NCBI GenBank assembly: GCA_031291825.1 | Contig: JARLIG010000004.1 | Location: 22,240 to 86,239, forward strand | Source: Minisyncoccota bacterium | GTDB lineage: Bacteria; Patescibacteriota; Minisyncoccia; Phycocordibacterales; UBA9973 | Length of the DNA stretch: 64,000 nt | Reading direction: 5' to 3' | Made by a program: the position numbers and the translations under genes | Shown: piece after piece, positions 1-64,000 of the stretch | Position numbering within the stretch: position 1 is the stretch's first letter | Layout of the letters: each line of letters starts with the position of its first letter | The notes under the pieces: generated by a model | What the model was told of the DNA's origin: nothing | Database searches by the model: none | Seen by the model: only the letters and a program-made list of their open reading frames with translations

Positions 1-2
1 GA

Positions 3-2315
3 ACTGGAACTTATCGGGTAACGATTTGTAATGCTGGTTATTCTGCCAGTGATTCTGTTTGTACCGTTAACTCTTTTAACATTACTTCTTCTGCTGGTGC
101 TGGAGGTTCTATCTCTCCATTAGGCACAACCTCTGAGAATTATGGAAGTAGTCAAACTTATACCATAACTCCCAATACTGGTGCGGGTTACAGTATAGCC
201 AATGTTTCGGTTGATGGTTCTTCTGTTGGCGCAGTTAGTACTTATACATTTTCAAATATCACAACCAATCATACTATCAGTGCAACTTTTAACTTAATGG
301 CTGGTACTCTCACAGCTAGTCCTACTTCTTGTAGTATCGCAGTTGGAGCAAGTAGCTGTAATGTAACTCTTACTTGGACCACCACTCACCCAGTTAGTAC
401 TTCCTGGATAACTTCTTCCGTAGATAATTCTGGAAATCCTTATACAAATTTTGATGTGTCTAGCCCAAATATTAATAATGGAAGTCAGTCTGTAGTTATT
501 CCATATAGCTCTAGTGGCTCTAGAACTTTTTATCTATATAATTATAACATTTCGCTGGTTCCAACTTCTCAATTTCCAAATGGTTCTGGTATAACTGTGG
601 CCTCAAGTTGTGTTCTCAATACTGTTTGGAATGGGAGTATTTGCGCGCAATATGCTCTTACCGTCAATAAAGCTGGTACTGGTTCTGGAACGGTAGGTGG
701 TGCTGGAATATATGCTTACAACACAGTTGCACCAGCCACAGAGTCACCTAATGGCGGCTCAACTTTTACTGGTTGGAGTGGAGATTGCAGTGGAACAAAT
801 CCAACTTATGGAGTTACGATGAGTGCTGCAAAATCTTGTACCGCGACGTTTACATTAATCCCAACTGCATCCTTCACAAACACTCCATCATGTACTATCC
901 CTGCAGGAAGTAGCGGCTGTAGTGCCAACATAACATGGACGTCGTCAAACACCAGTACAGTAAATCTAACGGACGGTGGTGACGGATTTTATGCACAAAC
1001 AGGTACAGGAGCACAGTCTGGGACTGTACACATACCTTACAATTCTGGAACTTATAATATACGAAATGTAGTTAGTGGTGTAGAAGTTCCTCCGCCTGCT
1101 GGTATCTTGGCTACAGTTACTGGTACCTCTGCTTGTGCTTCTGGTAGTACTTGGATTGTAAGCAGTGGTACTTGCGTGGCAGCTCCATATGGAAGTTTTG
1201 ACAACGCTAGTCCAAACCCAGTTTATAATAATGGAGTATTATCTATGAATGGTTGGGCAGCTGATATTCAGGACGGAGCACCTGTTTCTAGTGTGCAAAT
1301 ATACATTGATGGTACTTCAATTGGTAATGCCACCCTGGGAGGGTCTAGACCAGACGTACTTGCTGCCTACCCAAGTTATCCTAGCTGGGTTAATTCAGGT
1401 TGGAATATGAATTATACGATTCCAGCTAGTTTATCGACCGGAAGTCACACAGCCAAAGCCGTTGCCTCTGACAAGGAAGGTCTATCATCTACTTTTACTT
1501 ATAATTTTACGGTTGGCACATGCACTCTTCCTTCTGTCACCACAACTGCTTCCGTTTCAAATGTAACTCAAACGAGTGGAACAAGTGGTGGAAGCATAAC
1601 CTCAAACGGAGGATGCCCTGTTACTGTTAGTGGAATTACTTGGAGTACCTCCTCAGGAAACGAAACTTACACAGTAGGAAATACAGCAACTCAAACAACT
1701 GACGGCTGGCAATCTGGTGGTCCTTGGCTCGATATTGCTGGAGGTGTCAACACTTATGTAGCTAGTACTCCTTTAACTCCAGGGACTACATATTACATTA
1801 AAGCTTATGCAGAAAACAGTGTAGGTCCTTCTTTTGGTAATGAAATACATTTTACGACCAGCGCTCCGACTCCAGTGAATGGAGTTTGTGGTACAGCCAA
1901 TGGTAAAGCATATCCATATCCTTCAAGTAGCTATGGTTCAGACACACAATGTTCTTCTGGGACTCCAAGTCCTAATAATGCTTTTCCATCTGCAGGCAAT
2001 ACGGCCTATTGGCAATGTATGGAGGCGAATGGAGGAACAAATAGTTCCACATGTTCAGCATCTCAAGGTGCTCCGTCGGTTACTTTTTCAGCCAATCCAA
2101 CAACCATAGTAAGTGGCGGATCTTCAACTCTGACTTGGTCTTCTTCTGCTACTTCTTGTACGGGAACTAATTTCAGCACAGGCACAGGGAGTCCTAATTC
2201 TGGGAGTGTTTCAGTTACTCCATCTTCAACCACTCAATATACAGTAACTTGTGGTGGCTTCCCAGCAACTCAAACTGTCACAGTCGACAAAAAGCCAGTA
2301 TATAGAGAGCACTAA
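3..2315 (+). CDS. Surface/secreted S/T/G-rich protein with an InlB B-repeat-like domain, 5'-truncated by the window edge.
   Basis: The frame of ORF 297..2315 stays open back to nt 3 with no stop. One region (GSGTVGGAG...YAYNTVAPATESPNGGSTFTGWSGDCSG) matches the bacterial InlB B-repeat pattern. The C-terminal ~80 aa is shared with the next gene. Confidence 0.6.
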   Translation, partial: TGTYRVTICNAGYSASDSVCTVNSFNITSSAGAGGSISPLGTTSENYGSSQTYTITPNTGAGYSIANVSVDGSSVGAVSTYTFSNITTNHTISATFNLMAGTLTASPTSCSIAVGASSCNVTLTWTTTHPVSTSWITSSVDNSGNPYTNFDVSSPNINNGSQSVVIPYSSSGSRTFYLYNYNISLVPTSQFPNGSGITVASSCVLNTVWNGSICAQYALTVNKAGTGSGTVGGAGIYAYNTVAPATESPNGGSTFTGWSGDCSGTNPTYGVTMSAAKSCTATFTLIPTASFTNTPSCTIPAGSSGCSANITWTSSNTSTVNLTDGGDGFYAQTGTGAQSGTVHIPYNSGTYNIRNVVSGVEVPPPAGILATVTGTSACASGSTWIVSSGTCVAAPYGSFDNASPNPVYNNGVLSMNGWAADIQDGAPVSSVQIYIDGTSIGNATLGGSRPDVLAAYPSYPSWVNSGWNMNYTIPASLSTGSHTAKAVASDKEGLSSTFTYNFTVGTCTLPSVTTTASVSNVTQTSGTSGGSITSNGGCPVTVSGITWSTSSGNETYTVGNTATQTTDGWQSGGPWLDIAGGVNTYVASTPLTPGTTYYIKAYAENSVGPSFGNEIHFTTSAPTPVNGVCGTANGKAYPYPSSSYGSDTQCSSGTPSPNNAFPSAGNTAYWQCMEANGGTNSSTCSASQGAPSVTFSANPTTIVSGGSSTLTWSSSATSCTGTNFSTGTGSPNSGSVSVTPSSTTQYTVTCGGFPATQTVTVDKKPVYREH

Positions 2316-2386
2316 AAATATTTTCTTTGTGTTATAATATATTTGTTTGATTATTATCAACGATACATAATCGCAAATATATTGTT

Positions 2387-4042
2387 ATGAAAAAAAATAT
2401 TTTGATATCTCTAAAATTTTTATCTCTGCTTTTTGTTTTCGCAGGTTTACTTTTACTCAAATCAAGCGTTGCTTTTGCTCAAGATGCAGACCCTTCGGTT
2501 AACATTCAATCTGTCTCACCAAGTTCCGCAGATACTCAAATCACAGTCAGTGGTGGAGCCACTGGAGGAGAGAGCACCACAGATGTCAGATGTGGTCATG
2601 CTCCCTATATACTCATGCCAATTACCACCGTAACTCAGCTATCTACTACTGTAAATTATTCTATAGATGGAGGTACTGTATTTTCTGCTCCTGCTGCCAC
2701 AGTCTCAGTCACAGGACAATCAAGTAATGTTTGTTCAAGCCCAACGCCAGCAGTCGGTATACAGTGGGGCTACTCATTTAGTTTCACTGACTCCACTCAT
2801 GTTGCAGCACTTTCTAATGGAACTCACACCGTCGAGGCTTGTTTGGGAACTTGGGGAAGTTTGTGTGATACAGCGACTTTTATAGTGAGTCATCCTCTTC
2901 CTGACCTGACGGCTAATCCAGTGACCCCAACTTCTGCCATTGCTAGTATTGCTACAACTTTTTCTTCAACCATTTCAAACATCGGTAATGCTTCAACGGG
3001 GGGGTCATTTTCCAACTTTTTTCAAATTGCCACAGCTACGGGTGGCGGGGGAACAATTACTGACTTAGCTTCTACTTCTATGTCTACGCTGGCATCTGGG
3101 GCTACAAATACAGCCACTAAGTCTTATACTTTTCCATCATCTGGAACGTATTCAGTGCGTGCCTGTGCAGATAAAACTTCTTCGGCTGGTGGTGGAGTGA
3201 TTAATGAGTCAAACGAAAATAATAATTGTGGAGCTTGGGTAGATGTGACGGTCAATCCAGCTACTTGCTCAAATGGAGCAACCAATCCTTTGGCTTGTAC
3301 AACTTGTGCAGCTGGTTCAGCAATGATTGGTGGAATGTGTACCCCTGTTTCGGTTTCTGTTTCTGCAACAACTCCCTACAGTACTACTCCAAGCACTAAT
3401 GTAAGTTTTGCCTACAGCGCAAATACCAACTCCAATGCTGGTACGGAGTGTCGCTTGTTAAATTATAATCAAGACACAAACAACCCTCTGACTTCTTATC
3501 AAGCAAATAGTCCAATTACATATTCTTCTGCTAGCGTTGCTGGAACATATGCTTATTATGTAGAATGTCGTGATAAAACGACGACTTCAGCTACTGCTAC
3601 TTCTAATCAGATTATCGTAAATGTTTATGTGAACGGCGGATGGAGTGGGTGGAGTGGTTGGGGAACCTGCAGTATGAGTTGCGGTGGTGGAACACAGACA
3701 GCCACTCGCACCTGTACGCATCCAGCTCCACAAAATGGCGGACAAGGTTGTTCTGGTTCAGATACTGAATCTCAGTCTTGTAATGTCCAAGCTTGTACTA
3801 CTTCTTTAACTGCGAACCCAGCAAACTTGGTTTCAGGGTCCGGTATTTCTTCAATGTTAAGTTGGTCTTCTACTGCGCCTTATTGTACAAAGAGTACTAA
3901 CTTTACTCTTCCTAACGACAATCCATCCGGCAGTCTTGCTGTCACTCCAACTTCTACTACAACATATTCAGTTACTTGTGGTGGAGTTTCGGCGACTGCA
4001 ACTGTTTCAGTGAAGAAAAAACCGATATACATAGAGCATTAA
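2387..4042 (+). CDS. Secreted protein with a signal peptide, a thrombospondin type-1-like repeat and the same C-terminal module as the preceding gene.
   Basis: The N-terminus MKKNILISLKFLSLLFVFAGLLLLKSSVAFA reads as a signal peptide. The stretch WSGWSGWGTCSMSCGGGTQTATRTCTHP...CSGS...QSCNVQAC follows the TSP1 pattern. The C-terminus ...TYSVTCGG..ATATVSVKKKPIYIEH parallels ORF1's ...QYTVTCGGFPATQTVTVDKKPVYREH. Confidence 0.6.
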   Translation: MKKNILISLKFLSLLFVFAGLLLLKSSVAFAQDADPSVNIQSVSPSSADTQITVSGGATGGESTTDVRCGHAPYILMPITTVTQLSTTVNYSIDGGTVFSAPAATVSVTGQSSNVCSSPTPAVGIQWGYSFSFTDSTHVAALSNGTHTVEACLGTWGSLCDTATFIVSHPLPDLTANPVTPTSAIASIATTFSSTISNIGNASTGGSFSNFFQIATATGGGGTITDLASTSMSTLASGATNTATKSYTFPSSGTYSVRACADKTSSAGGGVINESNENNNCGAWVDVTVNPATCSNGATNPLACTTCAAGSAMIGGMCTPVSVSVSATTPYSTTPSTNVSFAYSANTNSNAGTECRLLNYNQDTNNPLTSYQANSPITYSSASVAGTYAYYVECRDKTTTSATATSNQIIVNVYVNGGWSGWSGWGTCSMSCGGGTQTATRTCTHPAPQNGGQGCSGSDTESQSCNVQACTTSLTANPANLVSGSGISSMLSWSSTAPYCTKSTNFTLPNDNPSGSLAVTPTSTTTYSVTCGGVSATATVSVKKKPIYIEH

Positions 4043-4056
4043 AATATATTAAAAAT

Positions 4057-4093
4057 AAGTTAGCAAAAAATCCCTCCAATTTTTATTTGAGGG
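4057..4093 (+). terminator. Rho-independent terminator hairpin (AAAAAATCCCTC...GAGGGATTTTTTGC) followed by a TATACT -10-like box upstream of pilB.
   Basis: An inverted repeat is followed by a T-run, directly after the stop at 4042. Confidence 0.6.
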
Positions 4094-4115
4094 ATTTTTT
4101 GCTATACTATAGTTA

Positions 4116-5873
4116 ATGGAAATTAACGATGCACAACTAAAGAAGTTCCTTTTAGATGGGGGGCTTGTTTCTAAGAAAGATTTTGAAGATGCTTCAGAAA
4201 AAGCTGAAACTAAAAAACAAAAAGTCAGCAATATTTTGCTTTCGGATGGAAAAATATCCGAAGAAGACCTAAAGCGTACGGAAGCTTTAGTATTGGGTAT
4301 TCCATTTATAAGTTTAACTAACCAGAAAATAGATTTCTCTGTACTTTCTTTGATTCCTGAGCCAATTGCGCGCAACTACAATATTGTTGCTTATAAAAAA
4401 ACTGAAAAAAGTTTAGAAGTGGCAATGTTGGATGTGGATGATTTACCAGTTATTGATTTTATCAAGAAACGTTCTGGATTAAAAATACTTCCTCGCCTTA
4501 CTGATACAGCGTCGATGAGATTTGTTCTGGTTCAATACAGACAAAGTCTTAAAGCTGAGTTCAAAGATATCATTGAGAAAGAATCTTCTTCATTGAAAGT
4601 TTCCGCAGAAGATGGCGAAAAATCAGGAGAAAAATCGGAATCAGAATTAAAAGAAATGGCGGAAGATTTGCCGGTGGTGAAAATCGTTGATTCTTTGATT
4701 TTTCATGCTATTTTGCAAAATGCGTCTGATATCCATATTGAACCAGGGGAAAACGAGCTCACTGTGCGATATCGAATCGATGGGATATTACATGATGCCA
4801 TGGTCTTGGATAAAAATGCTGGTTCTGGCATAACCGCTCGTATTAAAGTTTTGTCCAACCTAAAGCTTGATGAAAAAAGATTGCCACAAGATGGAAGATT
4901 TAAGATAGAACAAAATGGAGAAAAGATTTCCTTCCGTGTTTCCACTCTCCCGACATTTTTTGGTGAAAAAACTGTTATTCGAGTTTTAAAAGAAACTGCG
5001 CACGGTTTTTCTTTGGAAATTCTTGGTTTTCACGGGGAGGGATTGGAACGTATTCATAATTCCTTAAAATTAAAAACTGGAATGGTTTTGGCAACTGGAC
5101 CGACGGGTAGTGGAAAGACAACAACGCTTTACACGATGTTGGATATATTAAATAGGCCAGAAGTAAATATTTCTACAGTGGAAGACCCAGTGGAATATCA
5201 AATGCCGAGAGTTAATCAAACACAAGTAAAACCAGAAATTGGACTAACTTTTGCCAACGGCCTCCGTTCGCTTTTACGTCAGGACCCAGATGTCATCATG
5301 GTTGGAGAAATTCGAGATGGAGAAACAGTCTCGCTGGCGATTAATGCTTCACTGACTGGGCACTTAGTGCTTTCGACAATTCACACCAACTCAGCGGCTG
5401 GTGCCATCCCGAGATTGATGGATATGGGCGCGGAACCATTTTTAATTACTGCGACTGTAAAAACAATTATTGCGCAAAGACTAGTGCGTCGACTTACTTC
5501 TAACAAAGAAAAATATTTTCTTTCTCCAGCCGAAATACAAAATTTAGGTAAGATTGTTGACCTTAATCGCGCACTTGGTTTTTTACAAACTGAAAAAATT
5601 ATTGGGCCAGATGCAACTTGGGATAAAATCCCCTTTTATAAACCAGTTAAATCGGCGGAATCGGAAGATGGTTATTCGGGACGAGTTGGTATTCATGAGG
5701 TACTGACTGTCAGCGCCGTTATACGAGAAATGATTTTAAAACATAGCTCCCAAGATGAAATAGAGGCACAGGCAAAAAAAGAAGGGATGATGACAATGCT
5801 TGAAGACGGTGTTTTCCAGGCGGTTTTAGGGTTGATTTCATTAGAGGAAATATTCAGAGTTGTTTCAGAATAA
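4116..5873 (+). CDS. pilB: Type IV pilus assembly ATPase of the PilB / GspE family.
   Basis: There is a GspE-type N-terminal domain, a Walker A motif LATGPTGSGKTTTLY, the segment VGEIRDGET and the histidine box LSTIHTNSAAGAIPRL. Confidence 0.85.
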   Translation: MEINDAQLKKFLLDGGLVSKKDFEDASEKAETKKQKVSNILLSDGKISEEDLKRTEALVLGIPFISLTNQKIDFSVLSLIPEPIARNYNIVAYKKTEKSLEVAMLDVDDLPVIDFIKKRSGLKILPRLTDTASMRFVLVQYRQSLKAEFKDIIEKESSSLKVSAEDGEKSGEKSESELKEMAEDLPVVKIVDSLIFHAILQNASDIHIEPGENELTVRYRIDGILHDAMVLDKNAGSGITARIKVLSNLKLDEKRLPQDGRFKIEQNGEKISFRVSTLPTFFGEKTVIRVLKETAHGFSLEILGFHGEGLERIHNSLKLKTGMVLATGPTGSGKTTTLYTMLDILNRPEVNISTVEDPVEYQMPRVNQTQVKPEIGLTFANGLRSLLRQDPDVIMVGEIRDGETVSLAINASLTGHLVLSTIHTNSAAGAIPRLMDMGAEPFLITATVKTIIAQRLVRRLTSNKEKYFLSPAEIQNLGKIVDLNRALGFLQTEKIIGPDATWDKIPFYKPVKSAESEDGYSGRVGIHEVLTVSAVIREMILKHSSQDEIEAQAKKEGMMTMLEDGVFQAVLGLISLEEIFRVVSE

Positions 5874-5898
5874 TCGGGCGAACTCACTAAAAATAAAA

Positions 5899-7119
5899 AT
5901 GCTTTTTTCATATAGAGCAAAATCAAAAACAGGAGAAATAGTTGAAAACGTGTTAGATGCATCTGATCGCTTTGCACTTTCTCGTGACTTAAGGTCTCGT
6001 GGTTTTACTCCGCTTTCAGTCACCGAAAAAAACCAAGGACTTTCTGCTAAATTTTCCGTATTTTCCTCTAGTTTATTTTCTCGAATAAAATTATCAGAAC
6101 AAATTCTTTTTACAAAAAACTTAAGTGGTATGTTAAAAGCTGGGCTACCTTTGTCTCGAGCATTATTAGTTCTCAAGAAACAGACAAAAAATCCAAAACT
6201 CAATACAATCTTAACTTCTTTTACCACGGACATAAATGGAGGTGAAACATTTTCTGCTGCCTTGGCAAAATTTCCTGAAGTTTTTTCTAAGCTTTTTGTT
6301 TCAATGATTCGCGCAGGTGAAGAGTCTGGTAATCTTGCAAACGCACTCACAGATATTGGGATTAATTTAGAAAAATCCAATGCCTTAACAAAAAGAATTA
6401 AAGGAGCGCTCATATATCCAGGTATCATCATGTCGGCAATGATTGTTATTGGTGTATTGTTGTTTGCCTTTGTTGTTCCGACCTTGGCAAATACTTTTAA
6501 ATCACTTGGTGCTACCTTACCATGGTCTACTGAGTTGATTATCTTTCTAGGTAATTTTTTCTCGCATAATTTAATCTTATCCTTTGTGATTATATTCGGC
6601 GCAGCTCTTTGTATTTATCTATTGGCGCGTGCTAAATTTATGGGTAAATATGTTGATTTTTTTATTTTAAAAATTCCCGTTGTTGGTACTCTAACTAAAG
6701 AACTTAATACTGCTCGTACAGCGCGTACCATGTCCTCACTTTTATTTTCTGGAGTTTCCATAATTAGAGCAGTAGAAATTACTGAAGATGTTGTACAAAA
6801 TATATATTTCAAAAAAGTTTTGGAGCAGGCAAAGGCAGCGATAGAAAAAGGTTCACCCTTTTCGCAAGCTTTTGAAGAAAATACTAATCTTTACCCTATT
6901 ATGATGTCTGAAATGGTTCAGGTTGGAGAAGAAACAGGGAAATTGTCAGATATGTTGCTTCAGATAGCGTTGTTTTATGAAGAGGAAGTAGAAAATAAAA
7001 CAAAAAATATGTCCACAATTATTGAACCTGTATTAATGCTTTTCATAGGAGCTGGTGTTGGTTTCTTTGCTATCTCTATGATTTCACCGCTTTACACTAT
7101 CTTGGGTAGTATTAACTAA
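5899..7119 (+). CDS. pilC: Type IV pilus inner-membrane platform protein PilC (GspF family).
   Basis: The N-terminus MLFSYRAKSKTGEIVEN is typical of PilC. Two GspF-like repeats are present (...MIRAGEESGNL... and ...MVQVGEETGKL...). The protein has multiple TM helices. The ORF track starts at 5860; the first in-frame ATG at 5899 is the likely start. Confidence 0.8.
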   Translation: MLFSYRAKSKTGEIVENVLDASDRFALSRDLRSRGFTPLSVTEKNQGLSAKFSVFSSSLFSRIKLSEQILFTKNLSGMLKAGLPLSRALLVLKKQTKNPKLNTILTSFTTDINGGETFSAALAKFPEVFSKLFVSMIRAGEESGNLANALTDIGINLEKSNALTKRIKGALIYPGIIMSAMIVIGVLLFAFVVPTLANTFKSLGATLPWSTELIIFLGNFFSHNLILSFVIIFGAALCIYLLARAKFMGKYVDFFILKIPVVGTLTKELNTARTARTMSSLLFSGVSIIRAVEITEDVVQNIYFKKVLEQAKAAIEKGSPFSQAFEENTNLYPIMMSEMVQVGEETGKLSDMLLQIALFYEEEVENKTKNMSTIIEPVLMLFIGAGVGFFAISMISPLYTILGSIN

Positions 7120-7130
7120 TATTTATTTTT

Positions 7131-7391
7131 TTATTTTTTTAGTTTTTTATAGATTGTTATTATAATAACAACTATTACTAAAGTGATAAAATAAAATAAC
7201 CAATTATTTCCACCTGTCTTATCATTTACTGGCGGATTTATAGGAGAATTATTGTTTGTATTTAAAATACTCGTCGGGTTATTGCTGGAAATATTCGTGC
7301 TTGTATTGTTTGTATTGCCAGAGACATTTGCGTGAACATCTAGGGTTGGCATAGGTTGTAATGATTGTGAATTTGGAAATATTGCTTTCAT
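7131..7391 (-). CDS. Hypothetical small N/S/T-rich protein with a C-terminal TM anchor.
   Basis: It is the last ORF of the minus-strand pilin operon. The sequence is low-complexity with a hydrophobic tail LFYFITLVIVVIIITIY, so it could be spurious. Confidence 0.3.
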   Translation of the reverse strand: MKAIFPNSQSLQPMPTLDVHANVSGNTNNTSTNISSNNPTSILNTNNNSPINPPVNDKTGGNNWLFYFITLVIVVIIITIYKKLKK

Positions 7392-7409
7392 TTTATTTTG
7401 CTGTAATTT

Positions 7410-8804
7410 TTAATTACTAGTCCAACTTAATTGTTTATAACCAGAAGAAGAAAGGGGAAAACCAGGTGGCGGAGCATATAGCAGATTATTGTCGTATGTG
7501 TCACTGGTGGTAGCATAGCCAGAAACATTATTGTTGTTTCCATCAACCCAATTCCAAGTCCATTGACCGAAAGTCATAATTGAACCGAAAATCGAAATAG
7601 AATTTTTTATTGCACTCCCATCTGGATAATAATAAAATTCCGCACTTCCGTTTTGCGCTATCAACGCGCCATCGATTTCTAAATTATTCGGAGCATTATG
7701 GGCCACGACGATACTTTGCTGTGCTAGAAGTCCCAATACATCTGTACCATCTTTTGCTTGATAGGTGAGATTATTTTGAATATAAATATTGGGAGCAGTA
7801 CTGGCGACATAAGGCAAGCTAGCTGCTACAACCATTACTCGACCATTCACCACGCCTTCCACCCAAGTATTGTCTTCAATGTAGATTATTCCATTGCTTG
7901 GTATTGCTTTTGTGTATTGTAAACTTCGAGTGTTATAGTCAATATTTTCATTATGAGCATTGTTGTATACATCCCAACCTGTTGGGTCGTTTAAGAGCGA
8001 AGTCACTTTATAAACTGAAACAGTGCCATTACTGTTAAAAACTAAAGAATATCCATTTGTATTTGATGGCGGTAAATAAAGTCCAGAACTCTGCGCGCTG
8101 CTTTTTAGGGTGGCGAGATTTGAAGTAAGTGCAGAAAAATCAACCGCTGGAACGGGGAATTGCCAAAAACTTTTCACCGCTGAACTGGCACTGCCCCAGA
8201 CTCCATTTTCGGTCGTTGGGCATGGACTGCCTTGTCCGGCAGTACAAGTATAAGTAGATTTTGCAGAACCAATCGGTGCATTTCCGACTCCATCAAAACG
8301 TACTCCGCCATTTGATTGCATTTGTCCATTAACTGTTTCCGAAGGACCAATCCAAATCACATCGTTGCTTAAAAATGAATAAACCGCTAGAGATGGGATA
8401 CCATACTTAACGGTAATGGTTTTTTTTATGTTCGGATTGCTGCTGGTGTTTCCTGTAGACGCGATTGTTACTATTGTACTCCCATTGGATGGAGGGGTTA
8501 TGACCAAGCTGTACTGTCCTAAAATATTTTGCGTATCTGTATCCACATAATTGTGTACATAGGGACCAGCCGTGTTTGTGCCATCTTGGTAGTCGGTTGG
8601 GAAATGGGCCAAATGCCATTGATAATAATTTATTCCTGCTTCCGCAATTTGTAAAGCTTGTTCTTTGACAACAGTCTCCTTGATTAATTTATCTGTGGTT
8701 ATAGCCCAGCTTATAATCGGTGGCATGACTACGGCAAAAACAGCAATCACTATAAGTATCAATACTAACGTATCTCCCTTATTTAATTTATTTTTTTTAA
8801 ACAT
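7410..8804 (-). CDS. Pilus-associated protein with an N-terminal TM helix, possibly a minor pilin / PilX-like.
   Basis: The N-terminus KGDTLVLILIVIAVFAVV is hydrophobic and pilin-like but lacks the canonical G-F-T-L-E motif. The gene lies in an operon with two bona fide prepilin genes. Confidence 0.45.
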   Translation of the reverse strand: MFKKNKLNKGDTLVLILIVIAVFAVVMPPIISWAITTDKLIKETVVKEQALQIAEAGINYYQWHLAHFPTDYQDGTNTAGPYVHNYVDTDTQNILGQYSLVITPPSNGSTIVTIASTGNTSSNPNIKKTITVKYGIPSLAVYSFLSNDVIWIGPSETVNGQMQSNGGVRFDGVGNAPIGSAKSTYTCTAGQGSPCPTTENGVWGSASSAVKSFWQFPVPAVDFSALTSNLATLKSSAQSSGLYLPPSNTNGYSLVFNSNGTVSVYKVTSLLNDPTGWDVYNNAHNENIDYNTRSLQYTKAIPSNGIIYIEDNTWVEGVVNGRVMVVAASLPYVASTAPNIYIQNNLTYQAKDGTDVLGLLAQQSIVVAHNAPNNLEIDGALIAQNGSAEFYYYPDGSAIKNSISIFGSIMTFGQWTWNWVDGNNNNVSGYATTSDTYDNNLLYAPPPGFPLSSSGYKQLSWTSN

Positions 8805-8806
8805 TT

Positions 8807-9433
8807 TTAATTACCCAAATTGGTTTTTAAGTTTCTAAGACTTGCCCCAGAGGTTACACTAAAAGTACTGGTACCATTTCGAGTTGCGTCTTTTAAAACA
8901 GTAAGATTTATTTGTATAAATCTTACCACATTGATATTGACTGGCTGAGTTAAAGGATTTCCGCTTCCATTATAATTACCATCATAATAAGAGAACAAAG
9001 AATTTCCACCCATCGACATCTGAATCAGAAGAGGAGTTATGGTTTCGGGTTGTCCGACATAAGACAGTGGGTTGCCTGCTGGATTAGTTATACCTTTATA
9101 TAAGGTATTTCCAGAGATGTAATATCTAATCTGGGAAACAGTACCATTGTTTTTAGGTGTAGTTGAAAAGAAAATTAATTGATTACTTGTGGCTTGGTTT
9201 ATTGGATATGCGCCATTTGCGCCATAGGTTGCATTACGGAGCTCGTTCACAAAAGTGCTGGCAATTATTGTAGCTTGGTTGGTATTTGATAAGATTCCAT
9301 TCTGTTGTTCGCTCACTGTAAAAATATTTTGAATCATCAAAGTTATTCCTATCATTAGGATACTAAAGATGGCAATAGTTACAAGTGTTTCTACTAAAGT
9401 AAATCCAGATTTTTTTGTAAGTTTATTTTTCAT
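8807..9433 (-). CDS. Type IV prepilin / pseudopilin.
   Basis: The N-terminus MKNKLTKKSGFTLVETLVTIAIFSILMIG matches the prepilin cleavage/methylation motif G|FTLxE. Confidence 0.8.
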   Translation of the reverse strand: MKNKLTKKSGFTLVETLVTIAIFSILMIGITLMIQNIFTVSEQQNGILSNTNQATIIASTFVNELRNATYGANGAYPINQATSNQLIFFSTTPKNNGTVSQIRYYISGNTLYKGITNPAGNPLSYVGQPETITPLLIQMSMGGNSLFSYYDGNYNGSGNPLTQPVNINVVRFIQINLTVLKDATRNGTSTFSVTSGASLRNLKTNLGN

Positions 9434-9439
9434 TTAGAT

Positions 9440-11239
9440 TTAACTCGGAGTTAATAATATCTGTAAAACTTGATATCCACTAATGTTTAAACCAGAGACT
9501 GTCTTGGTGGTGTATCCTGCCATGCTCGCAGTGACTTGGTAGCCACTTGCAGAAGTTAATCCGGGGAAGAAAACTTGTCCTGGAGTAAAACATCCAGAAA
9601 CATAATTTACTCCGATGCTGGTGATGGTTGGATTTTTGGTATTGTTAGTTGTTGAAAGATAGGCGCGATATCTTACATACCTATTGCCATTGTTTGTCGA
9701 GCCGATGGTTCCACCAGGTGTCGTGTAATATGTTCCACTTGTTCCGTCTGGTCCGACAAAATTCCAAGTAGTGTTGTCGTTGTTTGTGGCGACTTGAAAT
9801 TTTACAGTTACCGCGGGGTCTTGCGAAGTCGGTTGCCAATTCAAAGTCGTATAAGTTGTTCCATTGCTTCCTGTGTCAAAAGTTGATGAATCTAAATAGG
9901 CAGAGTTGACTAAAGTGTTGCCTCCGCTGCTGGCCAGTCTTATTGCTAAGGGCATGGTGGTTGTGTCGATTCCTCCGCTGTCTGCCCAGTACTGTGTTGT
10001 GTTGCTCCAATTAGCTTGTCCAGAACCACCATTCCAATATTGCTGGCTCCATAAGCTTCCTCCAGTTACACTACTTAAGTTCACTGAAGGACTTGTGTTT
10101 GTTAAGTTTACTGTTGCGCCTTCAATTGGATTTCCAGTTGATGAATCTTTTACAATTACCAATAAACTATTAGTTGTTTTTGTTCCGAGAATTAAATTAA
10201 ATAGTTGGGTTGTGTTTGGTAATAAATTAATTTGTTGGATTGGGGAAGAACCATAAATCATATAAGTATTGCCAGTCAAAGCGGGCGTGTAATTATCCCA
10301 TTCAATATTGGTAAGTGGAACTTGTCCACTACCACTTGAAGTAAATGTATTGTCATATTTTACAACATTGGGAGTGCCAATTAATTTTGAACCTTTAATT
10401 TCCATTCCCACCCCAGAGATAGCTCCGCAAGTTTGATTTAGTGTATTAAAGGTTAAATTACTTGTTTGGTCTATGGCAAAACTTATTTTTGTAACTTGGC
10501 CATTGGCAATAGTTGCATCTGGTTTTGTTGGACTAGGATTTGGTACAGTTATTGGATAAGTTTGGTCCGTGGAGTAACCACTTTTTGTAACTACAACATG
10601 ATAACTATTTGCGCTGTCAGGCAAACCAACCTCCACCCAATTTCCATTTGCATCACTCATTCTAGATAAATCGATACTTGGATTCACGCTACTGTTTGTG
10701 ATATTGATAGTTGCGCCCGGAACTGGTTGACCAACAGCATTGATAACTGAAAGCGATAATGCTCCACCGTTTGTCATATTTTCCAGTCCACTTGGGACGA
10801 TGTTTGTCACGAAATTGTCTATCTCGCCGGTTGCTGTATTGTTTACTGATAATTTTACTTGTTTATAATCATCTGGTGCAGCATCGGTGCCGAGCAAGGC
10901 TGTTCCGTCTGCTGGATCATCTATGTATGTCACTTCGTAATATATTTTATAGGTTGTGTTGCTTACGACAACACTAGTTGGGTTAAAAACATCTGGTAAA
11001 TTTCCGTGTGGATTTCCTTGAATGGTTCCAATTTGTGCATAGGGAATATTTCTGGCACTTTCTAGATATTGTCTGGCGAGCGATGAAATGGTTACGTTTT
11101 GCCAGTTTAGTGCTGCATCTTTGTAAACTAGAAAAAATGCTTGAGTCACGACTGTGGCTATCATTACAAAAATTGCAATGGAGACCAAACTCTCTATTAG
11201 GGAAAATCCACCTTGATGCTTTTTCGCTACGTGAATCAT
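9440..11239 (-). CDS. Large type IV pilin-like protein (599 aa) with a prepilin N-terminus.
   Basis: The N-terminus is MIHVAKKHQGGFSLIESLVSIAIFVMIA (G|FSLIE). A long S/T/N-rich globular region follows. Confidence 0.75.
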   Translation of the reverse strand: MIHVAKKHQGGFSLIESLVSIAIFVMIATVVTQAFFLVYKDAALNWQNVTISSLARQYLESARNIPYAQIGTIQGNPHGNLPDVFNPTSVVVSNTTYKIYYEVTYIDDPADGTALLGTDAAPDDYKQVKLSVNNTATGEIDNFVTNIVPSGLENMTNGGALSLSVINAVGQPVPGATINITNSSVNPSIDLSRMSDANGNWVEVGLPDSANSYHVVVTKSGYSTDQTYPITVPNPSPTKPDATIANGQVTKISFAIDQTSNLTFNTLNQTCGAISGVGMEIKGSKLIGTPNVVKYDNTFTSSGSGQVPLTNIEWDNYTPALTGNTYMIYGSSPIQQINLLPNTTQLFNLILGTKTTNSLLVIVKDSSTGNPIEGATVNLTNTSPSVNLSSVTGGSLWSQQYWNGGSGQANWSNTTQYWADSGGIDTTTMPLAIRLASSGGNTLVNSAYLDSSTFDTGSNGTTYTTLNWQPTSQDPAVTVKFQVATNNDNTTWNFVGPDGTSGTYYTTPGGTIGSTNNGNRYVRYRAYLSTTNNTKNPTITSIGVNYVSGCFTPGQVFFPGLTSASGYQVTASMAGYTTKTVSGLNISGYQVLQILLTPS

Positions 11240-11308
11240 ATCGATATTACTTATATTCTATCATATAAAATATGTAAAAGTGCTATTTTTGTGATATACT
11301 TTTGATAT

Positions 11309-12082
11309 ATGGAGAAGGTTATCAAGAAAATAATTTGCGCAAATTGGAAAATGAACCCACTTACCTTAAAAGAAGCGGAAAAATTGGTTAATGATATTGC
11401 TAAAAATATTACTACGATTAAAAAGACAGAGATTGCTGTATGCCCTCCGTTTTTGTATTTAGAGAAACTTCGTAAAATATCTAAAAAAATAATTATTGGC
11501 GCGCAAGATGCCTTTCCCGGGGATGTGGGTGCTTTTACTGGAGAAGTTTCAGCAGAAATGCTGTATCTTCTTGGGACTAAGTATGTGATTTTAGGACATT
11601 CTGAGAGGCGAGCACTTGGCGAGACAAATGATGATGTAAACAAAAAGATAAAGGCCTCTATTGCTTCTGGACTGTATCCGATTTTATGTGTCGGGGAGCG
11701 GACGCGAGACGAGAGTCATGATTATTTTAATTTAATTAAAACACAATTAGAAGTTTGTCTTTCTGGAATTTCTAAAAATTCAACCGCCAAAATAATTGTT
11801 GCCTATGAACCAATCTGGGCGATTTCCACTACCCCTGACCGAAGAGATGCGACTGCAGATGATTCTCGGGAAATGGCCGTTTTCATTCGCAAAAATCTTT
11901 TTGATAAATTTGGCAAAGATGCTACGCAAATCAGAGTCCTTTATGGTGGTTCGGTGAATGAAAAAACCGCAGGAGATTTTTTGGAAAATGGAGGAGTTGA
12001 TGGGTTACTCGTTGGACAGGCCTCTTTGGATGCAAAAAAATTCAGTACAATTATAAAAACATGCGAAGCATTAAACAAATAA
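11309..12082 (+). CDS. tpiA: Triosephosphate isomerase.
   Basis: The motifs ANWKMN, AYEPIWAI and YGGSV are present. Confidence 0.85.
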   Translation: MEKVIKKIICANWKMNPLTLKEAEKLVNDIAKNITTIKKTEIAVCPPFLYLEKLRKISKKIIIGAQDAFPGDVGAFTGEVSAEMLYLLGTKYVILGHSERRALGETNDDVNKKIKASIASGLYPILCVGERTRDESHDYFNLIKTQLEVCLSGISKNSTAKIIVAYEPIWAISTTPDRRDATADDSREMAVFIRKNLFDKFGKDATQIRVLYGGSVNEKTAGDFLENGGVDGLLVGQASLDAKKFSTIIKTCEALNK

Positions 12083-13176
12083 AAAACTTGAAAGGCCAAG
12101 TGGTACTTTTACGAGTGGATTTTAATGTTCCCCTCAAAAATGGAAAAGTAGAAGATAATTTCAGGATTATTAAAGCTTTACCTACGATAAAGTTTTTACA
12201 AAAAAGGGGAGCAAAAATAATTTTGATTACCCATTTGGGCAAGGGTGGTGATACGCTTTTACCTGTCGCTAAAGCTCTGAATAAATTTATCAAAGCAAAA
12301 TTTATACCGGAAGTTATTGGCCCTAGTGTGAAGAGTGCTGTTTCTAAAATGAAAAATGGTGAAGTTATTTTACTACAAAACTTGAGAAACAATGAAGGCG
12401 AACAAAAATGTGATAAAATTTTTGCGACTGAACTAGCAAAACTCGCAAATATCTATATAAATGAATGTTTTTCTGTCGACCACAGAGAAGATACTTCAAT
12501 TGTTCTTTTACCAAAAATCTTGCCAGCTTATGCTGGATTTCAATTAGAAGAAGAAGTAGAAAATCTATCCCATGCTTTTAAAAATCCGAAACACCCATTT
12601 TTGTTTATTTTGGGCGGAGCAAAATTTTCTACCAAGATGCCGTTAATTAAAAAATATTTAAAGCTGGCTGACTATGTTTTTATCGGCGGAGCCTTGGCAG
12701 ATGATTTTTTGAAAGCTAAGGGCTATGAAGTGGGGGAATCTTTAGTGGATAATACGAATTATGGCATTACTGGAATTATAAAAAATAAAAAATTAATTTT
12801 ACCAGAAGATGTTGTCGTCAGGTCTGGCGGAAAGTTAGTTAATAGAAAAGTTGATGAAGTAAAAAAGGGTGAAATTATTTTAGATGTTGGTATAGAAACT
12901 ATTAAAAAAATAGAACTTTTAATTAAAAAATCAAAATTAATTCTTTGGAATGGTCCACTTGGTAAATACGAAGATGGCGGAGCAACAGGAACCAAAAAAA
13001 TATTAAAATTTATAGCGAACGGAAAAGCCGAAAGTATTATTGGCGGAGGAGATACGGTAGCTATCATTTCGGCAATGAAGTTGGAGAATAAATTTTCTTT
13101 TGTTTCTACTGGCGGTGGCGCCACCTTAGATTTTCTAGCCAACGGAACCTTGCCAGGAATCAAAGTGCTTGGATGA
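12061..13176 (+). CDS. pgk: Phosphoglycerate kinase.
   Basis: The N-terminal segment VLLRVDFNVPLKNGKV matches the PGK signature. The length of 371 aa fits, and the gene is adjacent to tpiA. Confidence 0.85.
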   Translation: MRSIKQIKNLKGQVVLLRVDFNVPLKNGKVEDNFRIIKALPTIKFLQKRGAKIILITHLGKGGDTLLPVAKALNKFIKAKFIPEVIGPSVKSAVSKMKNGEVILLQNLRNNEGEQKCDKIFATELAKLANIYINECFSVDHREDTSIVLLPKILPAYAGFQLEEEVENLSHAFKNPKHPFLFILGGAKFSTKMPLIKKYLKLADYVFIGGALADDFLKAKGYEVGESLVDNTNYGITGIIKNKKLILPEDVVVRSGGKLVNRKVDEVKKGEIILDVGIETIKKIELLIKKSKLILWNGPLGKYEDGGATGTKKILKFIANGKAESIIGGGDTVAIISAMKLENKFSFVSTGGGATLDFLANGTLPGIKVLG

Positions 13177-13558
13177 TTTTCTCAATGATTTCTTTTTCTT
13201 CGCCTTCTTTGTATTTTTTTGTTGGGAACCTAGAAAAGCCATCGTTAAAATATCGTGGAATCAAATGAACATGTAAATGTGGAACATCAGTTCCACTAAT
13301 GGATAACTGTACGTAATCGCAACCAGTTGCATTTCTAATTGCAATCATTAATTTTTTAGATAACTTAAAAATCTCTGAAATTATTTCATCATCCGCTTCG
13401 TGCATCCAGACTATGTGTTCCTTGGGTATTATTAAAGTGTGACCACTGGAAACTGGTTGAATATCAAGAAAGGCCAAAAATTTCACATCATCATAAATGA
13501 ATTTCTTTGGCATCTCTCCTTTTACAATTTTACAAAAAATGCAATTCTCCATATGCAT
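13160..13558 (-). CDS. HIT-family (histidine triad) nucleotide hydrolase.
   Basis: It carries the HIT motif HLHVHLIPR and a Cys-containing N-terminus CIFCKI. Confidence 0.8.
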   Translation of the reverse strand: MHMENCIFCKIVKGEMPKKFIYDDVKFLAFLDIQPVSSGHTLIIPKEHIVWMHEADDEIISEIFKLSKKLMIAIRNATGCDYVQLSISGTDVPHLHVHLIPRYFNDGFSRFPTKKYKEGEEKEIIEKIIQAL

Positions 13559-13582
13559 CTATTGTATGCTAAAATTGGATTT

Positions 13583-15322
13583 ATGCAAAAGTATGGGGAA
13601 TTATTGAGGACGCTTTTAGAAAAAAGAGGTATTGTGGACGAAGCGGGAGCTGGTATTTTTTTAAATCCAGATTACGAGCGTGATTTTCATGACCCATTTT
13701 TGATGAGAGATATGAAAATTGCCTGTGCTCGCATTTTAGATGCGATAGAAAAGGGTGAAAAAATAATTATTTATGCGGATTACGACTGTGATGGAATCCC
13801 TGGAGCCGTTATTTTAAGTGATTTTTTTAAGCAAATCGGCTATAAAAATTATGAAGTTTATATCCCTCAAAGAAATTCTGAGGGATATGGATTAAATCTC
13901 GAGGCAATAAAACAATTCAAAGAATCAAAGGTAAAACTTTTAATTACAATTGATCTAGGTATTACCGCAGTGGAAGAAGTCGCTCAAGCTAAAAAAGACG
14001 GTATTGATGTCATAGTTACCGACCATCACATTCCTCAGGCAATTTTACCCAAAGCTTGTGCAATTTTAAATCCAAAGGTGGATGATTATCCAGAAAAAAT
14101 GTTATGCGGAGCTGGCGTAGTTTTTAAATTAATACAAGGATTAATAAAGTTTACAGAAAACGGAGAGATTGCTATTTTAGCAGACGAGGACTGTTTGAGC
14201 GAAGCGAGTTACGCAGGCAAGAAAATAGCAAGCTCTCCGTTTTTTAAGGGTTTTGAAAAATGGATGCTTGATATGGCTGGCTTGGCGACACTCTCAGACA
14301 TGGTTCCACTGACTGGTGAAAATAGAGCTATCGCTTATTTTGGGATGAAAGTTTTAAAAAAATCTCCACGGCCAGGATTGCAAAAGTTGCTTTCGAAAAT
14401 GAACATTGACCAGAGATATTTGTCGGAAGATGATGTTGGATTCATGATTACTCCGCGACTCAATGCGGCTTCTAGGATGGACAATCCAATGCGAGCTTAT
14501 GAGGTTCTTTCGACGATTGATGCAGTAGAGGCTGGTATTTTAGCAGACCATTTATCAAAAATAAATGATGAGAGAAAAAGTATTGTCACGGGAATTATGC
14601 GTGAAGCAAATAAGACATTAGAAAGAAGTTTGACCGACACCGAGCGGGGACAAAGAGAAGTTATCGTTATCGGGAATCCTGAATGGCGAGTGGGGGTGCT
14701 TGGTTTGGTGGCTGGAAAAATATCTGACCAACACAAAAAACCGGTTTTCGTCTGGGGTAAAGACGAAAATGATTGCATTAAAGGTTCTTGCCGTAGTGAT
14801 GGTTCAGTTTCGATTATGGATTTAATGAATGACGCAAGTGAATCATTTTTGGATTATGGTGGGCATGAATTAGCGGGAGGTTTTACGGTGCAGAGTGACA
14901 AGATACATTTTCTAGAAGAGGCTTTAGCTAGTTCTTTTAATAAAGTTAAAAAAGAAAAAAAAGAAGAAAAAATTAATTATGATGTTCAGGCTGACTTAAG
15001 TGTCGTGAATATGAAAAATTGGCGAGAAATAAATAAGATGGCACCTTTTGGATTTGGAAACCCTAAACCAATTTTTCTTTTTGAAGGAGTAAAAATAGAG
15101 AAGCTAAAAAAGTTTGGTAAGAATGGCTCTGGTGAACATTTGGAAATTACTTTCTCAGACGCAAACAAAAACAAAGCAGTCGCGATTTCTTTTTTCAGCA
15201 ATATTGATTCTTTTAATAATCCTTTAGTGGAAGGTTTAAATGTAAATTTATTGGCGACTTTTGATCTGTCTAGATTTAGAGGCAGAGAAGAGTTAAGATT
15301 AAGAATAGAAGATATATTTTAA
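13583..15322 (+). CDS. recJ: RecJ-like single-stranded-DNA exonuclease (DHH/DHHA1 phosphoesterase).
   Basis: DHH motifs YADYDCDGI and VTDHH and the DHHA1 motif GGHELAGG are present. The ORF track start at 13439 overlaps the HIT gene on the opposite strand, so the likely start is 13583 (MQKYGELL...) or 13553. Confidence 0.8.
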   Translation: MQKYGELLRTLLEKRGIVDEAGAGIFLNPDYERDFHDPFLMRDMKIACARILDAIEKGEKIIIYADYDCDGIPGAVILSDFFKQIGYKNYEVYIPQRNSEGYGLNLEAIKQFKESKVKLLITIDLGITAVEEVAQAKKDGIDVIVTDHHIPQAILPKACAILNPKVDDYPEKMLCGAGVVFKLIQGLIKFTENGEIAILADEDCLSEASYAGKKIASSPFFKGFEKWMLDMAGLATLSDMVPLTGENRAIAYFGMKVLKKSPRPGLQKLLSKMNIDQRYLSEDDVGFMITPRLNAASRMDNPMRAYEVLSTIDAVEAGILADHLSKINDERKSIVTGIMREANKTLERSLTDTERGQREVIVIGNPEWRVGVLGLVAGKISDQHKKPVFVWGKDENDCIKGSCRSDGSVSIMDLMNDASESFLDYGGHELAGGFTVQSDKIHFLEEALASSFNKVKKEKKEEKINYDVQADLSVVNMKNWREINKMAPFGFGNPKPIFLFEGVKIEKLKKFGKNGSGEHLEITFSDANKNKAVAISFFSNIDSFNNPLVEGLNVNLLATFDLSRFRGREELRLRIEDIF

Positions 15323-15323
15323 C

Positions 15324-15788
15324 ATGAAAAAAGGTGAAATACAGATTTATACCGACGGCGCAGCCAAGGGAAACCCCGGGAGTGCTGGTTGGGGCGCCAT
15401 TATTCTTTCGGGGAAAGATATCTTTGAAATTGGCGGAGGAGTGGACCATGCGACAAACAATCAAATGGAATTGATGGCACCAATTGAGGCATTGAAATAT
15501 GTAAAAAAGCACAAGATTACACATCCCATCGAATTTTTTTCTGATTCGAAATATGTAATTTTGGGAATTACTGAATGGATTTTTAATTGGCAAAAAAATA
15601 ATTGGCGTAATGCTGCTAAGAAGCCAGTTTTAAACCGCGAACTTTGGGAAGAACTTTACGAATTAACCAGAGAGCTAAAACCTAAGTGGACTTATGTGAA
15701 AGGGCACAATGAAGATCATTGGAACGAGCGAGCGGACGAGATAGCGACAAGTTTTGCAGAAGGTTTTCCAGTAGAACTTAAAAAATAA
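15324..15788 (+). CDS. rnhA: Ribonuclease HI.
   Basis: The segments IYTDGAAKGNPGSAGWGAI and NNQMELMA and a C-terminal H..N are present. Confidence 0.8.
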   Translation: MKKGEIQIYTDGAAKGNPGSAGWGAIILSGKDIFEIGGGVDHATNNQMELMAPIEALKYVKKHKITHPIEFFSDSKYVILGITEWIFNWQKNNWRNAAKKPVLNRELWEELYELTRELKPKWTYVKGHNEDHWNERADEIATSFAEGFPVELKK

Positions 15789-15799
15789 AGTGGAATAGA

Positions 15800-17275
15800 A
15801 TGCGTGATAGAATTTTCTACACAATCTGTTTTGGATTTTTATTTGGAGTATTGTTACGGTCTTTCATCGGCATAGATTTATATCTGACTATTTTATTTTC
15901 TGTAATTTCTCTGGCGTTAATTTTATTTTTCTCTTTAATATCTAAAAACGAATTTGGCATCTTAGCTTCTATTTTTGTTTTGACATTTTGTTTTGGTATT
16001 TTTCGATTTCATCTAGCCGATGTCGGAGCGCCGAATGTTTTTGAGTCGCAGGTTGGGCAGAAGAATACTTTTTCTGGAGTAATTGTGGATGAGCCAGATG
16101 TTCGTCCCAATGACCAATTATTGACAGTAGAAACTATTTCTGGCGCTGATAAAACAAAAGTTTTAATTTCTAGTGACTTGGACCAAGATTTTAAATATGG
16201 TGATGAGATAAATTTCACGGGTAAATTAACAAAACCCAAGAATTTTTTAACGGACCAAGGAAAAACTTTTGATTATATAAATTATTTACGCAAAGACGGA
16301 ATTTTATACACGATGAGCTATCCAGTGACAGACATCGTCTCGCGCGGCAATGGAAACAAAATAAAGGCGATGCTGTTCTTTGCAAAAGAAAAATTTCTGG
16401 ATAAAATAAATTTTTTGTTGCCTAGTCCAGAGTCCATCTTTGCCAGTGGTTTGATGTTGGGAGACAGGTCTGATTTTGACCAAACTTTAAAACAAAATTT
16501 TGTAAACACGGGAATGATTCACCTCGTCACACTTTCTGGCTATAAGGTGACGATGGTCGCTGGTTGGTTTATACAATTATTTTCCTTTTTACCGCTTGGT
16601 GTGGCCATCGGTATAGGTGTTTTAGCTGTGTGGTGTTTCGTTTTGATGACTGGAGGTATCGCGAGTGCGATTCGAGCTGGAACAATGGCTACTTTAGCAT
16701 TGATTGCTCGCGCTACCGGGAGAAATTATGATGTCGCACGGGCGCTTATCCTAACAGCTGTTCTGATGGTTCTATTTAACCCATTTATTTTATTTTATGA
16801 TGTTTCTTTTCAGCTTTCTTTTCTTGGCACCATCGCTATAATCTTTTTTACTCCAAAAATTGAGAAATATTTTACTTGGATAACACGCCGTTTTTACTTG
16901 CAAGAAATTATTACGATGACTTGCGCTATATATATTTTTGTTTTTCCTTACATCCTGTACAAAATGGGAGATTTTTCCCTCGTGACCTTACCAGCAAATA
17001 TTTTTACTATGCCTCTTTTCCCACTGACTATTATGTTTGGATTCTTGACCGGTTTTGTTGGACTTTTTTCTAACATTTTAGCGTCGCCTTTTGCCTACAT
17101 GACATATTTCTCACTTCACTACCAACTTTTTGTAATTAATTTCTTTGCCAACTTACAATTTGCCGCTTTTAATATCCCCAATTTTCCTTTATGGCTGACA
17201 CTTTTAATCTACGCATGTTTAACCTACATACTTTTTTGTAAAAATATTAAGAATTTCTTTACTGAGCGTTTTTAA
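15800..17275 (+). CDS. comEC: ComEC/Rec2-family DNA-uptake channel protein (competence domain only, no beta-lactamase domain).
   Basis: The protein is polytopic. The segment LMLGDRSDFDQTLKQNFVNTGMIHLVTLSGYKVTMVAGW matches the ComEC core. Confidence 0.7.
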   Translation: MRDRIFYTICFGFLFGVLLRSFIGIDLYLTILFSVISLALILFFSLISKNEFGILASIFVLTFCFGIFRFHLADVGAPNVFESQVGQKNTFSGVIVDEPDVRPNDQLLTVETISGADKTKVLISSDLDQDFKYGDEINFTGKLTKPKNFLTDQGKTFDYINYLRKDGILYTMSYPVTDIVSRGNGNKIKAMLFFAKEKFLDKINFLLPSPESIFASGLMLGDRSDFDQTLKQNFVNTGMIHLVTLSGYKVTMVAGWFIQLFSFLPLGVAIGIGVLAVWCFVLMTGGIASAIRAGTMATLALIARATGRNYDVARALILTAVLMVLFNPFILFYDVSFQLSFLGTIAIIFFTPKIEKYFTWITRRFYLQEIITMTCAIYIFVFPYILYKMGDFSLVTLPANIFTMPLFPLTIMFGFLTGFVGLFSNILASPFAYMTYFSLHYQLFVINFFANLQFAAFNIPNFPLWLTLLIYACLTYILFCKNIKNFFTERF

Positions 17276-17855
17276 AATTTTCTTCAATTACTTCCCAGTT
17301 TAAATTTTCAAAAAAATCTTCAACATATTGTTTCTTGCCACTTGGTTGATAGTCAGCTACATATGAATGTTCCCACATATCAAGAGCTAAAATCATTTTA
17401 CAGCCGTTTAGCTGGCCTATGTGTTGCTCATCTATCCATGAAGCTAGCACACGATTATCTTTTTTGTCATACCAAAGCACAGCCCAACCAATTCCGCGTG
17501 TTGTGGTTGCCATACTTTTAAAAGTATTTAGCCATTCTTCAAAAGACCCCCAAGCGTCAATAATTGATTTTTTAAGAGAACTTGAATCAGTAATTTTTTT
17601 TGGTCCACCTTCGAGCGAAGCAAAATATACTTCATGGTTGCGTATTCCGTTATATTCGAAACTAAATCTACGTCCAAGTTCACCCAGGATATAAGAGGTT
17701 GCTGCAGGGTCAGCATTATATTTACCAAACATTTCTATGATGCTGTTTGCATTTTTCACATAACCAGCGTATAGCTTTAAATGCTCTTCGATATTCTTCG
17801 CGGAGATGCCTTTTAGTTCTACTATATTAAATTTTTGTTCTATAAATTTTTCCAT
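17259..17855 (-). CDS. sodA: Fe/Mn-family superoxide dismutase.
   Basis: The C-terminal motif LALDMWEHSYVADYQ matches D-x-W-E-H-x-Y-Y, and NGIRNHEVYF is present. Confidence 0.7.
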   Translation of the reverse strand: MEKFIEQKFNIVELKGISAKNIEEHLKLYAGYVKNANSIIEMFGKYNADPAATSYILGELGRRFSFEYNGIRNHEVYFASLEGGPKKITDSSSLKKSIIDAWGSFEEWLNTFKSMATTTRGIGWAVLWYDKKDNRVLASWIDEQHIGQLNGCKMILALDMWEHSYVADYQPSGKKQYVEDFFENLNWEVIEENFKNAQ

Positions 17856-17942
17856 AAATTTGTCCTTATTAATTGATAATTATAGTGAAATTGTAGCATA
17901 CTTCATGATTGCAAAAAACAAGTGGGGTGGTAAACTGTAATT

Positions 17943-19199
17943 ATGCAAACTAAACTACATGATAAACTCGTTGAGAAGTTAATTAGAGGTGAGGAGAAGA
18001 GACAAGCCGAAGGGTTAGAGCTCATTCCTTCCGAAAACTATGTCTCTGAAGATGTATTAAAAGCTAATGGTTCTGTTTTTACAAATAAATATTCCGAAGG
18101 TTATCCGGGTAAGCGTTATTATGGCGGACAAGATTGGACTGACCAAGTCGAAAGATTGGCGATTGAACGTGTTTGTAAACTATTTAAATGCAAGTTTGCC
18201 AACGTGCAACCACATTCTGGTGCTCCCGCTAACTTGGCTGTTTATGCGGCGCTCCTAGAACCTGGCGATACGGTGCTTGGCATGGACTTATCACATGGCG
18301 GACACTTAACACACGGACATCCGCTGACACTTCCCGCAAAAATATATAAATTTATCGGTTATAAAATGAAAGACCCTGATACGGGCGAAATTGATTACGA
18401 TGAACTTCGTAAGTTGGCGAAAGAACACAAGCCAAAAATCATTCTGGCTGGATTTTCTGCTTATCCAAAAACTTTGGACTATAAAAAATTCGTTGATATT
18501 GCGCATGAAGTCGGAGCTATTACGATGGCTGACATGGCGCACATCGCAGGATTGATTGCTACGGGAGTTTTGCGTAATCCATTTGATGATGGTTTTGATA
18601 TCATCACTTCCACGACTCACAAGACACTTCGTGGTCCACGTGGGGGAATAATTCTTACTCGCGAAAATGAAGAGATTGCGAAAAAAATTGATAAATCTAT
18701 TTTTCCTGGCATTCAAGGCGGTCCGCATATGCATACCATTGCCGCGAAAGCTGTGGCTTTTGGAGAAGCTATGACTCCAAAATATAAAGCTTACGCAAAA
18801 CAAATTTTGAAAAATGCGAAAGCAATGGCGGAAGTTTTCAAAAAGAATAAAATTCGCATGATTGGCGGTGGTACCGAAAATCACCTTATTCTAGCTGATG
18901 TTTTTGGATCTTTAGGGGTGACCGGCAAAGAAGCGCAGACAGTGCTTGATGAAGTCGGTATTACTTTAAACATGAATTCAATTGCGGGCGACGTACGCAA
19001 ACCGATGGATCCATCTGGTATTCGTTTCGGAACTCCGGCTATCACTACTCGTGGTTTTAAAGAGAAAGATTGTAAACGTGTAGCAGAGCTGATGATAATG
19101 ACACTCAAAAATAAAGACGATAAAAAAATAAAAGAAAAAGTACACAAAGAAATTAAATCTTTGGCGAAAAAGTTTCCAATTCCAAAAAAGTTTGTTTAA
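17943..19199 (+). CDS. glyA: Serine hydroxymethyltransferase.
   Basis: The segment LELIPSENYVS and the PLP-Lys region TSTTHKTLRGPRGG are present. Confidence 0.9.
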   Translation: MQTKLHDKLVEKLIRGEEKRQAEGLELIPSENYVSEDVLKANGSVFTNKYSEGYPGKRYYGGQDWTDQVERLAIERVCKLFKCKFANVQPHSGAPANLAVYAALLEPGDTVLGMDLSHGGHLTHGHPLTLPAKIYKFIGYKMKDPDTGEIDYDELRKLAKEHKPKIILAGFSAYPKTLDYKKFVDIAHEVGAITMADMAHIAGLIATGVLRNPFDDGFDIITSTTHKTLRGPRGGIILTRENEEIAKKIDKSIFPGIQGGPHMHTIAAKAVAFGEAMTPKYKAYAKQILKNAKAMAEVFKKNKIRMIGGGTENHLILADVFGSLGVTGKEAQTVLDEVGITLNMNSIAGDVRKPMDPSGIRFGTPAITTRGFKEKDCKRVAELMIMTLKNKDDKKIKEKVHKEIKSLAKKFPIPKKFV

Positions 19200-19205
19200 A
19201 AAATT

Positions 19206-19886
19206 ATGTTAAAAAATAAAGTTGTAGTTATAACGGGGTCAACGAAAGGACTTGGTAGAGCAACCGCTTGTGCTTTTTTAAGCGAGGGCGCCAAAGTCAT
19301 TATCAATTCTCGGGATAAAAAAGAACTTGAAGCAGTATGTAAGGAGATGGGAGTAATTGGTTACGCTGGCAATGTCACAAAAGAAGCTGATATGAAAAAG
19401 CTGGTGAATTTTGCGGTGAAAAAATTCGGAAAACTAGATGTCTGGGTTAATAATGCTGGCATATGGCTACCTCATTTACCGATAGAGCAAACTGATTGGA
19501 AAAGAGCTCATGACCTAATCGAAGTTAATTTATTTGGAACAGTTTATGGCTCAAAGTCAGCCTTAGCTCAAATGCGCAAGCAGGGTTTTGGAACAATTGT
19601 TAATATTATTTCAACTAGTGGGCTTGATGGGAAAATAAACGAGACAGCTTATTGCTCCAGTAAATTTGCGGTCAGAGGATTTACTGAAGCTCTCATGAAA
19701 GAAGTAGATGAAAAGAAAATTAAAGTACTCGGAGTTTACCCTGGTGGTATGCAAACAAATTTATTTGATGAAAAAAGACCAAAAAAATATAAAGAGTTTA
19801 TGGAACCAAGTTTTGTGGCTCAAAAAATAATTCAGAACTTAAAACTAGCTAAACCAAAAGAAAAACTAGTTATAAGAAGGAAATAA
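19206..19886 (+). CDS. Short-chain dehydrogenase/reductase (SDR).
   Basis: There is a TGSTKGLGRA Rossmann motif, an NNAG segment and the catalytic YCSSK (YxxxK). Confidence 0.75.
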   Translation: MLKNKVVVITGSTKGLGRATACAFLSEGAKVIINSRDKKELEAVCKEMGVIGYAGNVTKEADMKKLVNFAVKKFGKLDVWVNNAGIWLPHLPIEQTDWKRAHDLIEVNLFGTVYGSKSALAQMRKQGFGTIVNIISTSGLDGKINETAYCSSKFAVRGFTEALMKEVDEKKIKVLGVYPGGMQTNLFDEKRPKKYKEFMEPSFVAQKIIQNLKLAKPKEKLVIRRK

Positions 19887-19922
19887 TTTTCTATTTAAGC
19901 TATTTTTTGCTATATTTCATAT

Positions 19923-20618
19923 ATGGCTAAAAGAGGAAAATTGATAGTAATAGACGGCACAGACGGCTCTGGGAAGGCGACACAGGTCGCGCTTTTGGCG
20001 AAGAAATTAAAGAAGGAAGGGCGTACAGTCAAAATTATTGATTTTCCAGAATACTATAAAAATTTCTTCGGAGCTTTTATCGGACATTGTCTCTCTGAAC
20101 AGTATTATAATTTTCTTAATGTTCATCCGAAGATAGCTTCAGTCCTTTATGCTGCGGACCGCTACGAATCTAGTGGAGAGGTAAGAGATTGGCTGAAAAA
20201 AGGATATATCGTGATTGCCAACCGCTATGTTTCTGCGAACCAGATTCACCAAGGCGGAAAAATCAAGAGCGCCAAAAAGAGAAATGACTTTATAAAGTGG
20301 TTAGATGAAATGGAATATGGAGTTTTTAAAATTCCGCATCCAGACATAACTTTATATTTGAGTTTGCCGATAAATATTGTCTTACAACTTTTGAAAGAAC
20401 GCGACAGTAGTAAAATGAAGCGTGCTTATCTAAAAAAGAAAAAAGATGTGCACGAAGCCGATGTGAATTTTCTTAAAAATTCCATCAAAAGCGCCTTGAA
20501 GCTAGAAAAAGAAGTTCCAAACTTTATAAAAGTGGAATGTTCAGAGGCAGGAAAGATTTTATCACGTGAACAAATTCACGAAATGATTTATGCCAAAGTT
20601 AAAAAAGTTATCAAATGA
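19923..20618 (+). CDS. tmk: Thymidylate kinase-like (dTMP kinase family).
   Basis: The P-loop IVIDGTDGSGKATQ and a DRY motif are present. The gene is adjacent to dut. Confidence 0.65.
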   Translation: MAKRGKLIVIDGTDGSGKATQVALLAKKLKKEGRTVKIIDFPEYYKNFFGAFIGHCLSEQYYNFLNVHPKIASVLYAADRYESSGEVRDWLKKGYIVIANRYVSANQIHQGGKIKSAKKRNDFIKWLDEMEYGVFKIPHPDITLYLSLPINIVLQLLKERDSSKMKRAYLKKKKDVHEADVNFLKNSIKSALKLEKEVPNFIKVECSEAGKILSREQIHEMIYAKVKKVIK

Positions 20619-21037
20619 AAATAAAGGTTAAAAAATTAAAAGAAGGTGCAAAGTTGCCGACATATCATCATCCTGGGGATATCGGTATGGATTTGTATTC
20701 AATGGAAACAGTGACCGTAAAACCCAGGGAACATTATCGTTTCTGGCACGGATTCGCGCTTGAATTCCCCGAAGGATATGGAGCTTTTATAAAAGATAAG
20801 TCTAGTATTTCTAAAGCTGGGCTACATCAATTGGGTGGAGTTTTTGACGCTGGCTATCGAGGAGAATACAATACGCATTTGGTAAATTTGTCTGATGCAT
20901 CGTATACTTTTGAAGAAGGAGACAAAGTTGCGCAGCTGGTTATTTTGCCAGTTGAAATAGTAGAGCTAGAAGAAACAGATGTTTTAAGTGACTCAGCTCG
21001 TGGAGAAGGAAAATTTGGAAGCACGGGAAAGAAATAA
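20615..21037 (+). CDS. dut: dUTP diphosphatase.
   Basis: The segments GDIGMDLYS and VFDAGYRGE and motif V SARGEGKFGSTGK are present. Confidence 0.85.
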   Translation: MKIKVKKLKEGAKLPTYHHPGDIGMDLYSMETVTVKPREHYRFWHGFALEFPEGYGAFIKDKSSISKAGLHQLGGVFDAGYRGEYNTHLVNLSDASYTFEEGDKVAQLVILPVEIVELEETDVLSDSARGEGKFGSTGKK

Positions 21038-21058
21038 ATTACGAATTGATAATTACGA

Positions 21059-22774
21059 ATGGAATCAGAAATCAAAAAATTAATAAAAGATGCGCTGAAA
21101 AATTTAGATATTGAAACCAATTCAATTGTTTTGGAACACCCGGAAGATTTGAAGAATGGAGACTATTCAACCAACGTGGCCCTGGCTATTGCCAAAGGAG
21201 TCGAAAGAAATCCCAGAGAGCTCGCAGAGAAAATAGTTGAGGAAATAAAAAGACTAAATGTAGATAAAAATATAGAAAAAGTTGAAGTCGCTGGCGCAGG
21301 ATTTATAAATTTTCACTTATCTCGAAAATTTTTTAGTCAGAGTGTGGAAGAAATTTTAAACCAAGCAGCCGATTTTGGAAAAAATAAAATCCTAGAAGGA
21401 CAAAAGATTATGGTTGAATACACTCAGCCAAATCCATTTAAGCCTTTTCATATAGGGCATCTAATGAGTAATGCTATTGGTGAATCCATCTCTCGTATTG
21501 TAGAGTTTTCTGGAGCATATACAGCACGAGCAAACTATCAAGGAGATGTTGGGCTTCATGTGGCCAAAGCCATCTACGGTCTTTTGCAAAAAGAAGAATT
21601 GCAGGGTAAAGCAGGCACTCACAATTTACAAGCATCCAATATCGGACAAGCATATATCTATGGAGCGAATACTTACGAGAACGATGAAAAAGCCAAAAAA
21701 GAAATTGATGAGTTAAATAAGAAAATTTATGATAGAACTGACAATAAAATAAATGAAATTTATGCTTGGGGTTTTGATGTGACGATGGAAGCTTTTGAAG
21801 ATTTATATGAAATGCTTGGCACAAAGTTTGATTATTATTTCTTGGAAAGTGCGATGGCAGACAGTGGACGAGAGATTGTTAATGCAAATATGGATAAGGT
21901 GTTTGAAAAATCTGATGGGGCCGTTGTTTTCAAGGCAGAGAAATACGACCTGAAGCTTCATACTAGAGTTTTTATAACTTCCACTGGTTTGCCGACCTAT
22001 GAGACAAAAGAACTTGGTTTGACTGAGGAGAAATTTAAAACCGAGCCAGAAATGAATTTATCTATAGTCGTGACGGCAAGTGAACAGTTGGATTATATGC
22101 GTGTTGTTGCAAAGGCAATCTCAATAATACATCCAGAGTTTGAAAATAAAATGAAACACATTACGCATGGGATGATGCGTCTGGCGACTGGAAAAATGGG
22201 TTCTCGTAAAGGCAATGCAATCACTGGTGAATCATTAATCAATGATTCACGTGAAGCTGTTTTTGAAAAAATGAAAGACCGTGAATTTGGAGAGGTAGAA
22301 AGAGAAAAAATTGTTTCTGATGTGGCTGTGGCAGCGATAAAATATTCCGTGCTGAAACAAGGGACTGGTGGAGACATCATTTATGATTTTGAAAAATCAA
22401 TTTCTTTTGAGGGAGATTCTGGTCCATACTTGCAATATTCCTATACTCGCGCAAATTCAGTTTTAGAAAAAGCACAAAAGGAAAATATTTTTCCAGATTT
22501 TGAAAATGTGCCTGCTGAAATTTTTGAAGTGGAAAAAATGTTATATAAATTTCCGGAAGTTGTTCTGCGTTCTGTCTCCGAATATGAACCGCATTATATT
22601 GCAAATTATCTTATCGAAGTCGCTCGCGCTTACAACAGCTTTTATGGGAATAATGTCATAGTGAACAAAGAGGATAAAACCTCGCCATACAAAGTGGCTC
22701 TGACCTATGCTTTTTCTTTTGTGATGAAAACTGGTTTGCATCTTCTCGGCATCGAAGCACCAAAGAAAATGTAG
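21059..22774 (+). CDS. argS: Arginyl-tRNA synthetase.
   Basis: The HIGH region PFHIGHLMSNAIGESISRI and NYQGDVGLHV are present, together with a C-terminal DALR-type region YEPHYIANYLIEVARAYNSFY. Confidence 0.8.
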   Translation: MESEIKKLIKDALKNLDIETNSIVLEHPEDLKNGDYSTNVALAIAKGVERNPRELAEKIVEEIKRLNVDKNIEKVEVAGAGFINFHLSRKFFSQSVEEILNQAADFGKNKILEGQKIMVEYTQPNPFKPFHIGHLMSNAIGESISRIVEFSGAYTARANYQGDVGLHVAKAIYGLLQKEELQGKAGTHNLQASNIGQAYIYGANTYENDEKAKKEIDELNKKIYDRTDNKINEIYAWGFDVTMEAFEDLYEMLGTKFDYYFLESAMADSGREIVNANMDKVFEKSDGAVVFKAEKYDLKLHTRVFITSTGLPTYETKELGLTEEKFKTEPEMNLSIVVTASEQLDYMRVVAKAISIIHPEFENKMKHITHGMMRLATGKMGSRKGNAITGESLINDSREAVFEKMKDREFGEVEREKIVSDVAVAAIKYSVLKQGTGGDIIYDFEKSISFEGDSGPYLQYSYTRANSVLEKAQKENIFPDFENVPAEIFEVEKMLYKFPEVVLRSVSEYEPHYIANYLIEVARAYNSFYGNNVIVNKEDKTSPYKVALTYAFSFVMKTGLHLLGIEAPKKM

Positions 22775-22785
22775 TAGAATGGGGT

Positions 22786-24204
22786 GTGACTCAAGAACAA
22801 GCTTTAGATATTTTAAAAACTGGCGCGAATGTTTTTCTCACAGGCGAGCCGGGGGCTGGGAAGACGCATACCATAAATACTTTTGTGGATTATTTGCATA
22901 GATGTGGTGTCGAGCCGGCGGTGACAGCTTCGACGGGTATTGCTGCCACGCATATCGGCGGAATGACTATTCATTCTTGGAGTGGAATCGGAATTAAAAC
23001 AAAATTGGATAAATACGATTTGGATAAAATTGCGAGCAGTGAATATATTGCCAAGCGCATTAATCGCACGAAAGTATTAATCATTGACGAGGTGTCGATG
23101 TTGTCTGCAAATACACTAGATATGGTGGATATGGTTTGTCGGGAGGTGAAACAAAGCGGTGAACCTTTTGGCGGCATCCAGATTGTTTTAGTTGGTGATT
23201 TTTTTCAATTACCACCAATCATTAAAACAGATTTTACGCAAAATAAACAAAGTTCATTTATTTCTGACAATGGAGGTTCTAAAATTTTTGCCTGTGATAG
23301 CGGAGCATGGCAGAGGGCACGGCTCGTCGTGTGCTATCTGACCGAACAACATAGACAAGACGATAAAGATTTTCTGTCGGTGCTTTCAGCTATCCGTGGC
23401 AATAATGTTTTGGAAGAGCATAGAAATTATATAAATTCTAGGCAAATTGATAATTATGATATGCCAGAAAATACCACAAAGCTTTTTTCGCACAATTTTA
23501 ATGTAGACAAAGTGAATGATGCGGAACTTTCGAAAATAGAAGATGTATCGAAGAATTTTGAAATGATTTCAACTGGGAATGACAAATTGGTAGAAATTTT
23601 AAAGAAGGGATGTTTGTCTCCAGAAAATTTAGAACTGAAAGTCGGAGCGGTGGTCATGTGTACAAAAAATAACCAGAAAGAACATTTTGTTAATGGGACG
23701 CTGGGAATTGTCATAGAATTTGATGAATTTAGCGGGTATCCAATTATCAAAACCAGAAGTGGATACAAGGTGACTATCTCGCCGATGGATTGGGCGGTTG
23801 AAGAAAATGGAAAAATTCGAGCGCAGATAACTCAAGTGCCACTCCGTTTGGCTTGGGCGATAACCGTGCACAAAAGCCAAGGCATGAGTCTAGACGCGGC
23901 AGTCATGGATTTATCGCAAGTGTTTGAATACGGGCAGGGGTATGTGGCGCTGTCTCGCGTGCGCAGACTTTCTGGGCTATACATTCTCGGCATAAATGAA
24001 CAAGCTTTAAAAGTTAGCCCAAAAATCTTAGAAAAAGATATTGATTTTAAAAAACAATCCAAAGAAGCAGTAAAAGTTTTTGGAAAATTGTCGGCAGATG
24101 AACTCAAAAAAATGCATGAGAATTTTGTCATTGCTTGTGGAGGAAAAAAGCAAAAAAGAGGAATAATGAAAAAAGAAAAATTTTATGCTAAAATCAGCAA
24201 ATAA
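22786..24204 (+). CDS. PIF1/RecD-family ATP-dependent DNA helicase; a GTG start is predicted.
   Basis: Walker A LTGEPGAGKTHT, Walker B LIIDEVSML and the segment ITVHKSQGMSLD are present. Confidence 0.65.
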   Translation: MTQEQALDILKTGANVFLTGEPGAGKTHTINTFVDYLHRCGVEPAVTASTGIAATHIGGMTIHSWSGIGIKTKLDKYDLDKIASSEYIAKRINRTKVLIIDEVSMLSANTLDMVDMVCREVKQSGEPFGGIQIVLVGDFFQLPPIIKTDFTQNKQSSFISDNGGSKIFACDSGAWQRARLVVCYLTEQHRQDDKDFLSVLSAIRGNNVLEEHRNYINSRQIDNYDMPENTTKLFSHNFNVDKVNDAELSKIEDVSKNFEMISTGNDKLVEILKKGCLSPENLELKVGAVVMCTKNNQKEHFVNGTLGIVIEFDEFSGYPIIKTRSGYKVTISPMDWAVEENGKIRAQITQVPLRLAWAITVHKSQGMSLDAAVMDLSQVFEYGQGYVALSRVRRLSGLYILGINEQALKVSPKILEKDIDFKKQSKEAVKVFGKLSADELKKMHENFVIACGGKKQKRGIMKKEKFYAKISK

Positions 24205-27200
24205 TGGCTGAAAACATAGAACACAATAAATCAGAAGCAGCTTTGCGCGAAGAACGCATTTTGGAGTTTTGGAAAGAAAATAAAATTTTTGAGAAATCTT
24301 TAAAGCAAACAGAGGGAGAAAAGGAATTTATTTTTTACGAAGGTCCACCGACAGCAAATGGAAAGCCAGGGATACATCACTTAGAAGCTCGAGCTTTTAA
24401 GGATGCGATTCCGAGATATAAAACAATGCAAGGTTTTCATGTGCGTCGCAAGGGTGGATGGGATACGCACGGTTTGCCAGTGGAACTGCAAGTGGAAAAA
24501 AAGCTTGGCTTAAATTCAAAAAAGGGAATCGAAGAATATGGCATCGCGAAATTCAATCAAGAATGTAAAGAATCCGTTTGGGAATATTTGGAAGTTTGGA
24601 ATAAATTTACCAAACGTATTGGCTATTGGGTAGACCAAGAGAATGCTTATGTCACTTATCACAATGATTACATTGAATCAGTCTGGAATATCGTCAAAAA
24701 AATAAACGAACAAAAATTACTTTATAAAGATTATAAAGTTGTGCCATGGTGTCCGCGTTGTGGCACCGCGCTTTCTTCACACGAGCTCGCGCAAGGGTAT
24801 GAAGAAGTGAAAGATTTGTCGGTGACAGCAAAATTTAAAGTTGTTCCGTCGGCACAAAAGAATCCTTCGGCATTACTCCACCCTATGGGCGGAACCTTCC
24901 GCCTTCAGGATTCTTCTGTGCCGACTTACATACTGGCTTGGACGACCACTCCGTGGACTTTACCAGGCAATGTTGCTCTTGCTGTCGGGGAAAAACTTGA
25001 TTATGTAAAAATAAAAGTTGGAAATGAATTTTTTATTCTAGCCAAAGCACGACTTTCTGTAGTGGAAGGTGAGTATGAAATTATAGAAGAAATAAAAGGT
25101 AAGGATTTGCTTGGTTTAGAATACGAACCACTTTATCCATTTCTTTCAAATACGGTTTTTGAAACTGAAAAATGGAAAATGGAAAAAGCCTACAAAGTTT
25201 ACGGAGCAGGTTTCGTGACGACCGAAGACGGTACGGGTGTGGTACACACCGCCGTGATGTATGGGCAGGACGATTTTGTCTTAGGAACAAAGGTTGGTTT
25301 GCCGAAACATCATTTGGTTGGTTTGGACGGAAGATTTTTAGCTGGCACAGGAATTTTTGAAGGTCGCTTTGTTCGCGACGAAGACGTGGCGGTGGATGTC
25401 ATTAAAGATTTAGCGCATCGCGGACTTTTATTTAAGAAAGAAAAATATGAGCACTCTTATCCGCATTGTTGGCGATGTAAAACAGCGCTGATTTATTACG
25501 CGCGAGATTCATGGTATATAAAAGTTTCCGACCCATTGATAAAAGACAAAATGATTTCCGAAAATAAAACAATCAATTGGGAGCCTTCACATATTCGCGA
25601 TGGACGTTTTGGCGAATGGTTGCGCGAGATAAAAGATTGGGCGGTTTCTCGCGAAAGATATTGGGGAACGCCGCTACCGGTTTGGACTTGTGAAGACTGC
25701 AAGACAGTCGAAGTCATCGGCAGCGTGGAGGAAATAAAAGATAAAACAAAAAAGTCTGGCAATAAGTATTTTGTGATACGTCATGGCGAAGCGGAAAACA
25801 ATGCGAAAAATATTTATTCTTCCGACCCAAATATAAATCATCTAACTGAAAAAGGAAAAGAGCAGGTTTTAAAAACAGCGAAAGAGCTTATAAATAAAAA
25901 AGTTAGTATAGTTTATTGTTCGCCCTTTTTGCGAACACGAGAAACAGTGGAAATTGTCTCGGAAAAAATTGGTTTTCCAAAAGATAAAATTATTTATGAT
26001 GACAGAATCCGTGAATTAGGACTTGGTGATTTTTCTGGAAAGTCTTCTGAGAAATATTTAGATTTTGCTGAAGGAAAAACTTGGACTTTTGATGAGAAAA
26101 TTCCAGGAGGAGAAAGTTATCAAGACACGAAGAATCGTTTCGGAGAATTTTTGTATGAAATTGATCAAAAACATCACAATGAGACAATTTTAATTGTTTC
26201 TCATGGATTGGCAGTGGAAGTAATTCCAAGCATCATTGAAGGAGCCGACAAAAAACGTTCATTAGAAATTTTTACTGCACAAGAAAGCAATAAGACCGCT
26301 TCTTTGCATAAAGAACATAATTTTATTCCAATTCCGCACAACGAAAATTACGAACTAGATTTACATCGACCATATATTGATGAAGTGAAGCTTGTTTGTT
26401 CTTGTGGTGGGAATTTGGTGCGCACCAAAGAAGTTATGGATGTCTGGCTAGATTCTGGCGCTATGCCTTTTGCTCAAGACCACTATCCTTTTGAAAACAA
26501 AAAATGGGTGGATGGAGTGGGATATCCGGCGGATTTTATTTCCGAAGCCATTGACCAAACGCGCGGATGGTTTTACACCTTGCATGCCGTCGGTGTGTTG
26601 ATGGGGCGGGGTAAGGCGTATAAAAATGTAATTTGTCTTGGGCATTTGCTTGATGCAAAGGGTAAAAAGATGTCCAAATCCTTGGGCAATATTGTGGATC
26701 CTTGGGAAGCGATGGATAAATATGGTGCGGACACACTTCGTCTTTGGATGTATTCCGTCAATCAGCCTGGCGAATCTAAAAATTTTGATGAAAAAACAGT
26801 TGCACTGCTCCACCAGCAAGTTTTTGGTTTGCTTTACAATGTTTTAGCATTCTATGAGCTTTATCGAGACAAAGAAGCAGAGAGGTCGTACCTTGAGAAT
26901 TCAAAAAGGTACAACCTCGAGAATTTAAATGTTCTAGACCAATGGATTTTGGCCAGACTCGATGAATTGATAAAAATTTCTACAGATAACTTAGACAATT
27001 ATAAACTTCTTGAACCAACGCGCGCGATTCGTGACTTTGTTGGCGACCTTTCCACTTGGTATCTACGACGCTCTCGAGACAGAATAAAAGATGCAAATAA
27101 TGAAGACAGTAAAGAAGCCAAACAAACTTTGTATTTCGTTTTAAAGACTCTTGTAAAAGTCATGGCACCATTTGCGCCCCTAGCGGCTGAAGATATTTGG

Positions 27201-27755
27201 TTGAAATTAAAAAATGAGCAAGATGTGGAAAGTGTGCATCTGACCGAATGGCCAAAAACTGAGAAAGTAAATACCCAGATTCTTGATGATATGAAAAAAG
27301 TTCGAGAAATCGTGACGCTTGGTCTTGAGGCTCGCCAAAAAGCTGGAATAAAAGTGCGTCAGCCACTAAATCAATTACAAATCAAGAATTACGAACTAGG
27401 AATTGAATACACAGAATTGATTAAAGAAGAATTGAATGTAAAAGAAATAAAAGAAAATAAAAACATCGAAAACGAAGTTTTGTTGGATGTGAAAATTGAT
27501 GAAGAATTAAAACAAGAGGGAGATTACCGTGAATTGATGCGCGCTCTGCAAGATATGCGCAAGAAAATGGGACTTACCCCAAGTGATGTTGTTTCAGTGG
27601 TTTTTGAAACCGACGAAGCAGGTAAAAATTTAATTGAAAAATTTGAAGCAGATATGAAAAAAACCATACTAGCGTCAAAAATAAAATTCAAAGAAAGCGG
27701 TGGTGAGGAAATAAAAATAGATGAGTTGGTTTTTAAAGTAAAAATAGAAAAATAA
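24204..27755 (+). CDS. ileS: Isoleucyl-tRNA synthetase (type-2/eukaryote-like) carrying an inserted histidine-phosphatase (PGAM-like) domain.
   Basis: Catalytic-core motifs PPTANGKPGIHHLEAR...GWDTHGLPVE, Zn knuckles WCPRCG and CEDCK, and DQTRGWFYTL are present. The editing domain contains TTPWTLPGN. KMSKS is present; the segment DLHRPYID is normally found in type-2 IleRS. The insert spans roughly nt 25764-26300 and contains VIRHGEAENN, SPFLRTRET, PGGES and IVSHG. Confidence 0.8.
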   Translation: MAENIEHNKSEAALREERILEFWKENKIFEKSLKQTEGEKEFIFYEGPPTANGKPGIHHLEARAFKDAIPRYKTMQGFHVRRKGGWDTHGLPVELQVEKKLGLNSKKGIEEYGIAKFNQECKESVWEYLEVWNKFTKRIGYWVDQENAYVTYHNDYIESVWNIVKKINEQKLLYKDYKVVPWCPRCGTALSSHELAQGYEEVKDLSVTAKFKVVPSAQKNPSALLHPMGGTFRLQDSSVPTYILAWTTTPWTLPGNVALAVGEKLDYVKIKVGNEFFILAKARLSVVEGEYEIIEEIKGKDLLGLEYEPLYPFLSNTVFETEKWKMEKAYKVYGAGFVTTEDGTGVVHTAVMYGQDDFVLGTKVGLPKHHLVGLDGRFLAGTGIFEGRFVRDEDVAVDVIKDLAHRGLLFKKEKYEHSYPHCWRCKTALIYYARDSWYIKVSDPLIKDKMISENKTINWEPSHIRDGRFGEWLREIKDWAVSRERYWGTPLPVWTCEDCKTVEVIGSVEEIKDKTKKSGNKYFVIRHGEAENNAKNIYSSDPNINHLTEKGKEQVLKTAKELINKKVSIVYCSPFLRTRETVEIVSEKIGFPKDKIIYDDRIRELGLGDFSGKSSEKYLDFAEGKTWTFDEKIPGGESYQDTKNRFGEFLYEIDQKHHNETILIVSHGLAVEVIPSIIEGADKKRSLEIFTAQESNKTASLHKEHNFIPIPHNENYELDLHRPYIDEVKLVCSCGGNLVRTKEVMDVWLDSGAMPFAQDHYPFENKKWVDGVGYPADFISEAIDQTRGWFYTLHAVGVLMGRGKAYKNVICLGHLLDAKGKKMSKSLGNIVDPWEAMDKYGADTLRLWMYSVNQPGESKNFDEKTVALLHQQVFGLLYNVLAFYELYRDKEAERSYLENSKRYNLENLNVLDQWILARLDELIKISTDNLDNYKLLEPTRAIRDFVGDLSTWYLRRSRDRIKDANNEDSKEAKQTLYFVLKTLVKVMAPFAPLAAEDIWLKLKNEQDVESVHLTEWPKTEKVNTQILDDMKKVREIVTLGLEARQKAGIKVRQPLNQLQIKNYELGIEYTELIKEELNVKEIKENKNIENEVLLDVKIDEELKQEGDYRELMRALQDMRKKMGLTPSDVVSVVFETDEAGKNLIEKFEADMKKTILASKIKFKESGGEEIKIDELVFKVKIEK

Positions 27756-27790
27756 TTCTTTGTGTTAAAATATCTTTAAGCTAAATAAAG

Positions 27791-28372
27791 ATGCATCATA
27801 TCTATCACACCGAAGGCTTAATATTGGGTAGTAAAAATTCTGGCGAGGCTGGAAAATATTATTCTATTTTTACTCGCGACCTTGGGATGGTTTATGCGAC
27901 AGCACAGGGGGTGAGAAAAATGTCTTCAAAGTTGCGTTTTGTTCTGCAAGATTTTTCTTATGTAAAAATTGACTTAGTTCAAGGTCGCGACTTTTGGCGA
28001 GTGACCAGCGCCTCCAAGACCAATATGCTGGAACAGGTTGTAAAAAATCGAGAAACTTTTGAAGTTTTTTATAATATTGGAAATTTATTGAAAAGATTGC
28101 TGGCAGGCGTGGAGCCGAACGAAGCCTTATTTACTGATTTAGTGAGTGGTTTATCCCTTTTAGAAAAAGTAGAGAATCAAAATGATTTAAGAAATATTGA
28201 AGCAGTTATTGTTTTACGTATCTTAAGCAATCTAGGATATATTGGCGGCAATGAGGCATTACAAAGCTTGATCAAGTCTCCATTTGAAGCTGAATTACTG
28301 TTTGAAATTTCTAAATCCAGAATAGAAGTATTACGGCAGATAAACAAAGCTCTAAAAGAGACACATCTATAA
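27791..28372 (+). CDS. recO: DNA repair protein RecO (short form).
   Basis: The N-terminal OB-fold pattern EGLILGSKNSGEAGKYYSIFTRDLGMVYATAQGVRK matches RecO. Confidence 0.65.
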   Translation: MHHIYHTEGLILGSKNSGEAGKYYSIFTRDLGMVYATAQGVRKMSSKLRFVLQDFSYVKIDLVQGRDFWRVTSASKTNMLEQVVKNRETFEVFYNIGNLLKRLLAGVEPNEALFTDLVSGLSLLEKVENQNDLRNIEAVIVLRILSNLGYIGGNEALQSLIKSPFEAELLFEISKSRIEVLRQINKALKETHL

Positions 28373-28391
28373 AAAGTATATCTTCTAATTT

Positions 28392-30344
28392 TTGCACTTA
28401 GATGATACAATTCTACATATGCCGTCTGACGACAAGAACAATCTCAATCGACTTGAAGAGCTAAAGAGTAAACTCTTTAGTAAAAATTATCAGACCAAGA
28501 TAGAACATAGAGACGTTTTTTCTCATGCGCAAAGAAATGACCTAGAGGATTCTTGGGAAAAAGTTGAAAAAGATAGTAGTGGGGTGGCGAGCAGATTTTT
28601 TATGAATACATCTCTTTTTAAAAAATTCTTTTTTTTCTCTGTCGGTGTTTTTATTTTAGCCTTGGTTTATGTCGGTTATATTTCTTTTATTGGAGGCAAT
28701 ACGGTTTCGAATAACAATATTGATATTTCTGTGGTTGGTAATAATTTTACGGCTGGCGGAGAAGCACTGCCATTGATTGTTCAGGTTACCAATAGAAATA
28801 ATTCAGCACTCGAATTAGCGGATTTGGTAATGCAATATCCAAACGGGAGCTCTTCTGATGCGTCTTCTACCTTACGCGAATCTCTGGGCACGATTGGCGC
28901 GGGGGCAGTTGTAAATGAAAATTTAAAACCTGTGCTATATGGCGAGCAGGGTAGCACCGCTACCATAACCTTTTCTTTGGAATATCATATTCCTGGCTCC
29001 AATGCGATTATCGTAAAAAGCCAACCTTACGTTGTTACTATAAATTCCACGCCGATAAATATTTCTGTAGATGCTCCACCCACCCTAAGTCCAAATCAGG
29101 CTATTGCTTTAAATGTGAAAACTACACTCAATTCCACCACTACCATTCCAAATGTTCTAGTAAAGGTTGATTATCCGATTGGATTTCAATTTTCTTCTGC
29201 TACGCCCGCTCCTTCTTTTGGCAATAACGTTTGGAGCTTGGGTGACTTAGCTCCTGGCGCAGAGCACGATATTTCTATTTCTGGAACCATGGTTGGTGTT
29301 TTTAGTGGAGACCAAAAAACTTTCAATATTTCAAGTGGTTCACAGTCTAGCACCGACAAGTCTGCAATTGACGTAGTTTTTAATTCTGTACAGCAGACGG
29401 TTGCAATACAAAAACCTTTCATCGAAGCAGACCTTGCGGTGAATGGTGTTTCAGGAAATTCTTTTACGACAACTTCTAAGACACCTATTAATGCGACCAT
29501 CAATTATGTAAATAATTTAGACACGACGGTTGATAATGTGCAAATTGTTGCCAAGATATCAGGCAATGCTTTTGATCCAAGCACTATAAATGCGTCACAG
29601 GGTTTTTATGATTCTTCAGCCAATACAATAACTTGGGATAAAAACTATCAAAAACAACTCGCTCAAGTAAATCCTGGTGATTCTGGTTCTTTGAATTTTT
29701 CTCTTAACCCTCTTTCTTTATTCTCTGCTAGGGGAGGTCTGTTACCCACGCCGACCATTAACGTGGAAATAGATATTTCAGGGCAACAGGCAAATTCTGG
29801 TTTTGCGGTGAACAATATAACTAACTCTTCTTCAGCTACAGTGAAAGTTATTTCTGATGTCGGATTTTCCGATAAAGCACTATATTATTCTGGACCTTTT
29901 ACCAATACTGGTCCGATACCTCCAGACGTTGGCAAAATTACGACTTATACTATAGTTTGGACACTTTCCAATACTGCTAATAGTATTTCCAATGCGCAAG
30001 TTATTTCGTCTCTGCCAGAATGGATAAATTTTGTTGGACCCATATCACCAACGAGTGAAAACTTAACTTATAATTCCACTACTAGACAATTAATTTGGAA
30101 TGCCGATAGAATTCCTTCTGGCGCAGGTCTCACTGGGACGGCACGCTCAGTTTCTTTTCAGGTTTCTTTTAATCCTTCACTCTCACAAGTCAGCACTACT
30201 CCGATTATTCTCAATGGTGCTGTTTTGACGGGGCACGATGATTTTGCTAATGTGGACTTAACGGTCAGCAAAGCCGCGCTCAGTACCAATTTATCCAACG
30301 ACACTGCTTTCCCGGGAGGCGGGGGGAACGTGGTAAGTAATTAA
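28392..30344 (+). CDS. Hypothetical membrane-anchored surface protein (single TM, large S/T/N-rich ectodomain).
   Basis: A TM helix FFFFSVGVFILALVYVGYISFIGG comes after about 70 aa. No recognisable catalytic motifs were seen. An alternative start is at 28419. Confidence 0.4.
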   Translation: MHLDDTILHMPSDDKNNLNRLEELKSKLFSKNYQTKIEHRDVFSHAQRNDLEDSWEKVEKDSSGVASRFFMNTSLFKKFFFFSVGVFILALVYVGYISFIGGNTVSNNNIDISVVGNNFTAGGEALPLIVQVTNRNNSALELADLVMQYPNGSSSDASSTLRESLGTIGAGAVVNENLKPVLYGEQGSTATITFSLEYHIPGSNAIIVKSQPYVVTINSTPINISVDAPPTLSPNQAIALNVKTTLNSTTTIPNVLVKVDYPIGFQFSSATPAPSFGNNVWSLGDLAPGAEHDISISGTMVGVFSGDQKTFNISSGSQSSTDKSAIDVVFNSVQQTVAIQKPFIEADLAVNGVSGNSFTTTSKTPINATINYVNNLDTTVDNVQIVAKISGNAFDPSTINASQGFYDSSANTITWDKNYQKQLAQVNPGDSGSLNFSLNPLSLFSARGGLLPTPTINVEIDISGQQANSGFAVNNITNSSSATVKVISDVGFSDKALYYSGPFTNTGPIPPDVGKITTYTIVWTLSNTANSISNAQVISSLPEWINFVGPISPTSENLTYNSTTRQLIWNADRIPSGAGLTGTARSVSFQVSFNPSLSQVSTTPIILNGAVLTGHDDFANVDLTVSKAALSTNLSNDTAFPGGGGNVVSN

Positions 30345-30372
30345 ATTACGAATTAAGAATTACGAATTAACA

Positions 30373-31716
30373 ATGAAAAGCACAGAAAAAAATAAAAAAG
30401 AAGATGATTTGATGGAAAAGATAGTCTCGCTCTGCAAGAGAAGAGGATTTATTTTTCAGGGTTCGGAAATTTACGGAGGGCTCGGTGGAACTTTTGATTG
30501 GGGTCATTTTGGCGTCGCCTTAAAAAACAATATCAAACAAAATTGGTGGAAAAAATTTGTCGAATCTCGCACCGATATGTATGGAGTGGATGCGGCGATT
30601 TTGATGCGCCAAGAAGTCTGGCAAGCTTCTGGTCACGTGGCTGGTTTTGCTGATCCGATGGTGGAATGTGAAAAATGCCACTCTAAATTTAGAGCAGACC
30701 AAATACAGGTAGAGACGTCCAATGCCTCCGGAGACGCTTCACGTCTGGCCTGCCCGAACTGTGGAGGAAAATTAGGCGAAGCGAAACAATTCAACATGAT
30801 GTTTAAGACGCATGTCGGTGCAGGAGAAGACAGTAGTTCTATTTCTTATCTTCGTCCCGAAACAGCGCAAGGTATGTTTGTTAATTTTAAAAATACGGTA
30901 GACGCTTTTCATCCAAAACTTCCTTTTGGTATGGCGCAAATAGGTAAAGCTTTCCGCAATGAAATAGCTCCGCGCGATTTTGTTTTTCGCGCTCGAGAAT
31001 TTGAGCAAATGGAAATAGAATATTTTGTTCGCTCAGCTGATTGGGAAAAATATTTTGAATATTGGAAGGGCGAGATGCTGGATTGGATGGAAGAAGTTGG
31101 AATTGATATGGGAAAAGTTCATGAGCTTGAAGTGGACAAGGAAGACCGAGCGCATTATTCTAGTCGTACAGTGGATTTTGAGTTTGATTTTCCTTTCGGC
31201 AAGAAAGAATTATTCGGTTTGGCCTATCGAACAGATTTTGATTTAAAACAACACAAACTAGAATACATCGACGAAGAAGCCAAAGAAAAGATGGTTCCGC
31301 ATGTCATCGAGCCAACCTTCGGCGTTGACCGAGCAGTGTTGACAATACTTTTATCAGCTTATACCGAAGATGATAGTGGAGAAGAAATGCGTTCCTATTT
31401 AAAACTTAAGCCAAATATTGCCCCAGTTATTTGCGCTGTTTCTCCGTTATTAAAAAACAAACTAGAATTAGTTGAATATGCTAATACAAAAGTCTATGCT
31501 CCACTCAAAGCAGAATTTGGTAAAGTTGCTTGGGATGACAACGGCAACATCGGTAAACGCTATCGCCGTCAAGATGAAATCGGCACACCATTTTGTATTG
31601 TAGTTGATTTCGATACGCTTACTGACAACACTGTGACAGTTCGCGACCGTGATACAGGTAAGCAAGAGAGAATAAAAGTAGTGGATTTGAAAAAGTATAT
31701 TCAAGAAAAAATATAA
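30373..31716 (+). CDS. glyQS: Glycyl-tRNA synthetase, alpha2 (GlyQS) type.
   Basis: The segment GSEIYGGLGGTFDWGHFGVALKNNIKQNWW is present. Class II motifs and a C-terminal anticodon-binding domain are present. Confidence 0.85.
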   Translation: MKSTEKNKKEDDLMEKIVSLCKRRGFIFQGSEIYGGLGGTFDWGHFGVALKNNIKQNWWKKFVESRTDMYGVDAAILMRQEVWQASGHVAGFADPMVECEKCHSKFRADQIQVETSNASGDASRLACPNCGGKLGEAKQFNMMFKTHVGAGEDSSSISYLRPETAQGMFVNFKNTVDAFHPKLPFGMAQIGKAFRNEIAPRDFVFRAREFEQMEIEYFVRSADWEKYFEYWKGEMLDWMEEVGIDMGKVHELEVDKEDRAHYSSRTVDFEFDFPFGKKELFGLAYRTDFDLKQHKLEYIDEEAKEKMVPHVIEPTFGVDRAVLTILLSAYTEDDSGEEMRSYLKLKPNIAPVICAVSPLLKNKLELVEYANTKVYAPLKAEFGKVAWDDNGNIGKRYRRQDEIGTPFCIVVDFDTLTDNTVTVRDRDTGKQERIKVVDLKKYIQEKI

Positions 31717-32984
31717 TGAAGTTTTCAAAAAAAGTTTTAAAAAACGGATTGCGGGTCGTGACGATTCCAATGAAAGATAATCCGACCGCGACGGTCTTGG
31801 TGTTGGTGGAAGCTGGTTCAAAATACGAGACAAAAGAAGTGAATGGAATTTCACACTTTTTAGAGCATATGTGTTTTAAAGGAACAATAAAAAGACCCAA
31901 GGCAATTGATATATCTAAAGAATTGGATGCGCTGGGAAGCCAATACAATGCCTTTACGGCGCAGGAATATACAGGATATTATGCGAAGTCTGACGCGAAA
32001 CACTTCAAGAAAATTTTTGATGTTGTTTCTGATATTTACTTAAATTCTACTTTTCCCGAAGCAGAAATGCAAAAAGAAAAAGGGGTAATTATCGAAGAGA
32101 TAAATATGTACGAAGATATGCCACAAAGGCACGTGCAAGATTTGTTGATGAAACTACTTTACGGTGACCAGCCTGCCGGGTGGAATATTGCTGGAGAAAA
32201 GAAAAATATTTTGGAAATGAAACGCGACGATTTTGTGACTTATAAGGCATCTCACTACTTACCAGAAGCGACTGTTTTAATCGTGTCGGGAGCAGTGACA
32301 GAGCGTGAAGTGATGAACGAAGTGAATAAAATTTTTGGAAAAGTTCCACGTGGTAAAAAAGATGGAAAGTTAAAAATAAAAGAAAATCAAAAGCATCCGG
32401 AGGTATTGATTAAATTTAAAGAGACTGACCAGACGCATTTTGTTTTGGGAGTACGCAGTTTTGGTCTAGTGAATAAGAATAATGCAATTTTGACTGTTTT
32501 GGGATGTATCTTGGGCGGGGGAATGAGTTCAAGGCTTTTTCAAAAACTGCGTGAGGAGATGGGCGTCGGATATTATGTGCGCGCTTATAATGATGCTTAT
32601 ACGGACCATGGATTTTTCCAGATTTCCGCCGGAGTCGATAATAAAAGAATTGAGGAAGTTATCGAGGCAGTACTCTTTGAATGTAATAAATTAAAGATAG
32701 AATTGGTAAGCGTTGATGAATTAAATAAAGTTAAAGAATATTTAGTTGGAAATATGAAACTCTCGCTAGAGTCTAGCGATGATATTGCAAATTTTTACGG
32801 CGGACAAGAACTTTTAAAGCGGGAACTGAAAAATGCGGAAGAGAAGGCAAAAGAGATACGTAAAGTTACCGCAAGTCAGATTCAAAATCTCGCTAAGAAA
32901 ATTTTTAAAAATGAAAAGCTTAATTTGGCCCTGATTGGACCATTTAAAGATAAATCCAATTTCATCAAGATGCTCAAGTTCTAG
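31716..32984 (+). CDS. M16-family (insulinase-like) zinc peptidase.
   Basis: The inverted zinc motif HFLEHMCFKGT (HxxEH) and a downstream E are present. Confidence 0.75.
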   Translation: MKFSKKVLKNGLRVVTIPMKDNPTATVLVLVEAGSKYETKEVNGISHFLEHMCFKGTIKRPKAIDISKELDALGSQYNAFTAQEYTGYYAKSDAKHFKKIFDVVSDIYLNSTFPEAEMQKEKGVIIEEINMYEDMPQRHVQDLLMKLLYGDQPAGWNIAGEKKNILEMKRDDFVTYKASHYLPEATVLIVSGAVTEREVMNEVNKIFGKVPRGKKDGKLKIKENQKHPEVLIKFKETDQTHFVLGVRSFGLVNKNNAILTVLGCILGGGMSSRLFQKLREEMGVGYYVRAYNDAYTDHGFFQISAGVDNKRIEEVIEAVLFECNKLKIELVSVDELNKVKEYLVGNMKLSLESSDDIANFYGGQELLKRELKNAEEKAKEIRKVTASQIQNLAKKIFKNEKLNLALIGPFKDKSNFIKMLKF

Positions 32985-33023
32985 ATATTTTTAGGTTGTT
33001 TATTTTTATGCTATTATGTTCAT

Positions 33024-34103
33024 ATGTTTGAAAAGAATGGTGCAAACCCTATATCAATATCTCTCGGGACGATAATCAAGTTTTTTTTGGTTGCCTTGGC
33101 TTTTTATTTGTGTTGGTATTTGCGAGAAATAATTCTTGTTCTTTTGACCGCGATAATTATCGCTTCCTTTGTGGAGTCTGGTATTCCCTACTTCAAGAAA
33201 CTAAAAATTAACAGAGTTTTAGCAGTGGTGGTTTTATATATTTTAACAATTTTGTTTTTAGCTCTTTTGTTTTATCTTTTTGCTCCACTTTTGATAACAG
33301 AAGTTTATAATTTTTCTGTTTTCTTATCTTCTTATGTTCCGAATTCTCCAGTTTTAAATTATTTCAGTAATGACGCTTTTGGTGGCGCAAAAGACATCGT
33401 GAACAATCTTTCACATAGTTTGTCTCTGACGACTCTCATCTACACCTCCAATACCTTTATCAGCAATCTTTCCGGTGGTTTTTTCCAAGTGCTTTCAGTT
33501 GCCTTTGGAAGCATCTTTAACGTAGTGCTTATTGTTTTGATTTCTTTTTATATGTCTATTCAAGAAAATGGTATGGAACATTTTCTTCGAACTATTTTCC
33601 CCTTGGAACACGAAGAATATGTTGTAGATTTATGGTTACGTTCACGCCGAAAGATTGCTTTATGGATGAAAGGACAGATGTTGCTTGGTGTTTTGATTGC
33701 TATTTTGACGTATCTAATGCTCTCTCTTTTAGGAATACAATATGCTCTTCTTTTGGCTCTTATCGCTGGAGTGATGGAATTAATCCCATATGGTATTCTT
33801 ATTGCGCTTATTCCGGCTGTTTATTTTTCTTATCTTTCTGGGGGTACCGGAAGTGCGCTCGAGGTGGCAGCAGCTTATATTATCTTGCATCAATTTGAAG
33901 TTTTTCTTTTTTCTCCTTTAGTTATTAAAAGTGTAGTTGGGCTGTCTCCACTTGTTGTAATTCTTGCTGCCTTGGTTGGTTTCAAGTTAGGTGGTCTTTG
34001 GGGTTTAGTCCTAGCAATTCCAGTTTCTGTTTTCTTGATGGAATTTCTCAGTGACCTTGAAAAAAGAAAAGTAGGCAGAAGACACAACGATTCATCCCGT
34101 TAG
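33024..34103 (+). CDS. AI-2E-family (PerM/UPF0118) membrane transporter.
   Basis: The protein is polytopic and has an ELIPYG motif region near the C-terminus. Confidence 0.5.
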   Translation: MFEKNGANPISISLGTIIKFFLVALAFYLCWYLREIILVLLTAIIIASFVESGIPYFKKLKINRVLAVVVLYILTILFLALLFYLFAPLLITEVYNFSVFLSSYVPNSPVLNYFSNDAFGGAKDIVNNLSHSLSLTTLIYTSNTFISNLSGGFFQVLSVAFGSIFNVVLIVLISFYMSIQENGMEHFLRTIFPLEHEEYVVDLWLRSRRKIALWMKGQMLLGVLIAILTYLMLSLLGIQYALLLALIAGVMELIPYGILIALIPAVYFSYLSGGTGSALEVAAAYIILHQFEVFLFSPLVIKSVVGLSPLVVILAALVGFKLGGLWGLVLAIPVSVFLMEFLSDLEKRKVGRRHNDSSR

Positions 34104-34152
34104 AAATAACATAATTCACATTCCATTTTAAAAAGATAATAATAATTTATTT

Positions 34153-35616
34153 ATGAAAATTTCTAACGGGAGGGGAAAAAATAGTTTTTACATTACCACA
34201 ACCTTGCCTTACGTGAATGCTCCACTACATATGGGGCATGCTCTTGAGTTGGTGCGTGCAGATGCGATTGCGCGTTATAAAAAACTTATCGGATGTGACG
34301 TGTATTTTAATACAGGTACCGATGAGCATGGAATCAAAATATACGAAAAAGCAGCTGAAAATAATTTAAAAGTTCAAGATTTTGTTGACCAAGGCTTTAC
34401 CACTTTTAAAGAACAGTTGAAAATGTTTGGAATCAGTGGAGATGCTCATTTTGTTCGCACGACTGACTTACACCACGAAAGTGCAGCGCAGGAATTTTGG
34501 CAGAGAGTAAATAAAAATGGTTTTATTTACAAAAAAAATTATGAATCAAAATACTGCGTCGGTTGTGAAAGTGAAAAAACTGACTCAGAGCTGGACCAAA
34601 ACGGAGAGTGTTTACTGCATCCTGGTCGCAAGGTTGAAATAATCAAGGAAGAAAATTATTTTTTTAAATATTCAGCATTTACGGAAAGGCTTTTAGAATT
34701 TTATGAAAAGAATCCAAATTTTGTGGTGCCTGATTTCCGTTACAATGAAATAAAAAGTTTTGTGAAGAATGGTTTGCAAGATTTTTCAATTTCTAGGTTG
34801 AAGTCCAAAATGCCTTGGGGGATACCCGTGCCCGGGAACTCTGAGCATGTAATGTATGTCTGGTTTGATGCTCTTACAAATTATATTTCTACGCTTGGTT
34901 GGCCAGAAAATACCGAGCAATTTGAAAAATATTGGATCAATGGCACTCCGACGCAGTATTGCGGAAAAGACAACACTCGTTTTCAGGCTGCAATGTGGCA
35001 AGCGATGTTGATGGCAGCAGAATTGCCAAATTCTTATCAGATAGTGGTGGACGGTTTTATTACTGGCGAGGGCGGAGTCCGAATGTCTAAAACTTTAGGC
35101 AATGTGATTGACCCGCGAGATGTTGTGGCCGAATACGGTGTTGAAGCACTCCGATATTTTTTATTAAAAGAAGTCAGCAGTTTTGAAGACAGTCCATTTA
35201 CGATGGAAAGATTTAAAGATGCTTACAATTCTGGCTTGGCAAATGGTCTGGGAAATCTAACGAGCCGCATTTTAACTTTGTCAGAAAAATATTTAGAAAA
35301 GTGTCCAGAAATTCCAGAGAAGTCTGATTTTACAAAATATTTTAGTTTTTACGAAAAATTTGATGTTAAACAGGCAGCAGATTTTGTTTGGAATGAAATA
35401 GCAGAATTGGATAAATTTATCCAAAAAACAGAACCGTTTAAGGTTATAAAAGTAGATGAAAAAAAAGGAAAAGAATTGATTTCAGATATGGTTGTTCGTT
35501 TATATGAAATTGCTCGAATGTTAAATCCCATTATGCCAGAAACAAATATTTTACTTAAAAAATTAATAAAAGAAAATAAAAAACCAGAACATCCATTATT
35601 CTTAAGGAAAGACTAA
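34153..35616 (+). CDS. metG: Methionyl-tRNA synthetase (short form).
   Basis: The HIGH-like motif PYVNAPLHMGHALE, the KMSKS variant RMSKTLGN and the Zn knuckle CVGCES...C are present. Confidence 0.85.
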   Translation: MKISNGRGKNSFYITTTLPYVNAPLHMGHALELVRADAIARYKKLIGCDVYFNTGTDEHGIKIYEKAAENNLKVQDFVDQGFTTFKEQLKMFGISGDAHFVRTTDLHHESAAQEFWQRVNKNGFIYKKNYESKYCVGCESEKTDSELDQNGECLLHPGRKVEIIKEENYFFKYSAFTERLLEFYEKNPNFVVPDFRYNEIKSFVKNGLQDFSISRLKSKMPWGIPVPGNSEHVMYVWFDALTNYISTLGWPENTEQFEKYWINGTPTQYCGKDNTRFQAAMWQAMLMAAELPNSYQIVVDGFITGEGGVRMSKTLGNVIDPRDVVAEYGVEALRYFLLKEVSSFEDSPFTMERFKDAYNSGLANGLGNLTSRILTLSEKYLEKCPEIPEKSDFTKYFSFYEKFDVKQAADFVWNEIAELDKFIQKTEPFKVIKVDEKKGKELISDMVVRLYEIARMLNPIMPETNILLKKLIKENKKPEHPLFLRKD

Positions 35617-35617
35617 G

Positions 35618-36460
35618 ATGAATCCTAAATATATCGATATTCATAGCCATGTTAATTTTAAAGCCTTTGACGAAGATAGAGAGGCAGTGATTGAGCGCGC
35701 TTTTGAGAATGATACTTGGGTTATCAATGTCGGCACACAAGTAGATACTTCTAAAGCAGCGATAGCATTAGCACATAAATACAAGGAGGGGGTTTATGCA
35801 ATTATTGGATTGCATCCGATTCACACTGGTGCTTCTTTTCATGATGAAAAAGAATTAGGAGAAGAAGGCGGAGAATTTACTTCGCGAGGAGAAGTTTTTG
35901 ATAAAAATATTTATCGAGAACTTTTAAAAGACGAGAAAGTTGTGGCGATTGGGGAGTGTGGACTGGACTATTACCACACTGAAAAAGAATCCATTGAAAA
36001 ACAGAAAGAAGCTTTTGTTGCACAGATAGAATTGGCGAATGAGTTTAACAAACCGCTAATGTTGCACATCCGTAATAATCCAAAAGATAAAAGCATAGAC
36101 GCCTATTTTGACTCTTTAGAACTTTTAAAAAAACATTCTAAAGTTAAAGGTGACGTTCATTTTTTTGCGGGCAACATGGAAGTGGCCAAAGCATTTTTAG
36201 ATTTCGGTTTCACTTTATCGTTTACAGGCGTCGTCACTTTTACTCATGACTATGATGAAGTCATCAGAAATACTCCACTTGATATGATTATGTCCGAGAC
36301 GGATTCTCCGTATGTTTCACCTGTGCCACATCGTGGCAAGCGCAATGAGCCGTCTTATGTCAAAGAAATTGTTAAAAAAATCGCAGAAATTAAAAATTTG
36401 CCTGAAAAAGAAGTAGCGCAGGCGATGATAGCAAACGCCAAAAGAGTCTTTGGAATTTAA
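35618..36460 (+). CDS. tatD: TatD-family metal-dependent hydrolase/DNase.
   Basis: The segments IDIHSHVNF and GECGLDYY and downstream His/Asp ligands are present. Confidence 0.8.
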   Translation: MNPKYIDIHSHVNFKAFDEDREAVIERAFENDTWVINVGTQVDTSKAAIALAHKYKEGVYAIIGLHPIHTGASFHDEKELGEEGGEFTSRGEVFDKNIYRELLKDEKVVAIGECGLDYYHTEKESIEKQKEAFVAQIELANEFNKPLMLHIRNNPKDKSIDAYFDSLELLKKHSKVKGDVHFFAGNMEVAKAFLDFGFTLSFTGVVTFTHDYDEVIRNTPLDMIMSETDSPYVSPVPHRGKRNEPSYVKEIVKKIAEIKNLPEKEVAQAMIANAKRVFGI

Positions 36461-36463
36461 ATT

Positions 36464-36507
36464 CCCAGACGTCCAACGTCTGGAAGGTTCCAGACGTTGG
36501 ACGTCTG
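36464..36507. repeat. REP-like palindromic element, a double unit: CCCAGACGTCCAACGTCTGG-AAGGTT-CCAGACGTTGGACGTCTG.
   Basis: Two inverted copies of the 19-nt hairpin unit CCAGACGTTGGACGTCTGG are seen directly. The element is intergenic between tatD and rpsF. Confidence 0.8.
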
Positions 36508-36547
36508 TAGACTAATAAACTTTACTTTTCAGCATCCTTTTGCTAAT

Positions 36548-37072
36548 ATGAATCCCATGCAAGTAAGTGAAAAAGATATTGAATTAAAAGACGAAAACGA
36601 AATGACTGAAGGTGACGGCAGAGTCTACGAGGTAGGCTACTTGTTGGCTTCCACCATTACCGAGGAAAATCTTCCGGTTGTTTTTGGTAATTTAAAGGAA
36701 TTGGTTTCTTCTCTTGGAGGAATTGCGATTGCTGACGAAATGCCAAGAATGATTCAGCTTGCTTATCCGATGGTTAAAGTTGTTGCCAATGTTCGCAATA
36801 AGTTTAACACCGCCTATTTTGGTTGGGTCAAATTTACGATGGATTCCGACAAGATTTTGGAATTAAAAAAGAAACTTGACCTTGATCCAAATTATATTCG
36901 ATTTTTAATCTTAAAAACAGTTAAAGAAAATACTATCGCCGCTAAGAGATTTGTGGGTAGGGATATGGCTCATAGGAAACCAAAGACAGAAAAAGGTGAA
37001 GACGCTGGAGTCGCTGTTCCAATAAACAAAGAAGAGATTGATAAGGAAATAGATGCGTTAGTAGAAGCTTAG
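36548..37072 (+). CDS. rpsF: Ribosomal protein S6 with a C-terminal extension.
   Basis: S6-like features (YEVGYLL..., LAYPM) are present. The gene follows the conserved rpsF-ssb-rpsR order. The ORF track start at 36497 overlaps the repeat; 36548 (MNPMQV) is more likely. Confidence 0.65.
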   Translation: MNPMQVSEKDIELKDENEMTEGDGRVYEVGYLLASTITEENLPVVFGNLKELVSSLGGIAIADEMPRMIQLAYPMVKVVANVRNKFNTAYFGWVKFTMDSDKILELKKKLDLDPNYIRFLILKTVKENTIAAKRFVGRDMAHRKPKTEKGEDAGVAVPINKEEIDKEIDALVEA

Positions 37073-37106
37073 TTAAATTACGAATTTTTAATTACGAATT
37101 ACGAAA

Positions 37107-37556
37107 ATGTATTTAAACAAAGCAATCGTTATAGGAAATCTTACTCGCGACCCAGAGCTTCGCTCTCTTCCTTCTGGTATAAAAGTTTGTACTTTTTCTT
37201 TAGCTACGAATCGTGTTTGGAAAGATAAGAACGGCGCACGCCAAGAATCAGCTGATTATCACAATATCGTAGTCTTCGGACGCCAAGCGGAAACAGTTGC
37301 TCTGTATATGAAAAAAGGAAGTTCAATATTAGTCGAAGGTAGAATGCAGACGAGAAGTTGGGATGACAAGACAAGCGGAGAAAAGAAGTACCGTACCGAG
37401 ATAGTCGCTGACCGCACCCAGTTTGGTCCTAAAGGAGGTAGCGCGCCGAGTGGAGGAACAAACAGTGTTGGTAGCAAGGCTCCATCCGCCGAAGGTGAAG
37501 TTGACGCAATCGAGTATCCAGAAGAAGACATTAATCCAGAAGACATTCCATTTTAA
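37107..37556 (+). CDS. ssb: Single-stranded DNA-binding protein.
   Basis: There is an OB fold (IGNLTRDPELR...). A Gly-rich linker and an acidic C-terminal tail ending DIPF are present. Confidence 0.85.
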   Translation: MYLNKAIVIGNLTRDPELRSLPSGIKVCTFSLATNRVWKDKNGARQESADYHNIVVFGRQAETVALYMKKGSSILVEGRMQTRSWDDKTSGEKKYRTEIVADRTQFGPKGGSAPSGGTNSVGSKAPSAEGEVDAIEYPEEDINPEDIPF

Positions 37557-37570
37557 ATTATTATAAATTT

Positions 37571-37611
37571 CCAGACGTTGGACGTCTGCAAAGCAAGACG
37601 TACAACGTCTC
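37571..37611. repeat. REP-like element: CCAGACGTTGGACGTCTG plus AAGCAAGACGTACAACGTCT.
   Basis: It is near-identical to the copy at 44710-44752. Confidence 0.8.
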
Positions 37612-37617
37612 AAAATT

Positions 37618-37818
37618 ATGAAACAAGATTATTTTTCAGCCAACAATATAAAGTATATCGATTATAAGGATGTAGAAATTCTAAAGAAATTTTTAAATCC
37701 GAACGGTAAAATCGTAAGTCACAAGCGTAGTGGTGTTACTTCCAAGAACCAACGTGCTTTGGCTTCTGCCATCAAACACGCTCGATTCCTCGGATTGCTT
37801 CCTTTCGTAATAAAATAA
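37618..37818 (+). CDS. rpsR: Ribosomal protein S18.
   Basis: The segment IDYKDVEILKKFLNPNGKI...KNQRALASAIKHARFLGLLPF matches S18. Confidence 0.85.
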   Translation: MKQDYFSANNIKYIDYKDVEILKKFLNPNGKIVSHKRSGVTSKNQRALASAIKHARFLGLLPFVIK

Positions 37819-37870
37819 AATTAAAAGTCCCCAGAAGGGGATTTTTAATTATTAATGCTATAGTGATAAT

Positions 37871-38869
37871 GTGATGAATTTTAATTCTAATTCTATTGAG
37901 GGGAAACCCACAACAGCAAAATCATGCGTTGAACTCTTGGTTGAGTATAGAAAAATGGAGGTAGAAAAAGAGATTAAACCAGAAGGAATCAAACTGAAGT
38001 TTTTAGGTGTGGAACCAAAAGATGTTTATAACATTACCCCTCCATTTTTAGTTTCTATTGAAGGGGTTGAGATTGAAGTAATCGCTGGACGCGTCGAAGC
38101 AGAAAAAGATTTTGCTAAATCTGAAGCGTATTTTTTTAAACAGCAAGATGAAAATACGTGGATTAAAATAGATGATACTCCATTTTTTCCACTCGAGGAC
38201 CCTTTTGTCACGACGGTAAATGGTGAAATTATTTTTGGTGGAGTAAGAGTTGTGCACTTAGACACGACTATAGCTGAAAAGGATCCAATTATTTTTAATA
38301 CCACATTTTATAAATGTAAAAATGGTAAAAATTTAAATGACTTAGAAGAATTTGCTGTTGGTCCGGAAGGCATGAAAGATATCAGAATTATTGATTTAAA
38401 TAACGGTAAAATTGGAGTCTTTACAAGACCACGGCTCGGGGAATTTGGTTTGGGTCAAATTGGCTACATGGAATTGAATGATTCTTCTCAAATAACTCCT
38501 GAAAAACTTATGGAAGCAAAAATTATTGAAGGTATTTTCTTGGACAAAGAATGGGGTGGTGCCAACCAATTACATTTATTAGAAGGTGGCAAGATTGGTG
38601 TTATTGGTCATATTGCTTGTCGTGATGACGACGATAATAGACATTATTATGCAACCAGTTTTATTTTTAATCCTAAAACGCGTAAAGTTGAACGGCCCAT
38701 TAAACTTATCGCAGTGAGAAATAATTTTCCGAAAGGGAAAACAAAAAGACCTGACCTTGAAGATGTCATTTTTGTCGGTGGTATTAAAAAAGAATCCGAT
38801 AAATGGTATCTTTACGCTGGTTTGAGCGATGCTGAGTCGGGGAAAATAGAAATTGATTATCCGTTTTAG
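37871..38869 (+). CDS. Hypothetical protein (332 aa).
   Basis: It is a long intact ORF with no motif I can place confidently. Confidence 0.35.
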   Translation: MMNFNSNSIEGKPTTAKSCVELLVEYRKMEVEKEIKPEGIKLKFLGVEPKDVYNITPPFLVSIEGVEIEVIAGRVEAEKDFAKSEAYFFKQQDENTWIKIDDTPFFPLEDPFVTTVNGEIIFGGVRVVHLDTTIAEKDPIIFNTTFYKCKNGKNLNDLEEFAVGPEGMKDIRIIDLNNGKIGVFTRPRLGEFGLGQIGYMELNDSSQITPEKLMEAKIIEGIFLDKEWGGANQLHLLEGGKIGVIGHIACRDDDDNRHYYATSFIFNPKTRKVERPIKLIAVRNNFPKGKTKRPDLEDVIFVGGIKKESDKWYLYAGLSDAESGKIEIDYPF

Positions 38870-38956
38870 AAGTAAAAAAAATAGGTAAAAATAATTTTGG
38901 GCGGAAGGTTCCAATCTTTAGATTGGAGTAAGACCAATATTATTTTTACCTATTTT

Positions 38957-39538
38957 CTAGACCCGTTCCACGTAGTCTCCAGTTTCAGTGTTTACACTTA
39001 TTTTATCTCCCTCTTTGATGAACATCGGAGCATTGAGAGTTGCTCCATTTTCTAGGATGATTACTTTGATTCCTCCTTTGGAAGTATCTCCACGCACTGC
39101 TGGCGGAGCTTCTTTCACGATAAATTCCATTTTAATCGGCAAACTCAATTTAATTATTCGCTCTTCGTCCTCATCATTCGTCCAAACGAGCGCTGTGACG
39201 TTCCCATTTTGTTTTAAAAATTTTCCAGACACGCCGATAAGCGCTTCGTCCAATTTAAATCTTTTACTTTTATCTTCAGGGTCGCAGAACCAGTATTCTC
39301 CTTTATTTTGATATAAAAATGTAATATCACGTTTGGTGATATCCGCTTCGTCGGCTGAGTCGGAAACGTGGTAGGTGGCAGGGAAGACCTTGCCGGAGAT
39401 GAGGCTTCGTAGCTTTACTTGGTTCTGAGGTTTACGTTGCTGAGTTCGGGCGACATGAGACTCGACGACTTCACAAGGTTCATCGGCATGAATGATAATT
39501 TTCTTTTCGCGAATTTCGCTATATTGTAATTGAGCCAT
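38957..39538 (-). CDS. efp: Elongation factor P.
   Basis: It has a three-domain EF-P pattern and a C-terminal GDKISVNTETGDYVERV. The N-terminal loop is VARTQQRKPQNQ instead of the canonical KPGKG. Confidence 0.75.
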   Translation of the reverse strand: MAQLQYSEIREKKIIIHADEPCEVVESHVARTQQRKPQNQVKLRSLISGKVFPATYHVSDSADEADITKRDITFLYQNKGEYWFCDPEDKSKRFKLDEALIGVSGKFLKQNGNVTALVWTNDEDEERIIKLSLPIKMEFIVKEAPPAVRGDTSKGGIKVIILENGATLNAPMFIKEGDKISVNTETGDYVERV

Positions 39539-39595
39539 GTTTTTTATACTAGCAGAATTTTTGCTTTTGGCAAATTTACTTTTTAAATTATTAAG

Positions 39596-39883
39596 TTAAT
39601 GACCTCCCGATTTGGAATCTATTCCAGCCTCTTTTTTGTATATGATAGTATTAGCTGCCTCCAAAGCCTCTTTTTTTGAAATTTCACCATTTTGAAATTT
39701 TTTTATTAATTCCTCAACTTCTGAAGTTTCACTACTGTTGTTTCCCAATCTATAAATTTCTTGTTTTAAAAATTTAAGTTGTAAAATTGTTTCGTCAAAA
39801 TCTTTTTTGGTAAATATTCTTTGCTCTTCTTGAGCTTTCATTATGTGGTTACTGTCAAACATATATTTATACCTCTTCCGCAA
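39596..39883 (-). CDS. Hypothetical small protein.
   Basis: It is an intact ORF between recA and efp. Confidence 0.3.
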
Positions 39884-40916
39884 ATTTCTTTTTAATCTCT
39901 TTTAGAATTTGCTCGGAGACCTTCTTTTCTTCCTTTAAGAATTTGCGAGTAGAATCATAACCTACGCCGAGTTTTATCTTTTCCTTGCCTTCGCCCTCCG
40001 GTGTAAAGAAATATGAATTGCCACTTTTTTCCACGATTTTAAATTTTTCTCCCAAGGCAATCAATTCTCCCTCTCTCGAAATACCTTCGTTGAAAATGAT
40101 ATCAAATTCTGTCTGCTTAAATGGCGCAGCGATTTTGTTTTTTACGACTTTTACGCGAGTGCGGCCGCCAACGACTTCTTCGCCCTTTTTAATTTGCGCG
40201 ATTTTGCGAATGTCGAGTCGTACAGAAGTATAAAACTTTAAAGCCTTACCTCCTGGAGTGGTTTCTGGATTGCCAAACATCACGCCGATTTGCATACGGA
40301 TTTGGTTGATGAAAATTACAACCGTCTTAGAACGCGCGACGATGGCGGTCAATTTACGAAGCGCTTGGGACATCAGTCTGGCCTGCTTGCCGACATGATA
40401 AGCTCCCATATCTCCTTCGATTTCATCTTTTGGTGTGAGCGCGGCGACAGAGTCGATGACGATGACATCAATTTTTCCAGTTCGTACCAAACTTTCCACT
40501 ATCTCTAGAGCTTGTTCTCCGTTGTCTGGTTGAGATATGAGTAAGTCATTAATATTTACTCCAAGCTTTTTGGTGTAGTCTGGGTCCATCGCATGTTCAG
40601 CATCGATGTATGCGCAGACGCCGCCTTTCTTTTGAGCTTCCGCGACGATGTGCAGTGAGAGAGTAGTTTTACCAGAAGATTCTGGTCCAAAGATTTCAAT
40701 AATTCTGCCGCGAGGTATTCCGCCGATGCCTAGAGCCATATCTAGACCGATAGAGCCAGTCGGTATGACATTGATGTCCACTTTTGGTGAATCGCCAAAT
40801 TTCATGATTGCGCCTTCTCCGAATTTTGTCTGGATGGCTTTCAGTGTGTCGTTTAGTACTGATGCATCTCCACCCACTGTTTTATCTTCTTTCTTTTCTT
40901 TTTTCTTTAGTGCCAT
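39867..40916 (-). CDS. recA: Recombinase RecA.
   Basis: The Walker A motif [10 protein letters not shown] and typical RecA core blocks are present. Confidence 0.9.
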
Positions 40917-40926
40917 AAATTTCTAG

Positions 40927-41286
40927 CTAATGCATTAATTGATAATTTTTTTCATCCACTTTCCCAAATTTATCTTGAGCTCTTAAGTTGATTATATTAT
41001 ATCCTGTTAGAAGCGCAATTGTCTCGTCAAAGTCTCCTGCTTGGTCTATTGATATTTCTCTTCCGTCCAAGGTCAGATCTACCGCATTTCTGGCAACGCC
41101 TGTTATTTCAATACTATTTGAGGTAATTGTAGCGCCATCTTGTATTGGTGCGCCATTTATTTCCACATTCCTAATTTTTACCCCAAGAATTAAATCTTTA
41201 GAACGAAAGATAGCGTAAATTATTATGAGTAGAAAAAAAATAGAAAGTCCGATTATTTTTACTACCTTTTTTATATTAGTAGTCAT
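40927..41286 (-). CDS. Hypothetical membrane-anchored protein.
   Basis: There is an N-terminal TM helix. It sits between ftsK and recA on the same strand. Confidence 0.35.
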   Translation of the reverse strand: MTTNIKKVVKIIGLSIFFLLIIIYAIFRSKDLILGVKIRNVEINGAPIQDGATITSNSIEITGVARNAVDLTLDGREISIDQAGDFDETIALLTGYNIINLRAQDKFGKVDEKNYQLMH

Positions 41287-43493
41287 ATTACATTCTCCCC
41301 ACTTTCTGTTCTTTCAATTTTTTCTAAAACCTCTCTCGGCTTAGCGCCGTCGCCTGGGCCGATGACTCCACGTTCTTCCAGCACATCCATCAGTCTGGCC
41401 GCCCTCGCATATCCCAGTTTCAATTTTCTTTGTAGGTAAGAAGTCGATGCTTTGCCAGCTTCTATCACACAAGCTCTCGCTTCTTCGTACATCTCATCAT
41501 CGTCTTCGCCGTCTTCGAGCGAAGCTTCAAAAATACTTTTATCGGCTGAGATAGAGCCAGCCGTCAAAGTTATTTCTTCGGACACTTCGTCTTTGTATGC
41601 CTCCGATAAATATTTTACGACTTTCTTTACTTCCGTCTCGGAAATGAACGCGCTCTGGAGTCTTTCTGGCTGAGCTTCGCCGGAGGAATACAGCATGTCG
41701 CCAGCGCCTAGGAGTTTTTCCGCACCGCCAGCATCCAAAATCGTGCGTGAGTCTACTTGCGATGACACCTTGAGGGCGATACGAGCAGGTATGTTTGCTT
41801 TGATGAGTCCAGTAATGACATTTACTTCTGGACGTTGAGTGGATAAGATTAAATGAATACCGACAGCTCGAGACATTTGCGCTAAGCGTACAATTGCAGA
41901 TTCTAGCTCTCTAGGATAACTGCTCATAATATCTGCCAGCTCGTCTATGATGATGACAATATAAGGCATGCGGTCTGCATTTATTTCTTCTTCTACGCCG
42001 TCGCTATTCTTTTTAGTTTTCTTTTGGTTCTTTTCGAAAACATTATTGTGATAAGACTCGATATCTCGCACAGACTCGGCTTCCAAGATATCATAACGGC
42101 GGTCCATTTCTTTTGCCGCCCACTTCAAAGCTAAAATTGTTTTTTTAGCTTCGGTGATGACTGGTGTCAGCAAGTGCGGGATATTGTTATAAAGTGTCAG
42201 CTCGACACGTTTTGGGTCTATCAAAATAAGCTTTAAATCATCGGGACCATTTCGATACAAGAGAGAAGTGACGATGGAGTGAATGGTGACTGATTTTCCA
42301 GAGCCAGTTGTTCCGGCGACTAAGGCATGTGGCATTTTCGCCAAGTTTCCAAAGGTGGCCCGTCCTGAAATATTTCGCCCCAAGGCAATCGTCAGTGGCT
42401 TTGGAGAATTTTGGAATTTTTCATCCCCCAAAAGAGTTGCCAAGCCGACGATTGATTTTGATTTGTTTGGAATCTCAATTCCAACTAAACTTTTTCCAGG
42501 GATTGGCGCTTCGATGCGTATCGGATGCGCCGCTAGTGAAAGCGAGAGGTCATTTTGCAATCCGACGATGCGTGAGAGCTTTACTCCCTCGGCTGGCTTC
42601 AGCGCATAACGGGTGACGGTCGGTCCGACGGTTATCTCGTCCATCTCCACTTCAATACCGAAGTTGGCGAGCGTTCGCTTGATGATGTTTGCATTGGCTT
42701 TAATATCTCCAGTGTTTGGTTTGCCTTTGTCTTCTTCGAGGAGTGAGAGCGGGGGAGGGACATAGGAACTAAGGATATTTTTTCTCTTTCTGATTGGCAT
42801 TTCTTCTTCTTCCACTTTCTCCTCCTTCTTCTTACCTACGCCGAGAGCATTCTTTATTTTTTCCACAGAAGAACTTTGTTCTTCTGTGTCCTGCGTAGCT
42901 TTTAGCGAAGTAGGATTTTCCTCTTCCTCTTCCTCGGCTTCTTTATTCTTAGTATCATCGAGGGATTTCTTTTTGTGAATCATTGACCAAAGTTTTTGCA
43001 AAAATGGTATTGGGTCAAACTTCGCATCAAACATTATTAAAATTGAGATGACCAAGATTGCACCGAGAAAAACGAGGCTGGCATAGATATCAAATAGCGC
43101 GACGAACGGTGTCGATAAAATTTCTCCGCACAGCCCGCCTCCATGATTGCCTGCGCCGGAAGCAATGTCAATAATTCCCAAACTGGAAAGCAGAAACATT
43201 ACTGCACTAATCACACGCCTCCATCCGATGTCTGGCACTTCGGATTTTATAAAGGAGATGCCGAGTAAAATAAAAAGAATTGGCAAAAGAATATAACCAT
43301 AGCCGAAGAGAATATCTAAAAATTCGTAAACATTTTTTCCTGCGACTCCGGCGACGTTAAATATCGACATCGACATCAAGAGAAATATTGCGAGGACAAA
43401 GGAGATGACTGCGATGATTCCGTGTTTAGTTTGAGTTTTTAATCCAGTAGATTTTTTATCATTTTTTTTCTTTCCGTTTTCTTTTTTTGCCAT
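41283..43493 (-). CDS. ftsK: DNA translocase FtsK/SpoIIIE.
   Basis: An N-terminal TM region is present. The motor domain carries Walker A VAGTTGSGKS. The C-terminal gamma (winged-helix) domain is ...TSYLQRKLKLGYARAARLMDVLEERGVIGP. Confidence 0.85.
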   Translation of the reverse strand: MAKKENGKKKNDKKSTGLKTQTKHGIIAVISFVLAIFLLMSMSIFNVAGVAGKNVYEFLDILFGYGYILLPILFILLGISFIKSEVPDIGWRRVISAVMFLLSSLGIIDIASGAGNHGGGLCGEILSTPFVALFDIYASLVFLGAILVISILIMFDAKFDPIPFLQKLWSMIHKKKSLDDTKNKEAEEEEEENPTSLKATQDTEEQSSSVEKIKNALGVGKKKEEKVEEEEMPIRKRKNILSSYVPPPLSLLEEDKGKPNTGDIKANANIIKRTLANFGIEVEMDEITVGPTVTRYALKPAEGVKLSRIVGLQNDLSLSLAAHPIRIEAPIPGKSLVGIEIPNKSKSIVGLATLLGDEKFQNSPKPLTIALGRNISGRATFGNLAKMPHALVAGTTGSGKSVTIHSIVTSLLYRNGPDDLKLILIDPKRVELTLYNNIPHLLTPVITEAKKTILALKWAAKEMDRRYDILEAESVRDIESYHNNVFEKNQKKTKKNSDGVEEEINADRMPYIVIIIDELADIMSSYPRELESAIVRLAQMSRAVGIHLILSTQRPEVNVITGLIKANIPARIALKVSSQVDSRTILDAGGAEKLLGAGDMLYSSGEAQPERLQSAFISETEVKKVVKYLSEAYKDEVSEEITLTAGSISADKSIFEASLEDGEDDDEMYEEARACVIEAGKASTSYLQRKLKLGYARAARLMDVLEERGVIGPGDGAKPREVLEKIERTESGENVI

Positions 43494-43527
43494 ACGAATA
43501 TATTAACACAAAAATTCAATTTATTTT

Positions 43528-43623
43528 AGAGACGTCCAACACCTGCTTTAGCAGATGTTGGACGTCTAGAGATTTAATTTTTCCCAGACGTTGGACATCC
43601 GCAGAGCGGGTGTCCAACGTCTG
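43528..43623. repeat. Two REP-like hairpins: AGACGTCCAACACCTGCTTTAGCAGATGTTGGACGTCT and CCCAGACGTTGGACATCCGCAGAGCGGGTGTCCAACGTCTG.
   Basis: Long imperfect palindromes are seen directly. They lie in the divergent intergenic region upstream of the ftsK start. Confidence 0.8.
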
Positions 43624-43815
43624 AAGCAAGTCATTTTAAAAATTATTCCGGAGATATCTCAAAGCAAAGAAAAAAGAGTTTTTAGAAAGCCTTGCGCAGG
43701 CGGGTAGCCGAGCAGTTCGCTCCGCAAGCTTGCGGAGATAGATTGCTTTATAAAAACCCTTTTTGTCTTTGTCCGAGTAGTTGCATTTTTATCCTGTCCG
43801 ATATATATTGGACAA

Positions 43816-44697
43816 ATGTTTGGAGAAGAAAAAAATCTCAAAGACAGTCAAAAAAGTTCTGAAAAAGACACCTTCTTTATACCGACTCTTTACGGACAAA
43901 CCGGAGCCTTTCATCTCGGCTCTTACACTAAAACTCACAAGCTTATTACCGCGCTTTACATGGTCACAGACATCATAGACAAAGACGAACCACTCAGAAA
44001 TAAATTAAGGACACTTGGCACCGGAATTATATCGGACATGCATTTGGTTCAGCAAAATAATACTGGATATACTATGTCCTTTATCTTCAACAAGGTCTCG
44101 GAAATCATGTATTTCTTGGACATTGCTTCCGCAGTGAATATTATTTCCGAAATGAATTGCAATATCTTGAGAAAAGAATTTTTTGAATTAAACGAAGCTA
44201 TAAAACAATCTATTGATAAAGACGAAATCGCAGACAGGCGTCAGATTGATTTGTCAGAATTTTTCAAAGAAGAAGTTTCTCCTCTCTTTAAGGAAGAAGA
44301 TATCCGACGTCGTACACCTGCTTTAGCAGATGTCCGACGTCAGGTTATTGGACATCATGCTTCCACCAGAATCGGAGTGCAGAAGGGTAGCACTTTAATG
44401 AAAGCTTTGAACGAAAAAATGTCCAAAAGAAATGAGACTAGTCACAATACGAGTGATGTCTTTGATGAACTAAAAAAAGAACGACGAGATAGTATCATAA
44501 GCATCATCAAGACCATCGGCACTGGTGCCACGATAAAGGACATAAAGGACAAAGCACATGCTATGCCTGAACAATTCAAATCCCTCATGTCCGTTAGCGA
44601 AAAAACTCTCCAAAGAGAACTCGTTTCTATGGTTCAAAACGGTGTCCTTAATAAGACTGGAGAAAAGCGCTGGAGCCGCTATTTCATTAAAAATTAG
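43816..44697 (+). CDS. Hypothetical protein with a C-terminal winged-helix-like region. It contains an in-frame REP-like insertion.
   Basis: A palindrome is embedded at 44303-44344 and translates to IRRRTPALADVRRQ. The C-terminus ...TLQRELVSMVQNGVLNKTGEKRWSRY resembles a wHTH domain. Confidence 0.45.
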   Translation: MFGEEKNLKDSQKSSEKDTFFIPTLYGQTGAFHLGSYTKTHKLITALYMVTDIIDKDEPLRNKLRTLGTGIISDMHLVQQNNTGYTMSFIFNKVSEIMYFLDIASAVNIISEMNCNILRKEFFELNEAIKQSIDKDEIADRRQIDLSEFFKEEVSPLFKEEDIRRRTPALADVRRQVIGHHASTRIGVQKGSTLMKALNEKMSKRNETSHNTSDVFDELKKERRDSIISIIKTIGTGATIKDIKDKAHAMPEQFKSLMSVSEKTLQRELVSMVQNGVLNKTGEKRWSRYFIKN

Positions 44698-44709
44698 AGA
44701 CGTTTAAAA

Positions 44710-44752
44710 TCAGACGTTGGACGTCTACTAAAGCAAGACGTACAACGTCTGA
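44710..44752. repeat. REP-like element: TCAGACGTTGGACGTCT...AAGCAAGACGTACAACGTCTGA.
   Basis: It is a sibling of the 37571 copy. It lies directly after the stop of ORF 43816..44697 and probably acts as a terminator. Confidence 0.8.
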
Positions 44753-45314
44753 TTTTTCTCTTTAGGCACCATTTTCTACTTGCAATTCGTATAAAAATAT
44801 GAGAACATATATGCGTGATAACTTTTCTCGCCCTTGAGTCTCTTGGGCGAGTAACTCAAATTTTATAAGCATTTTGCTTAGCAAAATTTGGCGAGTTATC
44901 CACATAATATATTGCTCTATTTTGGAGCTATATATTATAATGTGTTTGTGTCTATAGGAATGCACAAAGTTGTGTTTTCTATATTCGCGAATATTTATTT
45001 TCACCTTAATTATTGTTTGTAATTTCGTCGAAAAAATTGCAAATGATAACCTGGAGAAAATAGATATCCCGACCGAGTCGGGATTATGAAAGGTCATTGA
45101 AAACTAAATATCAATTTTGCTTCTGCATCTAAACGTGCGGATCTAGAATTGTTGTTTTTTGTTTTCAACGTTTGCTTATCTCTGTTCGTTTTTTATTTTT
45201 TCCGCTTCATTATTAAAATTTATTAGTCATTAGCGGCGGATAAAAAACGATAGGAAAAAATACGCTTTTAGTTTTGTCGAAACTAATTAATGGCGTAGAA
45301 ATTAGAAAAAATTT

Positions 45315-48300
45315 ATGAGTAATTTATTTAAATCAAAATTCTTTCTTGGAGTTATGATTGTATCAGTTTTACTCGTAGGAGGTTCTGTTGCTGTTAAGAC
45401 AGCCGCAGCCGCTACGGTAACACCTGCTACTGCAATCACACACACTTTGAAAGTAGGTTCCACATACAAGTCTGAAGTTGCATTACTTCAAACTGATTTG
45501 GGTCTTACTGCTGATGGTAGCTTCGGTCCTAAGACCAAGGCTGCTGTTGAAGCTTGGCAGACAAGCAAGGGTTTAACAGCCGATGGAGTATTTGGTCCTA
45601 AGTCAGCCGCTGCACTTGCAGGTGGTATGACTATGACTTACCCAGCAGGTTGTACTTCAGGTACAGGCTTCAGTTCTACAACTGGTCAACCATGTACTGG
45701 AACAGTCACTACGACTTACCCAGCAGGTTGTACTTCAGCTGTCGGATTCAGTCCTACTACTGGCGCATCATGTGCTACTGGTGTAGTTACTACTCCTCAA
45801 GGAACTGGCCCTCTATCAGTATCATTAGCTACAGACAACCCAGCAGCTGGAAACCTTATCCAAGGTCAAGCTACTGCTGACTTAGCTCACTACGAATTCA
45901 CTGGAACAGGTACACTTACACAGTTGACCTTACATCGAACAGGAATCTCAGATAACTCTGTCTTCCCAAACGTATACCTATACAATGGTAATACTCGTTT
46001 GACAGACTCAGCTTCTGTAAATTCAAGTGGTCAAATCATTTTCAATGGTCTTAACATCGCTGTAAATGGTTCACTTGATCTTTCTGTAAAGGCTGACATT
46101 GTTGGCGGTACTACAACAGAATCAACAGTTCAAGTTACTCTTACCAGTTATATGGTAAGTGGTGGCGCTGCTGCTACTTCTGTAAGTCTCGCTGGTAATT
46201 TGTTTTACGTAAACTCTGGTACAGGTATCCTTTCAACAGTTACTGTTGGAACAAACACTGTAGCTGTTCAAAGTATTTCAGCAGGAACTCAACAGCTTGC
46301 TCTCTGGTCAGCACCAATAAATGTTTCCCTTCACCCAGTATGGTTGAAGAGTGCATCTTTTGATGTTATCGGTTCAGCTCCATCAAATGCATTAGCAAAC
46401 GTTGGTTTGTTTGCAAATGGTGTTCAGGTTGCAACATCAACTGGTATTAACTCAATGGGTTACCTTACCTTTGATTTGTCAGCTGCTCCATTCTCAATGA
46501 CTACTGGCTCTACAACTCTTGAAGTTCGAGCTGACGTTGTAAATGGTTCATCTCGCAATATACAAGTTTCACTTCAACATGCATCTGACCTTATGGTTAC
46601 AGATTCACAAGTTGGCGTAAACATTGCTATTACGAATCTTAGTTCAACAACTTTCTCTATTAACCAAGGCGGTTTGATCACTATTCAGCAAGGTTCTCTT
46701 GTTGCTCAAAGTGATCCTACTTTCAACTCACAGACTAACGTTACTGGTGGCGCATCAAATGTCACTATCGCTAGTTACAAGTTGACTTCTTATGGAGAAG
46801 ACGTAAAAGTTAACACTGTATATGTAACTCCAACCATTTCTGGTAGTCCAGCAGCATGTAGTGCTCTCTCATCAGGTAATGTTGGATTGGAAAATGTTAC
46901 TCTCTACTACAACGGTTCTGCGATTGGCTCAAGTCAACCTGGAACAGTAAGTAGTGGTTGTACATTTAATCAATTGACATTTACTCCGGGTTCTAACCTA
47001 ACCATTTCAGGCGGCACAACTGGTACATTCCAGGTTCATGCTGACCTTATTAATGGTTCAGGTACCCCTCAGTATTCTTCAGGTACAATCGGTGCAACTA
47101 TTGTCGTTCAACAATATCAAGGAATCACTTCTGGACAAGTTAACACTTCTCCTTTGACATTGAGCGGTTCTAATACTCAAACTATTGCAACTGGTTCATT
47201 GTCAATTGCTCAGAATGCAAACTTCTTGAGTCAAACAGTCAATCCAAACAGCTCAGCTGTTCAGATTGGTTCTTTCACTCTTCAAAACCAGAGTACTTCT
47301 GAAGGTGTTGATGTTAATAGTTTGAACGTTGGCTTGTACACAAACAGTGGTTTGGGTACTGTCCTTACAAGTGGTAGCCCTGTTCCAATAACTGACATCT
47401 CAACCTTAACGTTGACTGGCATTACTGGAACTGTTACTCCTGTTGGTCAACCTACTGGATCAAACGTGTTCTCAACAAACTTCACGATTCCTGCAGGTGG
47501 CTCAGTTACTGTTGGCGTAGTTGCTAACGTTGGTTCCACAAACGGAGCTTCATTCGTTACAGCTTTGCAGCCAGTTGCTGTTGGTCATAGTTCACGTGTA
47601 ACTATTACTTCAGCAAATACTGCTGGTCAGACAATAACTCTTGGCGTAGGCGCATTGTCTACTCCAACTCTTGTTGCCAGTGGAGCAACAAATGCTCAAT
47701 TCATTTCAACAGCTGGTGCTGGTGCTCCTAATGCAGCTACAGAAACTTATAACTTCGTTTCTACTTCAGGTTCAGCAAACATTGTTGGTTTGAAGTTCGC
47801 TGCATTGTCTGGTAACTCAGGTACAGCTGGAGCACTTCCAGTTTCTGATTTCGCTGCTCCTACACTTCCTGAAACAGCATTAGTAGTAGGTTCAAACGCT
47901 GCTTCTTTTGCAGCTTGTCCTGTAGCTACCCCTTGTACATTCTTAGTTACTACTAACGGTGTTGTTGGTGGTACTAACGCTGTTGTCACTGGATACTACA
48001 ATGATGCAACTCACTTCAATGTGACTGCAATCACGACTCCAATGGTAGCAGGATGTACAACAACTGGTACATGTACTCCTGGAGTTCCTACAACTATTTA
48101 CCAGCTTGCAACTACTGGCGTAACTGGTGTTGCTCTAAACAGTCCTGGTGTTGCTACAGGTAGTGCTTCCTTCAGTGGAGGTATCGCTTATATCTCATCC
48201 ATCTCTGGTGCAACTCTTGGTACTGGTACAGCTAGTTACATTGCTGTTCCTAATAGTCCTTCCGGTATTACTATTCCTGCATTTATGTCATTCGGACCTG

Positions 48301-49022
48301 TTAACTCTGCTACAAGTGGAGGTGTCGCTTCCGGTACTAATGGACAAATTCTTCTTGAATACGTCCAATACCAGACTGGTAGTAACACATCTTACCTTGC
48401 TCCAGCAGTTCCAGGTACTGTCTTGACTCTTGTTGGTTCAAAGCCAAATATCTCTCTAACCTCTTCAGGTTCTGCTCTTACTAATAGTGCTACTGCATTC
48501 ATTGGTACATTGACAGTTACTGCAGACAATAGTGGTGATATCGCTTTGGATAAACTTCCATTATCTGTTTCTGTAAGCGTAGGTAATGGTGGTACTATCG
48601 GTACTGGCGTAGGTGTAGTTAAACTTACTGACACCAACGGTGTATCTCTTGGTTCCAACTTTACAGCTAACGCTGTATCCAGTGGTGAGTACGCAGAAGT
48701 ATTCGGTTCTGCACTTGCTAACCACTACAGAATTGCAGCTGGTCAATCAAAGACCTTTGAAATTCACGCAGACCTTAGTGGTATTACCACTTTTGGTTCA
48801 AGTGCAACTGTATCTGTTTCCCTTGGTGCTCCTGGTCACTTTGTCTGGGATGATATCAATGGTAACGATATCGCTAACGTATCAACAACTGGTACTGTAA
48901 CTGCAGTCGCTACTCCAACTCTATTCGGAGATGGTGTTAGTGCTCCAAGTTCAGCTTCAGATCTTGCTGCTGGTGGTATCTACAGTTACCCAAGTGGATC
49001 TTCAGCATCAATTCATAACTAA
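45315..49022 (+). CDS. Giant secreted surface protein (1235 aa). It has a signal peptide, two peptidoglycan-binding-like repeats, two Cys-pair mini-motifs and a long T/S/G/V-rich region.
   Basis: The signal peptide is MSNLFKSKFFLGVMIVSVLLVGGSVAV. There are two repeats of the form LxTDLGLTADGxFGPKTKAAVEAWQ. The motif YPAGCTS.(T/V)GFS.TTG..C occurs twice. Confidence 0.6.
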   Translation: MSNLFKSKFFLGVMIVSVLLVGGSVAVKTAAAATVTPATAITHTLKVGSTYKSEVALLQTDLGLTADGSFGPKTKAAVEAWQTSKGLTADGVFGPKSAAALAGGMTMTYPAGCTSGTGFSSTTGQPCTGTVTTTYPAGCTSAVGFSPTTGASCATGVVTTPQGTGPLSVSLATDNPAAGNLIQGQATADLAHYEFTGTGTLTQLTLHRTGISDNSVFPNVYLYNGNTRLTDSASVNSSGQIIFNGLNIAVNGSLDLSVKADIVGGTTTESTVQVTLTSYMVSGGAAATSVSLAGNLFYVNSGTGILSTVTVGTNTVAVQSISAGTQQLALWSAPINVSLHPVWLKSASFDVIGSAPSNALANVGLFANGVQVATSTGINSMGYLTFDLSAAPFSMTTGSTTLEVRADVVNGSSRNIQVSLQHASDLMVTDSQVGVNIAITNLSSTTFSINQGGLITIQQGSLVAQSDPTFNSQTNVTGGASNVTIASYKLTSYGEDVKVNTVYVTPTISGSPAACSALSSGNVGLENVTLYYNGSAIGSSQPGTVSSGCTFNQLTFTPGSNLTISGGTTGTFQVHADLINGSGTPQYSSGTIGATIVVQQYQGITSGQVNTSPLTLSGSNTQTIATGSLSIAQNANFLSQTVNPNSSAVQIGSFTLQNQSTSEGVDVNSLNVGLYTNSGLGTVLTSGSPVPITDISTLTLTGITGTVTPVGQPTGSNVFSTNFTIPAGGSVTVGVVANVGSTNGASFVTALQPVAVGHSSRVTITSANTAGQTITLGVGALSTPTLVASGATNAQFISTAGAGAPNAATETYNFVSTSGSANIVGLKFAALSGNSGTAGALPVSDFAAPTLPETALVVGSNAASFAACPVATPCTFLVTTNGVVGGTNAVVTGYYNDATHFNVTAITTPMVAGCTTTGTCTPGVPTTIYQLATTGVTGVALNSPGVATGSASFSGGIAYISSISGATLGTGTASYIAVPNSPSGITIPAFMSFGPVNSATSGGVASGTNGQILLEYVQYQTGSNTSYLAPAVPGTVLTLVGSKPNISLTSSGSALTNSATAFIGTLTVTADNSGDIALDKLPLSVSVSVGNGGTIGTGVGVVKLTDTNGVSLGSNFTANAVSSGEYAEVFGSALANHYRIAAGQSKTFEIHADLSGITTFGSSATVSVSLGAPGHFVWDDINGNDIANVSTTGTVTAVATPTLFGDGVSAPSSASDLAAGGIYSYPSGSSASIHN

Positions 49023-49067
49023 TAGAAGGTCGAATATTCTATTGGTCTAATCTCTTAAACGAGATTC

Positions 49068-49112
49068 AAAAAACCACTCCTCACGGAGTGGTTTTTTGTT
49101 GCCAATTTTTCC
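49068..49112 (+). terminator. Terminator-like hairpin AAAAACCACTCCTCACGGAGTGGTTTTTTGTTGCCAATTTTTC; this is copy 1 of an identical direct repeat.
   Basis: An identical ~45-nt sequence recurs at 49691-49735. It has a stem-loop plus a T-run. Confidence 0.7.
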
Positions 49113-49229
49113 AATTCACCTCACCCCAACCCCTCTCCAAAAAACTTTCTCCTTTTTGGAGAGGGGAAAAAGGGGAGAGGCAATTTTTGTTTGCATTTTT
49201 TCTTTGCCGTATGTTATAATATTTTGGAA

Positions 49230-49457
49230 ATGATTTATACACAGCATGCTAGAGAAAGGATGAGCTTGAGGGGTATTACGGAAGAAATGGTAAAGAAAGC
49301 CCTACTTGAGCCAGATGTGACTGGTGTGGGTTATCAAGGTAAGAACTTAGTGTTTAAGAAATTTAGTAAAGGGACAATTAAGGTTGTCTTTATAAAGAAA
49401 AAAAGTTCTGAGATTATTATTTCTGTTATTTGGGAATTAATAAATAATAAGAATTAA
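49230..49457 (+). CDS. DUF4258-family small protein (toxin-like partner of DUF2283).
   Basis: The N-terminus is MIYTQHARERMSLRGITEEMV. A TATAAT box lies at 49215-49220. The ORF track start at 49191 is probably too far upstream. Confidence 0.6.
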   Translation: MIYTQHARERMSLRGITEEMVKKALLEPDVTGVGYQGKNLVFKKFSKGTIKVVFIKKKSSEIIISVIWELINNKN

Positions 49458-49462
49458 AAAAT

Positions 49463-49678
49463 ATGAAAATTACTTACGACAAAACAGTGGATGTGCTATA
49501 TCTTTATTTCCAAGATGGTGTTTTTGCGCGCAATAAAGAAGTCGAAGAAGGTATCATTTTAGATATAGGCAAAGGAAATAAAGTTCTTGGTATTGAGATA
49601 CTAAATGCAAGTAAGAAAATAAAACCAAAAAATATGAATTACTTAAATTTTCAAATTCCTGTTGGAATGCCAATATAA
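49463..49678 (+). CDS. DUF2283-family small protein (antitoxin-like partner).
   Basis: The sequence is MKITYDKTVDVLYLYFQDG...GIEILNASKK. It is 71 aa and lies 5 nt downstream of its partner. Confidence 0.6.
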   Translation: MKITYDKTVDVLYLYFQDGVFARNKEVEEGIILDIGKGNKVLGIEILNASKKIKPKNMNYLNFQIPVGMPI

Positions 49679-49690
49679 TTTAATTTCTCT

Positions 49691-49735
49691 AAAAAAACCA
49701 CTCCTCACGGAGTGGTTTTTTGTTGCCAATTTTTC
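49691..49735 (+). terminator. Copy 2 of the identical terminator-like direct repeat.
   Basis: It matches 49068-49112 exactly. Confidence 0.7.
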
Positions 49736-49741
49736 TATTTT

Positions 49742-49816
49742 TGACGTTGGACATCCGCCAAAGGCGGATGTCCAACGTCGGCTCCAGACGTGGAGCGTCT
49801 TGGAGGTTTATCCACA
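49742..49816. repeat. Composite REP-like element with a TTTATCCACA tail: GACGTTGGACATCCGCCAAAGGCGGATGTCCAACGTC + GGCTCCAGACGTGGAGCGTCTTGGAGG + TTTATCCACAG.
   Basis: The same architecture recurs at 51511-51598. Confidence 0.8.
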
Positions 49817-49896
49817 GTGCATATTGTAATATGAAGACATCTGGTTCGGCATATGTGATAATGAAAGAGCTTTATTATTAATATCTTTATAATTTT

Positions 49897-50388
49897 ATGG
49901 AAAACAAAAAGAAAATGGCGGTGTATATTGTCTTGGGAGTTCTTTTAGTTGTTGTCGCTGGTTTTATTTTTTGGTCTATCGTAGTTTCTACGAGACCGCA
50001 ACCTGCTTCGACTGGCACACCTGTAGCTCTTACTCCTGCTGTAACGCCTACTCCTACAGAAGATACAACGACTGGTAGTGTACACACTGGTTCTGCTGTT
50101 ACTCTTGCTTACGCAGATGCACTAATTACATATGCAAATGCTCGTCTTCAACTCGACACGAATTGTCAGGCGTTAGCTAGTCCTTCCAACTTAGTTTTCA
50201 GAAATAACTCATTACTAATGGTTGATAATCGTGCTCCCGTCACTCGTACTGTTCACATCGGTTCGGTGTTCACGATTAAACCTTATGGTTTTAAAATTGT
50301 AAAACTTTCCAGCTCGACTCTTCCGGCCACTTGGCTCGTAGATTGTGACGCATCTCAAAACGTCGCCACGATTACTATTGAAAAATAA
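49897..50388 (+). CDS. Hypothetical membrane-anchored protein with a P/T-rich linker.
   Basis: An N-terminal TM helix is present. No catalytic motifs were recognised. Confidence 0.4.
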   Translation: MENKKKMAVYIVLGVLLVVVAGFIFWSIVVSTRPQPASTGTPVALTPAVTPTPTEDTTTGSVHTGSAVTLAYADALITYANARLQLDTNCQALASPSNLVFRNNSLLMVDNRAPVTRTVHIGSVFTIKPYGFKIVKLSSSTLPATWLVDCDASQNVATITIEK

Positions 50389-50432
50389 AATAGTCTAGAA
50401 AACGGTCAAAAAACATACGTCAGACACTTCAA

Positions 50433-50479
50433 AAACCGACGTTGTACACCCGCAAGGCGGATGTCCAACGTCGGTTTTT
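50433..50479. repeat. REP-like hairpin in a terminator configuration: AAAAACCGACGTTGTACACCCGCAAGGCGGATGTCCAACGTCGGTTTTTGTTTTT.
   Basis: A long GC-rich stem is flanked by A- and T-runs. Confidence 0.8.
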
Positions 50480-50529
50480 GTTTTTCGGAACGTCTTTATG
50501 TTTTAACCTAGTTTTGCTAAACTATATCC

Positions 50530-50715
50530 ATGTTTGACCTTTTGCTAAAAGTTGCTTTTCTGATATTTATCTTGCCTATTTACATCGCGCAGGAAGCTTA
50601 TGCAAAGTTCAAGAAACACATGAGCAAAGGGAACCGCTGGCATTATTTTCCCTATGTGCTTTTAGCTATTCTCCTAATTCTCCTTATAATCTTGCTTATT
50701 ATAGGCTACAAATAA
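50530..50715 (+). CDS. Hypothetical small two-TM membrane protein (61 aa).
   Basis: It is a short hydrophobic ORF and may not be real. Confidence 0.25.
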   Translation: MFDLLLKVAFLIFILPIYIAQEAYAKFKKHMSKGNRWHYFPYVLLAILLILLIILLIIGYK

Positions 50716-50789
50716 CTCCAGACATTCCCAGACGTTGGACGTCTGTATCCTTACAGACGTCCAACGTCTGGAGGTTTATCCACATCCGC
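50716..50789. repeat. Composite REP-like element immediately upstream of the RAYT gene: CTCCAGACATTCCCAGACGTTGGACGTCTG-TATCCTTA-CAGACGTCCAACGTCTGGAGGTTTATCCACA.
   Basis: It is a double hairpin with a TTATCCACA tail. Confidence 0.8.
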
Positions 50790-50836
50790 TTCATGAAGTA
50801 TGTATGAGATAATAAAACTGTAATTTTTATTATTTT

Positions 50837-51502
50837 ATGAGAAAACATCCACTCGTAACTAATCAATATTATCATATATACAACAGGGGAGTTGATAAAC
50901 GAGATATCTTTTCAGACAAGAAAGATCTCAATCGTTTTATTTTGAGTATCAAGCAATTCAATAAAATTTATCCAGTTGGCAGTATCCGAGACAACGTGCG
51001 AGATAAAATAGTTTCTAAATATTTAAAACGACGAGGCAAAGATGCTGATGCCTTGGTTTCTATTGTTTGTTTTTGTTTAAATCCAAATCATTTTCATTTT
51101 ATTTTAAAGCAAGAAGCTGATGGTGGTATTTCTGAATTTCTAAAACGTCTTTTGGGTGGATATACAAAATATTTTAATTTAACCCACAAACGTAGTGGCG
51201 CCCTGTTTCAGGGTAGGTTTAAATCACGCTTGATAGACAGTGAACAATATTTTTTGAAAATTTTTCCATACGTGAATATCAACCACATGATTCATGACAT
51301 ACCGGAAGAAAAAAGATTTTTGGTTTCTTCTAGTGACGTTGAATACGAAAAAATGGTCTTTGATATTGTCTCTAAAAAAGAAGCTGAAAATCTCCTCGCT
51401 TTTTATGGCAATAAAAACAATTTTAAAAATGAATGCCTAAAAGTATCTTCAATAATTAGAGAACAAAGAGAAGAGGTGTCTTCATTTCTAGAAGAAGAGT
51501 AG
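50837..51502 (+). CDS. IS200/IS605-like HuH tyrosine transposase, probably a REP-associated tyrosine transposase (RAYT / TnpA_REP).
   Basis: Motifs present are YYHIYNRGVDKRDIF, the HuH motif NPNHFHFILK, the Tyr region GGYTKYFNLTHKRSGALFQGRFKSRLI and YFLKIFPYVNINHM. The gene is flanked on both sides by REP-like elements. Confidence 0.7.
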   Translation: MRKHPLVTNQYYHIYNRGVDKRDIFSDKKDLNRFILSIKQFNKIYPVGSIRDNVRDKIVSKYLKRRGKDADALVSIVCFCLNPNHFHFILKQEADGGISEFLKRLLGGYTKYFNLTHKRSGALFQGRFKSRLIDSEQYFLKIFPYVNINHMIHDIPEEKRFLVSSSDVEYEKMVFDIVSKKEAENLLAFYGNKNNFKNECLKVSSIIREQREEVSSFLEEE

Positions 51503-51510
51503 ATTTCGTG

Positions 51511-51598
51511 TTCCAGACGTTGGACTGACGTTGTACACCCGCAAGGCGGATGTCCAACGTCGGCTCCAGACGTCCAACGTCTGGAGGGTTATCCACTT
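51511..51598. repeat. Composite REP-like element immediately downstream of the RAYT gene, ending in GGTTATCCACT.
   Basis: The sequence is TTCCAGACGTTGGACTGACGTTGTACACCCGCAAGGCGGATGTCCAACGTCGGCTCCAGACGTCCAACGTCTGGAGGGTTATCCAC. Confidence 0.8.
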
Positions 51599-51630
51599 TT
51601 ACAAATTTTTCTTAGGCATACAATTAAATC

Positions 51631-52275
51631 ATGGAAAATATAAAAACCACATGGGTCCGCAAAATTTTTAAAATTTTAAAGTGGACTTTTTTAGTTTTAA
51701 TCTGTTTATTTATTGTTGCTTGTGTTTGGCGCGGTATTTATCTTTCTAATAAAAAGAAAGAACAAGCAAAAACAGACGCCGAAGTGGAAAAAATTCATAA
51801 CACCAAACTTACATTGGCTGATGTGATGGGTACGAATCTTCCGCCTGACCCTGGAGCATTGGCTGACCAGACTATTGCCGGTGTAGATGCCAACAATAAT
51901 GGCATTCGTGACGATGTCGAGTTAGCTATTTTTAATGCTTATCCAAAATCTGCAAAAACTAGAGCCGTGCTTTTACAACTTGCCCTAGCAATGGAAATGG
52001 AAAATAAACAATCGTTCATTAATAGTGAAATAGTTGATGCTGTTCTTGATAAAGAAGACAGTGCTATTTTTTGTTCAGCAGATCTTATTCCCGGAGATGG
52101 TGCAACTGAATCAAGAATATTCTTAACTACAAATAGATATTTACGTACGCTAGCAAAGGAGCAATATAATACTGATAGTAGAATCCAAGCAGAAAAAAAA
52201 TTTATATCTTATTCGAAAAGTAAAACAGAATTAACACCATTTTGTGATATAGATTTATCTACTTTATCAAACTAA
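51631..52275 (+). CDS. Hypothetical membrane-anchored protein (214 aa).
   Basis: An N-terminal TM helix is present. No motifs were recognised. Confidence 0.35.
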   Translation: MENIKTTWVRKIFKILKWTFLVLICLFIVACVWRGIYLSNKKKEQAKTDAEVEKIHNTKLTLADVMGTNLPPDPGALADQTIAGVDANNNGIRDDVELAIFNAYPKSAKTRAVLLQLALAMEMENKQSFINSEIVDAVLDKEDSAIFCSADLIPGDGATESRIFLTTNRYLRTLAKEQYNTDSRIQAEKKFISYSKSKTELTPFCDIDLSTLSN

Positions 52276-52284
52276 AGTAAAAAT

Positions 52285-55200
52285 ATGAAGAACAATTTTA
52301 TAAAAGAATACGGCAAAGTTGTTGTATGTTTTATGTTTCTTGTTGTTTTTCTGATACCCAAGTTCTCTTTTGCTTCTGGTCAGTGCTCTAAGAGTGGATA
52401 TACGGTTTTAGTTATTAATGGAGTAAATACCACTCAACAGGAGGCTGAAAACAATGCAACTAATCTAGAATCTAAATTTAAACCAACATATAATGGAGAA
52501 AACCTTAATATTAAATATCTTTATAACCCTACTCATACTGCAATAGCCGATCTTCTTGATGCAGGAGTGCAAAAAACCGATGACCAGTCTATGTCTGACC
52601 TTCAAGATTCAGATTTTGCGCAGATGTTAAATGATGCTAGTAATAAAGTTAAAACACAGAAACTTTTACTAGTTGGTCATTCTCAGGGAAATTTTTATGC
52701 CAATACTTTTTACGATACAGTTGTTGATGCTACTGGCGGTATTCCGAGTCAGTCTATTGGTGTTTATGCGGTGGCTACGCCAGCTAACCGTGTTTCCGGA
52801 ATAAATAGTGCAAATTATATAACTTCTGACACAGACCAAGTGATAGACCATATTCCTGGCATTTTAAAACCAAATGTCCACATAGATTTTAAAGCCAGTG
52901 ACGGTGATTTAATGGGCCATGATTTTTCTAAAATATATTTAAAATATGAAGGTGCAAAAATTGTTTCCGATATAGATACCTCACTTAATAAACTAAAAAC
53001 CAACGATATTCAAAATGAAAACGTTGCTTGTATTAATCCACCGAAATTAACTTTGCCACAAAAAATACAAGGAACGATTTTGTCTACGCTTGACCATGTG
53101 ACGCTTCCATTTCAAGATGCTCTTGTTTATGTTGCTACTGGTGTAACTAATGTTACTGTCGCTATCGCTAATACGACGGTAAATCTTACCGGCTCAGCTA
53201 TTTCTGCTGTTTCTTCTTTGTTTAACCAAACTGTCAGCAATACCAATACTTTGGCGACAAGTGGCGGAGGGGATGTAATAAATTCGATAGAACCCACAAC
53301 ACTAAGTAATTCTACAAGTACTCAACTGACAGAAAATTTACAACCAACTCCACAATTTACATCACCACAAAATGTTTCAATTATAAATTCTTCACCGACG
53401 ACCGAAACCACTTCTTCAAATTCAGCAGCATCATTTGTCGGTAGGGGTGGCGGTGGAGAAGTTGCTATGGCAGAGGAAAATGACGAAGGAGCAATAATTC
53501 CACCAACCATTCCACCGATAGATAATAATCCACCATCTACTGATGTTACTCCTCCCGTCATCACTGTTTTGGGAGACAATCCTGCAGTGGTTGTGCAATA
53601 TGATACTTACACCGATGCTGGGGCTACTGCCACTGACGACGTTGATGGTGCTATTAATGTTGTTGCCAGCGGAACAGTTGATACGACAACGGTTGGCATT
53701 TACACTATTACTTACACGGCGACAGATTCCTCAGGAAATATTGCAACGGCGACTCGTAGTGTAACAGTAGTTGCTTCACAGTCCACTACGAATCCTCCTC
53801 CGTCACCACTCAGTACTTTTACGATTGATAAAGATACAACTCTGACTGCTGGTGAGTACAATTATGAAAATTTATTAATAACCAATAACGCAATATTAAC
53901 CTTACAAGGAGACCCTACTTCCTCGAGTGCTTTCAAGGGAGTAAAAATTAACGCAGATAATATTACTATCGATCCTGGTTCTTCTATTTCTGCAGATGGA
54001 GAGGGTTATGCAGGAGGTGATGGACCAGGAAATTCTTCAGTGTACTATGTCGGGGCAAGTTATGGAGGACTTAGTTATAATGGAGCTACGTATTCGCAAA
54101 CTTATGGTTCAGCTATAAAGCCTACAGACTTAGGCAGCGGAGGACATAGTTCTGGCGGTGGGGCGATTGAGCTAAATGTCTCAAATACTTTTACCGATGA
54201 TGGTACTGTCTCTGCTGATGGTAATATTTCTAGCAGTGGTGGAAGTATTTATGTGACAGCTCAAAATATTACTGGTAGTGGAATATTGCAAGCTGATGGT
54301 GGAAATCTTTTTGGGAGCGGTTATTTCCAAAGTCCAGGAGGGGGTGGAAGAATTGCCGTTTATTATCAAACATCCACTTTTAGCGGAACAGCAGAAGCAA
54401 AAGGTGGATGTGGTAGTTACGATAGTTCGACTAATTCTTGCGCGGGCGACGGAACGGTTGGTTTTTTTAACACGAGTACTAATGATTTATATCTAAACAA
54501 CTCTTGGGAATTTCTACAAGCAGATGCACCCTTTTTATTTAATAATATTTATATTTCAAATGGTGCCAAGGTAACATCGGAAAATGATGTAACGATAACA
54601 ACCAAAAATAATTTTATCGTTGATAAAAATTCTTCTTTTGCTTTAGCTGATAATCAAATATTAAATTCTCCGACACTTATAATTAGCAGTAATTCAACTT
54701 TAACTCTTTCGGGAACTGAAAAAATTACTTCCAACGACCTTATTCTTACTGGAAATTCCACTTTAACTATCGTTCCTCAAAAAATACTTTCTTTAACGAT
54801 TCCAAATATTCATATTGATTCTGGTTCTTCTATTTCTGCAGACGGAAAAGGTTATGGTCAAAGTGAAGGTCCAGGAGAACCAGCGGTAAGTGGTGCTGGC
54901 GCAAGTTATGGTGGTGTCGGTTATCAAAATTCTTTAACCTCAACATATGGATCTCAAACAAATCCAGTCGATTTAGGAAGCGGTGCGGCGTTGAGTGGTG
55001 GCGGAGCCATACAACTTATTGTTTCAAATACTTTTGAAAATGATGGAATAGTTTCTGCTTCTGGTAGCGCTTCTGGTAGTGGAGGAAGTATAAATATAAA
55101 TACAAACAGCTTGTCTGGTACTGGTGCATTTAGTGCGGACGGTGGAGGACTTTACGGCAATGGTTATTTTCAGGGCCCAGGTGGAGGGGGACGGGTTGCT

Positions 55201-55998
55201 ATTTCTTACAACGCCACTTCTTTTAGCGGAACAGTAGAAGCTAAAGGAGGATGTGGCAGTTATGATGGTTGGAGTAGTTCTTGCGCAGGTGGTGGGACGG
55301 TTTATATTCTAAATGAATCAGTTCCAGTCCAGAGTTCTTTAAAAACAATTACAGCATTTGATTTTTCAAATTTAACGCCGATTGTTTCTGGTGTTGTTGA
55401 TGAAACGAACCATGCTATTTCTTTGACTGTCCCTTATGGAACGGATATAACGACTCTCGTGCCTATGATTACTATTTCAGATAAAGCATCAATTAGTCCA
55501 ACCACAAACACGTCTCAAGATTTTACGAATCCAGTTACTTATAAAATTACTGCAGAAGATGGATCAACACAAAATTATGTTGTGAATGTGACCGTAGCGC
55601 CCAACCCAGATCCTCCAGTGACACCGCCTCAAACACCAAGCACGACACTACCTTCAATCACAAGTTATACATTTAATGGTACGGCTGGAAACATAATAAT
55701 AAATCCGACAGCAATAACCCCTTTTTCTTTAATGATGACTGCTAGTGAAAATGTAAATTGGATGTCTATAAAAATTGAAAATCAAAACGATTCAAGCACT
55801 TATAAAATTTTTCAGTCTGGGGCAGGCTGTGTGGATGGCACAAATACTTGCACAAAAAGTTGGGACGGTGCTTTGTCAAAAGGGGGGTTGTTGCAAAATG
55901 GAACTTTTCGAATAAAGGTTCATGTCAAAGACAGCGCGGGCAATGAATACGACGATTATCTTACCCCATATATAATTACAGTTGACACTTCGTTGTAA
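52285..55998 (+). CDS. Giant secreted protein (1237 aa). It has an N-terminal alpha/beta-hydrolase (lipase-like GHSQG) domain, an Ig-like domain, two tandem ~190-aa Gly-rich beta-helix-like repeats and C-terminal Ig-like domains.
   Basis: A signal peptide is present. The nucleophile elbow is LLVGHSQGNFY. The two repeats are GSGGHSSGGGAIELNVSNTF...KGGCGSYDSSTNSCAGDGTV and GSGAALSGGGAIQLIVSNTF...KGGCGSYDGWSSSCAGGGTV. Confidence 0.6.
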   Translation: MKNNFIKEYGKVVVCFMFLVVFLIPKFSFASGQCSKSGYTVLVINGVNTTQQEAENNATNLESKFKPTYNGENLNIKYLYNPTHTAIADLLDAGVQKTDDQSMSDLQDSDFAQMLNDASNKVKTQKLLLVGHSQGNFYANTFYDTVVDATGGIPSQSIGVYAVATPANRVSGINSANYITSDTDQVIDHIPGILKPNVHIDFKASDGDLMGHDFSKIYLKYEGAKIVSDIDTSLNKLKTNDIQNENVACINPPKLTLPQKIQGTILSTLDHVTLPFQDALVYVATGVTNVTVAIANTTVNLTGSAISAVSSLFNQTVSNTNTLATSGGGDVINSIEPTTLSNSTSTQLTENLQPTPQFTSPQNVSIINSSPTTETTSSNSAASFVGRGGGGEVAMAEENDEGAIIPPTIPPIDNNPPSTDVTPPVITVLGDNPAVVVQYDTYTDAGATATDDVDGAINVVASGTVDTTTVGIYTITYTATDSSGNIATATRSVTVVASQSTTNPPPSPLSTFTIDKDTTLTAGEYNYENLLITNNAILTLQGDPTSSSAFKGVKINADNITIDPGSSISADGEGYAGGDGPGNSSVYYVGASYGGLSYNGATYSQTYGSAIKPTDLGSGGHSSGGGAIELNVSNTFTDDGTVSADGNISSSGGSIYVTAQNITGSGILQADGGNLFGSGYFQSPGGGGRIAVYYQTSTFSGTAEAKGGCGSYDSSTNSCAGDGTVGFFNTSTNDLYLNNSWEFLQADAPFLFNNIYISNGAKVTSENDVTITTKNNFIVDKNSSFALADNQILNSPTLIISSNSTLTLSGTEKITSNDLILTGNSTLTIVPQKILSLTIPNIHIDSGSSISADGKGYGQSEGPGEPAVSGAGASYGGVGYQNSLTSTYGSQTNPVDLGSGAALSGGGAIQLIVSNTFENDGIVSASGSASGSGGSININTNSLSGTGAFSADGGGLYGNGYFQGPGGGGRVAISYNATSFSGTVEAKGGCGSYDGWSSSCAGGGTVYILNESVPVQSSLKTITAFDFSNLTPIVSGVVDETNHAISLTVPYGTDITTLVPMITISDKASISPTTNTSQDFTNPVTYKITAEDGSTQNYVVNVTVAPNPDPPVTPPQTPSTTLPSITSYTFNGTAGNIIINPTAITPFSLMMTASENVNWMSIKIENQNDSSTYKIFQSGAGCVDGTNTCTKSWDGALSKGGLLQNGTFRIKVHVKDSAGNEYDDYLTPYIITVDTSL

Positions 55999-56001
55999 TT
56001 T

Positions 56002-56046
56002 CTCAGACGTTGGACTGACGTTGGACGTCTGGAGGGTTATGCACAG
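56002..56046. repeat. REP-like element (deletion variant): CTCAGACGTTGGACTGACGTTGGACGTCTGGAGGGTTATGCACAG.
   Basis: It shares its 5' half with the 51511 copy and has the TTATGCACA tail. Confidence 0.8.
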
Positions 56047-56334
56047 TATGCTATAATACGCCGATGATATCTAAACATTTTTTTAAAGCACTGACAGCCT
56101 TTTTGACTATAATCGTTATTGGATTGATTAGTTTTATTATCATAAATTCTTTAAGTCAAAACAGCGGAGCATCCACTATTCCAGCTAGCCAAGTTCAGGT
56201 TGCAAAATAGCATATATGTGCTATATTATAAATACCGCAGAGAAAGTAGGCAAACATTAAGTCCTATTTAGTGGGTCGATATTTTGCGGCCTATTGGCCG
56301 TTTTTTATTTTATAGTAAAAGACAAAACAAATTT

Positions 56335-56823
56335 ATGTTACAAAAATCAAAAAAAGAAGAAATGATCAAAGACTTCGAGAAAGCCATCAAGGGCTCTCAG
56401 TCTATGGTCTTTGTTAACTTTCATGGTTTGAAAGTTAAAGACGAGACTAGCTTGCGAAGCGCCTTGCGTGGACAGGGGGTAGACTACAAAGTTGGACGAA
56501 AGACTTTGCTCAAGCGTGCACTGACCGGTAAAGCAAAAGGAGAAATTCCAGAGCTTGCTGGAGAAGTCGCGGTGGCATATTCTGCTGACCAAACAGCTTC
56601 CGCTCGTGAAATTTATAATTTCCAAAAAGCACACAAAGGACTTTTGGAAATTATCGGAGGAATTTTTGATGGAAACTTTCTTAGCAAAGAAGCCATGACT
56701 GAAATCGCCATGATTCCAAGTCGTGAAGTTCTTTACGCTCAGTTCGTCAACCTTATCAATTCACCAATTCAACGTTTCGCGGTTGTCTTGGATCAAATCG
56801 CAAACAAAAGCTCCGCTTCTTAA
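56335..56823 (+). CDS. rplJ: Ribosomal protein L10.
   Basis: The N-terminus is MLQKSKKEEMIKDFEKAIKGSQSMVFVNFHGLKVKDETSLRSALR. The gene is followed by rplL. The likely start is 56335 rather than 56284. Confidence 0.8.
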   Translation: MLQKSKKEEMIKDFEKAIKGSQSMVFVNFHGLKVKDETSLRSALRGQGVDYKVGRKTLLKRALTGKAKGEIPELAGEVAVAYSADQTASAREIYNFQKAHKGLLEIIGGIFDGNFLSKEAMTEIAMIPSREVLYAQFVNLINSPIQRFAVVLDQIANKSSAS

Positions 56824-56919
56824 AATTTTTCTCGCTCCTCCCAATCTAAAGTTGGGTCCCACGCGAATAAAAATTTTAAGAAACTACGCTTTTAATTATT
56901 AAATTAATAATATAATCAT

Positions 56920-57288
56920 ATGGAAAAATTTGCAGACCTTATAAAACAAATAGAAACTATGTCCGTCGCTGACCTTCATGCGCTCGTCAAAGCACTCGAA
57001 GAAAAGTTCGGAGTCTCGGCTGCAGCTGTCGCGGTAGCGGGTCCTGCTGCTGGAGCAGCGGATGCAGCTGAAGAGAAAGATGCATTTACTGTCGTGCTAG
57101 CCTCAGCTGGTGAACAAAAAATCGCAGTTATGAAAGTCGTAAAAGAAGCTCTTGGTCTTGGACTCAAAGATGCAAAAGATTTAGTTGATGCTGCGCCTTC
57201 CACCTTGAAAGATGGAATGAAGAAAGCTGAAGCTGAAGCTTTGAAGAAGCAGATAGAAACTGCTGGTGGCAAAGTTGAGTTGAAATAA
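56920..57288 (+). CDS. rplL: Ribosomal protein L7/L12.
   Basis: There is an Ala-rich hinge. The C-terminal domain is [27 protein letters not shown]...GGKVELK. Confidence 0.9.
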
Positions 57289-57308
57289 TAAATAGGAAAG
57301 TTTACAAT

Positions 57309-57338
57309 AAAAGCACTCCCCTCGGAGTGCTTTTAATT
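57309..57338 (+). terminator. Rho-independent terminator AAAAGCACTCCCCTCGGAGTGCTTTT after rplL.
   Basis: A 7-bp GC stem, a 4-nt loop and a T-run are present. Confidence 0.7.
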
Positions 57339-57340
57339 TT

Positions 57341-59098
57341 ATGGACAATAAATCATCTAGACAAAAAGTAGCGCTTATCTCTGTATATGACAAGACGGGC
57401 ATTAAAGAATTTGCAAAAAATCTAGTAGATTTGGGCTGGAAAATAGTCTCTTCTGGTGGCACAGCTAAACATTTAACAGAAGCGGGTATGCCCGTGACTG
57501 ACGTAGCGGAAATTACCGGCATGCCACCAATTCTTTCACACCGAGTTTTGACGCTACATCCGAAAATCCATGGCGGGCTTTTGGCGCTTGATACATCGGA
57601 GCATTTAGCAGAGCTGGAAAAATATGGGATTCCTTGGATTGATTTAGTTTGTTGTGATTTATATCCACTGGAGGAGGAAATAAAAAACTCTAGCGCGACG
57701 CGAGAATCAGTTATTGAAAAAACAGATATTGGTGGACCGACAATGCTTCGTTCGGGGGCAAAAGGGAGGCGCATAACTATTTGTGACCCGAGCGATAGAG
57801 AAAAAGTAATTGAGTGGTTAAAAAAAGGCGAGCCTGAACGTGAAGAATTTTTAAATAATTTAGCAGCTAAGGCGGAAGCAGTAATTGCAAAATACTGTTC
57901 TGCTTCTGCCGAGTATCACAGTAAAGGAGAGCTCAAAGGAATTTTTGGAAAGAAAGAAATAGAATGCGCATATGGGGAAAATGCATATCAAAAACCAGCC
58001 AGCTTATATAGAAATTTAAATGTGCATAACACTCCAGACGGTGGACGTCTGGAAGCTACCAGACGTCCAACGTCTGGAGACCCATTAGCCATACATAATT
58101 GGCAACTCGTGGCAGGCAGTCCGCTTTCCTATAATAATATTTGCGATGTGGATAGAATGATGCAAACGATGACACATATTGGCGCTGGTTTTGAGAAAAA
58201 TTTTGGAAAAGTTCCAGACATCGCGATTGGCGCAAAGCATGGCAATGCTTGTGGGGCAGCGTTTGCTGAAGAAGAAATTAATGCGATTGATAATATGCTC
58301 TTGGGAGACTTGCGCGCAATTTTCGGCGGTTCGGTGATGCTAAATTTTAATGTAGATGAAAAAATTGCGGAAGAATTAATCCATAAATATGCAGGTGCTG
58401 GGAGACGATTGCTGGACATTGTCGCGGCACCATCTTTTTCTGCCGAGGCTATAGAGATTTTATCTCGCAAAAAAGGTAAATGCAGAATTTTAGTAAATCC
58501 AAACATTTTGAAAGCAGGATTATCTTCTTTGGATACAACTTCTAGGTTTCGTTACGTGCGTGGGGGATTTTTGACTCAACCGAATTATACTTTTGTTCCA
58601 AGATTGCAAGAGCCAGAGATGTCGGTATTCCGCCAAGGCGGAAGCCCGACACCTGTGGCGATTATACAAGATGTCATTCTCGCTTGGGCTGTCGGATGCA
58701 CATCAAATAGCAATACAATTACAATTGTGAAAGATGGCAGACTTTATGGCAATGGCGTAGGACAACAAGACCGTGTAGGGGCCGCCAAGCTTGCAATTTT
58801 TCGCGCAGACGATGCCACCGCTTTTGCTGTGGATAACCCTCCAGACGTTGGACGTCTGGAAGCTTCCAGACGTCCAACGTCTGGGACAGGGGCTGATTTA
58901 GAAGGGGCTGTAGCTTGCAGTGATAGCTTCTTTCCTTTCCCAGATGCGCCGGAAGTACTAATAAATCGGGGGATAAAGACCATCTTTTCCACTAGTGGCT
59001 CAGTAAATGACGATAAAATTATAGAACTTTGCAAGACAAAAAACGTAAATCTAATAATGCTTCCAGACTCTGAAGCCAGGGGATTCTACCAGCATTAA
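57341..59098 (+). CDS. purH: Bifunctional AICAR transformylase / IMP cyclohydrolase (PurH) carrying two in-frame REP-like insertions.
   Basis: The N-terminal MGS-like motifs are ALISVYDKTGI...SSGGTAKHL...RVLTLHPKIHGG. The C-terminal AICARFT motifs are SPLSYNNICD, ACSDSFFPFPD and FYQH. The inserted peptides are PDGGRLEATRRPTSGD and PDVGRLEASRRPTSGT. Confidence 0.75.
   Translation: MDNKSSRQKVALISVYDKTGIKEFAKNLVDLGWKIVSSGGTAKHLTEAGMPVTDVAEITGMPPILSHRVLTLHPKIHGGLLALDTSEHLAELEKYGIPWIDLVCCDLYPLEEEIKNSSATRESVIEKTDIGGPTMLRSGAKGRRITICDPSDREKVIEWLKKGEPEREEFLNNLAAKAEAVIAKYCSASAEYHSKGELKGIFGKKEIECAYGENAYQKPASLYRNLNVHNTPDGGRLEATRRPTSGDPLAIHNWQLVAGSPLSYNNICDVDRMMQTMTHIGAGFEKNFGKVPDIAIGAKHGNACGAAFAEEEINAIDNMLLGDLRAIFGGSVMLNFNVDEKIAEELIHKYAGAGRRLLDIVAAPSFSAEAIEILSRKKGKCRILVNPNILKAGLSSLDTTSRFRYVRGGFLTQPNYTFVPRLQEPEMSVFRQGGSPTPVAIIQDVILAWAVGCTSNSNTITIVKDGRLYGNGVGQQDRVGAAKLAIFRADDATAFAVDNPPDVGRLEASRRPTSGTGADLEGAVACSDSFFPFPDAPEVLINRGIKTIFSTSGSVNDDKIIELCKTKNVNLIMLPDSEARGFYQH
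58024..58081. repeat. REP-like element inside purH: TGTGCATAAC-ACTCCAGACGGTGGACGTCTGG-AAGCTA-CCAGACGTCCAACGTCTGGAG.
   Basis: It is a double hairpin plus a TGTGCATAAC tail, and it is in-frame in the CDS. Confidence 0.8.
58828..58887. repeat. REP-like element inside purH: GTGGATAACC-CTCCAGACGTTGGACGTCTGG-AAGCTT-CCAGACGTCCAACGTCTGGG.
   Basis: It is a double hairpin plus a GTGGATAACC tail, and it is in-frame in the CDS. Confidence 0.8.
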
Positions 59099-59170
59099 TT
59101 TATCCCCAGACATTCCACGTCTAGAGCTCCGCGCTGTTGATTTTTTTATAAAAAGCATTACAATACAAGG

Positions 59171-59755
59171 ATGGAAATTCTAGAAAAAATATTGGGTAAT
59201 TCAGCACGAGTAAAAATCATGCGGCTTTTTCTGCTCAATAAAAACAAGATTTTTACGAATAAAGATATTGTGCAACGTAGCCGAGTAAGTGCCCAAGTTG
59301 TCCGTCGAGAGCTCAAGCTGCTTTTATCGGTTGGTTTTATAAAAAAGCGTGGTGATGCAAATTGGTCTTTTAATTTTTCTTTCAAATACGGCGAAGAATT
59401 TCAAGATTTACTAGTCAGGTCTGATAGTTTGAACAGCGAAACTATTTTAAACAATTTTAAAAAAGTCGGACGAGTGAAGTTGGTGGTTGCGGCTGGACTT
59501 TTTATCAAAAATGAAGACAGTCGAGTTGACCTGCTGATTGTCGGAGATAAATTGAGTAAGGCTAAAATCGAAGAAGGAATGCATAGACTCGAAGCTGAGA
59601 TTGGCGCTGAGTTAGTTTATGCAGTTTTCGATACAAAAGAATTTATGTATAGATTAAATATGTATGACAAGCTTGTGCGGGACATTCTGGACTATCCACA
59701 CGAGATTCTTTTGCAGGCCAAGGAGTTATCCACACAGGCTCTTAAAAAGGTTTAA
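59171..59755 (+). CDS. Hypothetical protein with an N-terminal winged-helix-like DNA-binding region.
   Basis: The N-terminus ...NKDIVQRSRVSAQVVRRELKLLLSVGFIKKRG resembles an ArsR/MarR-type wHTH domain. Confidence 0.4.
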   Translation: MEILEKILGNSARVKIMRLFLLNKNKIFTNKDIVQRSRVSAQVVRRELKLLLSVGFIKKRGDANWSFNFSFKYGEEFQDLLVRSDSLNSETILNNFKKVGRVKLVVAAGLFIKNEDSRVDLLIVGDKLSKAKIEEGMHRLEAEIGAELVYAVFDTKEFMYRLNMYDKLVRDILDYPHEILLQAKELSTQALKKV

Positions 59756-59829
59756 AAGCTGGTATAATATAGTTATAACTTTGATAAGGTCGAACTTAAA
59801 AAAGAATTTATTAGTTAAATATTTTATTT

Positions 59830-60525
59830 ATGAGTAATATTTGGATGTCATGGGGCGATGTTTTTAATACCTCGTTCCAAGGTTTGTGGTTTGGTTTTGT
59901 GCAATTTGCACCAAGACTCGTTTTGGCAATTATTTTCTTTATTATTGGTTGGATTTTGGGATCTTTGATTTCCAAAGCCATTCAACAAGTTTTCACTAGT
60001 TTAAAAATCGATAGTCTCTTTTCTTCTATCGGTGCAGATAGTGCCTTTAAAAAGGCAGGACTAACTTTAAACTCTGGATATTTTGTCGGCGAAGTCGCAC
60101 GATGGTTTGTGATTATCGTTTTCCTTCTGCCTTCACTTTCTTTGGTTGGTTTGACGGACGTAGCTTCTTATTTGACTGATGGTGTTCTTGGATTTTTACC
60201 ACAGGTGATAATTGCTGCTTTCGTTTTGATTATTTCTGCGGTTGTGTCTGAAGGGCTAGAAAAAGTTGTCTTGGCTACCGCAAAATCAGTTAACCTAAAA
60301 TCAGCTCGTGTTCTTAGCTTGGTTGCAAAATATGCTATTTGGATTTTTGCAATTATTATTGTGCTTGGCAAGCTCGGACTTGGAGACTACATGAGTGTTC
60401 TCTTCACTGGCATTGTTGCAATGCTTGCACTCGGAGGCGCCCTAGCTTTTGGTTTGGGTGGTAGAGAGGCTGCCGCAAGGTTGCTTGCAAGGCTTGGAGA
60501 AGAAGTTCCTCCTTCTCATAAGTAA
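59830..60525 (+). CDS. Hypothetical polytopic membrane protein with repeated TM-helix modules, possibly small-conductance channel-like.
   Basis: It has four to five TM helices with a repeating pattern. Confidence 0.4.
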   Translation: MSNIWMSWGDVFNTSFQGLWFGFVQFAPRLVLAIIFFIIGWILGSLISKAIQQVFTSLKIDSLFSSIGADSAFKKAGLTLNSGYFVGEVARWFVIIVFLLPSLSLVGLTDVASYLTDGVLGFLPQVIIAAFVLIISAVVSEGLEKVVLATAKSVNLKSARVLSLVAKYAIWIFAIIIVLGKLGLGDYMSVLFTGIVAMLALGGALAFGLGGREAAARLLARLGEEVPPSHK

Positions 60526-60544
60526 AAAGTTTCAATAGAATTTT

Positions 60545-60617
60545 AGACGTCGGATATCCGCTACTACGGGTGTCCGATGTCTCTGTAAAAAAGATGTCAT
60601 TTATTGACATCTTTTTT
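60545..60617. terminator. Degenerate REP-like hairpin (AGACGTCGGATATCCGCTACTACGGGTGTCCGATGTCT) followed by the terminator AAAAAAGATGTCATTTATTGACATCTTTTTT.
   Basis: Inverted repeats are seen directly after the stop at 60525. Confidence 0.65.
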
Positions 60618-60676
60618 AGTTGTTTTATAAAGCAATTCATGTTATATTCATAATCGTTAGATAGACTAGACCAGTC

Positions 60677-62038
60677 GTGTTTAGTATTATAAACGTTAAG
60701 TCTTATATAGAAATTATGAAAAAATATCTAGTTTTATTTGCTTTTGTCTTTGTTTTTGCCTTGTTTGGTTTTAATACCAAACCAGTCAGTGCTTATGATG
60801 CAGGCTGTATGCCTGGCGACCTGTTTAGCCGAACAACTGGTCAGTCATGCAGTGCTCTTCCTCCTGCTTGTTCTCCGGGAGATTTATTTAGTTCCTTAAC
60901 CGGTCAACCTTGTAGCCCGACTACGATTGGCTCAACTTCTTCTGTTGTGGTTTCTTCTGTTTCTCCAACATCTGGAGCTGTCGGTACTAGTGTCGTTATA
61001 ACTGGTAGTGGATTTACTTCTACTAACAACACCGTTGATTTTGGCGGAGGTTATCTAAATGGTTTTAGCTCAACCAATGGAAGCACTATAACTTTCACAG
61101 TGCCTAGTTCTATTTCTGGCTGTCCTTCACCAAGCTTTGGGTCACAGGCAGTGACTGCTTGTCCAGACATGCTTCGGGTCGTGACTGCTGGTAATTATGA
61201 TGTGTCTGTAATTAATGCCAACGGTAAAAGTCAGACTATTTCTTTTTCCGTGACTGGTCTTGGCACTTTACCTGAACCGCAACCAATACAGCCGACAAAG
61301 ATAAATCCTCTCGCTCCAGTCGTCAGTGGAGTAAGTGGACCTCAAACCTTGAATGTTGGCGCACCAGGCACTTGGACAGTTTCGGCCTCAGATCCAAGTA
61401 AGGGAAATCTTTCTTATTCAGTAAGTTGGGGTGACTCAGTGACTATCACTCCAGTGAGTGCAGCTATAATTGCACCTGTTACTCAACAGTCTGCAACTTT
61501 TACTCATACATACACAGCCGCAGGAATTTACAATCCGATATTTACAGTGACGGATGTCAGTGGCTTAACCGCACAGACAAGTTTGAGTGTAAATGTGGGA
61601 GGAGTGATAACTCCAGTATCATCTCCAACGTCTCCAGCACAACCATGTAATAATCTTTTTGGAAGCACTTGTCCACCAACACAATCTCCAACGTCTCCAG
61701 CACAACCACAACCAGTAGAAACAAATGGTGGCTCTGGTTCGGGTTCAGCTTCTGGAAATGGAACTCCGTCGACACAAACTTCTTCTAATAGTACAAGTCC
61801 ACTTACTATTCCATCTCCAAATTGTACGATAAGTGGAGTTCTTGGATTGGGTTCAACTGGCACCAACGTCGCTTGTTTACAAGAAAGATTAGGTTTACAG
61901 GTAGATGGAAAATTTGGTCCTCAAACCAAAGCCGCTGTCTCTGCTTTTCAGAGTAAGATGGGCTTAACACCAGATGGAATTTTTGGTCCAAAATCAATTC
62001 CAGTTCTCTTGAATAGTGCTTCAACTACAACTCAATAA
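60677..62038 (+). CDS. Secreted protein with a signal peptide, two Cys-pair mini-motifs, IPT/TIG-like and PKD-like domains, and a C-terminal peptidoglycan-binding-like domain.
   Basis: The signal peptide is MKKYLVLFAFVFVFALFG. The mini-motifs are CMPGDLFSRTTGQSC and CSPGDLFSSLTGQPC. The PKD-like segment is SYSVSWGDS...HTYTAAGIYNPIFTVTDVSG. The C-terminus is LQVDGKFGPQTKAAVSAFQSKMGLTPDGIFGPKS. Confidence 0.6.
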   Translation: MFSIINVKSYIEIMKKYLVLFAFVFVFALFGFNTKPVSAYDAGCMPGDLFSRTTGQSCSALPPACSPGDLFSSLTGQPCSPTTIGSTSSVVVSSVSPTSGAVGTSVVITGSGFTSTNNTVDFGGGYLNGFSSTNGSTITFTVPSSISGCPSPSFGSQAVTACPDMLRVVTAGNYDVSVINANGKSQTISFSVTGLGTLPEPQPIQPTKINPLAPVVSGVSGPQTLNVGAPGTWTVSASDPSKGNLSYSVSWGDSVTITPVSAAIIAPVTQQSATFTHTYTAAGIYNPIFTVTDVSGLTAQTSLSVNVGGVITPVSSPTSPAQPCNNLFGSTCPPTQSPTSPAQPQPVETNGGSGSGSASGNGTPSTQTSSNSTSPLTIPSPNCTISGVLGLGSTGTNVACLQERLGLQVDGKFGPQTKAAVSAFQSKMGLTPDGIFGPKSIPVLLNSASTTTQ

Positions 62039-62063
62039 ATTAAAATAAATAATAGTTTTTCTC

Positions 62064-62104
62064 AAAAAAGATGTCCCCAGTTAAGACTGGTTGACATCTT
62101 TTTT
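62064..62104 (+). terminator. Terminator hairpin AAAAAAGATGTC-CCCAGTTAAGACTGG-TTGACATCTTTTTT.
   Basis: It shares stem sequence with the 60587 terminator. Confidence 0.65.
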
Positions 62105-62119
62105 GTTATAGTCTATACT
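62091..62119 (+). promoter_or_regulatory. Sigma-70-type promoter TTGACA-N17-TATACT, probably the rRNA promoter.
   Basis: A consensus -35 TTGACA at 62091-62096, a 17-nt spacer and a TATACT at 62114-62119 lie about 330 nt upstream of the 23S 5' end. The promoter overlaps the 3' arm of the terminator. Confidence 0.55.
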
Positions 62120-62946
62120 CGTTTAATCAGTATGATAATCACAAGAAACAGTTTAAGAAGGCGGCGCTAAGAGCAGACTTTCTTTGTCTGTTAGGGCCGC
62201 TCAAAAAGCGGTTTTTTTTGTGGAAAAATCAGGACGAATGACACTTTGAAAACTTAATCCCTGTTCTAAAACTTTTAAGGGGTCTTTGTTGTGACGGTCA
62301 AACGTTACAGGAAGGGTCTTCCTCTTAAAAATTAGAGATAGGAAAAATTCTTTTTATTTAATTACCAGAGCGGTCTGGAATTATAATTAATTCAAAAGGA
62401 TTTGTTTTATCCCGGCGTAAAGTCGGGATTGTGATTTATAAATTTCTTAACAGGAAATTTAAGGGCGTACGGTGGATGCCTAGACTTTAAGAAGCGATGA
62501 AGGACGTGGCGTTGCTGCGATAAGCTTCGGGGAGGTGCTTAGCAACCTTTGATCCGGAGATTTCCGAATGGGGAAACCCTATCAAGTAAACCTTGATAAT
62601 TTTTATCTTTATGATAAAAGAGCGCACCCTGGGAAGTGAAACATCTCAGTACCAGGAGGAGTAGAAACAAATATGCATTTCCTTAGTAGCGGCGAGCGAA
62701 AAGGAAGAAGTCCAAACCGTTCTCGCAAGAGGGCGGGGTTGTAAGATGACAATTTTTATTTAATTAAAGAGGAGTCAAAAAATAAGTTATTAGCTTAAGT
62801 TGCTGGAAAGCAACACCATAGGAGGTGATAGTCCCGTGAGCGAAAATTTCTTATCTCTTTTATTGTTATTCTTGAGTACCCCAGGACATGAATGGCCGGG
62901 GGGAATCCAGCGGAACTAACCGCTAAGACTAAATATTCTTAAAGAT

Positions 62947-62983
<37 letters not shown>

Positions 62984-63713
62984 CAGCCCGATTAGGGCGG
63001 TGAAATAGACCTGAAACCGTATGTCTACAAGGAGTTGAAGCAGGTATTTATATCTGCGACAGCGTGCCTATTGAAGAATGAGCCAACGAGTTTATTCATG
63101 CTGCTGGTGAAGTGGACTAAAACCACAGAACCAAAGGGAAACCGAGTGTTAATAGCGCGAAATAATAGTAGCATGCATAAGACCCGAAGCCAGGTGAGCT
63201 TGCCATGAGCAGGATGAAGGAGGTCGAAAGATCTCTGGAGGTCCGAACGGGTAGATCGTACAACGTCTTCCGATGACTTGTGGTAAGGAGTGAAAAGCTA
63301 ATCGAACCTGGTAATAGCTGGTTCTCTCCGAAATAGCTTTAGGGCTAGCGTCGTATGTTTTTTCTGGGGGTAGAGCACTGGAAGGTTTCGACAGGGAGCA
63401 ATCTCGCGAAACCTATCAAACTCCGAATACCAGAGACCATAGCGCGGCAGTTAGGCCATGGGGGCGAAGCTCCATTGGCCAAAAGGGAAACAGCCCGGAT
63501 CTCAAAATAAGGTCCCTAAATATATACTAAGTGTAAGACAAGAAGGTGAGATTTCTTTAACAATGAGGAGGTTGGCTTAGAAGCAGCCATCCTTTAAAGA
63601 TAGCGTAACAGCTCACTCATCTAGAGATTTTGCGTCGAAAATAATTGGGGCTAAGTATATTACCGAATTTGAGGATTCGTAGACTTCATACAGATTTTTT
63701 GTACATTGTTTTA

Positions 63714-63790
63714 GCGGGAGTAACGAAAAGCACTCAAACAGGAGTGCCAGGCGTTAATAATTTGGGGTTCAATTCCCCCCTCCTGCGCCA
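63714..63790 (+). ncRNA. Second, non-canonical 77-nt tRNA-like element (acceptor plus T arm plus CCA; the D arm is not foldable).
   Basis: The acceptor is GCGGGAG/CTCCTGC (6 Watson-Crick pairs plus one GU). The T arm is GGGG-TTCAATT-CCCC. The discriminator is G, followed by CCA. An internal hairpin GCACTC-AAACAG-GAGTGC replaces the normal D/anticodon arms. Confidence 0.2.
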
Positions 63791-63797
63791 AGTGTGT

Positions 63798-63908
63798 CGA
63801 GACGTAGCGCAGCCCGGTAGCGCATCAGACAAGAGTAAAGTGTCTAGCTTAATCAAAGGCACTGCACCTATCTGAGGGTCGGAGGTTCAAATCCTCCCGT
63901 CTCGACCA
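63798..63908 (+). tRNA. tRNA-like element with a perfect acceptor, D and T arms and encoded CCA, but a 41-nt anticodon loop (possible ~34-nt intron).
   Basis: The acceptor is CGAGACG/CGTCTCG (7/7). The D arm is GCGC-AGCCCGGTA-GCGC. The anticodon stem is TCAGA/TCTGA. The variable region is GGGTC. The T arm is GGAGG-TTCAAAT-CCTCC. The discriminator is A, followed by CCA. Confidence 0.35.
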
Positions 63909-64000
63909 TCTTTCTCAAGTGAGAGAGTATTTGTTTTTCCCAAGCGGGATTTTAAGATTTCGTTTGGGGTCTGTATGAAGTCTACGAGTGGTAGGAGAGT

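Follow-up and report, generated by a model that had tools for sequence, protein, structure and literature searches.

The ileS gene in the window (the whole 64,000-nucleotide stretch of DNA that was analyzed) encodes a type-2 isoleucyl-tRNA synthetase (IleRS) into which a branch-1 histidine phosphatase has been inserted, as identified by profile, catalytic core, and alpha/beta fold. The scores of the product against both the phosphatase profile His_Phos_1 and the synthetase profile TIGR00392 are far above chance. With moderate confidence, we propose that the protein is a working IleRS whose CP3 subdomain hosts a complete, autonomous histidine phosphatase of the PhoE/PspA/CobC kind that is directed at a small molecule.

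The host gene and its two synthetic signature motifs lie as follows.

24204..27755, + strand: ileS, type-2 isoleucyl-tRNA synthetase of 1183 aa, host of the insertion, a single uninterrupted open reading frame (ORF)
24369..24380, + strand: class I signature in the noncanonical form GIHH (G/AXHH type), aa 56-59, from a motif search
26667..26681, + strand: intact KMSKS loop at aa 822, from a motif search

Among the NCBIfam profiles, TIGR00392 (ileS) matched this ORF with 885 bits against a cutoff of 621.4, and in Pfam the product contained tRNA-synt_1, Anticodon_1, and DUF5915, the last of which is the type-2 C terminus; this equivalog score and C-terminal organization are those of a type-2 IleRS. 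The tRNA-synt_1 match was cut in two by the His_Phos_1 match. The top PDB matches were IleRS2 entries, with 8C8W of Priestia megaterium as the best solved relative (805 bits) and 1ILE of Thermus thermophilus at 773 bits, and NCBI protein P0254 is identical to the product. The window IleRS was collinear with these known IleRS2 structures throughout, apart from the insert, and it shares the CP3 zinc knuckles with the T. thermophilus enzyme and the G/AXHH-type signature with hyper-resistant IleRS2; this signature type is associated with mupirocin hyper-resistance (PMC10485003). As originally stated, the motifs of synthesis and editing are intact on both sides of the insert (GIHH, KMSKS, TTTPWT at aa 247, GTGVVH at aa 343, and both Cys clusters). 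Since these motifs are intact and many genomes keep this protein as their ileS, it would be expected to aminoacylate tRNA(Ile) with the insert in place.

The borders of the insertion were set by alignment with 8C8W.

25740..26345, + strand: nested histidine phosphatase module, aa 513-714, the size of a whole stand-alone phosphatase of ~190 aa
25689..25700, + strand: first CP3 zinc knuckle (CEDC, aa 496-499), which borders the host subdomain on its N-terminal side, found by regular expression
26397..26405, + strand: CP3 zinc knuckle 2, CSC, aa 732-734, found by regular expression and paired with CEDC 496-499
26328..26375, + strand: C-terminal junction motif PIPHNENYELDLHRPY, aa 709-724, where the chain returns to CP3, from alignment

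Query residue 512 aligned with chain residue 475 and query residue 715 with chain residue 483, and because of these aligned residues on either side, aa 513-714 (~202 aa) can be said to replace the ~7-residue CP3 linker between CEDC and CSC, with a net gain of ~195 aa; beyond the insert, the IleRS sequence picks up again, in frame, at exactly the homologous residue. These extra CP3 residues, which known IleRS2 enzymes lack, make up a second catalytic domain. The original prediction of a nested insertion of about 170 aa at 25764-26300 thus held with regard to nesting, but the insert is larger, and position 26300 still lies inside it. Similarly, the knuckle in WTCEDC (aa 494-499) does flank the insert, but it had been labeled a post-editing motif, whereas it belongs to CP3; CPRC 183 and CWRC 422 instead form the zinc cluster of the CP core, at the base of the editing domain. 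All four knuckle cysteines (C496, C499, C732, and C734) were invariant in alignment A5. The CP3 zinc motif is known from T. thermophilus IleRS, and CP3 is a topologically variable and tolerant subdomain (PMC7191050). The insertion point was identical across 34 full-length proteins, and 33 of them share the junction motif, of which the remaining one (P0249) retains the DLHRPYID part only. This motif is missing from stand-alone homologs, and the insert has the full length of such proteins (P0045, P0048, and P0044).

The identification of the insert as a phosphatase rests on the following features.

25770..26258, + strand: Pfam His_Phos_1 (PF00300) match, aa 523-685, profile positions 2-165 of 194, from a profile search
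25779..25787, + strand: RHG motif with R526, nucleophile H527, and G528; R and H in 157/157 aligned nested domains
25932..25934, + strand: R577, phosphate-pocket arginine (in SPFLRTRET), conserved in 151/151
26013..26015, + strand: E604, presumed general acid/base (in RELGLG), Glu in 143/149 and Asp in 4
26202..26204, + strand: H667, second catalytic histidine (in VSHG), conserved in 145/145

The PF00300 match had an E value of 7.9e-33 and 114 bits against a gathering cutoff of 21.7, so the alternative that the original prediction had named, a homologous segment that is not a phosphatase, fails. All of the motifs that it quoted were present at VIRHGEAENN 524-533, LTEKGKEQ 547-554, SPFLRTRET 573-581, ELGLGDFSG 604-612, PGGES 634-638, IVSHG 664-668, and DLHRPYID 719-726. 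The branch-1 core is complete, with the RHG histidine, two arginines, the second histidine, and an acidic proton donor, E604, which we take to occupy the position of Glu89 in cofactor-dependent phosphoglycerate mutase (dPGM). R526 and H527 were invariant in alignments A1 and A5, and R526, H527, R577, and H667 showed no substitution across ~150 nested copies, each complete tandem copy included; the catalytic and phosphate-pocket residues were kept among proteins down to ~30% identity. With the full catalytic set retained, the insert is apparently catalytically competent.

The structural comparisons gave the same picture. An AlphaFold2 (AF2) model of the insert on CP3 stubs reached a pLDDT of 94.4 and a pTM of 0.90, while the full-length model was of lower confidence (pLDDT 66, pTM 0.41, and <50 for the Rossmann fold). 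The closest solved sequences were PspA (iPSP1; 4IJ5; E = 1.5e-15) and PhoE (1H2E), with CobC also near, and Foldseek with the insert model returned many solved members at a probability of 1.00 (PspA with a TM score of 0.73 and an rmsd of 2.2 Å). The 50 Foldseek matches listed were metabolite phosphatases: PspA, CobC, GpgP, Shb17, PhoE, riboflavin HFP, and TIGAR. The insert therefore shares fold, catalytic residues, and whole-enzyme size with PhoE, PspA, and CobC, which differ from it in that it is nested inside another enzyme. None of the curated NCBIfam equivalog cutoffs was reached (dPGM_arch [NF038349], 96 against 225; CobC, 79 to 84 against 162.9; PspA, 75 to 80 against 350; SixA, 38 to 43 against 74.5), and because of this the substrate is not transferable from PhoE, PspA, or CobC. 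By the established mechanism of the superfamily, His527 would attack a phosphomonoester to form a phospho-histidine intermediate, with the phosphate held by Arg526, Arg577, and His667, and Glu604 would protonate the leaving group and then activate the water that releases the phosphate.

Hundreds of genomes of the Parcubacteria group have inherited the architecture. The comparison across relatives that was originally called for found PF00300 nested in all of the 120 nearest 90%-identity clusters, each of them full length and in a single ORF, and the same single ORF in 13 independent GTDB species genomes. The IleRS of some relatives contains two to four tandem phosphatase copies, which are 23 to 37% identical to each other, and some carry an additional C-terminal HD domain at the anticodon-binding end; this extension matched the generic HD, HDIG, and HD_3 profiles only and gave no match to an RSH hydrolase. 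In one relative (P0233), the IleRS bears both a His_Phos_1 and a GNAT domain. Low-identity inserts were 33 to 52% identical among themselves, and with these values, those of the tandem copies, and the unmatched types of the latter, an origin of two insert classes by differential loss from a two-copy ancestor was unsupported. Fragments of <500 aa that seemed to lack the insert proved, with a full-length homolog search, to derive from insert-bearing ileS by truncation or frameshift.

The gene neighborhood points to where the module may have come from. In the window, ileS has the following partner.

21059..22774, + strand: argS, encoding arginyl-tRNA synthetase (ArgRS), syntenic partner, from the ORF

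In 7 of the 13 relatives, argS is found upstream of ileS, and the order argS-ileS-recO is retained where the phosphatase is nested; at this locus, no separate histidine phosphatase (HP) gene was found in relatives with a nested copy. When the window was searched for paralogs, either of the phosphatase or of the HD domain, the single match was a chance one inside recA. In other Patescibacteria, the genes of the three stand-alone homologs closest to the insert lie immediately 3' of argS, and one of them is also immediately 5' of an insert-less ileS. The orders seen were argS-HP-ileS with an insert-less ileS (L014), argS-HP (L018, L025, and L026), and HP-HP-gatB (L020), and four of the eight stand-alone contexts had no aminoacyl-tRNA synthetase (aaRS) neighbor. 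This adjacency to argS and ileS speaks both for a functional connection and for capture of a neighboring gene, and we infer from the synteny that a stand-alone phosphatase gene in an argS-hp-ileS operon was the source of the captured module; the event may also have run in the opposite direction, as excision from ileS. In a neighbor-joining tree of short, fragmentary sequences with no outgroup, nested and stand-alone domains were intermixed. Because of the same synteny, the job of the module would be tied to aminoacyl-tRNA synthesis. The history of the module is discordant with that of its host, and, together with the HD and GNAT companions, this hints at a role that is more specific than that of a passenger enzyme.

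Under the small-molecule reading that we favor, the phosphatase would work autonomously, as a second active site whose substrate is a small, soluble compound with a phosphate group, either nucleotide-like or phospho-amino-acid-like. Its tethering to IleRS would serve coexpression and proximity, and it would have no part in the chemistry of aminoacylation itself.

A tRNA-directed role is a possible but unlikely alternative. The phosphatase would here strip a 3'-terminal phosphate or pyrophosphate or an opened 2',3'-cyclic phosphate so that IleRS could charge the tRNA, and it would thereby offset the blocking of the CCA end by toxins or nucleases. Such blocks exist, since pyrophosphorylation of the 3' CCA by toxSAS toxins prevents aminoacylation (10.1101/2021.04.30.441581, PMC11559606, PMC9712102). 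The stand-alone homologs adjoin three tRNA-handling genes (argS, ileS, and gatB), an HD phosphohydrolase domain has been added to IleRS in some relatives, and the domain combines a fast-changing surface with a strictly kept catalytic center. Additionally, the AF2 submodel packs the domain confidently on the CP3 stubs, which would imply a fixed orientation of the phosphatase. However, the fold neighbors listed by Foldseek are all small-metabolite phosphatases, and up to four tandem copies cannot all point at one acceptor end. The nested domains, examined by charge for a basic surface as a sign of RNA binding, showed none and were mildly acidic (median pI 6.1 and net charge -3, with the stand-alone domains alike), and the HD domain is of the generic kind and located at the anticodon-binding end. 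We know of no RNA end-healing enzyme with the histidine phosphatase fold. Among the targets originally suggested (a phosphorylated tRNA end, a nucleotide, or a signaling molecule), the fold and charge evidence leans toward a small-molecule substrate over tRNA.

Also quite unlikely is a broader version, in which the phosphatase, together with the HD and GNAT domains of relatives, would form an on-enzyme repair or counter-defense module that strips phosphate-type blocks from tRNA 3' ends (for example, of the toxSAS style) or inactivates, right where they act, phosphorylated inhibitors that mimic the aminoacyl-adenylate. In that case, an arms race would have left its trace in the history of the module, which is cassette-like, host-discordant, and fast evolving.

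There is a low probability that the module is a cis-acting protein phosphatase that removes an inhibitory phosphate from IleRS or a neighboring translation factor, placed there, for example, by a HipA-like kinase toxin. The histidine phosphatase superfamily does include the protein phosphatases SixA, Sts, and PGAM5, and kinase toxins phosphorylate class I aaRS (HipA acts on GltX and HipT on TrpS); two of the genes linked to the module encode class I aaRS, and the insert gave a weak SixA profile match. The SixA score nevertheless stayed under its cutoff, SixA, Sts, and PGAM5 were absent among the 50 structural neighbors listed, and the insert is of PhoE/CobC size, covering CobC profile positions 3-166 of 176.

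It is highly improbable that the insert is the glycolytic dPGM of the organism, placed inside IleRS. The best NCBIfam match of the insert was indeed the archaeal-type dPGM NF038349 (E = 2.5e-27), but its score was less than half of the cutoff, that of pgm_1 (TIGR01258) was 34 against 81.7, and the structures nearest to the insert were phosphatases. The mutase GpmA of Escherichia coli has HGN after the second histidine and ERHYG after the catalytic glutamate, where the insert has SHGLA and ELGLG; by scores and missing mutase-type motifs, we rejected this identity.

Hardly credible is a catalytically irrelevant structural or dimerization module (a pseudoenzyme) or a neutral passenger nearing decay. 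The domain evolves much faster than its host (mean pairwise identity of 44%, against 80 to 85% for the host Rossmann fold, with 16 of 189 positions invariant), and it sits in a tolerant subdomain, but it is exactly the residues of the catalytic center and phosphate pocket that stay invariant in ~150 copies, and none of the 120 nearest clusters has lost the module. Finally, fragments are common among the database entries, and frameshifted pieces occur in some long-read contigs, but the chance of an artefact, in which a chimeric contig or a frameshift merged a separate phosphatase ORF into ileS, is negligible and was refuted by the in-frame resumption in the 8C8W alignment, the continuous ORF here and in the 13 independent genomes, the identical NCBI protein, and the 120 full-length clusters, in agreement with the original reading.

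Several known proteins resemble the small-molecule phosphatase within IleRS that we favor in part. The CP1 editing domain of class Ia aaRS is also hydrolytic and nested in the Rossmann fold at a connective-polypeptide site (PMC7191050), but CP1 is universal in IleRS, ValRS, and LeuRS and hydrolyzes misacylated tRNA, whereas the window insert is lineage specific, lies in CP3, and has a phosphatase fold. A curated precedent for IleRS with an unrelated enzyme domain is NCBIfam NF040702 (isoleucine--tRNA ligase, N-acetyltransferase domain-containing); the window protein, in contrast, had no GNAT Pfam match and scored 326 bits against a cutoff of 1999. The insert also gave partial matches, below the cutoffs, to the Mycobacterium RNase H/acid phosphatase PRK07238 (72 to 74 bits) and to MutT1, a Nudix and histidine phosphatase protein (19 bits), and thus the histidine phosphatase domain serves elsewhere as an add-on; both are end-to-end fusions that contain no aaRS, while the window module is nested in one. 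Targeted full-text literature searches returned nothing relevant on a phosphatase nested in an aaRS, and recent studies of IleRS domain evolution, including PMC10485003, mention no such insertion, which is consistent with the earlier statement that this architecture had not been described. Insert-bearing proteins are already deposited under generic names, often just "class I tRNA ligase family protein" in automatic annotation, and the combination of His_Phos_1 and IleRS is already visible in Pfam domain lists. With such generic automatic names, the insert is a practical annotation issue.

The aaRS are among the best-studied enzymes, and the domains added to them have repeatedly uncovered new biology in editing, signaling, and complex assembly. 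In the present case, the catalytic body of an essential synthetase encloses a second catalytic center, apparently active, that belongs to another class of enzyme. This architecture occurs throughout a large group of ultrasmall, uncultured bacteria, with the phosphatase present once or up to four times and in some cases accompanied by HD or GNAT domains. It is a natural case of a whole enzyme tolerated within CP3 and as such is useful for aaRS engineering. If the counter-defense reading were true, this would be the first aaRS known with its own antidote activity. Overall, with argS, ileS, and gatB as the genes linked to it, the module points to an unrecognized phosphate-removing step around tRNA charging in these reduced genomes.

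The synthetase encoded in the window is an IleRS, scoring 885 bits with the NCBIfam profile TIGR00392 (cut-off, 621), and it matched the Pfam profiles tRNA-synt_1, Anticodon_1, and DUF5915. The tRNA-synt_1 match is interrupted by His_Phos_1 (PF00300) at aa 523 to 685 (E=7.9e-33, 114 bits), a statistically significant match to the RHG-phosphatase profile, and all of the phosphatase and IleRS motifs quoted in the original prediction were found in the protein. That prediction also gave the insertion a length of about 170 aa. The PF00300 match and the alignment to the closest solved IleRS, 8C8W (an IleRS2, 805 bits; window residues 512 and 715 correspond to residues 475 and 483), confirmed its presence, but the net gain of about 195 aa makes it somewhat larger, with the insert standing in place of about 7 residues of 8C8W. 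The GC content of the insert is 33.0%, versus 39.6% in the remaining ileS, and its GC3 is 22.8% versus about 35%. The features are as follows.

24204..27755, + strand, ileS, the IleRS host, a single ORF of 1183 aa
25740-26345, + strand, nested histidine-phosphatase (HP) insert, aa 513-714
aa 496-499, CEDC, CP3 zinc knuckle, N side of the insert
aa 732-734, CSC, CP3 zinc knuckle, C side of the insert
aa 183 (CPRC) and aa 422 (CWRC), CP-core cluster, separate from the CP3 knuckles, intact
aa 247 (TTTPWT) and aa 343 (GTGVVH), editing motifs, intact
aa 822, KMSKS, intact

CP3 joins CP2 to the Rossmann fold's second half and carries a zinc motif in the Thermus thermophilus IleRS (PMC7191050). Since its topology differs between all solved IleRS structures (PMC7191050), CP3 is a peripheral, tolerant site. 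As predicted, the flanking IleRS motifs (CP-core cluster, KMSKS, TTTPWT, and GTGVVH) are all present. The class I signature is GIHH (window 24369-24380), the noncanonical G/AXHH form instead of HXGH; in IleRS2, G/AXHH has been shown experimentally to confer mupirocin hyper-resistance (PMC10485003). The ileS genes on four contigs of relatives (L003, L005, L007, and L009) have an N-terminal half of another kind, starting with a GPPFATGQIH-type sequence. Just ahead of TTTPWT, a segment of about 22 aa, KNPSALLHPMGGTFRLQDSSVP (window 24858-24923, aa 219-240), was modeled with low confidence and is all or mostly (12 to 22 residues) missing in the 13 genome relatives.

By sequence, the solved proteins closest to the insert were the Hydrogenobacter phosphoserine phosphatase PspA (4IJ5, E=1.5e-15), PhoE (1H2E, 1EBB), and CobC. 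A confident AF2 model of aa 496-740 (pLDDT 94.4, pTM 0.90) gave 50 listed Foldseek neighbors, all of them small-metabolite phosphatases, including PspA (TM 0.73, rmsd 2.2 Å), mycobacterial hydrolases, CobC, GpgP, Shb17, PhoE, riboflavin HFP, and TIGAR. Both nested and stand-alone HP domains are mildly acidic, with a median pI of 6.1 for the nested ones. The insert missed every curated NCBIfam equivalog cut-off (dPGM_arch, 96/225; CobC, ~80/163; PspA, ~77/350; SixA, ~40/74.5), and thus a specific substrate is not transferable from known enzymes. The favored reading is that the insert would be an autonomous PhoE/PspA/CobC-type phosphomonoesterase for a small phosphorylated compound, probably acting, by analogy with the superfamily, through a phospho-His527 intermediate; tethered to IleRS, it would be functionally tied to tRNA charging.

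One less likely alternative is that the insert dephosphorylates the tRNA 3' end. At the same CP3 site, five homologous proteins (P0145, P0180, P0204, P0205, and P0231) carry two tandem His_Phos_1 domains and P0132 carries four, and having several copies speaks against a single active site that has to be aimed precisely. The copies within one protein are 23 to 37% identical, with the catalytic residues kept in each complete copy. The insert could also be a cis-acting protein phosphatase; the protein phosphatases of the superfamily (SixA, Sts, and PGAM5) were absent from the 50 Foldseek neighbors listed.

A pseudo-enzyme is a further alternative, and the conservation centered on the catalytic residues speaks against it. 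The insert HMM found 216 domain instances among the homologous proteins searched. R526, H527, R577, and H667 showed no substitution wherever the position was aligned in about 150 nested copies, every complete tandem copy included, while E604 was Glu in 143 of 149 aligned nested copies and Asp in 4. Among 30 close relatives, mean pairwise identity was 44% for the insert, 70% for CP1, and 80 to 85% for the Rossmann fold, and the 16 invariant positions of the insert (out of 189) included all of the catalytic residues. Retention of these residues while the rest of the insert diverges amounts to purifying selection concentrated on the catalytic center of the nested HP. A parked dPGM is another alternative, but a true dPGM is ruled out by too low scores and missing mutase-type motifs.

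The architecture is a true domain insertion, as originally claimed, and an artefact is dismissed by an NCBI entry identical to the window IleRS ([quoted passage not shown] 87.5-kb contig), by PF00300 in full-length proteins of 120/120 nearest 90%-identity clusters (65 to 100% identity), and by one uninterrupted ORF (1157-1376 aa) in the window and in 13 GTDB species-representative genomes. Several of those clusters come from contigs of 0.4 to 0.67 Mb, and the genomes are labelled Nomurabacteria, Paceibacterota, or Saccharibacteria, the last probably in error. With the insert as the query against 1.84 billion representatives, 54 matches had E<=1e-30, and most of the best 150 were long proteins matched at about residues 480 to 720; the source names belong to the Parcubacteria group of Patescibacteria (Nomurabacteria, Nealsonbacteria, Magasanikbacteria, and Minisyncoccia). 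The insertion point was identical in 34 full-length proteins, nearly all sharing the junction motifs ..KKSGN|KYF..RHG and F.P.PHN..YELDLHRPYID; in P0249 the F.P.PHN part on the C side is missing.

Among stand-alone homologs, the closest are whole proteins of about 190 aa that start with NNKYFILRHGEA and finish at the end of the insert; matched end to end, the insert thus corresponds to an entire gene product. The P0045 gene lies in the order argS-HP-ileS with gaps of 2 to 3 nt, beside an insert-less ileS (977 aa, 40% identical to the window IleRS on either side of the site). The P0048 and P0044 genes are directly downstream of argS, two HP genes in tandem, one of them encoding P0063, precede gatB, and four more distant stand-alone homologs have unrelated neighbors. 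On that gatB contig (L020 813-1966), the two tandem stand-alone genes have overlapping stops and starts and are followed immediately by gatB, which encodes subunit B of the tRNA-dependent amidotransferase. Gene order in the window and among its relatives is argS-(pif1-like)-ileS[HP]-recO, and no separate HP gene was present at these loci. An HP that some genomes carry as a fusion and others as an operon neighbor is a classic signature of functional linkage, and the simplest history would be capture of a neighboring HP gene into CP3.

The pif1-like helicase ORF (22786-24204) overlaps the ileS start by 1 nt (window 24201-24206), consistent with argS-pif1-ileS-recO being a tightly packed transcription unit. 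Mobile or defense-type genes adjoin ileS on two contigs that also hold frameshifted ileS pieces: an IS605 OrfB/TnpB-like gene and a Cas1-like gene between argS and ileS (L024 937-3022) and a reverse-transcriptase (RVT_1) gene just upstream of ileS (L027 2355-3260). Downstream of recO, the window has a 650-aa ORF (28392-30344) with no Pfam match; L024 has in this position a 624-aa protein with a weak CLIPPER match.

The similarities of catalytic body (aa 20-495 and 716-900) and HP module were discordant between genomes, giving a mosaic ileS in L003, L005, L007, and L009 and in P0265, P0275, P0320, P0336, and others.

Percent identity to the window protein by segment (N core, aa 20-495; HP, aa 520-708; C1, aa 716-900; C2, aa 901-1170)
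P0255 (close core, window-type insert): N core 87, HP 69, C1 93, C2 76
P0275 (close core, unrelated-looking insert): N core 85, HP 36, C1 88, C2 73
P0336 (close core, unrelated-looking insert): N core 82, HP 34, C1 82, C2 62
L003 (divergent catalytic body, window-type insert): N core 44, HP 67, C1 47, C2 68

L005, L007, and L009 showed the same pattern as L003. The low-identity inserts were 33 to 52% identical among themselves and 39 to 45% identical to the argS-linked stand-alone proteins. These comparisons suggest recombination, exchange of cassettes, or rates that differ strongly: either the HP module (in L003-like genes also the catalytic body) would have been swapped as a cassette, or the HP surface would be evolving extremely fast.

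Additional domains occur in relatives. The ileS products of L002, L006, L007, L010, and L011 carry a C-terminal HD phosphohydrolase domain of about 160 aa (PF01966, E~1e-7; weak HD_3/HDIG) in place of the extreme C-terminus (L002 ~7850-8511), as do 7/120 nearest clusters (carriers include P0269, P0284, P0330, P0335, P0350, and P0361); the window IleRS has none, and no HD homolog was present within the 64-kb window. P0233 (1066 aa, 11.3-kb JGI contig), an IleRS-like ORF without the second half of IleRS, combines three domains.

aa ~326-472, RAYT/IS200-type Y1 transposase domain, inside the editing-domain region
aa 680-854, His_Phos_1
aa 935-1063, GNAT acetyltransferase domain, for which the curated NCBI model "IleRS with GNAT" is a precedent

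Full-text literature searches for an IleRS with a nested phosphatase found nothing, and recent papers on IleRS domain evolution do not mention it, in line with the claim that the architecture was undescribed; such sequences are already public, annotated only in generic terms. Overall, the nested phosphatase falls within the known theme of aaRSs with accessory domains, and what is unexpected is a second catalytic center within a class I aaRS, an arrangement that is widely conserved.

What the first reader, a model, noticed from the sequence alone, without database searches (positions are those of the whole stretch)
36464..60582. Dense family of GC-rich palindromic repeat elements (about 15 copies in 25 kb) in an AT-rich genome
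Copies lie at 36464, 37571, 43528, 44303, 44710, 49742, 50433, 50716, 51511, 56002, 58024, 58828, 59103 (degenerate) and 60545 (degenerate), with a probable copy at 30712. All share the 19-nt hairpin unit CCAGACGTTGGACGTCTGG (8-bp stem, TGG/CCA loop). The unit is often present as two inverted units separated by a 6-nt spacer, or fused to a longer stem GACGTTGGACATCCGC..GCGGATGTCCAACGTC. Several variants are near-identical, for example 37571 and 44710. Most copies sit immediately after stop codons and probably double as terminators; others sit in promoters or inside genes. This looks like a structured REP/MITE-like family in a lineage where such elements are not the textbook expectation.
Basis: seen in the sequence. 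Interest (0 to 1): 0.7.

Follow-up and report, generated by a model that had tools for sequence, protein, structure and literature searches.

The report
REP-like hairpin repeats with their transposase
A tiny-genome Patescibacteria (CPR) bacterium carries GC-rich hairpin repeats clustered around a conserved single-locus HUH tyrosine transposase gene, much like the REP/RAYT systems of proteobacteria, and several copies sit in frame inside housekeeping genes such as purH.

Summary
The 19-nt unit CCAGACGTTGGACGTCTGG has 20 matches at ≤3 mismatches against 0 expected. All listed sites reproduce except 30712, which is probably chance; 59103 and 60545 are degenerate.

ORF 50837-51502 encodes a Y1 HUH transposase. 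Its closest solved folds are IS608 TnpA and E. coli TnpA-REP. Repeat composites flank it on both sides, and the commonest 16-mer in the window is the one flanking this gene.

The host is a Paceibacterota MAG. Orthologues of the gene (60-88% identity) sit in the same neighbourhood in nine other genomes. Each is flanked by hairpins whose stems covary between lineages. A one-sided tag, GGTTATCCACA, which resembles a DnaA box, is conserved.

Copies are gained and lost between relatives: purH here is 48 nt longer than its orthologue. In related genomes roughly 10-30% of units lie in frame inside housekeeping genes such as topA, guaA, iscS and trxB.

Best reading: a REP/REPIN-RAYT-type system, a new variant in the CPR. 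The terminator idea holds for only 2-3 copies. Transposase activity and the role of the tag are inferred, not shown.

The parts
50837..51502 (+). RAYT-like Y1 HUH tyrosine transposase gene (221 aa). It carries YYHIYNRG, the HUH motif H85-F-H87, the invariant tyrosines Y109/Y112 in GGYTKYFN, GALFQGRFKS, and an extra C-terminal helical region of about 70 aa.
   Evidence: Pfam Y1_Tnp scores 26.4 bits against a cutoff of 23. NCBIfam REP_Tyr_transpos gives E 4e-7 but 30 bits against a cutoff of 80. The AF2 model has pLDDT 79.7. Top Foldseek PDB hits are ISHp608 TnpA 2a6m, E. coli TnpA-REP 4er8 (TMt 0.61) and ISDra2 TnpA. Invariant motifs hold across 30 homologues. Synteny is conserved.
50716..50784 (+). 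Composite immediately upstream of the transposase gene: a partial unit (CTCCAGACATTC), an inverted doublet (unit, 6 nt, unit) and the tag GAGGTTTATCCACA. The conserved promoter-like TATGAGATAAT follows.
   Evidence: It folds at -25.5 kcal/mol, z -9.0. The same composite sits at the same place in L001. The flanking 16-mer is the commonest in the window.
51511..51597 (+). Composite immediately downstream of the transposase gene: a half unit, a long-stem hairpin, a CCA-loop unit and the tag GAGGGTTATCCAC. It looks nested or mosaic, rather like a BIME (the mosaic REP clusters of E. coli).
   Evidence: It folds at -27.7 kcal/mol, z -6.5.
49742..49816 (+). Composite of about 75 nt: a long-stem hairpin (GACGTTGGACATCCGC..GCGGATGTCCAACGTC), a degenerate unit and the tag GAGGTTTATCCACA, upstream of ORF 49897-50388.
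   Evidence: (families D6, D17). The hairpin folds at -22.6 kcal/mol, z -9.5.
50433..50476 (.). Long-stem hairpin flanked by A5 and T5 tracts, 45 nt after the stop of ORF 49897-50388. It is the most terminator-like copy.
   Evidence: It folds at -21.8 kcal/mol, z -7.9.
36464..36508 (.). Inverted doublet (CCA-loop unit first), 4 nt after the tatD stop and upstream of rpsF.
   Evidence: It folds at -24.1 kcal/mol, z -9.7. It is flagged as terminator-like on the minus strand only.
37571..37612 (.). Doublet variant (unit, AAAGCAA, degenerate unit) between ssb and rpsR. It ends 5 nt before the rpsR ATG (37618).
   Evidence: It folds at -15.4 kcal/mol, z -6.8.
43528..43569 (.). Long hairpin with CCAA-first arms in the divergent ftsK / ORF 43816 intergenic region.
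   Evidence: It folds at -16.6 kcal/mol, z -9.0. The block 43504-43633 is absent from the orthologous L001 spacer.
43584..43623 (.). Long-stem hairpin in the same intergenic region.
   Evidence: It folds at -20.9 kcal/mol, z -8.5. It is absent in L001.
44303..44344 (.). Diverged long hairpin inside ORF 43816-44697, read in frame as IRRRTPALADVRRQ. It lies in a variable linker of the protein.
   Evidence: It folds at -12.7 kcal/mol, z -5.8. The L001 orthologue shares it, while the more distant L003/L005 orthologues have unrelated linkers.
44710..44752 (.). Doublet variant between convergent genes, with a T-tract, near-identical to 37571.
   Evidence: It folds at -21.1 kcal/mol, z -10.2. It is flagged as terminator-like. 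The orthologous L001 site is occupied by a different subtype.
56002..56045 (+). Single unit with an 11-nt internal duplication (TGACGTTGGAC) and the tag GAGGGTTATGCACA. It lies 4 nt after the stop of the 1237-aa surface protein and upstream of the rplJ leader promoter TATGCTATAAT.
   Evidence: The site is orthologous in L001 but the loop is flipped, TGG against CCA.
58021..58080 (-). Tag-like TGTGCATAAC plus an inverted doublet inside purH, read in frame as NTPDGGRLEATRRPTSG. Net gain is 48 nt (58031-58078) relative to the orthologue.
   Evidence: The alignment to the solved PurH 4ehi breaks at aa 223-262. The 16 codons are exactly absent from the 82%-identical L001 PurH, with no target duplication. 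It folds at -26.4 kcal/mol, z -9.6.
58828..58884 (-). Tag TGTGGATAACCCT plus an inverted doublet inside purH, read in frame as VDNPPDVGRLEASRRPTSG.
   Evidence: The alignment to 4ehi breaks at aa 491-516, about 24 extra residues. It folds at -27.6 kcal/mol, z -8.9.
59103..59125 (.). Degenerate remnant (CCCAGACATTCCACGTCTAG) 5 nt after the purH stop. It resembles the partial unit at 50716.
   Evidence: It has no significant fold (z -1.0).
60545..60582 (.). Degenerate long-stem hairpin 20 nt after the stop of the MscS-like gene. An ordinary terminator follows at 60586-60618.
   Evidence: It folds at -11.6 kcal/mol, z -5.0.
30712..30757 (.). It is probably not a family member.
   Evidence: The core hit has 2 mismatches, within chance. 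It does not fold (z +0.2). GlyRS aligns without an insertion.

Best explanation
The repeats are a REP/REPIN-type family of non-autonomous hairpin elements. They are tied to a single vertically inherited Y1 HUH tyrosine transposase of the RAYT type, encoded at 50837-51502 in a Paceibacterota (Patescibacteria/CPR) genome.

The basic unit is an 8-11 bp hairpin with a TGG or CCA loop. The commonest mobile form is two inverted units separated by 6-10 nt, which fold as single-stranded DNA into one hairpin of about 20 bp. About half of these carry, on one side only, a 13-14 nt unpaired tag: TGTGGATAA(A/C)CCTC, or GAGGGTTATCCACA on the other strand.

Inferred mechanism, by analogy with IS200/IS605 TnpA and E. 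coli TnpA-REP: the enzyme recognises the hairpin plus tag on single-stranded DNA, cleaves it, and transfers the element to new sites without a target-site duplication. Copies pile up around the gene itself and spread more thinly across the genome.

Shown here:
- The family is real.
- The gene has a Y1 HUH fold and motifs.
- The repeats flank the gene in ten genomes.
- Hairpin stems covary between lineages.
- Synteny of the gene is conserved.
- Copies are present or absent between relatives.
- Copies are tolerated in frame inside genes.

Inferred: that this enzyme is the mobiliser, that the tag is its recognition or cleavage determinant, and that single-stranded DNA is the substrate.

Intragenic copies survive because the unit has no stop codon in any of the six frames. 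The usual reading, PDVGRLEASRRPTSG, is a hydrophilic loop.
For: 1. The repeats are far beyond chance and fold as long hairpins.
2. ORF 50837-51502 matches Pfam Y1_Tnp above its cutoff. Its best NCBIfam hit is REP_Tyr_transpos. The AF2 model's closest solved folds are ISHp608 TnpA, E. coli TnpA-REP and ISDra2 TnpA. The HUH motif and tyrosines are invariant in 30 homologues.
3. Repeat composites flank the gene on both sides. The commonest 16-mer in the 64-kb window (AGACGTCCAACGTCTG, 10 occurrences) is the one in both flanks, which is the criterion Bertels et al. 2017 (PMC5581495) used for REP-associated RAYTs.
4. All 16 accepted sites lie within -14.4 to +9.7 kb of the gene, and none lies in 1-30 kb.
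5. Orthologues at 60-88% identity occupy the same neighbourhood (ftsK ... transposase, ~210-aa protein, Ig-like surface protein, rplJ, rplL) in L001, L003, L005 and L099-L101.
6. Of the nine relatives examined, six carry a stem-loop plus the tag TTWTNCACA on both sides. In L001 the stem-loop downstream of the gene is an unrelated sequence. L099 has the tag only upstream of the gene, and for L036 only that upstream side was read. All tags point in the same direction as the gene.
7. Stems differ between lineages but stay paired: 95% of cells pair, 6 of 8 pairs show compensatory changes, and 0 of 500 shuffles reach this.
8. Evidence of mobility. purH here is 48 nt longer than its 82%-identical orthologue, with no target duplication. 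The 130-nt block 43504-43633 is absent in L001. An orthologous site is occupied by a different subtype.
9. The same 17-mer is multi-copy and multi-contig only in Patescibacteria genomes. Hits outside the CPR are singletons, mostly in GC-rich taxa. Nothing matches in phage or plasmid collections.
10. Among 42 distinct doublets, 20 carry the tag on exactly one side and none on both. Background is 0.65%.
Against: - There is no biochemical or transcript evidence.
- The protein scores far below NCBIfam's cutoff for canonical RAYT (30 against 80 bits). Profile searches find no solved homologue by sequence.
- The GTAG tag of classical REPs is absent.
- Copy numbers seen are tens, not hundreds.
- Half of the doublets lack the tag, so it cannot be strictly required for persistence.
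- The boundary of the purH insertion is ambiguous: TGTGCATAAC replaces ATATAAAAAAT of the orthologue.
- Single-copy status in the source genome could not be checked beyond 64 kb. One relative also holds a second, 35%-identical paralogue.
- The hairpins used for the covariation count were picked by eye as hairpins next to the gene.
Confidence: 0.75

Rival explanations
1. The gene is still an autonomous IS200-type insertion sequence. The hairpins are its left and right ends, together with gene-less derivatives (palindrome-associated transposable elements), rather than a domesticated RAYT with REPs.
For: The fold matches IS608 and ISDra2 TnpA as well as it matches TnpA-REP. Pfam places it in Y1_Tnp / IS200-like. 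The hairpin-plus-tag modules on the two sides point the same way, as IS200/IS605 ends do, rather than being inverted. In L003 and L005 all 3-5 hairpin copies lie within 2 kb of the gene.
Against: The gene sits at the same chromosomal position, between the same neighbours, in genomes whose proteins have diverged to 60-88% identity. That indicates vertical inheritance, not transposition. Only one copy is present in the window and in each locus. The dispersed copies are hairpins without the gene. Nothing matches on plasmids or phages.
Confidence: 0.12
2. The hairpins are host regulatory or structural sequences: terminators, mRNA 3'-end stabilisers or protein-binding sites. They would be kept similar by selection or gene conversion, and the adjacent transposase would be incidental.
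For: Thirteen of 16 sites are intergenic although the region is 90% coding. About nine start 4-45 nt after a stop codon. Two or three have T-tracts. Tags lie upstream of conserved -10 boxes at the transposase gene and at rplJ.
Against: Most copies lack a T-tract, and the genome's clear terminators are unrelated hairpins. Copies occur in frame inside purH here and inside topA, guaA, iscS and trxB in relatives. One lies inside the rpsF-ssb-rpsR operon. Copies are present or absent between close relatives. The association with the gene holds in ten genomes even though the hairpin sequence changes.
Confidence: 0.07
3. The tagged modules are DnaA-binding sites, because the tag fits the DnaA-box consensus TTWTNCACA. 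On this reading the hairpin-plus-box modules act in replication control or DnaA-dependent regulation, and their mobility is secondary.
For: Exact TTATCCACA occurs 5 times against 0.7 expected, and 3 of the 5 are in repeat tags. The tag keeps the TTWTNCACA form in lineages whose hairpin sequence differs. It is enriched on one side of the doublets.
Against: No dnaA or dnaN gene is in the window. The cumulative GC skew shows no V-shaped turn. The boxes are spaced about 0.8-5 kb apart rather than clustered as in an origin. Conservation of the tag is equally well explained by recognition by the conserved transposase. DnaA binding was not tested.
Confidence: 0.04
4. The repeats are DNA uptake sequences for the competence machinery. 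ComEC, a type IV pilus ATPase and pilins are encoded in the window. As in Neisseria, such sequences often form inverted pairs after genes.
For: Competence and pilus genes lie at 4116-11239 and 15800-17275. Inverted pairs after stop codons resemble Neisseria uptake-sequence terminators (from established knowledge).
Against: There are no copies in the first 30 kb and the copies cluster tightly round the transposase gene. The conserved unit (19 nt plus tag) is much longer than known uptake sequences. Hairpin sequences differ between close lineages while the gene association persists.
Confidence: 0.02

Closest known systems
REP/REPIN-RAYT systems of Proteobacteria (E. coli TnpA-REP/YafM with REPs and BIMEs; Pseudomonas REPINs; Nunvar 2010, Bertels & Rainey 2011, Ton-Hoang 2012, Messing 2012)
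   Same: - A Y1 HUH transposase fold.
- The gene sits at a fixed chromosomal site and is flanked by the repeats it presumably mobilises.
- The repeats are short GC-rich hairpins, often as inverted doublets that form one long hairpin.
- They are mostly extragenic, just downstream of genes.
- Mosaic clusters occur next to the gene.
- An unpaired tag lies next to the hairpin.
- Inheritance is vertical.
   Different: - The host is in the Patescibacteria/CPR, with a small, mostly AT-rich genome. No paper in the searched library describes REP/RAYT there.
- The protein is a separate clade: 221 aa with a C-terminal extension, 30 bits against the NCBIfam RAYT cutoff of 80.
- The tag is TGTGGATAA(A/C)C, not GTAG. 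It is 13-14 nt long, on one side of the doublet only, and on only about half of the doublets.
- The doublet spacer is very short (6-10 nt).
- The flanking modules are direct, not inverted.
- Tens of copies were seen, clustered near the gene.
- Roughly 10-30% of units are in frame inside genes.
IS200/IS605 family insertion sequences and their gene-less palindrome-associated derivatives
   Same: A Y1 HUH TnpA fold. Subterminal hairpins on both sides of the gene point the same way. Insertion leaves no target-site duplication.
   Different: The gene is syntenic across genomes that have diverged to 60% protein identity. There is no tnpB. Only hairpins are dispersed, not the gene.
Rickettsia palindromic elements (RPE; Ogata et al. 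2000) and the intragenic REPs noted by Di Nocera et al. 2013 (PMC3733652)
   Same: Palindromic repeats inserted in frame into housekeeping protein genes of a reduced genome, adding a short peptide without destroying the gene.
   Different: RPEs are 100-150 bp, have unrelated sequences and have no known dedicated transposase. Here the element is 48-62 nt and has a candidate transposase next to it. Di Nocera's CGTC-tagged families have an unpaired CGTC tag and 8-9 bp stems that start with A-T pairs. Here CGTC lies inside the stem.
Neisseria Correia elements, dRS3 and DNA uptake sequence pairs
   Same: Short inverted repeats after genes in a naturally competent organism.
   Different: Correia elements have terminal inverted repeats and a TA duplication. 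Uptake sequences are 10-12 nt and evenly dispersed. Neither is linked to a Y1 transposase.

Membership tests
RAYT (REP-associated tyrosine transposase) | Y1 HUH transposase fold with an HUH motif and a catalytic tyrosine | tested here: met
   Pfam Y1_Tnp is above its cutoff. Foldseek top hits are ISHp608 TnpA, TnpA-REP 4er8 and ISDra2 TnpA. H85-F-H87 and Y109/Y112 are invariant in 30 homologues.
RAYT (REP-associated tyrosine transposase) | Sequence membership in the curated RAYT equivalog (NCBIfam NF047646) | tested here: not met
   It is the best NCBIfam hit, but at 30 bits against a cutoff of 80. This is a related, distinct clade. JGI's 'RayT' names for homologues are COG-level labels.
RAYT (REP-associated tyrosine transposase) | Gene flanked by REP/REPIN sequences whose 16-mers are over-represented in the genome | tested here: met
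   Both flanks hold AGACGTCCAACGTCTG, the commonest 16-mer of the window at 10 copies. Flanking stem-loops were seen in nine further genomes. Only 64 kb of the source genome could be counted.
RAYT (REP-associated tyrosine transposase) | Single copy, fixed position, vertical inheritance | tested here: inconclusive
   Synteny is conserved in six further loci beyond the window, and nothing matches on plasmids or phages. Copy number per complete genome was not measurable. One relative has a 35%-identical second paralogue.
REP/REPIN | Short palindromic unit, commonly as two inverted units forming a hairpin, in many copies | tested here: met
   There are 42 distinct doublets across loci. Copy numbers are tens per genome in the sequence available.
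REP/REPIN | Extragenic location | tested here: inconclusive
   In the window 13 of 16 sites are intergenic although the region is 90% coding. Three sites here, and roughly 10-30% of units in four related genomes, are intragenic and in frame.
REP/REPIN | Conserved unpaired GTAG (or CGTC) tag at the foot of the hairpin | tested here: not met
   The flank consensus is TGTGGATAA(A/C)CCTC on one side only. CGTC lies within the stem, unlike the families in PMC3733652.
IS200/IS605 insertion sequence | The transposase gene moves together with its ends, giving multiple copies at variable sites | tested here: not met
   The neighbourhood is the same in the window and six further loci. There is one gene copy per locus, and the dispersed copies lack the gene.
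MITE (classical, from a DDE transposon) | Terminal inverted repeats with a target-site duplication | tested here: not met
   No duplication is seen at the purH filled and empty sites. The whole element is one hairpin.
Intrinsic terminators | GC-rich hairpin followed by a T-tract at the 3' end of a gene | tested here: not met
   Only 2 of about 16 copies pass the scan, plus 1 by eye. One copy is inside an operon and three are inside genes.
Rickettsia palindromic elements | Palindromic repeat inserted in frame in protein-coding genes | tested here: met
   This is a functional resemblance only. Sequence, size and host differ, so it is not a member.

The most novel reading that the evidence does not exclude
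The hairpin-plus-tag modules and the syntenic HUH enzyme form a conserved host system of the Paceibacterota rather than a mere genomic parasite. The enzyme would act on hairpins that carry a DnaA-box-like tag (TTWTNCACA). These hairpins lie in its own promoter, 5' UTR, coding region and 3' end, and upstream of the rplJ operon. That would couple single-strand DNA processing to replication or gene control. As a by-product the system would seed short in-frame peptide loops (PDVGRLEASRRPTSG) into essential enzymes of ultra-small genomes.
Probability: 0.15. Interest if true: 0.8.

Novelty: new variant of a known kind. Interest (0 to 1): 0.6.

Why it matters
REPIN-RAYT systems are described as vertically inherited replicators found in about 10% of bacteria (bioRxiv 10.1101/2021.07.10.451892) and have been studied mainly in Proteobacteria. 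Finding an analogous system in the Patescibacteria matters for four reasons.

- It extends the phenomenon to streamlined, episymbiotic lineages, where selfish DNA is expected to be purged.
- It offers natural covariation between an enzyme clade and its hairpin, with a conserved tag. That makes the recognition rules of Y1 HUH enzymes directly testable.
- When intergenic space is scarce, these elements evidently persist inside essential genes as in-frame loops. This is a Rickettsia-like outcome, but here with a candidate transposase.
- In practice, the repeats can break or mis-join CPR metagenome assemblies. They also add spurious-looking peptide inserts to housekeeping proteins.

Tried and rejected
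- **Rfam:** a gathering-threshold scan of the window found only 23S rRNA, so no known RNA family explains the repeats.
- **tRNA scan:** none found, so there is no tRNA-linked integration.
- **Sequence searches of the transposase against solved structures:** a single-sequence search and a 30-sequence profile both found nothing relevant. Only the fold comparison worked.
- **Exact look-up of the window protein in the assemblies index:** not on record. The host was identified from a 100%-identical NCBI cluster instead.
- **Phage and plasmid collections:** no match to the 75-nt composite.
- **Terminator hypothesis:** scanned and rejected for most copies.
- **Copy at 30712:** rejected.
- **Tag as a -35 element:** the spacing from the tag to the conserved TGAGATAAT -10 box varies from 20 to 31 nt between genomes (my count). 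At rplJ the tag abuts the -10 box. A fixed promoter role is therefore unlikely.
- **Replication origin in the window:** no dnaA or dnaN gene and no skew turn.
- **Di Nocera CGTC REP families:** considered because of the GACGTC core, and rejected on structure.
- **CRISPR:** rejected because the spacing is irregular, the repeats are palindromic and some are intragenic.

Full report
**1. The observation**

The 19-nt unit CCAGACGTTGGACGTCTGG occurs 20 times at ≤3 mismatches, counting both strands, against 0 in shuffles. The 13-nt core gives 24 hits at ≤2 mismatches against 0.55 expected. The 16-nt arm of the long-stem variant gives 21 hits at ≤3 mismatches against 0.3 expected.

All listed coordinates show the element when read directly.
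- an 8-bp stem with a TGG or CCA loop;
- inverted pairs with a 6-nt spacer;
- the long stem GACGTTGGACATCCGC..GCGGATGTCCAACGTC;
- near-identity of the copies at 37571 and 44710.

As single-stranded DNA the composites fold into one hairpin of 17-21 bp, with dG -12 to -28 kcal/mol and z -5 to -10.

Three sites are weak. 59103 is a remnant and 60545 is degenerate. 30712 is probably chance: it does not fold, and GlyRS aligns through it without an insertion.

No copy lies in 1-30.7 kb. The 16 accepted sites all fall within a 24-kb span. By my arithmetic, under uniform placement that has a probability of about 1e-5.

**2.

The centre of the cluster is ORF 50837-51502.
- It matches Pfam Y1_Tnp (IS200-like) above its cutoff.
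- Its best NCBIfam hit is 'REP-associated tyrosine transposase', but far below that model's cutoff: 30 against 80 bits.
- A 30-sequence alignment shows invariant YYHIYNRG, NHFHF (the HUH motif), GGYTKYFN (the tyrosines) and LFQGRFKS.
- An AlphaFold model (pLDDT 79.7) finds ISHp608 TnpA, E. coli TnpA-REP (4er8, best TM-score 0.61) and ISDra2 TnpA as its closest solved structures.

Repeat composites lie directly upstream (50716-50784) and downstream (51511-51597). The commonest 16-mer in the whole window, AGACGTCCAACGTCTG with 10 copies, is the one in both flanks. Bertels et al. 2017 (PMC5581495) used this criterion to separate REP-associated RAYTs from other genes.

**3. Host and inheritance**

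An identical protein is on record from a 'Candidatus Pacebacteria/Paceibacterota' MAG on an 87.5-kb contig. About 3,440 homologues were found. The best 120 are all about 220 aa long and 60-88% identical, and those that carry a source name come from Paceibacterota, Nomurabacteria, Parcubacteria or Patescibacteria.

In six further loci the gene lies in the same neighbourhood, with purH added in some genomes. The order is:
- ftsK on the opposite strand;
- a ~290-aa protein;
- peptidoglycan-binding proteins;
- the transposase;
- a ~210-aa protein;
- a large Ig-like surface protein;
- rplJ and rplL.

A transposase that keeps its place while diverging to 60% identity is behaving like a domesticated, vertically inherited gene, as RAYTs do.

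**4. Hairpin and enzyme across lineages**

L001 (80% identical enzyme; Nomurabacteria MAG CAWHSF01) has the same repeat family. The same composite lies upstream of its gene, and at least 16 core hits lie within 20 kb.

More distant orthologues have different hairpins at the same places:
- CCAGGTATCCGATACCTGG in L003;
- GTCGGGTGTTGGACACCCGAC in L005;
- CGGACGTCCAACGTCCG in L100;
- TAGACGTCCAACGTCTA in L099.

Across 16 such hairpins the 8-bp stem stays 95% paired. Six of the 8 pairs show compensatory double changes, and 0 of 500 shuffles reach this. One caveat applies: I chose these sequences by eye as hairpins next to the gene.

What stays constant is the three-base loop (TGG or CCA, CCG in one lineage) and a tag 3' of the hairpin, (A/G)GGTT(A/T)TNCACA. 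In six of the nine relatives a stem-loop plus tag lies on both sides of the gene, pointing the same way as the gene. In L001 the stem-loop downstream of the gene is an unrelated sequence. L099 has the tag only upstream of the gene, and for L036 only that upstream side was read. Several relatives also carry a cognate hairpin in the 5' UTR.

Some relatives have a hairpin inside the coding sequence itself. It appears in the protein alignment as DVGRL, DVQRP or GVGHP peptides in the variable loop, and as DVQRL, DVGRL or GIRYL at the C-terminus.

**5. Anatomy of the mobile form**

From 42 distinct doublets collected in the window, related genomes and metagenomes, the outward flank consensus is TGTGGATAA(A/C)CCTC|CAGACG. 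Twenty doublets carry this tag on exactly one side and none on both. The background rate is 0.65%.

The canonical element is therefore tag, unit (TGG loop), 6-10 nt, unit (CCA loop), then GAG, about 62 nt in all. An untagged form of about 48 nt also exists.

Next to the gene the units combine with long-stem hairpins into mosaics of about 75-90 nt (49742-49816 and 51511-51597).

The tag fits the DnaA-box consensus TTWTNCACA. Exact TTATCCACA occurs 5 times against 0.7 expected, and 3 of the 5 are in tags. I regard recognition by the conserved enzyme as the likelier reason for its conservation. DnaA binding is not excluded.

**6. Mobility and life inside genes**

purH (57341-59098) contains two copies in frame.
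- Alignment to the solved PurH 4ehi breaks exactly at the two copies, at aa 223-262 and 491-516.
- Against the 82%-identical L001 orthologue, the first copy is a clean 16-codon (48-nt) gain with no target duplication.
- Its left boundary is ambiguous, because the tag-like TGTGCATAAC replaces ATATAAAAAAT of the orthologue.

Other differences between the window and L001:
- The 130-nt block with two hairpins at 43504-43633 is absent from L001.
- The site after ORF 43816-44697 is occupied in both genomes but by different subtypes.
- The copy upstream of rplJ is shared, but its loop is flipped (TGG against CCA) and the window copy has an 11-nt duplication.

In four related genomes, roughly 10-30% of units lie within real coding sequence. 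The genes are those for topoisomerase I, GMP synthase, an ABC transporter, cysteine desulfurase (the same site in two genomes), thioredoxin reductase, RNase J and a surface protein.

The unit has no stop codon in any frame. The usual reading, PDVGRLEA(S)RRPTSG, is a hydrophilic loop.

**7. Distribution**

The 17-mer CAGACGTTGGACGTCTG is multi-copy and spread over many contigs only in Patescibacteria genomes. CAWHSF01 has 11 blocks on three contigs, nine of them spread along a 430-kb contig. JBAYFP01 has 12 blocks and CAZKWN01 has 8. Hits outside the CPR are singletons, mostly in GC-rich taxa, at about the number expected by chance.

Exact doublets occur in 27 metagenome stretches. Nothing matches in phage or plasmid collections.

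**8. What it is not**

The terminator reading fits only 2-3 copies. The copy at 37571 lies inside the rpsF-ssb-rpsR operon.

It is not a classical MITE, because there is no target duplication. It is not CRISPR. It is not one of Di Nocera's CGTC REP families.

An autonomous IS200 is unlikely given the synteny. Uptake sequences are unlikely given the clustering.

**9. Comparison and novelty**

The system works like REP/REPIN-RAYT, and it meets most of the defining features of that kind:
- the fold;
- repeats flanking the gene;
- over-represented flanking 16-mers;
- inverted doublets;
- conserved synteny.

It fails two defining features: membership of the curated RAYT sequence family, and the GTAG tag. 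It also differs in host phylum, the one-sided 13-nt tag, the direct orientation of the flanking modules, the very short spacer, local clustering and frequent in-frame intragenic copies.

Full-text searches found no paper describing REP/RAYT in the CPR. Database pipelines already label some homologues 'RayT' or 'REP-associated tyrosine transposase'.

I classify it as a new variant of a known kind, with interest 0.6. Enzyme activity, the substrate and the role of the tag remain inferences.

Noticed in passing
window 24204-27755: The isoleucyl-tRNA synthetase ORF (1183 aa) carries a complete histidine phosphatase (His_Phos_1) domain at aa 523-685, inserted within the catalytic tRNA-synt_1 match (aa 19-519, then 790 onward). 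This is an unusual domain fusion or insertion.
   Followed up: no
window 21037-21060, 30344-30367, 37076-37106 (and 27373-27396): A tandem motif AATTACGAAT-N4-AATTACGAAT (14-nt period) lies directly upstream of the start codons of argS, glyS and ssb. All six exact copies of the 10-mer in the window are in these three places (family D7, 69). It may be a 5'-UTR regulatory or translation signal.
   Followed up: partly
window 49068-49116 and 49692-49740: Two 49-nt direct repeats, 96% identical, each contain a terminator hairpin (AAAAAACCACTCC..GGAGTGGTTTTTT). They bracket a small cassette of a DUF4258 protein (49191-49457) and a 71-aa ORF (49463-49678). This may be a toxin-antitoxin-like insertion (family D16, 11).
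   Followed up: no
window 62449-64000: A 23S rRNA gene starts here with no 16S rRNA or tRNA in the preceding sequence; the upstream gene encodes a PKD/peptidoglycan-binding protein. The rRNA genes therefore look unlinked. The match covers model positions 1-1237 in 1552 nt, which implies about 300 nt of insertions or expansions.
   Followed up: partly
L001 18644-20410 (purH of the relative): The orthologous purH of the relative has its own 69-nt in-frame insertion (PQSLGTSLRSATPSEKHTAEATL). It has inverted ends AGTCGCTCGG..CCGAGGCGACT and is absent from the window. It looks like a second, unrelated palindromic element family that also lives inside genes.
   Followed up: no
window 56014-56032 vs L001 17257-17275: The orthologous repeat copies upstream of rplJ differ by an inversion of the hairpin loop (TGG against CCA). 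This is a flip of the kind produced by template switching within a hairpin. The window copy also has an 11-nt duplication, TGACGTTGGAC.
   Followed up: partly
window 50785-50836 and RAYT promoters in L001, L028: A 10-bp palindrome CTTCATGAAG lies in the transposase promoter region of the window, L001 and L028. In the window and L028 it sits between the tag and the TGAGATAAT extended -10 box, a box that is conserved in most relatives. It may be an operator.
   Followed up: no
window 52285-55998 (repeats 53959-54470 vs 54805-55313) and 45315-49022: Two surface proteins of about 1,235 aa flank the transposase region. One has an internal duplication with an 843-846 nt period at 71-81% identity, and the other has 78-nt tandem repeats at 45630-45776.
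   Followed up: no
L037 66-404 (CAWHSF010000002.1): The relative's genome holds a second Y1 transposase fragment that is only 35% identical to the window protein. More than one Y1 clade may therefore coexist in these genomes.
   Followed up: no

Follow-up and report, generated by a model that had tools for sequence, protein, structure and literature searches.

Repeats of the REP/REPIN type and their associated tyrosine transposases (RAYTs) are known from Proteobacteria such as E. coli and Pseudomonas, where the combination is called a REPtron. Copies inside genes are also on record: in-frame intragenic REPs, mostly dimers that encode 20-30 amino acids, have been described, as have the Rickettsia palindromic elements (RPEs), and a location of in-frame REPs in flexible linkers or loops has been proposed (PMC3733652). 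One group, the CGTC REPs, has the CGTC tag at one end, an 8-9 bp stem starting with A/T pairs, a 4-5 nt loop and a CCA-like tail (Di Nocera et al. 2013; PMC3733652). These elements are reported to be without a dedicated transposase (PMC3733652). For CPR bacteria, our literature searches found no published description of a REP/RAYT system.

Here, we analyze a 42-nt imperfect palindrome at positions 44303-44344 of a 64,000-nt stretch of DNA from a tiny uncultured CPR bacterium (Minisyncoccota), referred to below as the window. We will argue that this segment is very likely a copy of a REP/REPIN-type mobile repeat family, spread most likely by the RAYT encoded at 50837-51502, and that the copy inside the gene is probably a passenger. 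Since in-frame translated palindromes are already known from REPs and RPEs, the case belongs with them and calls for no new mechanism.

Results and Discussion

The palindrome and its host protein

The segment has the sequence TCCGACGTCGTACACCTGCTTTAGCAGATGTCCGACGTCAGG and lies within ORF 43816-44697 (+ strand, 293 aa), which runs through it in frame as ...EEDIRRRTPALADVRRQVIGHH... An earlier sequence-only reading had placed the palindrome inside this ORF without a break of the frame, and the sequence and its translation bear this out. The element-derived peptide is IRRRTPALADVRRQ (aa 163-176, codon phase from 44302), and two of the three frames of the element on the + strand are open, as read off the sequence. 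Folded as single-stranded DNA, the segment gives -12.7 kcal/mol for the + strand and -16.3 kcal/mol for the - strand, with z-scores of -5.5 and -7.9, respectively, and none of 200 shuffled sequences folds equally well.

The palindrome had also been called a variant of a copy at 43528, and rightly so: the nearest copy in the window, 43529-43568, is identical to it at 33 of 40 positions, and the 20-nt centre ACACCTGCTTTAGCAGATGT is the same in both. Against the family profile, which was built with the in-gene copy included, the segment scores E=4.5e-11 (nhmmer). At one position of the stem, C-G replaces the T-A of other copies, so that the pairing is kept. An in-situ compensatory change of the stem was considered as the origin of this pair, but the same GTCGGA/TCCGA variant is found in the intergenic copy 60545-60582, which weakens that option; the C-G pair thus marks a subfamily.

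Just 3' of the in-gene copy, the conserved IGH codons ATTGGACATC (44345-44361) resemble the REP core GTTGGACATC, and the codons likewise read (A/T)(T/A)(C/A)GGACA(T/C) in orthologs that have no element. The likeness may amount to microhomology, or it may provide a target that makes repeated insertion easier at the linker site.

A chance open frame, with no homologs, had been named as the finding that would speak against the ORF being a gene. The search instead returned 1089 homologs (E<=0.001) from Paceibacteria, and the top match, a protein of a 'Candidatus Pacebacteria' MAG, is identical. The gene is oriented divergently from ftsK in every related locus that was read, in a conserved neighbourhood comprising tatD, rpsF, ssb, rpsR ... 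recA and ftsK. In the AlphaFold model, calculated with 29 sequences, a helical bundle (aa 37-134) is followed by a region with pLDDT below 50 (aa 136-189) and by a confidently modeled winged helix (aa 212-291). On the basis of the homologs, the synteny and the C-terminal winged-helix model, the chance frame was rejected.

No significant match to the 293-aa protein was obtained from Pfam and NCBIfam, and a fold search gave weak, domain-level matches to four-helix-bundle proteins and to Fur/ArsR-type winged-helix proteins, none of them at E<=0.001. According to the model, the peptide of the in-gene copy falls in a predicted disordered linker between the helical bundle and the winged helix. In the ortholog alignment, this linker is hypervariable, with lengths of 18-62 aa between the conserved LSEFF and IGH..GVQKGSTL blocks.

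The repeat family

The motif GACGTYSRAC, with a GACGTTGGAC-type core, occurs 33 times in the window compared to 0.5 expected, a number reached in none of 100 shuffles. All 33 matches fall within 36.4-58.9 kb, and a profile search adds one further copy at 60545-60582. The window contains 14 repeat loci, all located in the 24 kb between 36.4 and 60.6 kb (Table 1). Positions 1-36000, an almost gap-free operon-like coding region, contain no copy of the family.

Table 1. Repeat copies in the window and the genes discussed together with them, in order of position.
Feature	Positions	Strand	Remarks
Intergenic REPIN between tatD and rpsF	36466..36507	.	copy at the same syntenic position in L001
Intergenic REPIN after ssb	37572..37613	.	
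Closest sister copy (33/40)	43529..43568	.	ftsK / 293-aa gene intergenic region
Second REPIN of the ftsK / 293-aa gene intergenic region	43585..43623	.	
Host gene, conserved Paceibacteria protein	43816..44697	+	predicted helical bundle aa 37-134, disordered linker 136-189, winged helix 212-291
In-frame REPIN-type imperfect palindrome	44303..44344	.	arms GACGTCGTACACCTGC / GCAGATGTCCGACGTC, loop TTTA; peptide IRRRTPALADVRRQ
REPIN copy, A-run before and T-run after	44706..44756	.	9 nt past stop; terminator-like hairpin
Intergenic REPIN, then partial unit and GGAGGTTTATCCACA	49741..49781	.	
Intergenic REPIN, A-run and T-run at its flanks	50436..50476	.	
Perfect REP doublet (REPIN), then GGAGGTTTATCCACA	50728..50771	.	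66 nt upstream of RAYT start
RAYT-type (REP-associated tyrosine, Y1 HUH) transposase gene, 221 aa	50837..51502	+	motifs YYHIYNRG, NPNHFHFIL (HUH), YVNINH
Composite of REP units, then GGAGGGTTATCCAC	51511..51586	.	begins 9 nt past RAYT stop
REP units just past stop of ORF 52285-55998	56004..56038	.	
purH, second host gene	57341..59098	+	Pfam AICARFT_IMPCHas plus MGS
In-frame REPIN in purH	58035..58078	.	peptide TPDGGRLEATRRPTSG
Second in-frame REPIN in purH	58841..58884	.	peptide PPDVGRLEASRRPTSG; arms 100% complementary
Intergenic copy, GTCGGA/TCCGA variant	60545..60582	.	profile search E=4.6e-6

Eleven of the loci are intergenic and so occupy the ca 9% of the sequence outside ORFs, which cover about 91% of the window, while the other three lie in frame inside real genes (one in the 293-aa gene, two in purH). 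The family is thus strongly intergenic, yet copies in coding regions are not rare. The earlier suggestion that coding-region insertion is general to the family therefore holds in that such insertions recur, but it does not describe the majority of the loci.

The basic unit of the family is the mini-palindrome GACGT-TGG-ACGTC (CAGACGTTGGACGTCTG). Two inverted units with a short spacer form a doublet that gives a hairpin of 40-45 nt. The unit GACGTTGGAC(G/A)TC is common to two architectures. In one of them, inverted 17-nt mini-palindromes (CAGACGT-TGG-ACGTCTG) are separated by a spacer of 4-8 nt, as at 58841-58884 and 50728-50771, where the arms are fully (100%) complementary. In the other, the units are linked by a short G+C stem and loop (43585-43623, 49741-49781 and 50436-50476), and the in-gene copy is of this kind. 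The folding energies of the doublets range from -12.7 to -26.1 kcal/mol, with z-scores of -5 to -10. Judged from the sequence, this layout of the units is that of a REP doublet (REPIN).

The copy downstream of the 293-aa gene deserves a separate comment. It had been described as a repeat at 44710-44752 that terminates the gene. A copy does follow the gene there, at 44706-44756, but the stop codon is not supplied by it: the TAG is at 44695-44697 and the copy begins 9 nt later. The inverted repeat is 95% complementary (-20.8 kcal/mol), and a scan found a terminator-like pattern at 44736-44750 plus GATTTTTCTC. With a G+C-rich hairpin and then a T-run directly after the gene, the copy is a predicted intrinsic terminator by pattern.

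About six copies have a one-sided extension, GGAGGKTTATCCACA. Within this extension, a DnaA-box-like 9-mer, TTATCCACA (exact or with one mismatch), adjoins the REPINs in the form ...CGTCTGGAGG(G/T)TTATCCACA. It is found at 49808, 50776, 51589, 56037, 58021(-) and 58828(-), and also at 44896 and 59726; at up to one mismatch there are 33 occurrences compared to 18.7 expected. In purH, the extension reads V(D/H)N(P/T)PD in translation. It may correspond to the GTAG guide flank seen in classical REPs, but it may also be there by coincidence. No consistent GTAG was seen in the copy flanks listed, and no consistent target sequence was apparent by eye at the flanks. A search of 36000-60000 gave no Rfam match at gathering thresholds, and a known RNA family was therefore rejected.

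Two very large ORFs rich in T/S/G/A, 45315-49022 (1235 aa) and 52285-55998 (1237 aa), lie between the REPIN clusters. They are probable surface proteins, and in related loci the former has PG_binding-like repeats at its start.

Palindromes in purH and in other linkers

The 293-aa protein had been counted as the second one, after purH, to carry an element-derived peptide. The identity of purH is confirmed, and two copies, not one, are found in frame in it. The alignment to the solved PurH structure 4ehi breaks exactly at these two copies. At the first break, query residues 222-263 correspond to chain residues 244-263, and at the second, residues 490-517 correspond to 467-470, with 26 residues in the query and 2 in 4ehi.

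In the orthologs of the 293-aa protein, about 42 of the 92 linkers that could be delimited have recurrent peptides resembling other translated palindromic repeats, with motifs such as PLLxEEGxGGG/SSxRRR, NPLLxKERG, SPLLRGRSKEG and ERPxxRAG. Three of these orthologs (L083, L084 and L085) were checked at the DNA level. The linker palindrome of L083 occurs three more times in its 20-kb locus, that of L084 recurs in the ftsK linker, translated there as PLLEEEGAGGG..., and that of L085 shows little recurrence. The L084 copies, at L084:9056-9137 (ftsK, minus strand) and L084:10457-10573, belong to a different G+C-rich palindromic family of the CCCCTCCTC..GAGGAGGGG type, which reads as PLLEEEGAGGGNSRKSPPRPSGTPPPQGGEEE in the FtsK linker and as PLLNEEGVGGG...SSSTRRRE in the linker of the ortholog.

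The RAYT-type transposase gene

The window also encodes a candidate for the enzyme that mobilises the repeats, 6.5 kb from the in-gene copy. The earlier reading had recognised neither the REP/REPIN character of the family nor this RAYT-type gene, and it made no mention of the in-frame REPs described in other bacteria (PMC3733652). ORF 50837-51502 matches Pfam Y1_Tnp at 26.4 bits, above the gathering score of 23, and NCBIfam REP_Tyr_transpos at E=4e-7 (30 bits), below the cutoff of 80. Y1_Tnp is matched by 35 of 36 relatives, the HUH histidines and Y145 are invariant among relatives, and homologs are named 'REP element-mobilizing transposase RayT' or 'REP-associated tyrosine transposase' in public sources. 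The structural model has a pLDDT of 83, and its best fold match in the PDB is the E. coli RAYT in complex with a REP hairpin (4er8_A); the TnpA proteins of IS608 and ISDra2 are among the further matches (ranks 2 and 11-20). At the sequence level, neither a single-sequence phmmer search nor a 36-sequence profile matched the solved Y1 transposases in the PDB.

The RAYT gene is bracketed by repeat copies at the short distances given in Table 1, and the same arrangement is found in related genomes. We collected 80 related RAYT loci from Paceibacteria-type MAGs. In a comparison of flanks over 67 loci, an 11-mer common to both 200-nt flanks was present in 55, compared to 6 of 118 displaced controls. 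The stems of the flanking palindromes differ by genome (CAGACGT, CGGACGT, CGGGTGT, CAGGTGT, GGTAGAGGT and AATCGGT). The TTGGA/TCCAA centre is often kept in the closer RAYT relatives, and a palindrome of the AGATAGAGCC type is found at more distant ones. The RAYT-flanking units of the window have this TTGGA/TCCAA centre, while the in-gene copy has TCGTA/TCCGA and may no longer be a substrate.

In all three genomes checked, the 293-aa gene or its ortholog is followed by the RAYT gene at a distance of ca 7-8 kb downstream (50837-51502 in the window, L001:17482-18147 and L084:18246-18845). This syntenic position suggests that the gene is inherited vertically, in the manner of domesticated RAYTs.

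History of the in-gene copy

To place the orthologs relative to the window, we used the identity of the neighbouring ftsK, which is 90-93% for L086 and L087 (98% in the motor domain), 87% for L001 and 85% for L002. A tree of the domains of the host protein agrees with this ranking, with L086 and L087 closest. The closest orthologs, P0002 and P0005 (ftsK 90-93% identical), are without the element; in L086 and L087 the linker is free of palindromes, and their short contigs contain no member of the family. A comparison with orthologs lacking the 42-nt segment had been proposed as a check. Such orthologs exist and are the closest ones, but in place of a clean 42-nt gap they have an unrelated linker of similar length. 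As the linker is not alignable among orthologs, no clean empty site can be pointed to for the 293-aa gene.

In L001, the element occupies the same site and points the same way as in the window, with 37 of 40 nt identical, and in that alignment the codons on either side visibly diverge far more than the element. L002 has the reverse-complement form, with the loop TAAA instead of TTTA and the GTAC arm on the other side (33/40 to the reverse complement). Two REPIN loci are conserved in position between the window and L001, namely 36466-36507 / L001:2248-2290 (tatD/rpsF) and 44706-44756 / L001:10882-10950 (after the 293-aa gene). Between ftsK and the 293-aa gene, where two REPINs are located in the window, L086 has a different long palindrome, CTTGTCCGACAACAAAATTCCCTCGTTGTCGGACAAG (L086:3438-3474).

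These observations could be explained if the element was inserted once, long ago, in a common ancestor of the lineages of the window, L001 and L002, and if the lineage of L086 and L087 later lost it or had it overwritten, with no repeated insertion. The equal protein position and reading frame in the window, L001 and L002 would fit this, as would the two other loci conserved in position in L001 and the conserved synteny of the RAYT gene. However, the opposite orientation in L002 requires a second event, conservation is far higher in the element than in its flanks, which is better explained by recent arrival or conversion, and the nearest relatives do not have it. We therefore consider a single ancestral insertion rather unlikely; the inverted L002 copy and the absence from the closest relatives both disfavour it. 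The patchy distribution, including the inverted copy, implies at least two events, and simple inheritance is a less likely explanation than independent insertions or the conversion of short tracts.

That the copies of the window and L001 are nearly identical next to divergent codons could alternatively reflect gene conversion or selection on the hairpin. In the latter case, the in-gene hairpin would be a selected DNA or mRNA element, acting for example in pausing or attenuation between the domains, in mRNA stability or as a protein-binding site, and not a passenger. The kept stem pairing at the C-G position and the presence of a palindrome in the same linker of many orthologs are in line with such a role. 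On the other hand, the linkers of the two closest relatives have no hairpin, that of L002 has it inverted, other orthologs have unrelated palindromes or, in linkers down to 18-19 aa, none, and the C-G variant is shared with the intergenic 60545-60582 and is as such a subfamily mark. Selection on the hairpin is thus improbable. Even less probable, to the point that we give it very little weight, is that the palindromes are conserved intrinsic terminators or uptake-type signals instead of mobile DNA, with the in-gene copy arising by chance or convergence. Several copies do lie just past stop codons, preceded by an A-run and followed by a T-run (44706-44756, 50436-50476), but many others are without T-runs, three are inside genes, the stem sequence varies by genome while the architecture is constant, and Rfam gave no match. 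What led us to set aside the DNA-uptake-sequence and pure-terminator readings is the bracketing of the RAYT gene, by copies in the window and by palindromes in 55 of the 67 related loci.

Proposed mechanism

We thus return to the mobile-repeat explanation. On the basis of homology and gene architecture, the RAYT encoded at 50837-51502 would be the enzyme that mobilises the repeats, a single HUH/tyrosine transposase that spreads single-stranded hairpin units. By analogy with E. coli TnpA(REP) and the IS200/IS605 enzymes, its substrates would be the hairpins in single-stranded form, which it would recognise and cut. Most of the surviving insertions would be intergenic, where some copies resemble terminators and those with T-runs may double as such.

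The in-gene copy would likewise have arisen by insertion and then have passed a selective filter, surviving if it adds whole codons, if its frame is free of stops and if the extra hydrophilic residues are tolerated at that place. In the 293-aa protein, the tolerant site would be the disordered linker that joins the helical bundle to the winged helix, and in purH the two positions where the alignment to the solved structure breaks. A copy surviving in this way would be translated as a passenger peptide, and the peptide in the 293-aa protein is probably a neutral one.

A more far-reaching proposal, which we put forward tentatively and regard as doubtful, is that disordered linkers of Paceibacteria (in the 293-aa protein, in FtsK and at the two purH sites) are recurrent landing pads for the REP/REPIN family of each genome, such that RAYT-driven palindromes would be a regular source of linker sequence in reduced genomes. 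The linker site of the 293-aa gene would then have been hit independently several times, perhaps helped by the IGH codons.

The analysis ties an anonymous CPR repeat family to its likely mobilising enzyme and extends REP/RAYT biology to a lineage for which we found no published description. It also offers an explanation for odd peptides in conserved proteins, which is useful for the annotation and alignment of CPR proteins. A linker colonised repeatedly by different palindromic families would be a natural system for the study of sites that tolerate insertions of selfish DNA.

Comparison with known systems

The closest counterparts are the REPtrons of Proteobacteria. As in these, there are many short imperfect palindromes, mostly intergenic and often just downstream of genes, the units are paired in inverted orientation into longer hairpins, and one Y1 HUH transposase gene is flanked by repeats. 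The variation of the repeat sequence between genomes with the architecture kept, and the in-frame copies in some genes (PMC3733652), are also shared. The host, on the other hand, is a CPR/Paceibacteria genome, and the RAYT is too divergent for the NCBIfam equivalog cutoff. Unlike in classical REPs, the unit, with its 7-bp stem and 3-nt loop, is very short, and there is no GTAG/GTGG tag at the foot of the hairpin; several copies instead have the one-sided extension GGAGGKTTATCCACA.

With the RPEs, the family shares in-frame palindromes that add short hydrophilic peptides at tolerated sites, and a presence in intergenic regions as well. It differs from them in sequence, size and host, the RPE host being alphaproteobacterial and RPE-1 being much longer. 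RPE-4 and RPE-6 are CGTC-tagged REPs, for which no sequence relation to the window family has been established. Compared to the CGTC REPs, the CGTC is here inside the stem (ACGTCTGG), the stem and the loop are of other sizes, and there is an associated RAYT.

The enzyme, finally, resembles the Y1 TnpA proteins of IS200/IS605 elements (IS608, ISDra2) in its predicted fold and in its HUH and Tyr motifs, and the hairpins are presumably read as single-stranded DNA in both cases. Unlike in IS200/IS605, the gene is not part of a multi-copy insertion sequence whose left and right ends are defined. The window has one copy of it, and its position is syntenic across genomes, both of which would be expected of a domesticated RAYT.
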